Assembly: GCA_050173015.1 (NCBI GenBank)
Contig: JBFXLE010000032.1
Span: 1 to 36,308 of the forward strand
Source of the DNA: Calditrichaceae bacterium
GTDB lineage: Bacteria; Calditrichota; Calditrichia; Calditrichales; JBFXGD01
Direction of reading: 5' to 3'
DNA: 36,308 nt
Of the stretch, positions 1 to 36,308 are shown piece by piece; position 1 is the stretch's first letter; the number at the start of each line of letters is the position of its first letter. The translations under genes and the position numbers were made by a program. Below the pieces are notes generated by a model, which saw only the letters and a list, made by a program, of their open reading frames with translations, did no database searches and was not told the origin of the DNA.

Positions 1-113
1 TGATTCAAATCAATTTATTTGAACGAAAACCGCTTGCGGAGATTTTCAAAGAACCAAAATATGAACCGCCAGACCACCAATTAAATAATCAAACCTGGTT
101 GTTCAATTTTTAA
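1..113 (+). CDS. C-terminal fragment of a probable IS4-family (DUF4372-type) transposase, truncated by the window edge
   Basis: Frame from nt 3 reads IQINLFERKPLAEIFKEPKYEPPDHQLNNQTWLFNF*, with TAA at 111-113. This resembles the 'NLFE(R/K)...NQLxLF' tail of these transposases and is directly followed by a typical terminal sequence. Not in the ORF track. Confidence 0.65.
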   Translation, partial: IQINLFERKPLAEIFKEPKYEPPDHQLNNQTWLFNF

Positions 114-126
114 CCGGACACTAATG
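110..126. mobile_element. Right terminal inverted repeat of an IS4-family element (TTAACCGGACACTAATG)
   Basis: Overlaps the transposase stop codon and resembles the 'TTAACCGGACACTAGTG' ends of this IS group. The left end is outside the window. Confidence 0.6.
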
Positions 127-184
127 AAATGCTTTAAAATTTTTTCAAAATGGAAAAATAATTTGACAATAGAATGGATTAGAG

Positions 185-226
185 AAAAAAAACCCGACTC
201 AAGGCCGGATGAGGCCAAGGCCGGGT
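185..226 (-). terminator. Rho-independent terminator of the tracrRNA
   Basis: ACCCGGCC-TT-GGCC-TCATCC-GGCC-TT-GAGTCGGG followed by TTTTTTTT on the minus strand. Confidence 0.85.
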
Positions 227-291
227 GAGGCTTTCGCCTGCGTGACTTAATCCTTATTGTAGATCGTCTCGCAAGATTGGGTTTGATTTGT
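185..291 (-). ncRNA. tracrRNA (~105 nt)
   Basis: Minus strand carries anti-repeat AAACCCAATCTTG-C-GAGAC-GAT-CTACAAT (284-256), which pairs with repeat nt 1-28 (7-bp lower stem, 3x3 loop, upper stem with 13 perfect bp). It is followed by an AAGG nexus start, an AGGC-GAAA-GCCT hairpin (239-228), and a GC-rich hairpin plus U8 (192-185). Confidence 0.92.
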
Positions 292-319
292 TGACATATT
301 ATAAATAAATAATTAATTT
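291..319 (+). promoter_or_regulatory. Putative cas9 promoter overlapping the divergent tracrRNA promoter
   Basis: TTGACA (291-296), 17 nt, TAATTT (314-319). The region is very AT-rich, so the -10 assignment is uncertain. Confidence 0.5.
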
Positions 320-326
320 AATGCAA
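298..326 (-). promoter_or_regulatory. Sigma70-type promoter of the tracrRNA
   Basis: Minus strand TTGCAT (326-321), 17 nt, TATAAT (303-298). The predicted TSS near 291 lies just upstream of the anti-repeat. Confidence 0.75.
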
Positions 327-426
327 GCTTTTTTATCGCCGTTAGCAATTATCCAAAACACTTTCAATCAATGTATGAAAAATTTTATACTACTTTAAAA
401 TATTTATATGCTTAAGGAGATAGCTC

Positions 427-3414
427 ATGGCAAATATTTTAGGTTTAGATCTTGGTGCTAATTCAATTGGGTGGGCTCTGATTAATGATACCGATTCAAG
501 AATTATCGCTACTGGAGTGAGGGTATTTCCGGAAGGGGTGGAAAGATCGGGTAACAAGAGTGAAGAATCTAGAAATGCTAAAAGACGCCAGGCCAGACTC
601 ATTCGCAGGAATCTTGCCAGAAAGCGCAGCCGCAGAGATTTTCTTATTAAAAAATTAAAAACTTATAAAATGTTCCCAAATGATAATTCGGAATTAGAAA
701 AATTCTTTAAAATGGATCCATATGAAATTAGAGAGAAAGCAATCATTCAAAAGATAAGTCTATTAGAGTTAGGGAGAGCTTTATATCATATAAATTTAAG
801 ACGGGGATTTTTATCAAACAGAAAGATGAACAATGATGAAAATAATAAGATATATAAAGGGAGTGAAGGTAAAATAGGCATAACAGAAACCCAGAGAGCC
901 ATTATTGACCATAATGCCTTAACCTTGGGCCAATATCTGGCCGGTTTAAACCCACACGAGGAAAGACGGAGAAACAGATATACTCTAAGAGATATGTATA
1001 ATAATGAATTTAATCAAATTTGGGAGAAACAGACTGAATTCTATAATGATTTTCTAACTGATGAAATGAAGACTGTATTGGAAAACGCTATATTCTTTCA
1101 ACGTAAAATGCGCTCACAAAAGCATCTTATAGGTACTTGTACATTCGAAAGAAGTAAAAAAACGACGCCGAAAAGTTCTCCTTTCTTTCAGTATTTCCGA
1201 ATTCTGGAACAAGTTAATAATTTGAGACTAACGGTAGGGAACCGTTTTAATGAGCCTCTAACAGAAGATGAACGTGTAAAATTAATAACAGAATTGAAAA
1301 TTAAAAAAGAAATTAAATTTACGGGAAAAAATAAATTAGCCACAATATTAGATTTGCCCGAAGATACAATTTTTAATCTTACAGCGCTTGGGAAACTAAT
1401 GGGCGATACGACAAGTGTAGCAATATCTAAAGTTTTCGGACAGCTAGAATGGGAGAAAAAAACAGATAGAGAAAAATTAGAAATTTGGCATGTAATTCAT
1501 TCTGCCAACGAGGATAAATGGCTAGAAAAATATGCCAAAAAGAAATGGAATTTAGATGATGATTCCATTAAAAAGCTATTAAAAGTATCGCTTGAAAAAG
1601 GATATGGAAGATTAAGCCGCAAGGCAATCGAAAAAATGATTCCGTTTTTGGAAAAAGGATTAACTTATGATGATGCGGCCAAAGAAGCTGGTTATCACCA
1701 TAGCAAGCTAATGAATCCAGATAGTCATAAAGAGCAGCTTCCTGAACCTGAAAATTTAAGAAATCCCATTGTACAACAGGCCTTATACCAGGTTCGAAAC
1801 GTAATAAATGCGATTATTGTAAAATATGGTAAACCGGATATAGTGCGTGTTGAACTAGCAAGAGAATTAAAACTTCCCAAAAAACGGCGAGAAGAGATAC
1901 ATAAAGAAAATGCGCAGCGAGAAAATAAAGCCTCTGAAATAAGAAAAATTCTGCAAAATGATATTGGGATTAAATATCCTTCCCGGGATGATATTCAAAA
2001 ATATCTGCTTTGGGAAGAATGTGATAAAACATGTCCATACACGGCAAAAAAAATTTCTCTTGCCGCGCTATTCAATGGTGATTTTGAAATTGAACATATT
2101 ATTCCTTATAGCAGGAGCCTTGATGACTCGCTCGCTAACAAGACTCTTTGCTTCAAATCGGAAAATTTAATAAAAAGCAACAAGACACCATATGAAGCAT
2201 ATGGGCATGACCAAGCGCGTTATCAGGAAATTGTTGACCGTGTTAAAAAATTTAATCATCGTGGAAAATTAAAAAAATTCTTGTTGCGTGATACAGAAAA
2301 AGTTTTAAAAGATGAATTCTTAAACAGGCATTTAAATGATACAGCATATATAAGCAGGTCCGTACATAATTACTTAAAAAAAGTATTTTTAAAAGTGCAG
2401 GTGGCAAAAGGTGGATCGACTGCCATTCTAAGAAAATTGTGGGGATTAAATTCAATATTATCCCAAGACGCGGATGTGAAAAATCGCTTTGACCATCGAC
2501 ATCATTCCGTTGATGCTCTTGTTGTAGCCTGTACTAACATTCGTGTTTTACAAATCCTCAGCACACATCATGCTTCTCATCGTCGATTTAATAGAGAAGT
2601 GTTTCCGGCTCCATGGAAGGATTTTAGACGGCAAGCGGGAGCAGCACTTAATGCTATCCTTGTTTCTCATAAATTTAGAAACCGCGTAAGAGGGTCTTTA
2701 CATAACGAAACATACTATGGTCGAATAAAGGATAATGATGGCAATTATGTTTTTGTAGTTAGAAAAAAACTTGAGCAGCTGACATCAAAAATGTTGCAAG
2801 ACATTGTGGATGAAAGATCGAAGGAAGCGATACATAGCAGGATAACAGATTTCGGTTTTGATCCCGCTACAGTCAAATCTTTCCCAAAAGAAGCATTGAA
2901 AACTCCAATTTTGCACCCTGTCACAGGTCTTCCCATCAAAAAAGTGCGGGTTAAAATACCATCTTGTACGATGCGGCAATTATATAAAGACCGCAATGTT
3001 TATGTGGAACCGGGTGGGAACCATCATATAGAAATATTTGAAAATCCGGAAACCGGGGTGAGAATTGGGAAAGTTGTTACACTATTTGATGCAGTCCAGC
3101 GAAAGAAACAAGGCCTCCCTATAATTAATAAAGAGAATGTTGATGGCTTTTATTTTAAACTGGATTTGGCAATTAATGAGATGATCTTGCTTAATGAGGA
3201 AGACAATGGTGATGGCAATAGCAAAGTTATTAGTGATCGCTTGTATCGGGTGCAAAAGATTTCACAGGGGGGCCCAAAAATTACCTTTAGGAAACATAAT
3301 TTAAGTTATTCCGGGGACGGCGATCCTGGTGTGTTACGTAGAACCCCATCAACTTTAATGGCATCTAAAGTGAGAATAGACATATTAGGGGAATTAGTGC
3401 AAGAAAATGATTAA
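427..3414 (+). CDS. cas9: Type II-C CRISPR endonuclease Cas9, compact (995 aa)
   Basis: RuvC-I ILGLDLGANSIGWA, Arg-rich bridge helix RNAKRRQARLIRRNLARKRSRR, RuvC-II VRVELARE, HNH CPYT...EIEHIIPYSRSLDDSLANK...N..K, RuvC-III DHRHHSVDALVVA. RBS AAGGAG upstream. Confidence 0.98.
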   Translation: MANILGLDLGANSIGWALINDTDSRIIATGVRVFPEGVERSGNKSEESRNAKRRQARLIRRNLARKRSRRDFLIKKLKTYKMFPNDNSELEKFFKMDPYEIREKAIIQKISLLELGRALYHINLRRGFLSNRKMNNDENNKIYKGSEGKIGITETQRAIIDHNALTLGQYLAGLNPHEERRRNRYTLRDMYNNEFNQIWEKQTEFYNDFLTDEMKTVLENAIFFQRKMRSQKHLIGTCTFERSKKTTPKSSPFFQYFRILEQVNNLRLTVGNRFNEPLTEDERVKLITELKIKKEIKFTGKNKLATILDLPEDTIFNLTALGKLMGDTTSVAISKVFGQLEWEKKTDREKLEIWHVIHSANEDKWLEKYAKKKWNLDDDSIKKLLKVSLEKGYGRLSRKAIEKMIPFLEKGLTYDDAAKEAGYHHSKLMNPDSHKEQLPEPENLRNPIVQQALYQVRNVINAIIVKYGKPDIVRVELARELKLPKKRREEIHKENAQRENKASEIRKILQNDIGIKYPSRDDIQKYLLWEECDKTCPYTAKKISLAALFNGDFEIEHIIPYSRSLDDSLANKTLCFKSENLIKSNKTPYEAYGHDQARYQEIVDRVKKFNHRGKLKKFLLRDTEKVLKDEFLNRHLNDTAYISRSVHNYLKKVFLKVQVAKGGSTAILRKLWGLNSILSQDADVKNRFDHRHHSVDALVVACTNIRVLQILSTHHASHRRFNREVFPAPWKDFRRQAGAALNAILVSHKFRNRVRGSLHNETYYGRIKDNDGNYVFVVRKKLEQLTSKMLQDIVDERSKEAIHSRITDFGFDPATVKSFPKEALKTPILHPVTGLPIKKVRVKIPSCTMRQLYKDRNVYVEPGGNHHIEIFENPETGVRIGKVVTLFDAVQRKKQGLPIINKENVDGFYFKLDLAINEMILLNEEDNGDGNSKVISDRLYRVQKISQGGPKITFRKHNLSYSGDGDPGVLRRTPSTLMASKVRIDILGELVQEND

Positions 3415-4294
3415 AAAAACACTTTATTTTGGCAATACAGCCGTACTCAGGATAAAAGACCGTCAACTTAGGATCATACGCCCGGAGCATGATGATGTAA
3501 CAGTACCATTGGAAGACATAGGGGTGATTATGTTAGATCATTATGGTATATCCGTTTCACATGGCGTTCTTTCCTCCTGCATGGAATATAAAATTGCCCT
3601 GATAAATACCAATGAGCGACATATGCCGGCGGGATTATTAATGCCACTTTCAGGAAACGTTGAACAGGGTGAACGGTTTATAGCGCAAACCGGTGTTGGG
3701 CAGGCGTTAAAGAACAATCTTTGGCAACAAATAATAAAAGCAAAAATTCGCAATCAGGCCGGAATATTAAAGCAGTTGAATCTCCCATACGAACCGTTAA
3801 TAAAAATGTCAAAGGAAGTGATGACCCGCGATCGCACGAATCGTGAATCATTGGCTGCTCGGTTCTATTGGGAGAACTTGTTTCATCCGAGTGAATTTCG
3901 GAGAAACAGAGAAGGAAAACCGCCAAACAATTTACTTAATTTTGGATATGCAATTTTACGCGCGGTGGTTGCACGTTCTCTTATAAGTACGGGATTATTA
4001 CCGACATTGGGAATTTTTCATCGTAACCGTTATAATGCATTCCCGTTAGCGGATGATATTATGGAGCCATTCCGTCCATTTGTGGATATAGTTGTGCGTG
4101 AATTGGCGGAAGAAGAATTAGAGTTGAGCAGGATCGATAATAATATCAGGAATCGATTGTTAGAGATACAGGCCATGCCTGTCTTAATGGAAAAAGAGGT
4201 TCGTCCCCTAATGTTGGCAGCTGATAGAACTTGTTCTTCACTAATGCAATGCTTTAAGGGATTAAGGAAGAAGTTGGTTTGTCCGGAAGTATGA
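3407..4294 (+). CDS. cas1: Type II CRISPR integrase Cas1
   Basis: VPLEDIG, LWQQIIKAKIRNQ, NRE..AAR.YW, NNLLNFGYAILR, GIFHRNRYNAFPLADDIMEPFRP. Overlaps the cas9 stop. Confidence 0.97.
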   Translation: MIKKTLYFGNTAVLRIKDRQLRIIRPEHDDVTVPLEDIGVIMLDHYGISVSHGVLSSCMEYKIALINTNERHMPAGLLMPLSGNVEQGERFIAQTGVGQALKNNLWQQIIKAKIRNQAGILKQLNLPYEPLIKMSKEVMTRDRTNRESLAARFYWENLFHPSEFRRNREGKPPNNLLNFGYAILRAVVARSLISTGLLPTLGIFHRNRYNAFPLADDIMEPFRPFVDIVVRELAEEELELSRIDNNIRNRLLEIQAMPVLMEKEVRPLMLAADRTCSSLMQCFKGLRKKLVCPEV

Positions 4295-4620
4295 GGTTAA
4301 ATCCATATCGAATTATGTGGTTACTCGTGTTTTTTGATTTGCCGGTCGTAAAAGACAAAGACCGGAAAGCGTATACAAAATTTCGCAAAAAATTGATGCA
4401 GGATGGATTTACGCAAATGCAATACTCCGTCTATTTGCGTCATTGTGCCAGTCGTGAGAACGCGGAAGTTCATATAAAAAGAGTAAAATCTTTCTTGCCT
4501 CCAAAAGGAGTAGTGAGCATCCTGCGGGTAACCGATAAACAATTTGGAATGATTGAATCATTTATAAGCAGAGAGCCGATAGATCCACCGGCATCCGGCC
4601 AGCAACTTGAATTGTTTTAA
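4291..4620 (+). CDS. cas2: CRISPR-associated Cas2 (ATG at 4291 preferred over TTG at 4279)
   Basis: MWLLVFFDLPV...YTKFRKKLMQDGFTQMQYSVYLR, VTDKQF, C-terminal QLELF. ATGA overlap with the cas1 stop. Confidence 0.97.
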   Translation: MRLNPYRIMWLLVFFDLPVVKDKDRKAYTKFRKKLMQDGFTQMQYSVYLRHCASRENAEVHIKRVKSFLPPKGVVSILRVTDKQFGMIESFISREPIDPPASGQQLELF

Positions 4621-4649
4621 AAAAACGCATAATATACCATATAAAAATA

Positions 4650-4681
4650 CAAAACGGAGCAAAATTTTTTGCTCCGTTTTG
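4650..4681. terminator. Bidirectional terminator between cas2 and the convergent CRISPR array
   Basis: Perfect inverted repeat CAAAACGGAGCAAAA-TT-TTTTGCTCCGTTTTG. Confidence 0.8.
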
Positions 4682-4721
4682 CAATTAAATGTCTGTATAT
4701 TAAAAGTTTATACAAACATAT

Positions 4722-6405
4722 AATTTAATAAACCCAATCTTGAAAACCTACTACAACCAAAACTCATAACCAACCTTATGCCTGCTCAATTTAATAAACC
4801 CAATCTTGAAAACCTACTACAACGGATTGCCGTCATCATACAATACCAGTACAATTTAATAAACCCAATCTTGAAAACCTACTACAACCCGCCGTTATCA
4901 ATAGCCCTACATACATCGAATTTAATAAACCCAATCTTGAAAACCTACTACAACTTGTACTTGTATGTTATGCCGGCTCTGTTCAATTTAATAAACCCAA
5001 TCTTGAAAACCTACTACAACTGACATTCATGAACGCGCTCGTTCACCGAGAATTTAATAAACCCAATCTTGAAAACCTACTACAACCGTTGCGGTCACGG
5101 TTCGACAAGTATTGTAATTTAATAAACCCAATCTTGAAAACCTACTACAACTGCGTGTAGGGCTGGCTCCTGAACAAGGCAAATTTAATAAACCCAATCT
5201 TGAAAACCTACTACAACCAGAATCGCTTTTATCTCACTTTGAATCGATAATTTAATAAACCCAATCTTGAAAACCTACTACAACCGGTCATTGTCGTTGG
5301 AATCATATTTTTGAATTTAATAAACCCAATCTTGAAAACCTACTACAACTCCAGCTGACAGTCATACCACCCCGGCGTAAATTTAATAAACCCAATCTTG
5401 AAAACCTACTACAACGTAACCGCGCTAGGACTCGCGTTCGCGAGCAATTTAATAAACCCAATCTTGAAAACCTACTACAACTTACACTGCCTGTTTATGA
5501 TGATTATTTTAATTTAATAAACCCAATCTTGAAAACCTACTACAACAGCCTGTGATCCCTGATCCCTGATCCCTGAAATTTAATAAACCCAATCTTGAAA
5601 ACCTACTACAACTAGCGAACCAGCCTCAGTTGCACCAGCAAAAATTTAATAAACCCAATCTTGAAAACCTACTACAACTAGTTTGCATTAATTCACCGTT
5701 ATTTAATCTAATTTAATAAACCCAATCTTGAAAACCTACTACAACAAATATCTTGAAATCGCGTTCGATCGATTTAATTTAATAAACCCAATCTTGAAAA
5801 CCTACTACAACCGTGGAGATGTTAGGATCTAACGACACCTCAATTTAATAAACCCAATCTTGAAAACCTACTACAACTTGTAGTCTTCCCAGAATCTTGT
5901 AAGAAGAAATTTAATAAACCCAATCTTGAAAACCTACTACAACGTTGAGGGCTTGATTCATAGCTCTCTCAATAATTTAGTAAACCCAATCTTGAAAACC
6001 TACTACAACCAATGCGGGCGTTGAAGATGGTTAGTGCCAAATTTAATAAACCCAATCTTGAAAACCTACTACAACCCGTCATCCGCGCTAATCGTCACCC
6101 GCGAAAATTTAATAAACCCAATCTTGAAAACCTACTACAACAAGTACAACATTCTTTTCCCGGTCGGTAACAATTTAATAAACCCAATCTTGAAAACCTA
6201 CTACAACTCCAGCGATGCGTTTATACGCCGTTCATTCAATTTAATAAACCCAATCTTGAAAACCTACTACAACGAGCAAGAAGAACAGAAGCCAGAAACA
6301 CAGAATTTAATAAACCCAATCTTGAAAACCTACTACAACCCGATCAGTTTGGGTTTATCGGAATTTCTCAATTTAATAAACCCAATCTTGAAAACCTACT
6401 ACAAT
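4722..6405 (-). CRISPR. CRISPR array, 26 repeats (36 nt) and 25 spacers (29-31 nt). Repeat as transcribed: GTTGTAGTAGGTTTTCAAGATTGGGTTTATTAAATT
   Basis: Plus-strand unit AATTTAATAAACCCAATCTTGAAAACCTACTACAAC counted 26 times. Variants are repeat 20 (A>G at 5980) and terminal repeat 26 (C>T at 6405). Orientation follows from complementarity to the tracrRNA. Confidence 0.98.
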
Positions 6406-6445
6406 AACTTTTCGTAGGTTAGATTGCAAAATTAAAATAATTCTC

Positions 6446-6474
6446 TTGACATGCGGAAACGTATGCTTTATACT
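6446..6474 (+). promoter_or_regulatory. Sigma70 promoter of the 14-gene operon
   Basis: TTGACA (6446-6451), 17 nt, TATACT (6469-6474); TSS near 6481. Confidence 0.8.
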
Positions 6475-6482
6475 TAACTTCA

Positions 6483-6512
6483 GTTGTACGGACAACCACA
6501 CAACCGTACAAC
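6483..6512. promoter_or_regulatory. Putative GntR/HutC-type operator plus a second half-site
   Basis: Palindrome GTTGT-ACGG-ACAAC (6483-6496) directly after the TSS. CCGTACAAC (6504-6512) is the exact reverse complement of GTTGTACGG (6483-6491). Confidence 0.65.
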
Positions 6513-6534
6513 CGGAAATTATCTGGAGAATGAC

Positions 6535-7929
6535 ATGAAATTTAATCGAACGGGACTCGTATTAACTGCCATTTTTTTTCTCCCCGCTCTCTTGTTTTGC
6601 TCAAAACCCCCGCTTATTTCCGGGGATACCCTCACTATTGGATTGATTGGTGATCAGACCGGGTCATATGACCTTTCCGCGACTTATCAAATAATGGAAA
6701 AGGCGGTCGAACAGATGGATGCTAAAAATCCCGATCTCGTGCTGCATGTGGGTGATCTGGTTGAAAGCATCAGGGGAATCAACTCATTTGAAGATTATAA
6801 ATCGAATTTTGACCATGCGGTAAAAATACTAAACCGTCTGAACGCGCCCTGGTATCTCACCGCCGGTGATCATGATGTGGTACCTCCGGTTTATCAGGCC
6901 GGATCAGGCGACCGGTCAAGGGAAGAATGGTTCAAAAAACTGTGTTCAGCCGCCGGTTTACCCATAAAGAATCAATTATATTATAGTTTTGACTTCAATA
7001 ATTATCATTTTATCTCTCTTTACTCTCTTGAAAATTTGCATACTGATCCCAGATGGGGTCCCATTTTTTTGAATCAGTTGTCTGAGGAGCAAATCGCATG
7101 GCTGAGAAATGATCTGGAAGCGCGAAAGAGCGCGCGGGGGATCATAGTCCTTGTGCATCAGCCTCACTGGTATGTCTGGTCGAACTGGTCGGAAATTCAT
7201 GAAATACTCAGGCAATATCCAGTCGCGGCAGTCATTGCCGGACATTTTCATTATGACCAGGATGACGGCCTGATCGATCAGATAAGATACCTGGTGATGG
7301 GCGCTACCGGAGGTGTCGTTAAAAATATGGATCCCAATTCCGGCGGCTCATCTCAATTCGCTACCCTTAAGCTGTATAAGAACAAGGTCACTGATATAAA
7401 ATTATTTGATCTTTCATCGGGAGAATCCCTCGAGCTGACGCCGCGCAAGACCATGGACCGTCTGCAGGCGCTCTCCTGTATGCTAGATAATGTTTTTATG
7501 GATGAAAATATTGGCCATAAGAGTGGACAGCTCTACTCCATTACGGACGAAAATCAACACAGTCCGTTAAAACAGATCGGGCTTGAATCACTCGCGAATC
7601 CGATCGATTTACCGATTCGAATTGAAATAAACGCGGATCGGGATATTCTTCAAAACGCGCGTTGGATCCGTTCAGGAAAGTCTCTGCCGGGTTCGTCTGT
7701 CATGGAATTGATGCCCGGTGAAAGAACCGGCTGGGCGAATTATACCAGTGTGGGGCAATGGGTAAAACCGGATCCTTTGTGGGTTTGCGATCTTACAGAT
7801 AATCCGGAAAGATTGAAGAATTTGACCAGTATCGCGGTAAAGATAAAAATATCATTTAGTGATCGGGGTGAGCGCTGGGTTGAATCAACCGCCCGCTTTC
7901 CCGTAAAAAAAATCGAAGATAATTTATGA
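6535..7929 (+). CDS. Calcineurin-like metallophosphoesterase, probable lipoprotein, with an unknown C-terminal domain
   Basis: ATG 6535 after GGAG. Signal MKFNRTGLVLTAIFFLPALLFC (lipobox-like Cys). Motifs IGDQ, HVGDLV, GDHD, VHQP, AGHFH. Confidence 0.85.
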   Translation: MKFNRTGLVLTAIFFLPALLFCSKPPLISGDTLTIGLIGDQTGSYDLSATYQIMEKAVEQMDAKNPDLVLHVGDLVESIRGINSFEDYKSNFDHAVKILNRLNAPWYLTAGDHDVVPPVYQAGSGDRSREEWFKKLCSAAGLPIKNQLYYSFDFNNYHFISLYSLENLHTDPRWGPIFLNQLSEEQIAWLRNDLEARKSARGIIVLVHQPHWYVWSNWSEIHEILRQYPVAAVIAGHFHYDQDDGLIDQIRYLVMGATGGVVKNMDPNSGGSSQFATLKLYKNKVTDIKLFDLSSGESLELTPRKTMDRLQALSCMLDNVFMDENIGHKSGQLYSITDENQHSPLKQIGLESLANPIDLPIRIEINADRDILQNARWIRSGKSLPGSSVMELMPGERTGWANYTSVGQWVKPDPLWVCDLTDNPERLKNLTSIAVKIKISFSDRGERWVESTARFPVKKIEDNL

Positions 7930-7959
7930 CCGGGTTTTAATTTATTCAGGATAGGTTCA

Positions 7960-8736
7960 ATGGTAACACATGTAACGGAAATTGAAAAATCAAGCGTAGT
8001 ACCGATTTATCATCAGTTGTATTCCATTCTTCTCGACTTAATACATAGTGAAGTTTATAAGCCTTATGACCGGCTTCCCTCGGAAAATGAACTTACCGCG
8101 CAGTATCAAATAAGCAGACAAACGGCTCAAAAGGCTTTAAATGCCCTTGTGGAACAGGGAATTGCCCACAGAGTACAGGGGAAAGGCACTTTTGTAAGCG
8201 ACAAGACAATCACTTACAGCATCACTGCCTCTTTGAGTTATTCCACGGAAATAATCGGATTAAATAAAGTTCCCCGAAGCGAGTTAATTCACGCAAAAGA
8301 AATAGAAACTTCGGGTCTTATCTCAAGGAACCTCGCGCTGGATGAAGGTGCTTCCGTTTACAGCGTGCAGAGGGTCCGATATGTGGATGATATTCCGATG
8401 ACGTTGCAAACTTCATATCTGCCAAAATATCTTGTACCCGGACTGATCGATAAAAAATTTGAAGAAGGGTCATTGTTTAAAACAATCCGCAAAGAATATC
8501 AGCTTGAAATCGGCCATGCCACGGAGTACCTGAAATCAGTAAAATGTGATCAATATGAAGCAAAGCTGCTCGGTATTAAAGAAGGAGACGCCGTTCTGCT
8601 CCTTGAGAGAATTACGCGATTAAAAGACGGCAGAATTCTTGAATTTGTGCGCTCCGTTCTGCGGGGCGATAAAAGTAAAATATCAATAGATCTGGCAACA
8701 TACGAAAACGGGGAGAGGAAAACTATTGGAAGATAA
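7960..8736 (+). CDS. GntR-family (HutC/UTRA) transcriptional regulator
   Basis: PIYHQL...RLPSENEL...ISRQTAQKAL...QGKGTFV wHTH, with a C-terminal UTRA domain (RVRYVDDIP, SLF, LERIT, EFVRSVLRGD). Confidence 0.95.
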   Translation: MVTHVTEIEKSSVVPIYHQLYSILLDLIHSEVYKPYDRLPSENELTAQYQISRQTAQKALNALVEQGIAHRVQGKGTFVSDKTITYSITASLSYSTEIIGLNKVPRSELIHAKEIETSGLISRNLALDEGASVYSVQRVRYVDDIPMTLQTSYLPKYLVPGLIDKKFEEGSLFKTIRKEYQLEIGHATEYLKSVKCDQYEAKLLGIKEGDAVLLLERITRLKDGRILEFVRSVLRGDKSKISIDLATYENGERKTIGR

Positions 8737-9247
8737 AAGCACGCATTTTAATAAGGGTACGGACAAAAAAGAATATTTTACCCCGAAAAGGATCGCCCGC
8801 ATTTCTATCCTGATTGCCATCAGCGCGGTCGGTTCCTTAATAAAGATTCCAAGTCCGACTGGAACCGTTGCTCTTGACGCGTGTACCGGGTATTTCTCGG
8901 CGGTGACATTCGGCTGGATTGAAGGATCGCTCGTTGCCGGGCTCGGGCATATGTTGTCTGCTTTTACAACCGGTTTCCCCCTTGGTCTTCCCGTGCATCT
9001 CTATATTGCTTTTCAGATGGCCATTTGGGTTTCGGTGTTTTGGTTTATCGCGCGTAAAATCAATCTTATCCTGGCTATTATTACGGCCATAATATTAAAC
9101 GGAGTAGTTTCATCCTGGTTAATAATTCCATTTGGCGGTATGGGGATGGCGACCGCACTATTAATACCGCTAATTGTGGGCTCGACGGTGAATATTATTA
9201 TCGCCGCCCTGGCTTACAGAATCGTCCAAAAGAGTAATTTTGTATGA
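8726..9247 (+). CDS. ECF transporter S component, CblT (alpha-ribazole transporter)-like
   Basis: Small hydrophobic protein with LIKIPSPTGTVALDACTGYF and GHMLSAFTTGFPL motifs. Adjacent to a CblS-like gene and ECF A/T genes. Confidence 0.75.
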   Translation: MEDKSTHFNKGTDKKEYFTPKRIARISILIAISAVGSLIKIPSPTGTVALDACTGYFSAVTFGWIEGSLVAGLGHMLSAFTTGFPLGLPVHLYIAFQMAIWVSVFWFIARKINLILAIITAIILNGVVSSWLIIPFGGMGMATALLIPLIVGSTVNIIIAALAYRIVQKSNFV

Positions 9248-10059
9248 AAACAGCATCATTTTCTGAACTGGATATGCTTTATTCCGGTCTTAAAAAGGGC
9301 ATGAAAAGTTTTAATCGAAGCCAGGTGAGAGATCTTACCAAAATTGGTCTGGGAAACGGCTATTCGCTCATAGTGGCGGTTGATTCGGACGGCGGGATCG
9401 GATCGCGACCGGGAGATTTTGTTAAAATTGATGATTATCAGGTTGGAAGATTTTCCATGCGTGTCCCGCTTATAGAGATCCTGGCTTCAGGAGCGCTTCC
9501 GCTCGCCGCGTTTGATACTCTAACATTACCCATGGATGACCATGGACTGGAAATTATCCGGGGAATAAAAGATGAATTAACGGCCGCTGGACTCGGAAAG
9601 GATTTTCCTCTATCCGGAAGCACCGAAGACAATGTCCCGACAAAGGAAACGGGAATCGGCACCATGGTGCTTGGTATCGTTCATGACAGAGACTTTCGTC
9701 CCGGAAGCGGAGTCGCGGGTGATATAGTTTTTTGTATCGGAATGCCAAAATCGGCTCCCGCGGATAAGGTTAACATGGATGATGTTCAGATTGTGAAATT
9801 AAAAGATATACGGCAATTATTGGAAATGTCGGACATTCATGATATTCTCCCGGTGGGATCTCATGGCGCATTATATGAAGCCCGGGAATTGGCAGAATCT
9901 GCAGGGTTAAATTTTAAAGTGAAGGATAATTCGGGAATCGATCTTAAAAAATCCGGAGGTCCCGGCACCTGTGTCATTTTGTCTTGTAAGAAAATGATGG
10001 AAAAAACACTTAGAGAATTAACGGGCGCTCCTGTGACAAAAATCGGATGGCTGGAATAA
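9244..10059 (+). CDS. PurM/AIR-synthase-like fold kinase, CblS (alpha-ribazole kinase)-like
   Basis: VRDLT...IVAVDSDGGIG..PGD.VK, LSGSTEDN, TGIG, PVGSHGALYEA, DLKKSGGPGTC. Confidence 0.75.
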   Translation: MKTASFSELDMLYSGLKKGMKSFNRSQVRDLTKIGLGNGYSLIVAVDSDGGIGSRPGDFVKIDDYQVGRFSMRVPLIEILASGALPLAAFDTLTLPMDDHGLEIIRGIKDELTAAGLGKDFPLSGSTEDNVPTKETGIGTMVLGIVHDRDFRPGSGVAGDIVFCIGMPKSAPADKVNMDDVQIVKLKDIRQLLEMSDIHDILPVGSHGALYEARELAESAGLNFKVKDNSGIDLKKSGGPGTCVILSCKKMMEKTLRELTGAPVTKIGWLE

Positions 10060-10114
10060 GAACGGTGTTTGATGTTCATTTAATCGCGATGAAATTTGAA
10101 ATTAAGGAAATGCA

Positions 10115-11845
10115 TTGAATTTAATCTTTAAAAATGTCAATTACCAATACCCAAAAGGTAAGACGCTTTCACTAAAGGACATCAATTTAACTGCCACCGG
10201 TGATCGCGTGATCGCGGTGATGGGGCGTACCGGAGCCGGAAAAACCACATTGTTAAGCGCGATGAACGGCATCATACCTCAGTTTCACGATGGCAATTTT
10301 GACGGAGAAGTTCGGTTGAACGGCGACACGACTTCGGATCTGCCTATCCAGCAGCTGGTCCGTAAGGTGGGGCTTGTTTTACAGGACCCTGAAACGCAGA
10401 TATTTGGATTAACCGTCGAAAGGGATATTGCGTTTGGCCCGAGTAATCTGAATTTTCCAAAGGAAAAAATTAATGAAAATGTACTAATGTCCGCGAAAGC
10501 CGTTAATCTGGAATCATTGATGGAAAGATCTCCTGATCAACTATCGGGCGGCGAAAAACAAAGGCTCGCCATAGCCGGCATACTTGCTTTTGAGCCACCT
10601 GTCCTTGTTCTGGATGAACCTACTTCAGAACTGGACCCGGAGGGCGCGGATACAGTAAACAGATCTTTAATAAATCTGAAAAACGATGGACACCGGCTGA
10701 TTATTTTAAGCACTCATAATCCCGATAATGTTATAGATACCGCCGATGAATTATGGGTCATGGACAGCGGTGAGATTAAATATAAAGGAAATCCCGGGAA
10801 ATTTTTTAGTCATATAGACTTGCCGGGCATTTACGGATTACAGATTCCGGAAGTGACAGATCTGTTCAGAAAACTACATTATCTCCATTGGTATAAGGAG
10901 AATGAACTGCCGGTGACTCTTGAATCGGCGGTCTCGGAGTTTGAAAACATCCTGCAAAAAGTTGACAATATTGGGGTCAAGATCGGGAAGTATCTTCAGA
11001 CAAGGGCTGCTGAATCGCAGAATAAGATCATTGAAATAAACGGATTAAGTCATCATTACAGCAACGGACAGCTTGCGGTGGACAACGTGTCGCTTACGAT
11101 TAATTCGCAGCAGATGGTCGCAATCCTCGGCAAGAACGGCGCGGGCAAGACCACACTGGTCAAACATCTGATCGGGTTGTTAAGGCCTACTCAGGGAAGC
11201 GTGTTGATTAAAGGACGGGATATTGCGGATCTCAGAATCGAAGAGATTAGTCGTGATGTGGGCTTTGTGTTTCAGAATCCCGATCATCAGATATTTTCAC
11301 CGTCTGTCTATGAAGAAATTGAATATGGTCTGATTAATCATGGCTTTGATAAAGACTCAGCTAAAGAAAAAATTAAGAATGCCCTGCAACTGACCGGACT
11401 GACCGGTAAGGAAGATCTGCATCCCTTCAGCCTAAGTAAGGGAGAGAGACAAAAAATCGCCATGGCTTCCGTATTGGCGGTGGAGCCGGAAATAATTGTG
11501 ATAGACGAGCCTACTACCGGTCTTGACTGGAGAGATTCCATAGCTCTCATGGAAGAGCTGCGCAAGCTGAAGGAAAAAGGGCATACGATCATCATGATTA
11601 CTCACAATTTGCGTCTGGCGGCTGATTACGCGGATAAGGTGATTCTGATGCAGAAGGGGAAACTGGTTTGTGAAGGAAAAACGAACACCATATTGAATGA
11701 CCTGGAATTACTGAAAAAGACCTCATTGAAGCCTTTACAAATCTCGCTGCTGGTCCACAGCATGAAAAAATATGGAATACCGCAGGATATTATCACCATA
11801 AGCGAATTAATTGAATATATGAAATTTTTGATGCGGGAAAATTAG
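10115..11845 (+). CDS. ECF transporter ATPase with two fused ABC domains
   Basis: Two Walker A motifs (GRTGAGKT, GKNGAGKT), Q-loops LQDPETQIF and FQNPDHQIF, LSGGE/LSKGE, LDEPT/IDEPT. TTG start. Confidence 0.95.
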   Translation: MNLIFKNVNYQYPKGKTLSLKDINLTATGDRVIAVMGRTGAGKTTLLSAMNGIIPQFHDGNFDGEVRLNGDTTSDLPIQQLVRKVGLVLQDPETQIFGLTVERDIAFGPSNLNFPKEKINENVLMSAKAVNLESLMERSPDQLSGGEKQRLAIAGILAFEPPVLVLDEPTSELDPEGADTVNRSLINLKNDGHRLIILSTHNPDNVIDTADELWVMDSGEIKYKGNPGKFFSHIDLPGIYGLQIPEVTDLFRKLHYLHWYKENELPVTLESAVSEFENILQKVDNIGVKIGKYLQTRAAESQNKIIEINGLSHHYSNGQLAVDNVSLTINSQQMVAILGKNGAGKTTLVKHLIGLLRPTQGSVLIKGRDIADLRIEEISRDVGFVFQNPDHQIFSPSVYEEIEYGLINHGFDKDSAKEKIKNALQLTGLTGKEDLHPFSLSKGERQKIAMASVLAVEPEIIVIDEPTTGLDWRDSIALMEELRKLKEKGHTIIMITHNLRLAADYADKVILMQKGKLVCEGKTNTILNDLELLKKTSLKPLQISLLVHSMKKYGIPQDIITISELIEYMKFLMREN

Positions 11846-12646
11846 ATGTTTTTAGAATATCAAAAGGGAAATTCTATTTTACACAGACTCGATATCAGGA
11901 CAAAGGGACTGGGGTTTATCGTTGTCGTCATTGCTGCTTTTTTATTCACAGCACCCGGGTATAATTTAATCATATTATTTCTGTGCCTGGCATTGATGAG
12001 ACAAATCCGTATGCCGGCGAGCAGGCTGATGATGATGCTTAAACCCCTGATCCCTATTCTGATTTTAATAATACTTTTCTCAGCGGTCTCCTATAGTCCC
12101 GAATTCTTCCAAAAACCCATGTCCCGGAAAGTCTTATTCTCAGCAGGATTTATGACCTGCACGGTCGGCGGTATTCTTCTGGGTATCTCTCTGAGCATCA
12201 GAATACTCACCATGGTGATTGCCTCGACGCTGCTGACTTATTCCACCCCGATTGATGACTTTATACACATACTCAGGATGATGCGGGTTTCCCATAAAAT
12301 TGCCTTTGTTGTCACAACAGGAATGAGATTTATACCGACCATGGACAAAAAATCACAGCAGATTATAGAAGCCCAAAGAACCAGAGGCGCGAATTTCCAT
12401 GAGGGCGGACTGGTTCGTAAAATTAAGGCTTACATTCCCGTAATGGTCCCGATGATTGTCGAATCGCTTCGCATGTCTGAAAATTTAGCCATGGCGATGC
12501 TAAACCGCGGATTCGGCGCGTCAAAAAACTGGACGATTATGGATGAACTGCATCCGGGTATAAAAGATGCCGTTATTACGATTGTTTTACTGATTGTCAT
12601 TACTATTTTGATTTATTTAAAAATTTTAGGATACGGAAAAATCTGA
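11846..12646 (+). CDS. ecfT: ECF transporter transmembrane T component
   Basis: SILHRLDIRTK, MRFIP, AQRTRG and AMLNRGF conserved Arg motifs. Confidence 0.93.
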   Translation: MFLEYQKGNSILHRLDIRTKGLGFIVVVIAAFLFTAPGYNLIILFLCLALMRQIRMPASRLMMMLKPLIPILILIILFSAVSYSPEFFQKPMSRKVLFSAGFMTCTVGGILLGISLSIRILTMVIASTLLTYSTPIDDFIHILRMMRVSHKIAFVVTTGMRFIPTMDKKSQQIIEAQRTRGANFHEGGLVRKIKAYIPVMVPMIVESLRMSENLAMAMLNRGFGASKNWTIMDELHPGIKDAVITIVLLIVITILIYLKILGYGKI

Positions 12647-12660
12647 AAAGGAAAAAAGTT

Positions 12661-13662
12661 ATGTCGGAATTGGAAGAAAGAATTTATGGCGCGTTAGTCG
12701 GAGTTGCTGCGGGCGATGCCATGGGCATGCCCTCATCAATGATGAGTCCGGAAATTATCAGATCAACTTTCAAATCGTACATCACCGATTTCCTGCCGGC
12801 GCCGAAAGGGCATGTTATACATAATAAGATGGTTGCGGGGCAGATAACCGATGATACACAGCAGACGCTTTCGCTGGCGGATTCAATTATTGAGAAGGGA
12901 TGTATAGATCCGCACGATGTTGCTAAAAAACTGATTGAATGGGCAGAATCAGTTGATGCCTTCGATTCGATGATCCTGGGGCCGAGCACGCTCCGAAGTC
13001 TCTACGCTATTAAAGCAGGCAGACCCATTGAGGAATCAGGGACGGCGGGGGATACAAACGGGGCGGCGATGAAAATAAGCCCGGCCGGAATTTTCGGAAT
13101 GGGCAATCGTGATAAAACGGTCGATGCGGTGGCGAAAGTTTGCATGGCTACTCACAACACCAATATTGCAATCGCGGGGGCGTCCGCTGTGGCGATGGCT
13201 GTCGGAAAAGGTATCACCGGTGAACAGGATATGAATACGATCATCGCCCATGCGTTTCAGGCGGTAGAGCTCGGCATGGGAAAAGGGAGAATTTGGTACG
13301 GGGCATCCATTATTGACCGCACCCGGTTAGCGCTTGAAATCGTCTCCGGAAATTCTGAGAAGTCCGAAAAACTGGAAACTCTTTACAAGGTCATAGGCGC
13401 GGGTGTCGCGATGACTGAAACGGTTCCCGTGTGTCTCGCCATCGCGAAACTCGCGGAAGGTAATCCGGTTGAAGCGATTCAGATGGCGACTAACTTAGGC
13501 GGAGACTGTGATACCATCGCTTCGATCACAGGCGGCATATGCGGCGCCATATCCGGTGTGAAGGCATTCCCTAACAAATGGATTGAAAAAATTGAAAAAG
13601 TTAACCATTTAAATTTGGAGGAATACGCTCACAAATTATATCAGGTCGTCAATAAAAATTAG
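12661..13662 (+). CDS. ADP-ribosylglycohydrolase (ARH/DraG/YegU family)
   Basis: GDAMGMP, GQITDDTQQT, TNGAAMK, GGDCDTIASITG metal-binding motifs. Confidence 0.93.
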   Translation: MSELEERIYGALVGVAAGDAMGMPSSMMSPEIIRSTFKSYITDFLPAPKGHVIHNKMVAGQITDDTQQTLSLADSIIEKGCIDPHDVAKKLIEWAESVDAFDSMILGPSTLRSLYAIKAGRPIEESGTAGDTNGAAMKISPAGIFGMGNRDKTVDAVAKVCMATHNTNIAIAGASAVAMAVGKGITGEQDMNTIIAHAFQAVELGMGKGRIWYGASIIDRTRLALEIVSGNSEKSEKLETLYKVIGAGVAMTETVPVCLAIAKLAEGNPVEAIQMATNLGGDCDTIASITGGICGAISGVKAFPNKWIEKIEKVNHLNLEEYAHKLYQVVNKN

Positions 13663-13680
13663 TCATCATGGAGAAATATT

Positions 13681-15570
13681 ATGTCCATTTTTAATCATTT
13701 TCGAGTTTATGTCATTGTTTTATTTTTAATCGTACTTGTATCCCAGACATGGGGAAGTGATGACTCGACAAAAGTAAAACAGGATAGAATGGCGGAACGG
13801 GTGATACTTACCGCAGAAGATTTTAAGAAATTAAATTGTGAAAATGTCGGTGACGCGTTGAGTAATCTTTCGGGAGTCACCGTGAGTTCTCTCGGTGAAG
13901 TCTCTTTACGGGATGTGAGTTCTTCAAAAGTAGTCATTATATTTGACGGACAAAAATTAAATACGGCAGGCGGAACCGGCGTAAGGGTCAATTCGATTTC
14001 CATAGAAAATATAGAAAAAGTTGAGCTCCTTCGAGGCGGCCGGTCAGCCCAATACGGCGCCGATGCCGTCGGCGGTGTGATCCGTATTACCTCTAAATCA
14101 CAGACATCACAGGAAGCTCTGTGGAATATAGGCGCGAGAGCCGGGTACGGTTCATATAATAATCAGATATATGGATTAAATCATTCTCTTTCTTCAGGCG
14201 TTTTTGATTATTTTGTCTCCTATAAGCGCGAAACATGGGATGGCGACTTTGAGTATACGGATAACGCGGGTGAGAGAACCAATCTGGAAAATAATGAGCA
14301 GGATTCTCATTTTCTGTTCCTTAAATCCGGTTATAAGCTGGATGATCTCCAGAATATCAACGCGTCATTCAGTTATTACAAAGCGGACAACGGCACACCG
14401 GGTATGATTGACAATCAGACTCCCAACGCGCGTATCCGATTTGATAACAAATCCTACAATCTCAACTATGACAACAAAGCCCTTTTTAAAGAATTCTCTA
14501 TGAAAATGCAGGGATATTTTCTGGACAACGAGACAAAATTTGACGATCCGGACGGTCTCGTGCCGGTTCACAGTGATCATGACAATTATGCTCTGGGAAT
14601 GGATCTGCAGCAGGCGGGAAACCTTTCGAAACTGCTGAGTGTCTCCTACGGTTATTCATATCGAAACGACCGTATTGAAAGCACGGATATCGAAAAAAAG
14701 GAGAGAAACACACACAGCGGGTTTTCGACACTCACGATGGCAAAGGACGTGAATAAATTGATCTCACGCTGGGATGTTGCTCTGGCGGTGAGATATGACG
14801 CTCCTTCAGATTTTGACCCCGAATTCAGTCCGCGTCTCAGTGTCGGAGTCTCAAGCAATAATGACGTGGTAAACACATCTTTGCAGACTCATATCACCCG
14901 TTCCTACCGCGCGCCGACGTTTAATGATCTATATTGGCCCCGTGATGCTTTCGCGATTGGAAATCCTGATTTAAAACCCGAAATAGGGTTCAATTATGAT
15001 GTCGGACTTAATCTGTCAAAATCGCTCGAATCGGTCAATCTTTCCGGATCGGTAAACTACTTTGTCAATGAGGTAACCGATCTAATCCTATGGGCTCAGG
15101 ACCCGGCTTTAAACAATTTATGGACTCCGAAAAATATTTCTGAAACATCGACTAAGGGCATTGAATTATCAAGTACGATTGATCTGTTTGAGAGCAAAGT
15201 CGTATTGAATTCAGAATACACCTATATGAAAGCGCTGGATAAGGGGCCTGATCCTAACAGGCATAATAAGTATATTATTTATAAACCCAAAAATAAGTTA
15301 GATCTTACCGGAACGTTCAGGCTTTATGATTTTGAATGGAATATCATGTATCATTATTATGGTTTAAGATACACTAATCCTGCCAATACGCTATGGCTCG
15401 ATGCGGTGAGTCTGATAGATTCCAATGTGACATATAAGTTCGACATTAATAGATATAAGGCAAATGTCACATTTGAAGTGAGCAATCTTACTGATGAAGA
15501 CTATCAGCGGGTTCGTAATACCGCTGAACCCGGAAGAATGTTTAAGGTGTCATTTGGAGTAGATATCTAG
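13681..15570 (+). CDS. TonB-dependent receptor, BtuB-like
   Basis: Signal peptide, plug motif IEKVELLRGGRSAQYGADAVGGVI, YRAPTFNDLYW, GNPDLKPE, C-terminal NLTDEDY...PGRMF. Confidence 0.92.
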   Translation: MSIFNHFRVYVIVLFLIVLVSQTWGSDDSTKVKQDRMAERVILTAEDFKKLNCENVGDALSNLSGVTVSSLGEVSLRDVSSSKVVIIFDGQKLNTAGGTGVRVNSISIENIEKVELLRGGRSAQYGADAVGGVIRITSKSQTSQEALWNIGARAGYGSYNNQIYGLNHSLSSGVFDYFVSYKRETWDGDFEYTDNAGERTNLENNEQDSHFLFLKSGYKLDDLQNINASFSYYKADNGTPGMIDNQTPNARIRFDNKSYNLNYDNKALFKEFSMKMQGYFLDNETKFDDPDGLVPVHSDHDNYALGMDLQQAGNLSKLLSVSYGYSYRNDRIESTDIEKKERNTHSGFSTLTMAKDVNKLISRWDVALAVRYDAPSDFDPEFSPRLSVGVSSNNDVVNTSLQTHITRSYRAPTFNDLYWPRDAFAIGNPDLKPEIGFNYDVGLNLSKSLESVNLSGSVNYFVNEVTDLILWAQDPALNNLWTPKNISETSTKGIELSSTIDLFESKVVLNSEYTYMKALDKGPDPNRHNKYIIYKPKNKLDLTGTFRLYDFEWNIMYHYYGLRYTNPANTLWLDAVSLIDSNVTYKFDINRYKANVTFEVSNLTDEDYQRVRNTAEPGRMFKVSFGVDI

Positions 15571-15577
15571 GATAATC

Positions 15578-17776
15578 ATGTATTCAAAAATGATTAAATA
15601 TTATGTTACAGTTTGCGCCCTTATTATTATTGTAAGTGATGATTTAAGCGCGCAGGCCGGCGGGAAAATCTACGGGTATATCCTGGACAGAAATACAGGA
15701 AAACCGATAGAACAGGCCTGCGTTGTGCTCGATCCGGATTCGATCGGAGCGGAAACTAATTCCGACGGTATTTATTTTATCCCGAAGATACCCTCGGGCC
15801 GGTATGAACTTCGCGTAGAGATGATCGGATACGAAACCATGTCAGAACATTCTGTCACGATTCAGCCGAATGAATCCAGAGAAATGAATTTCTTTCTCAA
15901 GCCGATCATTTTATCCGGCTCGGATGAGATTGTCGTCACCGCGACCCGCGGTAAATCCATGACCAATGAAGTTCCGGCATCGGTGGATGTCATAAGCATG
16001 GAAAAGATAGAACTTCTGGCGCCTCAGAATATGGCCGAAGTGCTCGAAAATGTGCAGGGCGTGTTTATCAAAGACTACGGCGGAATTGGCGGGAATAAGA
16101 CCATCTCCTTAAGGGGATCCAGTTCGGAACAGGTGCTGGTACTCCTGGACGGTCAGAGATTGAATGACGCGCAGAGCGGACAGGTGGATTTTAGCTCAAT
16201 TTCATTGGAAGGAGTCGAGAAAATTGAGGTTGTAAGGGGAGGTAATTCAGCGCTCTACGGAGCTGACGCGGTCGGTGGAGTCATCAACATCATTACGAAT
16301 AAAAAACATGACAGAGAAGGCGTATCCGGATCGTTAAAAATGATGAATGGTTCATTTCAATCGCTCTCCATAGAACCCGCGCTTAAAATCAGATATGATA
16401 AGTTCGGCGGATCGCTCAGCTATAAATATCTTAGCAGTGAAGGCGATTTTACTTATAAAAACCTTGAAGGCCGGGATGAGAAGCTGAAAAATAACGATAT
16501 TATTGCTCAGGATCTGTTCGCCCGTGTTTATTATCTGTTTGATGATTCGCTTTTTCAGAGAACGCTGAATTTTTCATACAAATATTATGACTCAGAAAGA
16601 GGCAGCCCCGGAAATATTGAACTTCCGTATCGGTCGGCGCGTCTCTGGAATACGAATCAGCAATTCAACACGACATTTTCCGGAAAAGTTTTTAATCTGA
16701 TGAATGACCTTCAGGTCCAGGCATACGCGCATACGGGTAATTCGAGATATAAAAATGATGAAGGCCTTGTTCCCATAGACAGCCGTTACGAAAACGGTAC
16801 GTACGGTCTCGAAACACAGATGCAGTCCATATTTACCGGCGGACAAATGCTCACCTACGGAGCGGGTTACCGAAACGACTGGCTGAACAGTGAAGAGTTT
16901 GCCGATGACCATACAAGGGATTCCTATTATATTTTTCTGCAAAATGAGACCGAGATTAAGATGAAAAACCATTATCCGGTAAAATCGCTTACCTTTGTGC
17001 CTGCAGCGCGTCTGGACGGATTTTCGGATTTTGGTTCTCATGTATCCCCGAAAATCGGCGGAGTGATCAACTTCGGACACTCTTGGCAGACATCTGTCAA
17101 ATGGAACGCGGGTCTTAGCTACCGGGCGCCTAATTTTAATGAATTGTACTGGCCGGAAGACGCCTGGACCAAGGGTAATCCTGATCTGAAAGCGGAACAC
17201 GGTTATGACTGGGATGCGGGGATCAGGCTTCGCTACCCGATACTAAACGGAATCGCCCTGGATGTAACCTACTTTGATGTGCGTATGAATGATCTGATAC
17301 TCTGGCAGTCCACCGGTCAGCTTTGGATGCCTTTAAATGTTGATAAATCGCGCAATCGGGGTATTGAAACAAGTATTTCGCTTTCTCCCGTCGCAAAAAG
17401 AATCATGCTCAACGCGAATTATACTTTTCTGGACGCGAGAAATCTGTCCGATGACCTGACGATAAAGGATAAATATCTGGTTTACCGGCCGAGGCACACT
17501 TTTAACACAGCGGTGACCATTAACTACCGGAATTTGACAGTGAAATATGATTTTCAGTATGTCGGTAAAAGATATGTTAATCCCGCCAATACAAAATTTA
17601 TGGAGGCATATAATAACTCGGACCTGACGGTGGCGTATGTTCATGATTTTGACAACTGGACATCCAATTTGTCGGTTCAGGTTAAAAATCTGCTTGATGA
17701 GCGATATGAAATTATTCAGTACCACCCGCTTCCCGGAAGGGAAATGCGGATAAATCTGGGCATTTCAATTAATTGA
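15578..17776 (+). CDS. TonB-dependent receptor, BtuB-like, with an N-terminal carboxypeptidase-regulatory-like extension
   Basis: GKIYGYILDRNTGKPI...IGY N-terminal domain, TonB-box region EIVVTATR, SLRGSSSEQVLVLLDG, EKIEVVRGGNSALYGADAVGGVIN, YRAPNFNELYW, NLLDERYE...PGR. Confidence 0.93.
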   Translation: MYSKMIKYYVTVCALIIIVSDDLSAQAGGKIYGYILDRNTGKPIEQACVVLDPDSIGAETNSDGIYFIPKIPSGRYELRVEMIGYETMSEHSVTIQPNESREMNFFLKPIILSGSDEIVVTATRGKSMTNEVPASVDVISMEKIELLAPQNMAEVLENVQGVFIKDYGGIGGNKTISLRGSSSEQVLVLLDGQRLNDAQSGQVDFSSISLEGVEKIEVVRGGNSALYGADAVGGVINIITNKKHDREGVSGSLKMMNGSFQSLSIEPALKIRYDKFGGSLSYKYLSSEGDFTYKNLEGRDEKLKNNDIIAQDLFARVYYLFDDSLFQRTLNFSYKYYDSERGSPGNIELPYRSARLWNTNQQFNTTFSGKVFNLMNDLQVQAYAHTGNSRYKNDEGLVPIDSRYENGTYGLETQMQSIFTGGQMLTYGAGYRNDWLNSEEFADDHTRDSYYIFLQNETEIKMKNHYPVKSLTFVPAARLDGFSDFGSHVSPKIGGVINFGHSWQTSVKWNAGLSYRAPNFNELYWPEDAWTKGNPDLKAEHGYDWDAGIRLRYPILNGIALDVTYFDVRMNDLILWQSTGQLWMPLNVDKSRNRGIETSISLSPVAKRIMLNANYTFLDARNLSDDLTIKDKYLVYRPRHTFNTAVTINYRNLTVKYDFQYVGKRYVNPANTKFMEAYNNSDLTVAYVHDFDNWTSNLSVQVKNLLDERYEIIQYHPLPGREMRINLGISIN

Positions 17777-17810
17777 TAATCTTTTAATCGTTTAATCGTG
17801 GGAGGGATTC

Positions 17811-18827
17811 ATGAAAAAGTTGTTTGTTTTAATGATTTCGATGTTTTTTGTCCTGGGGCTTTTCACAGGATGTGATGAAGACTCACCGACAAAATCAGAA
17901 GCGCCGCCAACGGCGACAGCGCTGTTTGTCCTGAATTCGTCGGCAACAAGTATATCAGTTGTTGATCTTGAGACAGGTACCGTTTATAACGATGCCGCAA
18001 CGGTTGGTACCTGGCCGAATCAGATCGTTTATAACGGTGGAAAATTATACTGTGTCAACTCCGGTTCGAACAATATTATGGTATTTAATCCGGATACATG
18101 GGCTATTGAAACAATCAGCCTCGGCCCCAATAATAATCCGATGAACATGGCTTTTTATGATGAAAATACCGCCTATGTCGCCTGCTCCGTATCAAATAAA
18201 GTCCTACAGGTGGATCTTACCGCCAAAACGGTGACCAAGACCATCGATGCCGGTGTCGGCGCGACAGGTATCGCTATTGCGGACGGTAAAGTTTATGTGG
18301 CAAATACCGCCTTTGACGGTTCCAACTATACCTATGGACAGGGTACGGTGACGGTTGTGGATGCCGCGACGGGAAATTTTATTAAAACTCTTAATGTGGC
18401 GACAAATCCGCAGGCAGTGGGCGTCACTTCGGACGGGATGATTAATGTCGTCTGTACCGGCGATTATTTCAGTCAGTTTGGGAAAATCGCCATTATCAAT
18501 CCGGCCACTAATACTGTCGTTGATTCTATCGATGTAGGAAATTCTCCGGGAAGTATTTCAATATCTCATTCAGATGATATGGCATATCTTGGTATTTGGG
18601 GCGCGGGAATACTCTCTTACAATACCGGTACAAAGGTCATAGAAAATGGTTCGGATAATCTACTGCTCGGAAAAGGCGGATCGGGTGTGGTTACCGATAC
18701 TGAAGGTAATATTTTTGTGTCCGTCTGGGAAGATGATCAGGTTGTTAAGATTGATAGCGACGGCAATGTTCTGGCAACATACAACGTCGGAGACAGCCCT
18801 CTGTCCTTAACAATTAAAGTTGAATAG
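17811..18827 (+). CDS. YncE/YVTN-type beta-propeller surface lipoprotein (BtuG-like context)
   Basis: Lipobox LFTGC followed by acidic DEDS, repeated blades (TVGTWP, KLYCVN, KVYVAN, VGNSP, VGDSP). Confidence 0.85.
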   Translation: MKKLFVLMISMFFVLGLFTGCDEDSPTKSEAPPTATALFVLNSSATSISVVDLETGTVYNDAATVGTWPNQIVYNGGKLYCVNSGSNNIMVFNPDTWAIETISLGPNNNPMNMAFYDENTAYVACSVSNKVLQVDLTAKTVTKTIDAGVGATGIAIADGKVYVANTAFDGSNYTYGQGTVTVVDAATGNFIKTLNVATNPQAVGVTSDGMINVVCTGDYFSQFGKIAIINPATNTVVDSIDVGNSPGSISISHSDDMAYLGIWGAGILSYNTGTKVIENGSDNLLLGKGGSGVVTDTEGNIFVSVWEDDQVVKIDSDGNVLATYNVGDSPLSLTIKVE

Positions 18828-18841
18828 CTGTAAATAATTAC

Positions 18842-18986
18842 GATTAATCCTGAGGCTGACCTTTGGTTCTTTTTTTGACGGGCGGATGATAACGGATCGG
18901 GACGGAAAACTCAAGGCGTAATCCGGCTAATGTATGTTCGTCAAAATCCGAAGGCAGAACCGGATGGTCGGCCTCATTTTTTAATC
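18842..18986 (+). other. Long (~145 nt) intergenic imperfect RNA hairpin with a U-tract
   Basis: Nested pairings GATTAA/TTAATC, TGAGGCTGACC/GGTCGGCCTCA, TTTGGTTCT/AGAACCGGA, TTTTGACGGGC/GTTCGTCAAAA, CGGAT/ATCCG. Confidence 0.7.
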
Positions 18987-18997
18987 TTAAGGAGTCT

Positions 18998-20017
18998 ATG
19001 ATGGAAAGGGAGAAAAGGTTCCATTCCCCGCGATACCTCATTCTGATTATTTTAGTTTTAGCAGCGTTTTCATGCCGGGAGACAGGACAGCAGCAGAGTA
19101 ACAGAATTATCTGTCTGACGCCAAATCATACGGAAATCGTTTATGCTTTAGGTTTACAGGATGATGTCGTGGGCTGGACGCAATATTGTAATTATCCGCC
19201 GGAAGTTCAGGACGTTCCCGGATGGGTCCGCTACGATAAATATGAATTTACAGGAATTGAAGATGAACTGAAGAAGAAAGTGGCGGTGGTCAGCAGTTTT
19301 GTTACAGTAAATTATACCCTGATTGATTCGTTAAAACCGACGCTGATACTGACTTCTCATCAGATGCAGAGAGGCATAGTTAAAAAGCTCAGGGATAAAG
19401 GCTATAATGTGATGCATTTTGAGCCGGTCACTCTGGATGATACTTTTGATATGATGCTGGAAATAGGAAAAGCGACCGGCAAAGCGGAAACGGCGGAAAA
19501 ACTTGTTAAGCAATACAAAAAAGAAATTGAAGTCATAAAAACCTCAACACAAAATCTTCCAAAAATTAAAGTGTATTTTGAGATTAATCATATGGGGCCC
19601 TATGTTCTCGGTTCAGGATCGCCAATGGACCAGATGATCGAAATTGCGGGTGGTGTCAATATTTTTGAAGATGTGGAAGGGGAGGCGTTCCACGCTGATC
19701 TAAAGGATATTATTGAGAGAGATCCCGATGTCATTTTAACCCCGCTATGGCCGGCCGCCGGCAGAGAAGAAGTAACAACAACCTATGAAATAGTGACACG
19801 TGAAGGCTTTTCCGATATTACCGCCGTTAAAAACAGCCGGATTTATCATTATGATTCCAGTCTGTTAAAACGCCCCGGACCGCGGAGTTTGCCGGCGATA
19901 AAGAAACTGGCCTATTTGCTTCATCCATACTATTTTAAAAATCCGGAAAATTCGGTTGATCCCTGGGAGCTGGGAAAAATTGATGAAAACTATCCTCCGC
20001 CAAGAGCCTTATATTAA
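18998..20017 (+). CDS. Helical-backbone (BtuF/TroA-like) substrate-binding lipoprotein
   Basis: Lipobox AFSC, RIICLTPNHTEIVYALG...VVG.T.YCNYP, IEIAGGVNIF, DPDVI, AVKNSRIY, RPGPR. Confidence 0.88.
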   Translation: MMEREKRFHSPRYLILIILVLAAFSCRETGQQQSNRIICLTPNHTEIVYALGLQDDVVGWTQYCNYPPEVQDVPGWVRYDKYEFTGIEDELKKKVAVVSSFVTVNYTLIDSLKPTLILTSHQMQRGIVKKLRDKGYNVMHFEPVTLDDTFDMMLEIGKATGKAETAEKLVKQYKKEIEVIKTSTQNLPKIKVYFEINHMGPYVLGSGSPMDQMIEIAGGVNIFEDVEGEAFHADLKDIIERDPDVILTPLWPAAGREEVTTTYEIVTREGFSDITAVKNSRIYHYDSSLLKRPGPRSLPAIKKLAYLLHPYYFKNPENSVDPWELGKIDENYPPPRALY

Positions 20018-20065
20018 GAGATAAAAGACTAACGGTAAGATGTAGTTCAAAAACGAGAGAGTTCT

Positions 20066-21295
20066 ATGCAGCAGGAATATGAAGTAGCAGATATAAAACT
20101 CGCGCCCCAGGGGCAGAAAAAAATTGACTGGGTGGCAAGGTCCATGAAAGTTCTGAACCGGCTTCATGATAAATTTGCCGGGGATGATGTATTCAAAGGT
20201 AAAAAAGTGGCTTTATGTATTCATCTCGAGGCAAAAACCGCTTATCTTGCTCAGGTAATCAAGAAACTGGGAGCCGATGTCTGGATCACCAGTAGTAACA
20301 CATTGTCAACAAAGGATGATGTGTGCGCGGCTCTCGCTCAAAGCGGTGTTCATGTGTACGCGAAGCACGGCGCTGATGAAAAAACATACCAGACATTTAT
20401 ACATTCAATTGTGTCAGGCAGGCCCAATGCCGTCGTGGATGATGGCGGGGATGTTTGCGAATTCCTGCATGCCCGGCCGGAGTTTGGCGCGGATTTAAAA
20501 GGTATTTGTGAAGAAACAACCACCGGTGTGAATCGTCTGAAACAGAAATTCCTGGATAATGCTCTTGAATATCCCGCTTTGGCCATTAATGACGCCAAAT
20601 CCAAGTTTCTTTTTGATAACAGATATGGAACCGGTCAGTCCACATGGACAGCAATTATGCACCTGACAAACATGACTATTACCGGAAAAACTGTGGTCTG
20701 CGTCGGTTACGGATGGGTAGGCCGGGGGGTCGCGATTCGCGCCGCGGGCCTTGGCGCCGAAGTGATCGTCACCGAAATCGATCCCTGGAAGGCGATGGAG
20801 GCGAGAATGGACGGATTTCGTGTCATGACCATTGACCAAGCGGCGCCTTTGGGAGATTTCTTTATTACTAATACCGGCGAAGTGGGAGTCATCCGCAATG
20901 AACATTTCCTTAAAATGAAGGACGGCGCTTTTCTTGCCAATGCCGGACATTTTGATTTTGAAATCGATGTCCCGGGGCTGACGCGTATATCAGGGGAGCC
21001 GGTGACCGTCCGGGATGAGATTGATGAATATACACTTGAAAATGGCAGAAGCTTGTTCTTGCTCGCCCGGGGCGGCATCATCAACATCGCCGGCGGATTA
21101 GGGCATCCCGTTGAAATTATGGATATGTCATTTTCGCTTCAGCTGGCCAGTATCCATTATTTATTGTCAACCGGTAAGCTGGAAAATAAAGTTTACAGGG
21201 TTCCTGATGTGATTGATGAAATGGTCGTACGTGAAAAACTAAATGTTGAAGGCATTTCCATTGATTCTCCGCAAGATAACGGAAAAAAACAATGA
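20066..21295 (+). CDS. ahcY: Adenosylhomocysteinase-family protein (archaeal/Thermotoga-type, HxExK motif)
   Basis: HLEAKT, DDGGD, EETTTG, NDAKSKFLFDNRYGTGQS, GYGWVGRG, NAGHFD, GHPVEIMDMSF. Confidence 0.9.
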   Translation: MQQEYEVADIKLAPQGQKKIDWVARSMKVLNRLHDKFAGDDVFKGKKVALCIHLEAKTAYLAQVIKKLGADVWITSSNTLSTKDDVCAALAQSGVHVYAKHGADEKTYQTFIHSIVSGRPNAVVDDGGDVCEFLHARPEFGADLKGICEETTTGVNRLKQKFLDNALEYPALAINDAKSKFLFDNRYGTGQSTWTAIMHLTNMTITGKTVVCVGYGWVGRGVAIRAAGLGAEVIVTEIDPWKAMEARMDGFRVMTIDQAAPLGDFFITNTGEVGVIRNEHFLKMKDGAFLANAGHFDFEIDVPGLTRISGEPVTVRDEIDEYTLENGRSLFLLARGGIINIAGGLGHPVEIMDMSFSLQLASIHYLLSTGKLENKVYRVPDVIDEMVVREKLNVEGISIDSPQDNGKKQ

Positions 21296-22587
21296 TAATA
21301 AATGTGATAGGATTCGCTGCACTGCTGGGTTTTGCGTGGTTGTTTTCTTCAAACAGAAAAGTAGTAAACTGGAGAGTGATTATTTGGGGACTTTCGCTTC
21401 AAATTCTTTTCGCTCTCATTATTTTTGTTGTACCCGCCGGCGCGGATTTCTTTCTTATGGTGAACAAGCTGGTCCTGGCGGTTCTTGACAGCGCCACCGC
21501 TGGCACCAGCTTTCTGTTTGGGCGTCTTGCCCTTTCACCCGGATCCACAAATGCCGCGGGGGAGAGTTCAGTGGGATTTATCCTCGCGCTCCAGGCCTTA
21601 CCGACGATCATTTTTTTCGCCGCGTTGGTTGCAGTGCTCTATTATTTAGGAATTATGAACAAATTCATACGCGCTTTTGCCTACATTTTCAGCCGGTTGA
21701 TGCGGATCAGCGGCGCCGAATCACTCAGCGCTTCAACCAACATTTTTGTCGGCGTGGAATCCGCTCTGGTCATTAAACCGTATTTAAAGAATATGACACG
21801 ATCGGAGCTTTGTACCATCTTAACGGTTGGAATGGCAACGATCGCTTCAAGTATGCTGGCCGTATATATTTTTATGCTAAAAGACCAATTTCCGACCATC
21901 GCCGGACATCTTGTTTCAGCTTCGATTATGAACGCGCCTTCCGCGATCGTCTTTTCAAAAATTCTGTGTCCGGAAACGGATACTCCGGAAACGTTGGGAC
22001 AGAACATTAAACCGGAATATCAGAAAGAAAACAATCTTTTTGAATCCATTATCAACGGCGCGAACTCCGGAGTCAAACTGGTTGTTGGAATATGCGCCTT
22101 ATTGCTGGCTTTTTTGGGCATCGTCGCTTTGGTTGATAAGCTCTTTGTGTTTTCCGGCGGTTTTGTAAATGAAATTTTTAATATTAATATGGACTGGACG
22201 TTAAAAGGTTTACTGGGTTATATTTTTTATCCCTTCACGATTCTGATTGGTATCCCGGTCAGTGAAGCCGGCGCGGTAGCGAAAATTATCGGTGAAAGGG
22301 TGATTGTAACCGAGGTCACCGCTTTTCAGGATCTGTCAAATCTGATCAGTTCGGGGTACCCGCTATCAGCCCGGTCGATCGTCATCACAACATATGCCCT
22401 TACCGGTTTTGCTCATGTCGCTTCAGTGGCGATATTTGTCGGCGGTATTTCGGCTCTGGTTCCGGAACGGGTAAAAGATCTTTCTGGGCTTGGATTCAGG
22501 GCGCTGCTTGGAGCCACGCTGGCCTGTTTACTCACCGCCTGTATCGCCGGTTTTTTCTATACGGATGTTTCCATATTGATGAGATGA
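21292..22587 (+). CDS. nupC: Concentrative nucleoside transporter (NupC/CNT family)
   Basis: VNWRVIIWGL.LQ, LPTIIFF, GAESLS...NIFVG, GMATIA, TEVTAF, TYALTGFAH. Confidence 0.93.
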   Translation: MIINVIGFAALLGFAWLFSSNRKVVNWRVIIWGLSLQILFALIIFVVPAGADFFLMVNKLVLAVLDSATAGTSFLFGRLALSPGSTNAAGESSVGFILALQALPTIIFFAALVAVLYYLGIMNKFIRAFAYIFSRLMRISGAESLSASTNIFVGVESALVIKPYLKNMTRSELCTILTVGMATIASSMLAVYIFMLKDQFPTIAGHLVSASIMNAPSAIVFSKILCPETDTPETLGQNIKPEYQKENNLFESIINGANSGVKLVVGICALLLAFLGIVALVDKLFVFSGGFVNEIFNINMDWTLKGLLGYIFYPFTILIGIPVSEAGAVAKIIGERVIVTEVTAFQDLSNLISSGYPLSARSIVITTYALTGFAHVASVAIFVGGISALVPERVKDLSGLGFRALLGATLACLLTACIAGFFYTDVSILMR

Positions 22588-22593
22588 CAGCGA

Positions 22594-23622
22594 ATGAATG
22601 AAAATCAAATTCACGAGATTATCAAAGATATGCCAAAGGTCGAATTGCACCTTCATCTTGAGGGCGCGTTCACCTTTGAGTTTTTATTATCTCTCATTGA
22701 AAAATATGGCGGAGACCCGTCTGTCAAAACGATTGATGATCTAAAAAATAAGTTTGTTTTTACTGATTTTGCTCATTTTATTGAATTATGGTACTGGAAA
22801 AACCGGTTTTTTAGGAGGCCGGTTGATTTTGAAGAATCAGCCTACCATACATTAAAAAATTTATCAGAGCAGAATGTAATATATTCTGAAGTGTTTTTTT
22901 CACCATGGGATTTCGCATCGGATAATTTGTCGGTTGAAGAAATCACTGAGGCCACCATCGCCGGGGTAAAAAAGGCTGAAGCCGATTTTCCGATTAAGTG
23001 CGGATTGATTGCGGATATCGTTCGTGATTACGGCTCGGAAAATGCGGTTGACAGGGTAAAACAAATGATTCCATTCCGGGATTCAGGCGTTATAGGGATT
23101 GGACTCGGCGGCAGTGAGCAGAAATATCCGCCACAGGCCTTTGCCGCCGCTTTTCAGTATGCAGGTAAACATGGTTTCCATCTGACCGCTCACGCCGGTG
23201 AAGCCGCGGGCCCTGAATCGGTTAGGTCTGCCATGGATGATCTGGCGGCAGAAAGGATCGGTCACGGGGTTCGCGCCATCGAAGATCCCGCACTTATTGA
23301 AGATTTAAAACAAAAAAGGATTCCGCTGGAAATCTGTGTAAACAGCAACCTGAAAACTAAGGTGTATCCTTCACCGACATCTCATCCTGTAAAGAAATTA
23401 TATGACCGGGGGTTGGTTGTCACCATCAATTCCGACGATCCGGCCATGTTTGGATGTACCATTACGGATGAGTTTCTCCTGCTTTATGATAAAATCGGAT
23501 TCCGTCTCCCATCCTTCAAAAAATTAACCGAAAACGCCATCCGTTCGTCCTTTCTTCCAAAAAGCACAAAATTATTATATTTAGAGAGAATACACGGTTA
23601 TTGGGAAAATAATTATAGATAG
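22594..23622 (+). CDS. add: Adenosine/adenine deaminase
   Basis: PKVELHLHLEG, HAGE, RIGHG, LEICVNSN, INSDDP. Confidence 0.92.
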   Translation: MNENQIHEIIKDMPKVELHLHLEGAFTFEFLLSLIEKYGGDPSVKTIDDLKNKFVFTDFAHFIELWYWKNRFFRRPVDFEESAYHTLKNLSEQNVIYSEVFFSPWDFASDNLSVEEITEATIAGVKKAEADFPIKCGLIADIVRDYGSENAVDRVKQMIPFRDSGVIGIGLGGSEQKYPPQAFAAAFQYAGKHGFHLTAHAGEAAGPESVRSAMDDLAAERIGHGVRAIEDPALIEDLKQKRIPLEICVNSNLKTKVYPSPTSHPVKKLYDRGLVVTINSDDPAMFGCTITDEFLLLYDKIGFRLPSFKKLTENAIRSSFLPKSTKLLYLERIHGYWENNYR

Positions 23623-23672
23623 GCTTCCCTTCCTGAATCTTGTAATTAAAATGTGAAAATAATATTTTGTTC

Positions 23673-23701
23673 TTGCAATTGGCCGGTTACAATAATATAA
23701 T
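23673..23701 (+). promoter_or_regulatory. Putative sigma70 promoter for the secreted protein
   Basis: TTGCAA, 17 nt, TATAAT. Confidence 0.55.
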
Positions 23702-23921
23702 TAGACGAAATCTGTTTAATTCCTGCCAGGGATGACTCCATTCCGACAAATAATCAATTTTAATATAACATAATGCGTATTGAAATGTGGTGCGGCAATG
23801 CGTAATTATAATTCTGACTCGGTTAGAAATGATTCAGAATTTCGTAACAAAAATCCTCCTATCCTACTCCCTGATTAATATAATAAATTACAATATATAT
23901 ATTCAGGAAAGGAGTTTTTTT

Positions 23922-26438
23922 ATGAGGCGCGCAATAGTTTCTTTCGTGTGCCTTCTTATCCCTTTATCTTACGTATTTTCTCAATCACAAACGAATATAC
24001 CTTCGATCGAAATGACAGCAAACGGGAATGGTGTCATTGCGGATACAGATGGTTTTGTAGTCACATATCCGCCTATAAACTATGGAGCTTATTCTGCTGA
24101 TTGGTATCGTGACGTGTGGGCTGGAGGACAGAATACTATTCTAAACCTTCCTGGAGGTATGCAGGCGGGAGGTGGCTGGTATTTTGTTGTAGCCGGTCCT
24201 AACACAATCGGGGATTATGGAAGCGCTCTGAACAGATGGACGAGAAATGGAGCAAGGGACATCATTCTTGCGGGCAATTCATATGAGATTCGATTTACGG
24301 AAAGAGGCGGAAAAGCCTCAATGGCGTTTACGACGGAAGCTTTAACTGATGTGCCCTTTGAATTATGGTACCTGGGTAAAACCATTTTTGATACAAATGA
24401 TGATGTGCGTATGTTTCCATGGATTTATGATGACAATGGGAATAATATGTTTGATTTCAAACTTGACCATCAGGCCGCGGGTTATGAAAATGACCCTTAT
24501 TCTGATTGGATTTATTTCATTATGCCGTCAGATAATACTCCGGGTGAGTCCGGTTATAACAGATCGGTGCAGGAAATAATGGATGGAACATACGATTATA
24601 GTGATAATCTTACTAGGGAGCACCTGGCCCGAATGGTATTGATGAATTGGAATCAGCGTCAGTATGAGAGTGCGCCGGGAGCTGCTGACGGGCCCGTTGA
24701 TGCCATGCCTGAGACAGGAACCGTTTTTCGAATTAACGTTGGATATATGGTTGAAATTGATATCAAACCCGGAAGTGAACCTAATTCCGTAAATTGTCTT
24801 AATCCAAAAGAGATCATACCAGTAGCGGTTCTGACCACTGACTATTTTGATGCATTGAGGCTCGATCCGGCTTCTGTGACATTTGGTCCGGATAAGGCGA
24901 CAGAAATCCATGAAAAAGGTCATGTGATGGATGTGGACGGTGATGGTGATATGGATATGCTTTTTCATTTTCAGCTAGGCGAGACCGGAATACAATGTGT
25001 ACATACAAAAGCTGAGTTGCAGGGTTATACCCTCGAAGGTAGATTTATATGGTCAGGAGGTGACATCAGATCGGTACATCAGACAGTGGGTTGTGATATT
25101 GACGGTCCCGGTGAACATGACTGGAATAATGTACGAATATTGGTACACCCGGATGGTCGGTGGGCATATCACGAATCGATTCCCGCATATGGATTCTTTC
25201 CAGCCAAAACATGTAATCGTTACATTTATACATCCGGGATCTGGGTTGGCGGGCTTGTTGATGGAGAAGCCATTGTCGCCGAAGCGTCACATGTCAGTGA
25301 ATTTACTCCGAGTGTGATAGGAGAAACCGGGACATATTATCGTGTGTTCAACAGTAATTTTGAGCAGGATAAAAAAAACTGGCCGCCGGAATTTTCTGAT
25401 GCGAGGGGGAAAGCGGTCATCGTTCCCGGGGCTCAGAATCTGGTTGTTGAGTACAACGATTATTTTGGTAATCCATGGCGCGATGTGAAGCTGCCTTTGG
25501 GAATAGAGGTACGTCAGCGGAGTTTGGAATTTAAAAAGGATAGTTTGCAAAATGCTGTCATTATAACATGGGAATTAAAAAATATCTCCGAAAAAGATAT
25601 CGATAATTGTTACTTTGGATTCTGGAGTGATGCTGATATCGGCTATGCCTATGATGACCGAGCCGGTTTTGTCAATGGGATGGCGGTTACATGGGATCAA
25701 GCATTTGAAGAGTATGATTTCACAGAAAAACCCGGCTTGACGGCGACGGATTTTTTGGAAACGCCGGGAAATCTTGGTGTGACAAATTATGTAACATTTA
25801 CAAACGGAGGGCCGAATTCCGATCCCAGGTCAGATGCGGTAGAGTACGCGTTTCTTTCGGGTACAAATAGTTACGAAACCGATTGGATAGGGGATGTCAG
25901 AACTTTGTTATGCACAGGACCTTTTGATCTGGCGATAGGGGAAGCAGTTGTGGTTTCAGCAGCGAAGCTTTTTGCGCACGTTCCTGCGGAAACTCATTTT
26001 CTTGAAGTTGATCCTGTTATGTTCCGGCCCGACCCTTATGATCCTATTCTCAGCGAATTGCTGAATACACAGAAAGTTGTAAGGCGCTATTACGATGGTT
26101 CGCTAAAAGGAAAAGGATTGCCAAAATATGTAGCTGAACCGGGAGACAGAAACGATCCGATCAGCATTCCGACGGAATATTCATTATCACAGAATCATCC
26201 GAATCCATTTAATCCCGTTACAAAAATCACATTTGCAATTCCGGATAACGGGATTAATGTTGAGCTTGAAATATTTAATGCTTTGGGGCAGAAAGTGGAT
26301 GAACTCTATACGGGTATTGTGAATGCCGGTGTTTATGAATTTGAATGGAATGCCTATGAATGGGCATCCGGTGTGTATTTCTGTCGATTGCGGGCAGGAG
26401 AATACGACAATATGATTAAAATGCTACTGGTGAAATAG
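23922..26438 (+). CDS. Large secreted protein with a C-terminal T9SS/FlgD-like sorting domain (ATG 23922 preferred over GTG 23787)
   Basis: RBS AGGAG before MRRAIVSFVCLLIPLSYVFSQ signal peptide. Internal IDIKPG...DVDGDGDMD module. C-terminal PTEYSLSQNHPNPFNPVTKITF...ASGVYFCRL...KMLLVK. Confidence 0.88.
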   Translation: MRRAIVSFVCLLIPLSYVFSQSQTNIPSIEMTANGNGVIADTDGFVVTYPPINYGAYSADWYRDVWAGGQNTILNLPGGMQAGGGWYFVVAGPNTIGDYGSALNRWTRNGARDIILAGNSYEIRFTERGGKASMAFTTEALTDVPFELWYLGKTIFDTNDDVRMFPWIYDDNGNNMFDFKLDHQAAGYENDPYSDWIYFIMPSDNTPGESGYNRSVQEIMDGTYDYSDNLTREHLARMVLMNWNQRQYESAPGAADGPVDAMPETGTVFRINVGYMVEIDIKPGSEPNSVNCLNPKEIIPVAVLTTDYFDALRLDPASVTFGPDKATEIHEKGHVMDVDGDGDMDMLFHFQLGETGIQCVHTKAELQGYTLEGRFIWSGGDIRSVHQTVGCDIDGPGEHDWNNVRILVHPDGRWAYHESIPAYGFFPAKTCNRYIYTSGIWVGGLVDGEAIVAEASHVSEFTPSVIGETGTYYRVFNSNFEQDKKNWPPEFSDARGKAVIVPGAQNLVVEYNDYFGNPWRDVKLPLGIEVRQRSLEFKKDSLQNAVIITWELKNISEKDIDNCYFGFWSDADIGYAYDDRAGFVNGMAVTWDQAFEEYDFTEKPGLTATDFLETPGNLGVTNYVTFTNGGPNSDPRSDAVEYAFLSGTNSYETDWIGDVRTLLCTGPFDLAIGEAVVVSAAKLFAHVPAETHFLEVDPVMFRPDPYDPILSELLNTQKVVRRYYDGSLKGKGLPKYVAEPGDRNDPISIPTEYSLSQNHPNPFNPVTKITFAIPDNGINVELEIFNALGQKVDELYTGIVNAGVYEFEWNAYEWASGVYFCRLRAGEYDNMIKMLLVK

Positions 26439-26443
26439 CCCGG

Positions 26444-26471
26444 AAAAGCCCCGTATTGTGCGGGGCTTTTT
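26444..26471. terminator. Bidirectional rho-independent terminator
   Basis: AAAAGCCCCG-TATTGTG-CGGGGCTTTTT between convergent genes. Confidence 0.88.
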
Positions 26472-26524
26472 ACCTTGAATAAAATTTGAATTTCCGGAGA
26501 TAAACTTATGTTTTGAAACTGACA

Positions 26525-26974
26525 TTAGCCCCGCGATTTTTCAGCCGCCCATTTTTCTGCGCGTTTACTCATTTCATCCGGCGGAACATCTTCCACATGG
26601 GTGGCAATCCACCATATATTCCCTTGAGGATCCTTCACACCGGCGTTGCGGTCCCCGTAGAACTGATCAGCGGGTTCCATCAGAGAAACGGCGCCGGCCT
26701 GCAGGGCTTTCTTATAAACGGCGTCCACATCACGAACATAAAAATAGAGCATTCCCGGCATGGCCCTAAACTCAGGTGTGGATAATCCAATCATCACCTT
26801 GGAGTCACCGATCTTTATTTCGGCATGCATAATTTTACCATCCGGTCCCGGCATGCTATATATTTCCTCTGCCATAAATGCTTTCTTTAAAAAACCGATG
26901 AGTCCGCCCGCGTCATTGACGATCATGTATGGGGTCAGTGTATGGTAATCTTCCGGAATGGGTTTTACTGCCAT
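26525..26974 (-). CDS. VOC/glyoxalase (PhnB-like) protein
   Basis: KPIPEDYHTLTPY, GKIMHAEIKIGDS, DQFYGDRNAGVKDPQGNIWWIATH; RBS AGGAGG. Confidence 0.92.
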   Translation of the reverse strand: MAVKPIPEDYHTLTPYMIVNDAGGLIGFLKKAFMAEEIYSMPGPDGKIMHAEIKIGDSKVMIGLSTPEFRAMPGMLYFYVRDVDAVYKKALQAGAVSLMEPADQFYGDRNAGVKDPQGNIWWIATHVEDVPPDEMSKRAEKWAAEKSRG

Positions 26975-27058
26975 GATAACACCTCCTTTGTTTTTTATAT
27001 ATAACGCTGACCTTGTAAAAAAAATTCATCGGATTATCTTATAAATAATCCCGGGAGT

Positions 27059-27874
27059 TCAGCTTAGTCTGAGTGACCGCATTGACATTGAACCCAATGT
27101 GACTTTCTCAGTGAAAAATGTCAGGTCATCGTTTTTTTCGCGCAATCCGAGTATATAAAGCAGGGGGAGATAATGCTCATTTGTCGGGACGGATAGCCGG
27201 GCGGACGGGCCTAAATTTTGATAATTGACGAGGGAATTGTGCTCTCCGGACGAAATTAATCGTTTTAATTTGTCGTCAAACTCAACCGCCCAGTCAAAGG
27301 CGGTATCCTTCCATACAACTTCCCCCAGATTATGCACCATATTGCCGCTGCCGATAACAAGAACACCCCGTTTGCGAAGACTTTTTAATTCTTTGCCGAG
27401 TTCGTAGTGATATTCAGGGCCTTTGGTCATATTAAGACTGAGTTGAATGACCGGTATATCGGCTCCGGGAAACATGCGGCACAAAACAGACCAGGTCCCG
27501 TGATCCAATCCCCATTCCTTGTCGGGCAGGATTTTTGCGGTTAAAACGGATTCAGCAGTAATTCGGGCAAGCGCCGGGGAGCCCGGGGCAGAATATTGAA
27601 CATCAAACAGCGGTTTGGGAAATCCGTAGAAATCGTGGATAGTCCGTGGATGTTCCATGGATGTCACTAAAGTGCCATTCGTCTGCCAGTGAGCGGAGAT
27701 GCAGAGTATCGCTTTTGGAACAGGAACAGTCCTTGCCGCATCTCTCCAGGCTTGACTGAATTGATTGTCATCAATGGCATTCATCGGACTGCCGTGACCA
27801 ATAAAGAGAACCGGCATTTTTGTACCGGTCTCTTTAAGTTCAGCGATGTCTGCCGTTATATTTTTTGTTGTCAT
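27059..27874 (-). CDS. ygiD: 4,5-DOPA extradiol dioxygenase (LigB family)
   Basis: MPVLFIGHGSPMNA, ISAHW, TIHDFYGFP, WGLDHGTW, GSGNMVHNL, PTNEHYLPL. Confidence 0.93.
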   Translation of the reverse strand: MTTKNITADIAELKETGTKMPVLFIGHGSPMNAIDDNQFSQAWRDAARTVPVPKAILCISAHWQTNGTLVTSMEHPRTIHDFYGFPKPLFDVQYSAPGSPALARITAESVLTAKILPDKEWGLDHGTWSVLCRMFPGADIPVIQLSLNMTKGPEYHYELGKELKSLRKRGVLVIGSGNMVHNLGEVVWKDTAFDWAVEFDDKLKRLISSGEHNSLVNYQNLGPSARLSVPTNEHYLPLLYILGLREKNDDLTFFTEKVTLGSMSMRSLRLS

Positions 27875-27934
27875 TCATAAATCCGTTTCAATTTTTTTTG
27901 GGCTAATTGTTCTATACAGATTTCAAACATCATG

Positions 27935-28312
27935 TCATTCGTTGGAGTGAAGCGCGACCCGATTACCCTCGCTGTCCTCAAAATGACATACAAACCCGTA
28001 TTCACCGATACTCATTTTGGAATTTAATATTTTACCTCCTTTTTCCTGAACTCTTTGAATAGAATCATCCAAATCATCCACCGCAAAATAAACCATACAG
28101 CCCGAATTAGAAGGTATGTAGCTTTTGGCTTTTACAAGTGTGCCCGTCGCGCCCGGCCCGTTCAGCTTCCCGGGAAACCAGGCCATTTCCGGAGGGCCGG
28201 TCTCGTTTAATACAAGTTCTATCCCTAACACGTACTCATAAAATTCTTTCGCCCGGATCAAATCATTTACCGGTATCTCAAACCAGTTGACGGGATTTTT
28301 TTGTAATGACAT
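27935..28312 (-). CDS. VOC/glyoxalase family protein
   Basis: NPVNWFEIPVNDL.RAKEFY, VYFAVDDLD, FEDSEGNRVALHS. Confidence 0.92.
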   Translation of the reverse strand: MSLQKNPVNWFEIPVNDLIRAKEFYEYVLGIELVLNETGPPEMAWFPGKLNGPGATGTLVKAKSYIPSNSGCMVYFAVDDLDDSIQRVQEKGGKILNSKMSIGEYGFVCHFEDSEGNRVALHSNE

Positions 28313-28688
28313 ACTATGCTCGCGCTATTAAAATTTTTGACTATTCAGTGATAACGAAAATATTGAATTACTGATTTCAATTTTTAAAAATGATTGTAAA
28401 TAGATAGAAAAACGCCGATATATATAGAGATCATCAGTGAATATATTTTAACATCCTGAAATATTTATTGCAGGTTTCGGTTTTATCAGATATTGATCAG
28501 TCATAGTCGATGAGGATAATCGAGAATATATGTGATTTTTGATTATGTGAATTATTCTGATATCAATTGATTTCCTCCGCCCACTATTTCTCAAACTGTT
28601 TTGACGCAATGCGCTAAATCCCGCAATCATATAATCTGAATTTTAAATAAATGTTTAAGCACCTGTCCAAAAAGGAAAGGAGCATCAA

Positions 28689-29558
28689 ATGTTTTCCAAC
28701 AAAGCGCGTAGAGAATTTTTGGTGGTTTTTTGCTTGCTTCTCTTGTTACCGGATTGGGACGGTAGAAGTCAAAATCCTCAGAACTTGCCCGTATATCTGC
28801 AAGATCGCGGAACGGGTGTACCCACATCCATGTTCGGCACTTACATTAGGGGTGGGGAACTTCTCATCTATCCCTTTTTTGAATATTACTATGACAAAGA
28901 CGCCGAATATGCCCCATCCGATTTCGGATATGATCTGGACCGGGATTTCAGGGGGAAATACACGGCGACCGAAGGACTCATATTTCTCGGATACGGTATA
29001 ACTGACAGACTTATCATAGAAGTTGAAGCGGCGGTGATCTCTGCCACCCAGAATAGGGCAGGGGATGATAATTCAGGAATGCCGGAAAAAATTGAAGAAT
29101 CGGGTCTGGGTGACGTTCAGACGCAATTTGATTATTACTGGTTGAAAGAATCGAATTCGCGTCCGGGCGCATTCAGTTATTTTGAAATCGTCTATCCGTT
29201 TAATAAGGATAAAGAATTAATCGGTACTGCTGACTGGGAATTTAAAGGGGGAACCGGTATCATCCGCGGATTCGGATGGGGAACCATATCTATCAGAGGC
29301 GCGCTTGAATACAACAAGTCGGAGGATAAATTTGAAATCGGAGAAATTGCCGTGGATTATCTTAAACGTCTCTCAAACATTTGGCGCGTTTATGCCGGGA
29401 TTGAGGGAACACAGGATGAAGTTGAGCTGATCACAGAAGCGCAGCTTCACTTGTCCAGGCGTGTTTTTATAAAATTCAATAATGCGTTCGGTATCAGTTC
29501 TAAAGCAACGGGTTGGGCTCCAGAGATAGGTGTTATGTTTTCTTTCAATGGCCGTTAA
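28689..29558 (+). CDS. Hypothetical exported protein, probable outer-membrane beta-barrel
   Basis: Signal-like N-terminus, SGLGDVQ motif, alternating hydrophobic strands, C-terminal GVMFSF. Confidence 0.6.
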   Translation: MFSNKARREFLVVFCLLLLLPDWDGRSQNPQNLPVYLQDRGTGVPTSMFGTYIRGGELLIYPFFEYYYDKDAEYAPSDFGYDLDRDFRGKYTATEGLIFLGYGITDRLIIEVEAAVISATQNRAGDDNSGMPEKIEESGLGDVQTQFDYYWLKESNSRPGAFSYFEIVYPFNKDKELIGTADWEFKGGTGIIRGFGWGTISIRGALEYNKSEDKFEIGEIAVDYLKRLSNIWRVYAGIEGTQDEVELITEAQLHLSRRVFIKFNNAFGISSKATGWAPEIGVMFSFNGR

Positions 29559-29712
29559 GAAAGACAGGATTTTAAAATGAATTAGAAACGCGGGAAAATT
29601 TATTTTCAAGAGCTCGGTTTTTTAAGTATATTTCACATTAAATTTGTAATGGACTCTGTTTAATTTCAGTGTAAATAATGTATTTAATGACAAATTTGGA
29701 TCCGGTTCACAG

Positions 29713-30840
29713 GTGAAAATGGGTAAAATTAAACTGCTCTTCAAAATTGGATATGCCTATCATAAGGCGGCATTTGATCCTGTTATTGACCTACTCTTAA
29801 AAAATCCTGATTATGATGTCTGGTTTCAACTGGACATGGAGAAAAAACGATATCTGATTTTCGATATTCCCTATCAGCAGCCTGTCATTGATGAGTGGAA
29901 AAAACTCGGATACAGATTTACGACAGAAACAAGGGGATTTGACATTGTTATTGCCGGGGATACCTTAAGAAACGCGCCGGCTTACGGGAATACTCTGCTT
30001 TGCTTCCTGAATCACGGTACGGGGATAAAAAACATTCTTTACCGAGAACTGGCGAAAAGGCCTAATGATAAATATCAGATATTTGTGGAGGGACAGCACC
30101 GGGTGGATTCCCTGAATAAATCCGGCAGGCTTGGTAAAAACGAAGTGCATCTCATAGGTCTCCCGAAACTGGATTATTATTTTCAGGGAAAATTTAATAA
30201 CAGGGCTGAAATTCTGACAAAATTGGGACTGGATCCCGGTAAGAAAACGGTCATGTACGCGCCGACCTATAAGCCGACCTCCATGTACAAAATTAAAGAT
30301 GACCTGTTTGAGCAAACCGGGGAATATAATTTAATCATAAAACTGCACCCATACAGCTGGATGGGAAAATACGCTCCGCACAGACAGCATCTCATCTATG
30401 AACGCCGGGTCAAGAAATATCGCCATGCCGTCCTGCTTCCCTTTGAAGAATACAGCATTGTGCCATATTATGCCGTTGCCGACACACTGATCAGCGAAGC
30501 GTCGAGCACGGTATTTGATTTTTTAGCCTTAGAAAAATTCGGCATCATATTTGACCTGCCAAGCGATCGCCTGAAACATTCGGACGGCGAACCTCTGCTC
30601 GAGATTGACAACAGAGAGTTTTTAAATGGGGCATTTGTGCATATCGACTCCGGGAAACAGATCAAAAAAGCGGTTGAACAGGCGCTAAATCCGACGGAAG
30701 AAATGGTCAAAAATGCCGACAGGTACCGCGATAACCTGTTTTATAAGCTTGACGGCAATGCATCAGAAAGACTGATTCAACAAATTGAAAAATTATATGG
30801 GGAAGGCGGTCATAATAATGACCCGGATTCCGGAGTTTAA
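29713..30840 (+). CDS. CDP-glycerol glycerophosphotransferase (TagB/TagF-like) family protein (start may be ATG 29719)
   Basis: LNHGTGIK, GLPKLD, VMYAPTY, IKLHP, DTLISEASS..FDF, DGNASER. Confidence 0.82.
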   Translation: MKMGKIKLLFKIGYAYHKAAFDPVIDLLLKNPDYDVWFQLDMEKKRYLIFDIPYQQPVIDEWKKLGYRFTTETRGFDIVIAGDTLRNAPAYGNTLLCFLNHGTGIKNILYRELAKRPNDKYQIFVEGQHRVDSLNKSGRLGKNEVHLIGLPKLDYYFQGKFNNRAEILTKLGLDPGKKTVMYAPTYKPTSMYKIKDDLFEQTGEYNLIIKLHPYSWMGKYAPHRQHLIYERRVKKYRHAVLLPFEEYSIVPYYAVADTLISEASSTVFDFLALEKFGIIFDLPSDRLKHSDGEPLLEIDNREFLNGAFVHIDSGKQIKKAVEQALNPTEEMVKNADRYRDNLFYKLDGNASERLIQQIEKLYGEGGHNNDPDSGV

Positions 30841-30883
30841 TTTTTAGAGTTTAATATTTAATATTTAATGAAACGGACGATTT

Positions 30884-31588
30884 ATGAAAGCAGTGATTAT
30901 CGCGGCCGGTAACGGCACCAGATTATGGCCAAGCACCAACAAAACACCGAAAACACTATTGCCCCTGGGAAACGGCACCATATTATCAAACATCATGTCA
31001 AATTTATCCGCTGCCGGCGTGGATGAGTTCTTTATTGTCATCGGTTTTGGCGGAGAAAAAATCAGAGAATATCTGACAAAAAATAATTCTTTCGGCCACA
31101 AGGTTCTTTTCGTTGAAAATAATGAATATCATAAAGGCAACGGTATTTCTGTCCTGGCCGCAAAAGCAGCGCTTCAAAACCAGGAATTTATTTTATCCAT
31201 GTCCGATCATATTGTGCCTTTTAAAGCCGTAAAAATGGTGGTCGAATCAAAAGCAAAACAAAATTTGTTACTGGTAGATAAAAGGATAGATCAGATTTTT
31301 GATATTGACGATGCTACAAAAGTGTGGATAGATAATACGAAAATTTTAAAAATAGGTAAGAATATCCCGGAATACAACGCGATTGATTGCGGTATCTTCC
31401 GGTTGAATCCGCGGTTTTTCGACGCGATGAGCGAACAGCTAAAACATGACCGCGAATCCATCAGCGCGGCCATCGAGATTCTGATCAGGAATGGGGATAT
31501 GAAGGCCGTTGTGATGGATTCTGCCGCGCGCTGGATTGACATTGATACACCTCAGGCTTATGACCATGCGCAAAAGATGGTGTTCTAA
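30884..31588 (+). CDS. Nucleotidyltransferase (LicC/IPCT-like cytidylyltransferase)
   Basis: MKAVIIAAGNGTRL...PKTL, GNGISV, MSDH, DDATKV, DCGIF, WIDIDT. Confidence 0.88.
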   Translation: MKAVIIAAGNGTRLWPSTNKTPKTLLPLGNGTILSNIMSNLSAAGVDEFFIVIGFGGEKIREYLTKNNSFGHKVLFVENNEYHKGNGISVLAAKAALQNQEFILSMSDHIVPFKAVKMVVESKAKQNLLLVDKRIDQIFDIDDATKVWIDNTKILKIGKNIPEYNAIDCGIFRLNPRFFDAMSEQLKHDRESISAAIEILIRNGDMKAVVMDSAARWIDIDTPQAYDHAQKMVF

Positions 31589-31902
31589 GAAAAAAAATAG
31601 TTGTTTCCGATTCACTTTTTATCCTTCCCGCGATTAAAGAGTTGACCAAAAAAGTCGATCATCCGACCTTGCAAGTTGTTTTCAGTGTCAACAGTTTATG
31701 ATGAACTACAGCATTTATAAAATATATAGTAACCCCTTTCCAGGAATTTACTGAGTAAATAAGTCCGAAACGGATCAATAGGGGAGTTTTTTTTATTCGG
31801 TATGTTAGTAGTTAACAACTACAATATTTGAGAAATAATCGAAATATAGATTTGATCCGGGCGGGGGACAGAGTTGAAAAATAATTAACAGGAAGTAAAT
31901 CA

Positions 31903-34065
31903 ATGAACGCAAACCGCATACTGATTGTAGATGACAATGAAGCCATCCACGGTGATTTTAAAGCGATTCTCGGACAGTCATTATCCAATGAACTGGATAA
32001 AAAAGCTCTCGAGCTGGAAAATGAACTGTTTGGCGCTGATTTTTCGGGAGACGGAAAAGATGATTCCGAACTGGTTGAATATCGCATTGATGATGCGTAT
32101 CAGGGAGATGAAGCCATCCGAATGGTAGAAAAAGCCGCTGCCGAAGGGGATCCATACGCGTTGATATTTATGGATGTGCGCATGCCTCCCGGGATTGACG
32201 GAATTCAATCTACAAAGAAAATTTGGGAAAAATATCCGCTCACGGAAGTTGTGATATGCACGGCTTATTCTGATTATTCATGGGATGAAATTATACGGCA
32301 TCTGGGTAAAACCGATAAACTCCTTTTTATGAAAAAACCGTTTAATACCACATCGATTAAACAGATTGCTCTTTCTTTGACCACAAAATGGAACTTACAA
32401 CAAAAATCAGCCCATTATATTGATGATCTTGAGTCGGATGTGTCCGAGAGGACAAGACAGTTAGAATTAATGATTGAGGAATTGAAGGCTCTTAAAGAAA
32501 AAGCCGATCACGCGGCAGAAGCAAAGGGACAATTTTTGGCAAATATGAGCCATGAAATCCGTACACCGCTCAACGGCATCATGGGTATGAATGATCTGAT
32601 ACTTGAGACAGACCTGAATGAAGAACAAAAGGAATACGCGGAAACCATAAAGTCATCAGCGACCTCATTCCTGGATCTTATCAATGATATACTCGATTTT
32701 TCCAAGGTTGAAGCAGGTATGCTCGAAATAGAAAACATTAGTTTTGATCTCAGAAATACTGTTGAAGGTGTTGCGGAAATGCTGAAACTCATGGCAGCCG
32801 AAAAAAATATCGAACTCGCCACTCTGATTCACGGAAATGTCGCGCAATATATCATCGGTGATCCAGGGAGGCTCCGGCAGGTTTTAGTAAACCTCACAAA
32901 TAATGCGATCAAGTTTACGAGCAGCGGTGAGATTATTGTTGAAGTGACCGCCAAAGAGTCCATGCTCTATTTTTCGGTCATGGATACGGGTATCGGGATC
33001 GAAGAAGAGAAAACGGCAAAACTTTTTGATGCTTTCACCCAGGCGGATTCTTCCACTACCAGACAATACGGTGGTACCGGTCTCGGGCTGGCCATTTCGA
33101 AGCAGCTGGTCACTCTGATGGGCGGGGAGATAGGTGTCCATAGCAAACCCGGACAGGGAAGCACTTTTTGGTTTACGATTACCCTTATCCCGGATACGGT
33201 ATCCAGATATGAATCGTCGCCGAGTTTGGCTGACATCGATGGTACCCGCATACTTGTGGCTGGTGATCAGCCGATGAGTCAGCGAATTCTGTCCATCTAT
33301 CTTGATTCATGGAACTGTCTCACAGCCATAGCCAATTCCGCCGAAGCGGCCATCGATAAGTTTAAAACGAATGAATTTGAAATTGTCCTGGTGAATTTCA
33401 GCAGACCGGAAGACGCCATTGAATTTGCGGATAAGCTAAAGAATGTATCAGGTGGAAAAGAAGCCGCGCTCATATTTTATACAAACAACGGAAAACGTAA
33501 TGAACCGCAAGCCTTAAAGGAAGCGGGTTATTCAGCTTATTTATCAAAACCGATCAAACAAAGACATCTTTATAACACGATTGCCAGAACTCTGGGAAGG
33601 AATGTTGAAGAACCTTCAAATAATGAATATAAGCTTTTGACTAAGCATATCATCGATGAAGAACTTGGGAATAGAATATCTGTTTTGATTGCCGAAGACA
33701 ATAAAATCAATCAGAAATTGGTGGTAAAGATTCTTGAAAAAGCGGGCATCCGGTCAGATGTCGCCACCAACGGCCTGGACGCCCTGGAAGCAGTCCGGAA
33801 AAATAGGTATGATATAATTTTAATGGATTGCCAAATGCCCGGAATGGACGGGTATCAGGCGACACAGGCTATTCGGGAAATGGAGAGTAAAAACAATGGG
33901 CAATCCCTGCCCATTGTCGCGCTGACGGCCCATGCATTTAGAGAAGACCTGAAAAAATGCATTGATTCGGGTATGCAGGACTATCTGATCAAACCTATCA
34001 AAAAAGAAGATTTGTTAAATATGGTGATCAAATGGACGGTCAACAGGATGGATGAAAGGGAGTGA
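31903..34065 (+). CDS. Soluble hybrid histidine kinase: REC-HisKA-HATPase-pseudoREC-REC
   Basis: ILIVDD...[52 protein letters not shown]...LMDCQMP. Confidence 0.95.
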
Positions 34066-34181
34066 ATTTATTGTCTGCGCCTGCGATTTGCTTATAAAAG
34101 AATCGCCGGTGATTCCGTCGTTGCGGATTAATATTTATAATTAAGTAAAACTATATTGTTAAAGATTCCCGGAATGAAGAA

Positions 34182-35849
34182 ATGAAGAAGTCAGATAGAA
34201 AGCTATTTAACAGAACTATTTCCAGAAAAGTAAAACTGGCGACATTAATCAATATGCTGATCGGATTGATTGCTGTTTTTGTGTATATCTATGTTCCGGC
34301 GCTTCTGGAAAACAGAGCATCTGACATAATAAAGGTTCAGGCGCAAAGTATTGCTGAAATGTCAGCGGTAAATATAGGGGTTACCCTTTCGCTTGGTGAT
34401 GTTGAAACAATCAGCAGATCATTTGAAAATTCCAATCAATCCGAAAATCTGGCCTATTTCATCGTGGAAGATACTGCGGGTGTCCTTATCTCGTCTCACC
34501 ACGAGAAGATCGCGCGGAAAGCGCGTTATAAAGAATCATCCGGTGAAGAGAAATCTGTTTTAGAAAATGATATCTATAAAATCAGGACTCCCGTTATTTA
34601 TGGCGGGCAACAGATCGGCATGTTGTACCAGGGGTTCTCACTGGAAAAAATAAAAAGAGAAATTTCGGCTACAAAAAAAACAATTCTTCACGCCAGCCTC
34701 CTGATCTTTGTGCTTGGTACGATTGGAGTAATCGGAATAAGTTATCTTTTAATGAATCCCATTCATAAAATGATCGGAACTGTGTTGTCGATTTCGCAGG
34801 GGGATCTGTCCCAGAGAACCAAAATCAACTCGGATGATGAAATCGGTCGTCTTGCCAAAGCATTTAATGAAATGGTCGATAATCTGCAGACTGCCCAGGA
34901 AAATCTAAAAACAGCGAATGAGCGATCTGAGAGACGCGCCGAACAGCTTCAGGTGGAGATTGTCGAACGCCAGAAAGCCGAACAGGAACGGGAAGCCATA
35001 CATAAGGAACTGAATGAAGTCGCCCGTCGCGCCGGCATGGCTGATGTGGCCACAAGCGTCTTACATAATGTCGGCAATGTCCTGAATACCGTAAACACTT
35101 CTGTCTCTGTCTTACGAGATACGATGGATCATTCAAAACTGAATGGATTATATAAGGCAAATTTAATGCTGAGAGATAATTTTAACCGTATTGAAGATTT
35201 TATCGCGCATGACAAGAAGGGGAAAATGCTCCTGGAATATTATTTGACGCTGGAGGATTTGTTGCGGAAAGAACAGATCATACTGACAAAAAGCATGAAT
35301 AAACTTGAAGAAAAGGTTGCTGTGATAACCGATATTATAACATCCCAGCAGAATTTCGCGATGGAAGGACTTTATGCCGAAAAAATGAATCTTTCGGAAG
35401 TGATTGACAGCGCCATGAAAATACAGCAAAACTCGATCGTGAAAAATGAGATCAATCTTCATAAAATTTACAAATCCGATCCACAGGTTAAGATTCAAAA
35501 AATAAAATTGGTTCATATTTTAGTGAATCTGTACAAAAACGCTAAAGAAGCGATGATGGAAACGGAACCGGCCAAAAGGATACTCAGAATTGAGCTTAAT
35601 AATGATCATGAATATGCATACATCACCATTTCAGACACGGGGCCGGGTATTTCCGGAGAAAATTTGGAAAAGATATTTAATCACGGATTTACAACCAAAG
35701 AAAAAGGTCACGGCTTTGGCTTACACAGTTGCGCCAATTATATGACTGAAATGGGCGGTAAAATGTGGGCTGAAAGTGATGAAAAAAACGGCGCGACTTT
35801 CGTTTTACAGTTTCCGATGAATGGACCGCATGACAATGATATGAAATAA
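34182..35849 (+). CDS. Membrane sensor histidine kinase with a HAMP domain
   Basis: Two TM segments, HAMP DDEIGRLAKAFNEM, H-box ATSVLHNVGNVL, NLYKNAKEA, DTGPGI, FTTK, GHGFGL. Confidence 0.93.
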   Translation: MKKSDRKLFNRTISRKVKLATLINMLIGLIAVFVYIYVPALLENRASDIIKVQAQSIAEMSAVNIGVTLSLGDVETISRSFENSNQSENLAYFIVEDTAGVLISSHHEKIARKARYKESSGEEKSVLENDIYKIRTPVIYGGQQIGMLYQGFSLEKIKREISATKKTILHASLLIFVLGTIGVIGISYLLMNPIHKMIGTVLSISQGDLSQRTKINSDDEIGRLAKAFNEMVDNLQTAQENLKTANERSERRAEQLQVEIVERQKAEQEREAIHKELNEVARRAGMADVATSVLHNVGNVLNTVNTSVSVLRDTMDHSKLNGLYKANLMLRDNFNRIEDFIAHDKKGKMLLEYYLTLEDLLRKEQIILTKSMNKLEEKVAVITDIITSQQNFAMEGLYAEKMNLSEVIDSAMKIQQNSIVKNEINLHKIYKSDPQVKIQKIKLVHILVNLYKNAKEAMMETEPAKRILRIELNNDHEYAYITISDTGPGISGENLEKIFNHGFTTKEKGHGFGLHSCANYMTEMGGKMWAESDEKNGATFVLQFPMNGPHDNDMK

Positions 35850-35960
35850 GATTTTATGGCAACCGGGTTTTGCGCGCCCAAAGACCTTGGATTGGTTTTA
35901 TACTGAAGATACACAAAAAATCCGCGGCCGCGCGACCAACATACATTCACCTCACTCCCA

Positions 35961-36143
35961 CTTCTTTTTCTTGCTTCCTACTTCTTACTTCTTTGTCTGA
36001 ACTATGATTCGCCTGATTAAATGAAAACTCTGATTTCCAATTTTTTAATTATCCAAATCATTTAATCATTTTAATCCACCAGAGGCGGACACGTCCCGGT
36101 TCAGACCATTTTTCCTCTTTTATCTTTTATCTTTTGTCTTTTT
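35961..36143. repeat. Degenerate pyrimidine-rich heptamer tandem repeats
   Basis: CTTCCTA-CTTCTTA-CTTCTTT (~35974-35994) and TCTTTTA-TCTTTTA-TCTTTTG-TCTTTTT (36116-36143). Confidence 0.5.
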
Positions 36144-36308
36144 TCTTCTCCTAACCCACCCCGCGCGCGATAATTCGTGCACTTCCCCTCCCTTATGCAT
36201 CAGGCTGTTGCAGATTATTGTTGAGGGGATAGTTCATATTACGTAAATTTATTGCCATAAACTGAGTCATACTTTTAAGGATTTTTATGGGATTTATATC
36301 AAGCGACC

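Follow-up and report, generated by a model that had tools for sequence, protein, structure and literature searches.

Guide-less crRNAs produced from the extra repeat of a CRISPR array compete for Cas9, and the ways in which they are avoided have been worked out for type II-A and type VI-B systems. In type II-A arrays, a hairpin between the leader and the first repeat suppresses extraneous crRNA (Liao et al. 2022, as cited in the excerpts of PMC12080349 and PMC13187072) and additionally helps the newest crRNA to mature. The leader-repeat hairpin of the type VI-B Cas13b systems blocks a guide-less crRNA that would titrate the nuclease (PMC13187072, in excerpt). In the type II-C paradigm, a promoter is located inside each repeat, and the first repeat is consequently part of no RNA unless a promoter exists outside the array (excerpts of PMC12080349 and PMC12477760). 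Feussner et al. (2025, PMC12080349) describe three type II-C strategies against extraneous crRNA, and no mechanism is known for about a quarter of type II-C systems. The excerpted text of the same paper states that no hairpin between the flank and the extra repeat has been identified in type II-C, in line with the initial annotation of the locus discussed here, for which a two-sided version in type II-C was not known to be described.

The locus lies in the window, i.e. the whole 36,308-nt stretch of Calditrichaceae DNA that was analysed, and its content is that of a type II-C system, with cas9, cas1 and cas2 but neither csn2 nor cas4 (open reading frames and Pfam domains). The plus strand encodes Cas9 (427..3414, 995 aa; RuvC_III, HNH_4 and Cas9_a domains), Cas1 (3407..4294, 295 aa; Cas_Cas1) and Cas2 (4279..4620, 113 aa; CRISPR_Cas2), and no csn2 or cas4 is found from cas2 to the array. 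Directly after cas2 come a terminator and then the array. The terminator-like hairpin (4648..4683, minus strand) is made up of 16 pairs and a U tract, lies 38 nt past the last repeat, and would stop array transcripts ahead of cas2. In the array itself (4722..6405, minus strand), 26 repeats of 36 nt, which read GTTGTAGTAGGTTTTCAAGATTGGGTTTATTAAATT in the crRNA sense, are separated by 25 spacers of 29-31 nt. Its direction is opposite to that of the cas genes, and the neighbouring gene for a calcineurin-like phosphoesterase (6535..7929, plus strand; open reading frame and Pfam) is divergent from it.

The tracrRNA gene is located on the minus strand, with probable ends at 185..291, and both its fold and its duplex with the repeat were computed. 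Its anti-repeat consists of AAACCCAATCTTG (284-272), a 13-nt exact complement, and CTACAAT (262-256); downstream of it lie hairpins and a terminator with a U run (192-185). The assigned promoter contains TTGCAT (326-321) and TATAAT (303-298) separated by 17 nt. The duplex of the tracrRNA with the consensus repeat has a computed energy of -31.3 kcal/mol, and this gene is the sole repeat-complementary stretch outside the array. A search of Rfam over positions 1-8000 returned no family above threshold. Because the tracrRNA strand sets the sense of the repeats, they are read from the minus strand. Thus, the open reading frames, Pfam domains, tracrRNA strand and fold together confirm the earlier assignment of the locus to type II-C with a minus-strand array.

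The repeat of interest is the extra repeat (repeat 26; 6370..6405, minus strand), which is located at the cas-distal, transcription-upstream end of the array and has no spacer upstream of it. This repeat is taken to be both the oldest and the first transcribed, as the initial annotation had it, because of the type II-C polarity given in the excerpts of PMC12080349 and PMC12477760. It is also the sole variant at a repeat end, with A in place of G at position 1. The mutation hardly changes the tracrRNA duplex (-31.0 kcal/mol, versus -31.3 kcal/mol for the consensus repeat). Similar to this locus, the extra repeat of C. jejuni NCTC 11168 starts with A while the other repeats start with G (PMC12080349, as excerpted).

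Sequences on both sides of the extra repeat are complementary to it. On the upstream side lies the 28-nt trailer of the CRISPR cassette (6406..6433, minus strand), the edge of which is marked by the start, at 6434, of homology with a CRISPR-free genome of the same genus (G001). The minus strand at 6426-6414 reads CAATCTAACCTAC, in which CAATCT and AACCTAC are reverse-complementary to AGATTG (repeat positions 18-23) and GTAGGTT (positions 7-13), respectively, with TTCA bulged; 13 of the 28 trailer nucleotides are therefore complementary to the repeat. RNAfold predicts a stem of 13 bp at -13.3 kcal/mol, hereafter stem (a). On the downstream side, the oldest spacer (spacer 25; 6340..6369, minus strand) reads GAGAAATTCCGATAAACCCAAACTGATCGG from 6369 to 6340. 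It begins with GAGA (6369-6366) and AATT (6365-6362), and its segment ATAAACCCAA (6358-6349) is the exact complement of repeat positions 21-30. The AATT pairs with repeat positions 33-36 around the GAGA loop, and the resulting stem (b), at -14.3 kcal/mol in RNAfold, closes with a 4-nt loop right at the repeat end. Both pairings, i.e. the 13 bp on the trailer side and the 10 perfect bp plus 4 bp closed by GAGA on the spacer side, had been drawn in the initial annotation, and both are correct in position and reproduced by RNAfold. A possible pre-existing source of the trailer complement in G001 was also considered; the 8-nt GTAGGTTA found there lies about 60 nt off the homology boundary, and local alignment gives no support for homology, so this candidate was rejected.

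The two stems have footprints on the repeat that barely overlap, and joint folds retain both of them (-22.1 and -24.7 kcal/mol). The earlier claim that the stems compete only over UUG is right in that both persist, but the competition is somewhat larger, as the CAAUCU/AGAUUG half of stem (a) is partly displaced. When the 141-nt region 6300-6440 is folded (z = -3.17, with 1 of 200 shuffles as stable), the flank takes the second repeat as its partner. The accessibility of the tracrRNA-pairing surface was calculated as the cost of opening repeat positions 1-28. The extra repeat is a thermodynamic outlier, with a cost of 19.3 kcal/mol, the highest of the 26; the other 25 repeats require 9.5±2.9 kcal/mol, with a maximum of 16.6 kcal/mol. 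The contributions of the two sides are additive: the cost rises from a baseline of 8.6 kcal/mol to 13.4 kcal/mol with the spacer alone, 14.75 kcal/mol with the flank alone, and 19.3 kcal/mol with both. The proposal that the extra repeat is hidden from the tracrRNA therefore holds insofar as this is computed to be the least accessible repeat of the array, but the predicted mask is partial, as the tracrRNA duplex (-31 kcal/mol) exceeds the opening cost and is stronger than both hairpins together (-22 kcal/mol).

For these structures to form, the flank would have to be transcribed into the array. The 3' end of the repeat reads TAAATT, with no -35 or TG extension evident. Neisseria and Campylobacter repeats carry a -10 box at this place. 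A candidate sigma-70-type promoter directed toward the array was read by eye on the minus strand (6467..6495), with TTGTCC (6495-6490) and TATAAA (6472-6467) separated by 17 nt. The pattern scan for promoters omitted this site because it accepts only a T as the final -10 base. Both hexamers are also present in G001, but their conservation is not independent evidence because they overlap the promoter and 5' UTR of the plus strand. The promoter-like site of the divergent neighbour (6446..6474, plus strand; TTGACA-17-TATACT) has 11 of 12 matches and is likewise conserved in G001. The gene upstream points away from the array, which leaves no gene from which transcription could run on into it. By inference, the flank may be transcribed, and the arrangement may have been under selection and may affect extraneous crRNA or Cas9 loading.

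Among the known systems closest to this arrangement is the type II-A hairpin, in which the sequence just upstream also pairs with the first transcribed repeat and would keep the tracrRNA from making a guide-less crRNA (PMC12080349 and PMC13187072, as excerpted). An upstream-to-first-repeat helix of the type II-A and VI-B kind is predicted here as stem (a). In contrast to type II-A, in which the repeat concerned is the newest and is preceded by a transcribed, promoter-bearing leader, the repeat here is the oldest of a type II-C array and is preceded by a flank with a candidate promoter; in addition, while the II-A hairpin serves the newest crRNA as well, the second stem here comes from a spacer. 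The type VI-B hairpin is similarly a cis structure that involves the first repeat; it differs in that it belongs to another effector without tracrRNA, disrupts the repeat's own hairpin, and is formed on the leader side only (excerpts of PMC13187072).

The type II-C systems of Feussner et al. face the same problem as this locus, with the same array polarity and an extra repeat that is both the oldest and the first transcribed (PMC12080349, in excerpt). No published type II-C counter-measure is evident here, which speaks for a masking role of the flanking sequences. A mutated extra repeat, according to the excerpts of PMC12080349, carries at least two mutations that weaken tracrRNA pairing, whereas the single mutation in this repeat leaves the duplex nearly unchanged. 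A simple pattern scan (not RNIE) for an upstream Rho-independent terminator gave no terminator-like site on the minus strand over 6406-6650. The published type II-C helices, as described in the excerpted text, tie up the extraneous guide by pairing it with sequence further upstream, while the guide here is likewise tied up in a helix but pairs with the repeat itself. In a 121-nt fold, the 25-nt extraneous guide forms only a weak 7-bp A-U/G-U helix with further-upstream sequence and pairs mainly with the repeat. Both flanking segments resemble the tracrRNA anti-repeat, since each copies the repeat imperfectly and in inverted form. The copy in the spacer corresponds to repeat positions 21-36; pairing with the tracrRNA involves positions 1-28. 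An identity of these copies as tracrRNA or pseudo-tracrRNA was ruled out, as they are followed by array sequence, without hairpins or a terminator, and the real tracrRNA is located at about 291-185.

These features suggest a mechanism in which the extra repeat, bracketed by two imperfect inverted part-copies of itself in the 28-nt trailer and the first-acquired spacer, would be masked in cis. RNA polymerase entering the array from the flank would produce a transcript that folds into two adjacent hairpins. The hairpins would tie up the would-be extraneous guide together with repeat positions 7-36, including most of the tracrRNA-pairing surface. The extra repeat would then be by far the poorest partner for the tracrRNA, and less extraneous crRNA would be made and loaded into Cas9. 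Such a solution would correspond to the leader-repeat hairpin of types II-A and VI-B, except that it operates where a type II-C array is oldest and gains a second clamp from the oldest spacer. The predicted accessibilities argue for a cis-acting mask against extraneous crRNA from the oldest repeat, to which we give somewhat less than an even chance. The further proposal of a fourth type II-C strategy is rather doubtful, though credible; here the trailer and the first spacer would each supply half of an anti-repeat as a two-sided clamp, and selection or template switching would have turned the spacer from a memory into a cis-regulatory RNA element that disables its own crRNA. If true, this would provide a type II-C example of repeat masking and the first case of a spacer as a structural element, and would bear on the evolution of array ends and on the design of compact type II-C arrays. 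If not real, the locus shows how far structural coincidence at a single locus can reach.

The non-adaptive readings, taken together, have about an even chance of being correct. In the simplest of these, an ordinary memory spacer happens to contain a 10-nt complement, the trailer likeness is also due to chance, and the structure was noticed through ascertainment and has no function. Each side alone departs modestly from chance. When the spacer was shuffled, 6 of 5000 versions contained a 10-nt exact complement. Aligned to the inverted repeat, with about 20,000 genomic segments of each length sampled as background, the spacer has P = 0.0035 and the flank P = 0.022. The duplex energy of the spacer with the repeat lies in the 3-5% tail, that of the flank in the 4% tail of 5242 40-mers from the window. 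The oldest spacer ranks second of 25 in this respect, as the repeat forms a stronger duplex with one other spacer (-18.2 versus -15.4 kcal/mol), and one internal repeat has a nearly equal core opening cost (10.07 versus 10.39). P values of 0.003 to 0.02 are not decisive because the feature was picked by eye from a very large scan for oddities. The spacer, furthermore, measures exactly 30 nt and is flanked by intact repeats, as expected of an integrated spacer, and the earlier view of it as a structural element rather than a memory is not supported. Distant type II-C arrays also fail to show the feature: it was absent from all 56 examined in two sets of 28. Compared with as many as 14 internal repeats sampled from its array, the first repeat was never the top one, the maximum of its opening cost was 10.3 kcal/mol in one set and 11.6 kcal/mol in the other, and exact complements to the repeat in the first spacer did not exceed 7 nt. 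These values were also counted in favour of masking at the present locus. Two-sided pairing as a general property of type II-C is ruled out by this result. The departure from chance is stronger for both sides jointly, as the opening cost of 19.3 kcal/mol was matched in just 2 of 700 random genomic flank-plus-spacer contexts. Additionally, the complements fall on one repeat from opposite sides, with near non-overlapping footprints and in hairpin register with the 4-nt loop at the repeat end. On balance, coincidence plus ascertainment is rather unlikely.

Two other origins were weighed against masking in cis. The spacer may have been captured from repeat-like foreign DNA (a related array, a tracrRNA gene or a phage repeat mimic) and inserted inverted; the pairing would then be incidental, and the likeness of the trailer would be due to chance. 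The reverse complement of the spacer is collinear with the last ~24 nt of the repeat, through TCA, TTGGGTTTAT and AATT, with about 18 matching positions and two short indels, and it resembles a diverged repeat copy more than a random match. The exact spacer length is consistent with acquisition, and related repeats that share CAAGATTGGGTTT...TTAAATT with this one occur in other organisms (L111). Against capture, searches of phage records, viral contigs, the genome itself (no match longer than 18 nt) and 38 other genomes of the order (no match with up to 3 mismatches) yielded no source, the spacer is nearer to its own repeat than to its own tracrRNA (10-nt versus 8-nt core), and the hairpin register and trailer complement are left unexplained; this origin appears quite unlikely. 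A perfect viral protospacer for the oldest spacer, a possibility raised in the initial annotation, was not found, with no exact 26-mer or 21-mer match in viral contigs. The blank result is uninformative because the three newest spacers gave no match in viral contigs either; the whole array has only chance-level matches to phage records (E of 0.1 or more). Very improbable, finally, is a relic at the DNA level, in which a quasi-palindrome underwent template switching, or the terminal repeat was long ago duplicated in inverted form, leaving arms that are neutral or matter as DNA only (for example at the cassette end or for the integrase). A manual alignment makes the trailer a possible degenerate inverted repeat of full length (~23 of 36 positions, two indels), it lies at the cassette boundary, and both inverted copies are in near-palindromic register with the repeat. 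The arms are, however, one base off register, and their divergence far exceeds that of the flanks among strains (over 6370-6457, runs X1 and X2 have no listed differences). Such a relic also requires two separate events, and the 56 arrays contain nothing comparable.

The array end was not recovered from any close relative. The repeat is absent as an array from 60 related genomes, six of which have single chance matches with 2 mismatches, and the nearest Cas1 proteins among genome and metagenome contigs are 51% and 54% identical. Two arrays (L031 and L111) belong to the same 36-nt repeat family, and both are cut off by contig ends, so their array ends are missing. The related strain X2 has a single repeat without any spacer, which counts against the masking proposal. 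A contig from run X1, where 0 of the other 24 spacers were covered, carries the unit 6309-6399 in identical form; this agrees with its place at the oldest end and was counted in favour of masking.

The start of the window is occupied by a complete type II-C CRISPR-Cas locus. On the plus strand lie cas9 (427-3414; 995 aa, Pfam RuvC_III, HNH_4 and Cas9_a), cas1 (3407-4294; Cas_Cas1) and cas2 (4279-4620; CRISPR_Cas2), and neither csn2 nor cas4 is present at the locus. In the array (4722-6405, minus strand), 25 spacers of 29-31 nt separate 26 copies of a 36-nt repeat, and a strong terminator-like hairpin with a U tract lies downstream of the last copy (4683-4648, minus strand). Outside the array, the repeat finds a complement only on the minus strand upstream of cas9, in a tracrRNA-like stretch: a promoter (TTGCAT-17-TATAAT) leads into an anti-repeat whose core (284-272) is an exact complement over 13 nt, after which come CTACAAT, hairpins and a terminator with a U run. 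The strand of this tracrRNA establishes that the crRNA sense is the minus strand, GTTGTAGTAGGTTTTCAAGATTGGGTTTATTAAATT. Two repeats alone depart from the consensus: the terminal one begins with A in place of G (position 1; window 6405), and the seventh (6009-5974) has C instead of T at position 30 (window 5980). The spacer at 5576-5547 (minus strand) is a low-complexity sequence, TCAGGGATCAGGGATCAGGGATCACAGGCT, with three tandem GGGATCA units, which is unusual for a protospacer.

In type II-C systems, PMC12080349 and PMC12477760 place spacer entry at the transcription-downstream repeat, so that the first transcribed repeat is the oldest, or 'extra', repeat; here this is 6405-6370. Its position-1 change, the sole difference from consensus, also occurs in the extra repeat of C. 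jejuni NCTC 11168, where PMC12080349 describes it as without effect. Contigs from two public sequencing runs with related strains are consistent with this polarity, with the oldest end cas-distal. The first contains, with zero differences, both array flanks, next to cas2 and at the far end, and unit 6309-6399 (the oldest spacer plus parts of both adjoining repeats), and covers none of the other 24 spacers. In the second, a 95.7-kb contig, 4721 is joined to 6370, leaving a single repeat and zero spacers, and no differences are listed across 6370-6457. This pattern is consistent with turnover of spacers next to cas2 and with array collapse.

The initial annotation described self-complementary sequence on both sides of the terminal repeat, and the sequence bears out both complementarities exactly as given there. 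In the trailer, CAATCT/AACCTAC (6426-6414) complements repeat positions 18-23 and 7-13 with a TTCA bulge between, a stem predicted at -13.3 kcal/mol. In the oldest spacer (6369-6340), GAGAAATTCCGATAAACCCAAACTGATCGG, the segment ATAAACCCAA complements positions 21-30 and AATT complements 33-36, closing a GAGA loop; this stem is predicted at -14.3 kcal/mol. The two stems had been thought to compete only over UUG; they do coexist in joint folds (-22.1 and -24.7 kcal/mol), with part of the CAAUCU/AGAUUG half displaced. In a predicted 141-nt fold the trailer pairs instead with the second repeat, enclosing the first-repeat hairpin (z = -3.17; matched by 1 of 200 shuffles).

The masking idea was tested directly by computing, for each repeat within its native surroundings, how much free energy it takes to release the tracrRNA-binding part from pairing. 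Opening positions 1-28 of the terminal repeat costs 19.3 kcal/mol, compared with 9.5±2.9 (maximum 16.6) for the other 25 repeats. For the 13-nt core the cost is 10.4 versus 4.7±2.2, and one internal repeat reaches 10.07. When random genomic flanks and spacers are supplied, 19.3 is reached in 2 of 700 contexts and the core value in 16 of 700. The effects of the two sides are near-exactly additive, from a baseline of 8.6 kcal/mol to 13.4 with the spacer alone and 14.75 with the flank alone, and when each of the other 24 spacers takes the oldest one's place beside the native flank, the cost is at most 17.07. The observation is confirmed, and the terminal repeat is a real outlier.

Each side singly is only modestly unusual. 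When the oldest spacer is shuffled 5000 times, 6 of the shuffles contain the 10-nt exact complement; the spacer ranks second of 25 in spacer-repeat duplex energy, with another spacer at -18.2 kcal/mol, and among 5242 40-mers taken from the window the flank falls in the 4% tail. Aligned to the inverted repeat and judged against about 20,000 sampled genomic segments per length, the spacer has P = 0.0035 and the flank P = 0.022. That the two sides came together by coincidence is unlikely, if a serious contender, and that the oldest spacer was captured from repeat-like DNA is rather improbable. Still more doubtful is a DNA-level relic. A functional reading, in which masking counters extraneous crRNA (guide-less crRNA from a repeat lacking a spacer upstream), is coherent and tentatively the single most likely explanation, argued from thermodynamics at one locus. 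The non-adaptive readings are jointly about as likely, or slightly likelier. If functional, the feature would be a novel form of an already known sort of element.

For comparison, arrays were detected in two sets of 80 loci (genome and metagenome; repeat sizes 31 to 48 nt). In the genome set, 28 arrays had 6 or more repeats and a cas-distal end that lay within the locus; the metagenome set gave 45 arrays, 15 of them truncated distally, and 28 were analysed. In none of these 56 arrays, near-duplicates among them, did the first repeat rank first when up to 14 internal repeats were sampled from each array; about 2.6 such cases would be expected per set. First-repeat opening costs peaked at 10.3 and 11.6 kcal/mol in the two sets (mean z-scores -0.78 and -0.36), and none of the 56 first spacers carries an exact complement longer than 7 nt. 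The feature is thus an outlier rather than a trait of a family, and this status is double-edged: the feature is unusual, yet without comparative support. No close relative occurs in the collections scanned, and none of 60 related genomes carries an array of this repeat. The best Cas1 matches, L031 (51% identity; a Chitinophagales MAG) and L111 (54%; a metagenome contig), both of uncultured lineages, have related 36-nt repeats on contigs that end inside the array. Their repeats share with this one a GTTGT start and a GGTTT..T(A/T)AAATT end, and L111 also CAAGATTGGGTTT; all other Cas1 relatives found have repeats of 46-47 nt, or shorter or cut forms. The 36-nt repeats may represent a small II-C sub-lineage within the Bacteroidota/Ignavibacteria group. 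In the host genome, the T9SS sorting domain (Por_Secre_tail) is matched 53 times and SusD not at all.

The predicted tracrRNA duplex covers repeat positions 1-7 and 11-28 and has an energy of -31.3 kcal/mol, or -31.0 for the terminal repeat, so an opening cost of 19.3 kcal/mol would not forbid pairing. Opening the terminal repeat costs about 10 kcal/mol more than opening an average one, and under this penalty it would be the last occupied when tracrRNA is limiting. Masking would be relevant only if the trailer and first repeat lie inside an RNA. The gene upstream of the array end is divergent, and a pattern scan found no terminator-like site upstream of the array on the minus strand. A candidate promoter into the array (TTGTCC-17-TATAAA, 6495-6467) was identified by eye and is not listed by the promoter scan; its conservation in a CRISPR-free genome of the same genus reflects overlap with a plus-strand promoter and 5' UTR. 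The tracrRNA promoter makes sigma-70-type sites plausible at the locus. Neisseria and Campylobacter arrays carry repeat-embedded promoters. With such promoters here, the first repeat would serve as promoter only, and the spacer complement would pair with the next repeat in its own crRNA. The oldest crRNA has the strongest predicted self-structure of the 25 (-13.8 versus -7.6±2.1 kcal/mol), and its predicted core opening cost is 7.8 versus 2.7±1.3. The effect would then be a weakened oldest crRNA, not a blocked extraneous crRNA.

From an analysis of more than 650 II-C systems, PMC12080349 proposes three countermeasures against extraneous crRNA: an upstream terminator, a helix that the extraneous guide forms with upstream sequence, and extra-repeat mutations. 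None is clearly present at this locus. The same paper leaves 71 of 260 systems unassigned to a countermeasure and states that II-A-like flank-extra repeat hairpins were not identified in II-C; for type VI-B, PMC13187072 reports a hairpin between leader and repeat. Neither a second stem carried by a spacer nor a two-sided mask is described in the literature searched, a scope outside which most subscription journals fall.

The site corresponding to this locus in the CRISPR-free genome of the same genus has homology to the window (85% identity) that begins at 6434, a short way before the divergent phosphoesterase gene's promoter, and this boundary defines 6406-6433 as the 28-nt trailer of an inserted cassette; 13 of these 28 nucleotides are repeat complement. 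In the phosphoesterase 5' UTR region, a 9-bp inverted repeat, GTTGTACGG...CCGTACAAC (6484-6513), is partly conserved in that genome; its three GTTGT motifs resemble the repeat start, probably by coincidence. The other neighbour of the CRISPR-free site, a 461-aa gene, lies in the present genome at the start of contig C22. Contig C31 ends in a sequence identical to window positions 1-127, and C36 likewise ends in the first 127 nt of C22. The window minus strand and the C22 reverse complement have a segment of about 25 nt in common, in opposite orientation. These contig-end repeats suggest that a small, repeated mobile element has inserted between the 461-aa gene and the tracrRNA; the element probably caused the contig break. 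A diverged full copy lies on contig C6 (~14897-15539), where versions of both contig ends, about 80% identical, stand about 640 nt apart.

Follow-up and report, generated by a model that had tools for sequence, protein, structure and literature searches.

A putatively GntR-controlled 14-gene operon shared by several bacterial phyla, with a possible role in the scavenging of cobamide-derived nucleosides

We showed that a 36,308-nucleotide stretch of DNA from a Calditrichaceae bacterium (the whole stretch analysed, here called the window) carries an operon of 14 genes, which is common to several bacterial phyla and appears to be undescribed within the literature searched. We consider the chances about even (roughly 50%) that it is one GntR-repressed operon for scavenging and degrading unusual cofactor-derived nucleosides, the likeliest source being cobamides or free fragments of their nucleotide loop. 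The observed basis of this reading comprises the gene content, the family assignments, a single promoter with a putative operator, and conserved linkage. The sequence-only reading that preceded our analysis had proposed a system for cobamide dismantling and alpha-nucleoside salvage, for which we found partial support.

All 14 open reading frames assigned to the unit by that reading, with their domains and common orientation, were verified by Pfam and NCBIfam profile searches and by their coordinates, which match the span 6446-23622 (Table 1). The intergenic spacing ranges from -11 to +55 bases, with a single exception of 170 bases, and lipoboxes are carried by the phosphoesterase, the propeller and the binding protein. 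An upstream open reading frame (6034-6417) was rejected as spurious, being located within a CRISPR array.

Table 1. Features of the operon and its control region (positions in the window)
Feature	Position	Strand	Evidence
Promoter-like site TTGACA-17-TATACT	6446..6474	+	11/12 consensus positions, sigma-70-like
Putative GntR operator	6483..6513	+	inverted repeat; palindrome GTTGTACGGACAAC + further ACAAC/CCGTACAAC half-site
Lipoprotein metallophosphoesterase (calcineurin-like)	6535..7929	+	PF00149 6.1e-15; lipobox LLFC
GntR/HutC-type regulator (wHTH + UTRA)	7960..8736	+	PF07702 3.6e-37; PF00392 5.4e-18
ECF S component, CblT-like	8726..9247	+	PF12822 2.5e-14
CblS-like PurM-fold small-molecule kinase	9244..10059	+	PF00586
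Fused ECF A-A ATPase	10115..11845	+	TIGR04521, 473 bits (cut-off 330)
ECF T component (CbiQ)	11846..12646	+	PF02361 1.4e-31
ARH-family (ADP-ribosylglycohydrolase) hydrolase	12661..13662	+	PF03747, 210.5 bits, positions 1-286 of 287
TonB-dependent receptor 1, BtuB-like	13681..15570	+	Plug + barrel; top NCBIfam model TonB-B12, 146.6 bits
TonB-dependent receptor 2, BtuB-like, N-terminal CarboxypepD_reg	15578..17776	+	Plug + barrel; top NCBIfam model TonB-B12, 251.7 bits
Beta-propeller lipoprotein (YVTN/DUF5074), BtuG-like	17811..18827	+	PDB 8blw_B match 4.7e-9
Long imperfect hairpin, then U-run (intra-operon)	18828..18997	+	-56 kcal/mol, z-score -3.64
Peripla_BP_2 lipoprotein, BtuF/heme-binding class	18998..20017	+	PF01497 6.2e-34
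Archaeal/Thermotoga-type AdoHcyase, HxExK (HLEAK)	20066..21295	+	NF004005, 550.9 bits; PDB matches
NupC-family nucleoside transporter	21292..22587	+	PF07662 4.1e-64
Adenosine-deaminase-family deaminase	22594..23622	+	TIGR01430, 309.6 bits (cut-off 216.55)

The whole cluster lies behind one strong promoter and one putative operator of the GntR type. Position 6446, from which the earlier reading had counted the unit, proved to be the -35 box of the top-scoring promoter-like site within 5800-24500. In related loci from three phyla, the operator motif likewise lies immediately behind the -10 box, and the site in the window is the only one with at most one mismatch in the 4.34 Mb genome; we therefore count the cluster as one unit. 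Since the listed TTG start of the phosphoesterase (6484) falls within the putative operator, the ATG at 6535 is the most likely start codon. The intra-operon hairpin showed no conservation among related loci.

Using the kinase, we collected 80 related loci. ARH adjoins the kinase in 65 of them (at least six phyla), and 55 have a GntR gene. The complete set is found again in Fidelibacterota, Calditrichota and Ignavibacteriota, where 11-13 genes keep the same order; synteny thus holds among the FCB phyla and also outside them. The recurrence of an identical order in several phyla places the arrangement far beyond chance. In addition, second, divergent copies of the genes for ARH, the SAH-type hydrolase, NupC and the deaminase are located elsewhere in the genome. 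The cluster copies are thus extra paralogues and not housekeeping genes, which counts in favour of the main reading.

These observations also bear on the rather doubtful view that the operon is a co-regulated mosaic with no common substrate, i.e. a second corrinoid uptake route, an alpha-riboside core and a purine-nucleoside/SAH trio. Every module is sensible on its own, a six-gene core occurs alone in Bacillota, and not every Fidelibacterota locus includes the binding protein. The uptake route of receptors, propeller and binding protein would then feed a single BtuC-like permease; none adjoins the binding protein in the cluster, and the only FecCD permease of the genome, an orphan (C6:41279-42202), could serve both binding proteins. 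Against such a mosaic stand the gene order kept in three phyla, the single promoter and genome-unique operator over all modules, and the status of the cluster copies as extra paralogues.

According to the main reading, two BtuB-like receptors and a BtuG-like surface propeller would pass the compound through the outer membrane, a BtuF-like lipoprotein would hold it in the periplasm, and the exported phosphoesterase would cut or remove a phosphate ester to give a free nucleoside. The alpha-riboside would be imported by the CblT-like ECF transporter (by NupC where ECF is missing), converted by the CblS-like kinase to alpha-riboside 5'-phosphate, and cleaved at its alpha-glycosidic bond by ARH to ribose 5-phosphate and a free base. 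In a second cytoplasmic branch, the deaminase and the SIH-type hydrolase might release inosine and a thiol from adenosyl/inosyl thioethers or from nucleosides of the adenosine type. The end products of the operon are probably ordinary building blocks.

The likeness of the capture proteins to BtuB, BtuG and BtuF, asserted from the letters of the window, is borne out at the level of sequence comparison. The genome itself holds a riboswitch-controlled trio of receptor, propeller and binding protein, adjoining a class II ribonucleotide reductase, to which the window trio is 23-27% identical (27% for the propeller). On the TonB-B12 model, the riboswitch-linked receptor scores 151.6 bits, which receptor 2 exceeds and receptor 1 about equals; the propeller matches BtuG1 in the BtuB1G1 entry (8blw_B), and the PDB matches of the binding protein include B12-binding proteins together with heme binders. 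The parallel between the two trios, BtuB as the best model of the receptors and the BtuG1 match of the propeller count for corrinoid-type capture. Counted against it are the receptor scores of 251.7 and 146.6 bits, which fall short of the 599.7 bits required by the BtuB equivalog model, the first PDB match of the propeller, a generic YVTN protein, and the equally good scores of the binding protein with models of binders of heme or other chelates.

Both the S component and the kinase fall within the CblT/CblS family. Identity of the S component is 45-52% with its homologues downstream of B12 riboswitches and 62-65% with those of Bacillus ARH-linked loci, and the kinase is 39-42% identical to kinases of pairs directly behind cobalamin riboswitches. 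Their Atlas neighbours are annotated as “putative Alpha-ribazole transporter” (score 0.95) and as “Alpha-ribazole kinase” and “CblS” (0.97), respectively, and the top Foldseek matches of the kinase model (AF2, pLDDT 92.8) are ThiL proteins (E 1e-14). The proposed CblS/CblT placement thus stood as regards family membership, but not as regards the clade: in a quick tree, the kinase falls in an ARH-linked clade apart from the riboswitch-linked (CblS-type) one, and its substrate may therefore differ from alpha-ribazole. A cobalamin riboswitch directly precedes a homologous pair of S component and kinase in four of the nine loci without ARH, an archaeal kinase homologue adjoins a CobT-like gene, and those of Atribacterota lie within a PnrA-type nucleoside ABC operon. 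The T and S components of the window are the only ones detected in the genome with the window queries.

The receptor trio, hydrolase and deaminase are missing from the Bacillota and Acidobacteriota versions, so the link to cobamides rests on the FCB versions only, a point against the main reading. In Acidobacteriota, the core is instead paired with another kind of large receptor and with one TPR and one FG-GAP/ASPIC protein. This pairing, the separate kinase clade and the fact that all substrate assignments are built on family resemblance would suit some other phosphorylated natural product or modified nucleoside bearing an unusual riboside; we regard this as improbable, as no specific candidate matches the CblT/CblS and BtuBGF resemblances better.

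The metal-site motifs of the ARH hydrolase (GDAMG, TDDTQ, GDTNGAAM and GGDCDT) are intact and are kept in 60 cluster copies; its top PDB match is MJ1187 (1.7e-30). The phosphoesterase model (AF2, pLDDT 79.8) has purple acid phosphatase, SMPDL3A, Rv0805 and GpdQ as Foldseek neighbours, and the C-terminal part of the protein is a beta-rich domain without a family assignment. The fold fits a monoesterase and a diesterase alike, which counts against the main reading, while the replacement of the calcineurin-type enzyme in Ignavibacteriota by a metallohydrolase of the CehA/McbA PHP type with a signal peptide counts for the exported phosphoesterase step. An ADP-ribose-type or NAD-derived conjugate might also be the substrate: the phosphoesterase would split its pyrophosphate, adenosine would be handled by NupC and then the deaminase, and ARH would cleave the alpha-linked ribosyl part after its phosphorylation. 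Activity on ADP-ribosyl bonds is known for the ARH family (hence the Pfam name, and DraG and ARH3 among the PDB neighbours), the phosphoesterase model has a nucleotide phosphodiesterase, SMPDL3A, among its structural neighbours, and an adenosine branch is present. We nevertheless give this idea a slim chance, since it does not account for the 40-50% identity that the S component and the kinase share with pairs under riboswitch control, for the BtuB/BtuG/BtuF-like trio or for the SIH-type hydrolase.

The earlier assignment of the hydrolase to the SAH/SIH type was sharpened by its HLEAK fingerprint, which 24 of the 25 cluster copies carry (HVTAE in the paralogue on C8). The HxExK form marks inosyl-homocysteine hydrolases according to a rule in excerpts of PMC10978960, and the enzyme is predicted to prefer S-inosyl-homocysteine. 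Such a branch fits no obvious cobamide substrate and was left unexplained by the earlier scheme. Deamination of a released base, as supposed in that scheme, was a guess, and the deaminase in fact scores as an adenosine (nucleoside) deaminase. Second copies of NupC (on C1) and of the deaminase (on C13) are 40% and 30% identical, respectively, to those of the operon. It is conceivable, but quite unlikely, that the FCB versions chiefly salvage SAH-type thionucleosides for reduced sulfur and purine, with the kinase and ARH processing a side product. The dedicated HxExK hydrolase (the housekeeping copy is HxTxE), the constant flanking of the cluster hydrolase by NupC and the deaminase, and the deaminate-then-hydrolyse route of archaea, as outlined in the same excerpts, agree with this. 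Against it, what stays constant from phylum to phylum is the kinase-ARH core and not the hydrolase; Bacillus hosts are without any such hydrolase; and BtuB-like receptors with a chelate-class binding protein would be odd for SAH.

As to the fate of the product, CobS, CbiB and CobU were not found in the whole genome (97.5% complete), and CobS is missing in three of five other host genomes. The absence of re-attachment genes, noted earlier for the window, thus extends to the genome, and breakdown or salvage fits better than cobamide synthesis. A search for cobalamin riboswitches in the window and 14 related ARH-linked loci found none, which likewise counts for breakdown over biosynthesis. Cobamides are trace compounds, and an inducible 14-gene breakdown of them is hard to justify by yield, which we count against the main reading.

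Salvage of alpha-ribazole by CblT and CblS was reportedly described by Gray and Escalante-Semerena in 2010 and by Mattes and Escalante-Semerena in 2017. In Listeria and Geobacillus, according to excerpts of PMC6461909 and PMC6167548, these proteins form such a salvage pathway, with which the window shares neighbouring genes for an ECF S component and a small kinase of the AIRS/PurM fold. Unlike those systems, the window has a GntR repressor in place of a B12 riboswitch, its type of pair always comes with an ARH hydrolase, its kinase belongs to a separate clade, and many hosts are without CobS; the product is probably destroyed here instead of being built into a cobamide.

CbiR cleaves the nucleotide loop of cobamides, the step proposed for the exported phosphoesterase. 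CbiZ likewise cuts the loop in remodelling (excerpt of PMC6461909). The folds of both are unrelated to that of the phosphoesterase, and both enzymes are cytoplasmic and serve the re-attachment of a new lower ligand, for which the genome of the window has no genes.

E. coli yegTUV resembles the operon in that a HutC-type GntR regulator controls genes for a transporter of the nucleoside type, a protein of the ARH family and a kinase. Its kinase (PfkB family) and transporter (NHS family) differ in family from those of the window, and it is without outer-membrane parts. The regulator is YegW/GgaR (PMC10819704, in part). The Bacteroides BtuB-BtuG(-BtuF) loci (PMC10404256 and PMC6143338, in part) share the consecutive TonB-dependent receptor, surface propeller lipoprotein and Peripla_BP_2 protein, a trio also present in the riboswitch locus of the genome, and the propeller of the window matches BtuG1 in 8BLW. 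The window differs in its tandem receptors and in having neither riboswitch nor adjoining BtuCD, and its capture proteins are putative corrinoid binders. Finally, the archaeal/Thermotoga route from SAH via SIH to inosine (Koeppl et al. 2024, PMC10978960, in part) resembles the operon in bringing together an HxExK-type hydrolase and a deaminase. The deaminase of the window belongs to the adenosine-deaminase family and is not of the DadD type, and the two enzymes are an additional copy within the operon, in a genome that also has a housekeeping HxTxE enzyme.

Flanked by a type II CRISPR-Cas locus on one side and by an unrelated protein with a T9SS tail on the other, the 14 co-oriented genes constitute a unit that is real and well conserved. 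In order, they encode a phosphoesterase, a GntR regulator, the S component of an ECF transporter, a kinase, the ECF A-A and T components, an ARH-family enzyme, two receptors, a propeller, a binding protein, an AdoHcyase-type hydrolase, NupC and a deaminase, on contig C32 of a genome of 4.34 Mb that is 97.5% complete. Searches with Pfam and NCBIfam upheld every domain named across these genes by the sequence-only reading, which had proposed a system for cobamide dismantling and alpha-nucleoside salvage. Lipoprotein signal peptides were found on three of the products, namely the phosphoesterase, the propeller and the binding protein.

Features of the window and of related loci, with their coordinates
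Feature	Sequence	Coordinates	Strand
Operon, 14 genes	window	6446-23622	+
Phosphoesterase, most likely start (ATG)	window	6535	+
S component (CblT-like)	window	8726-9247	+
Kinase (CblS-like)	window	9244-10059	+
ARH-family enzyme	window	12661-13662	+
Hairpin between propeller and binding protein genes	window	18828-18997	
Binding protein (Peripla_BP_2)	window	18998-20017	+
Hydrolase (AdoHcyase)	window	20066-21295	+
Type II CRISPR-Cas locus	window	427-6404	
CRISPR array	window	about 4722-6404	
Rejected ORF within the array	window	6034-6417	
T9SS-sorting-tail protein	window	23787-26438	
Two glyoxalase-fold proteins and a LigB-type dioxygenase	window	26525-28312	-
Cobalamin riboswitch locus (L002)	contig C6, same genome	65571-74415	
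Orphan FecCD-type permease	contig C6, same genome	41279-42202	
Second ARH-family gene	Bacillus litorisediminis locus L054	18929-20104	-

The conservation of the unit was examined by scanning with a kinase alignment, one genome per species. This gave 157 relatives, the best 80 of which were retained; the nearest of these, from Calditrichaceae, is 83% identical to the window kinase. The gene content of these best 80 of 157 loci was determined by tblastn searches in which all 14 proteins served as queries (E at most 1e-8, coverage of 50% or more), and the resulting counts are lower bounds, many loci ending at contig ends. ARH was detected at 65 of the 80 loci, GntR at 55, the ECF S component at 39, receptors 1 and 2 at 36 and 35, the binding protein at 27, the phosphoesterase at 23, the propeller and the AdoHcyase at 17 each, NupC at 12 and the deaminase at 10. 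Six of the 15 loci without ARH break off shortly past the kinase.

Several forms of the cluster can be recognized. The Calditrichota form is as in the window, and the Fidelibacterota form comprises the phosphoesterase, GntR, kinase, ARH, two receptors, propeller, in some cases the binding protein, hydrolase, NupC and deaminase, with no ECF genes. In Ignavibacteriota the binding protein comes first and GntR second, ahead of S, the kinase, A-A and T; ARH follows, then an exported metallohydrolase of the PHP type, the two receptors, the hydrolase, NupC and the deaminase. The Bacillota form is confined to GntR, S, kinase, A-A, T and ARH, and in Acidobacteriota the kinase and ARH are preceded by a large receptor and a TPR protein and followed by an FG-GAP/ASPIC protein. 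Four Fidelibacterota-type clusters (L011, L033, L043 and L053) are closed by a protein of about 305 aa with about 7-10 predicted membrane spans, which gave no family match and may be an extra permease; another candidate in L053 ('u442') proved to be a wrong-frame artefact over NupC.

Because the kinase occurs in only 5 of the 86 species genomes of the window's phylum (4 of the 53 of good quality), the operon can be considered an accessory, patchily distributed trait. It is also present in the isolates Bacillus litorisediminis FJAT-47801 and Bacillus sp. Bva_UNVM-123, as well as in a genome assigned to Melioribacter roseus, and its occurrence in named isolates therefore makes ordinary genetics and enzymology possible. 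A further ARH-family member is encoded at the B. litorisediminis locus, about 5 kb downstream from the core and beside three unannotated genes.

The best promoter-like site of the region is TTGACA-17-TATACT, whose -35 box coincides with the operon start (6446) of the sequence-only reading. Immediately 3' of the -10 box lie the palindrome GTTGTACGGACAAC and additional half-sites, and it is because of this palindrome that the phosphoesterase start was moved to the downstream ATG. The GntR protein has the wHTH and UTRA domains of HutC-type regulators, and a palindromic putative operator, GTTGTAYGGACAAC, is found at its own promoter. The core of this operator (GTTGTAYGGACAAC or GTTGTACCAACAAC) occupies the same position in related loci of Calditrichota, Fidelibacterota and Ignavibacteriota; the window's exact inverted repeat of 9 bases was absent from the other loci, which share just the shorter core motif. 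A genome-wide regulon search allowing at most one mismatch returned this site and no second one. Since the predicted operator occurs once in the genome, the GntR/UTRA protein probably controls this operon alone.

Divergent second copies (29-45% identity) of ARH, AdoHcyase, NupC and the deaminase are encoded elsewhere in the genome, and the operon copies can therefore be regarded as dedicated. For the ECF T and S genes, these queries detected no further copy in the genome. The 170 bases separating the propeller gene from the binding protein gene fold into a long, imperfect hairpin with a U-run after it (-56 kcal/mol, z-score -3.64); this structure was not conserved in related loci and may act as an attenuator inside the operon or stabilise the RNA.

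The kinase (PF00586) has the AIRS/PurM-superfamily fold and the size (about 250-280 aa) expected of CblS, and matches no named NCBIfam family. Against the PDB, phmmer yielded chance matches only and a profile search weak ones to SelD and PurM (E 0.03-0.05), so that a fold search was needed: with an AlphaFold (AF2) model of pLDDT 92.8, the best Foldseek match was ThiL, thiamine-monophosphate kinase (E 1e-14), followed by other PurM-superfamily enzymes. Neighbours in the ESM Atlas are named 'Alpha-ribazole kinase' and 'CblS' for the kinase (score 0.97) and 'putative Alpha-ribazole transporter' for the S component (0.95), names which serve as leads and not as tests. The two genes are adjacent, with a 4-base overlap, as expected of a CblS with a CblT-type neighbour. 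The S component (PF12822) has the fold and the partners (a TIGR04521 ATPase and a CbiQ T component) of CblT.

Nine kinase loci without an ARH neighbour were scanned, and at four of them a cobalamin riboswitch directly precedes the S and kinase pair, an arrangement which we take to be that expected of cblTS. The window's S component is 45-52% identical to these riboswitch-linked S proteins over about 155-166 residues, in keeping with a CblT, and its kinase is 39-42% identical to their kinases. Also among the loci lacking ARH, an archaeal kinase homologue adjoins a CobT-like gene. In a quick maximum-likelihood tree of 79 kinase sequences, from which the characterised Listeria and Geobacillus sequences were left out, the four riboswitch-linked kinases and one CobT-adjacent kinase form a clade of their own (SH-aLRT 95), and the window kinase belongs to a 33-member clade with ARH at every locus (SH-aLRT 98). 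The expected position of the window kinase inside a CblS-type clade was thus not recovered, as it falls outside the riboswitch-linked one. Because these two groups separate, the tree places the window kinase in the same family as a distinct, ARH-coupled lineage, which probably shares its chemistry with the riboswitch-linked kinases.

Other contexts of the kinase were encountered as well. In two Atribacterota loci (L072 and L082) the homologue resides within a nucleoside ABC transporter operon of the PnrA/Bmp type that contains neither S nor ARH, and in two Bacillota loci (L077 and L078) the N and C halves of a split transketolase are encoded downstream of a riboswitch-controlled S and kinase pair, which is unexpected for lower-ligand salvage. 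A search among longer proteins for kinase-ARH fusions, which is weak evidence either way, returned no fusion and a single protein (P0123, 576 aa) with two tandem kinase domains. PurM-superfamily enzymes are typically dimeric, and the tandem duplicate fits this.

The ARH protein is a full-length member of PF03747 (210.5 bits, positions 1-286 of 287), and the Asp/Thr motifs of the family, which are presumably metal-binding, are kept in all 60 aligned cluster copies. ARH enzymes cut alpha-linked ribosyl bonds of ADP-ribose derivatives. The most economical order of the core reactions would be one in which the kinase first converts an alpha-riboside to its 5'-phosphate and ARH then releases ribose 5-phosphate and the base, because an alpha-riboside 5'-phosphate corresponds to a truncated ARH substrate.

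Rfam at gathering thresholds detected no RNA family in the window, hence no cobalamin riboswitch, and at 14 ARH-linked loci it gave tRNAs and one unrelated fluoride riboswitch, again with no cobalamin riboswitch. Neither the riboswitch control nor the cobamide-biosynthesis context of a CblS was found for the window kinase. The claim that genes for loop re-attachment are absent, made for the window, was borne out for the whole genome (97.5% complete), from which CobS, CbiB and CobU are missing; CobS is also missing from three of five other host genomes tested, including one Bacillus. We infer that the role of the operon would be breakdown, not synthesis.

The envelope proteins were compared with those of the genome's single cobalamin riboswitch locus, in which the riboswitch is followed by genes for a receptor, a propeller (DUF5074/YncE), a Peripla_BP_2 protein, a ribonucleotide reductase of class II, a TSCPD protein and an ABC ATPase. 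The receptor, propeller and binding protein of the operon are the only set paralogous to the corresponding trio of this locus (23-27% identity). Both operon receptors have the Plug and barrel domains of BtuB, a protein with a 22-strand barrel, and TonB-B12 as the top model (251.7 and 146.6 bits); the cobalamin riboswitch expected upstream of a BtuB gene was not found. They score below the BtuB equivalog cut-off (599.7 bits), which is uninformative in this lineage because the riboswitch-linked receptor fails it too (151.6 bits).

The propeller resembles BtuG in its lipobox, its DUF5074/YVTN repeats and its location beside a receptor gene; it matches 8blw_B, BtuG1 of the BtuB1G1 complex (4.7e-9), and a generic YVTN protein scores higher. 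B12 and heme binders are matched about equally by the binding protein (BtuF 72 bits versus IsdE 71 bits). If an ABC importer is used, this protein would have to share the sole FecCD-type permease of the genome, an orphan 24 kb upstream of the riboswitch locus. The likeness of the receptors, propeller and binding protein to B12 uptake parts makes a corrinoid-type ligand plausible. Judged by its model (pLDDT 79.8), the phosphoesterase is similar both to purple acid phosphatases and to phosphodiesterases. In Ignavibacteriota its place is taken by an exported metallohydrolase of the PHP type (CehA/McbA, 188 bits against a cut-off of 80), and this replacement suggests that the pathway includes an ester-cleaving step outside the cytoplasm.

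The hydrolase is of the short archaeal/Thermotoga type. According to Koeppl et al. (2024, PMC10978960), HxExK enzymes prefer S-inosyl-homocysteine (SIH) and HxTxE(Q) enzymes S-adenosyl-homocysteine (SAH). HLEAK was found in 24 of 25 cluster copies, that is, in all with a readable N-terminus (the 25th is mis-called), and the paralogue on contig C8 has HVTAE; the earlier assignment to SAH/SIH hydrolases can accordingly be narrowed to a predicted SIH preference. Two Ignavibacteriota hosts possess the cluster copy and a second one (44%), and two Bacillus hosts have none. Together with NupC and the adenosine-deaminase-family enzyme, the hydrolase looks like part of a route in which adenosyl thioethers are deaminated first and hydrolysed next. 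The sequence-only scheme did not cover this branch, the part of the operon that the present reading explains least.

The fullest interpretation, to which we assign a probability of only about 15%, is the complete dismantling of adenosyl-cobamides, the first such pathway, with BtuBGF-like capture, loop cutting by the exported phosphoesterase and harvesting of both axial nucleosides. The lower-ligand alpha-riboside would pass through the CblS-like kinase to an ARH-type alpha-riboside-5'-phosphate hydrolase, and the adenosyl group of the upper ligand would become a thioether nucleoside, to be deaminated and split by the SIH-type hydrolase. Our confidence is moderate for the alpha-riboside core and lower for cobamides as the source. 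The operon is a new combination built from known families, the nearest known systems being CblT/CblS salvage, Bacteroides BtuBG(F) capture, CbiZ/CbiR loop cleavage, the archaeal SIH route and the E. coli yegTUV/YegW operon, itself uncharacterised.

To our knowledge, no breakdown route has been described for cobamides and their alpha-linked lower-ligand nucleosides once released into the environment. A literature search outside the primary CblS papers found no account of cobamide or lower-ligand breakdown and no paper joining ARH enzymes to alpha-ribazole, a compound reported as a marine exometabolite (PMC4989321, PMC8281238, bioRxiv 10.1101/2024.12.03.626653). The operon is a concrete, testable candidate for such breakdown. 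If confirmed, it would provide a new ARH-family reaction (alpha-riboside 5'-phosphate hydrolysis), a second role, in breakdown, for the CblT/CblS family, and a bacterial context for SIH-type hydrolases. It should also be noted that a CblS annotation by itself is not to be taken as lower-ligand salvage for cobamide synthesis.

The regions flanking the operon were also inspected. The downstream T9SS-tail protein (883 aa) was rejected as part of the operon, having its own promoter-like site and being absent from related clusters; neither it nor the glyoxalase-fold proteins and the LigB-type dioxygenase encoded beyond it are conserved with the operon in gene-order maps. A short ORF directly upstream was discarded as spurious, as it lies inside the CRISPR array. 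The CRISPR-Cas locus itself encodes Cas9 (995 aa), Cas1 and Cas2, and its array contains about 25 repeats of 36 nt with spacers of about 30 nt.
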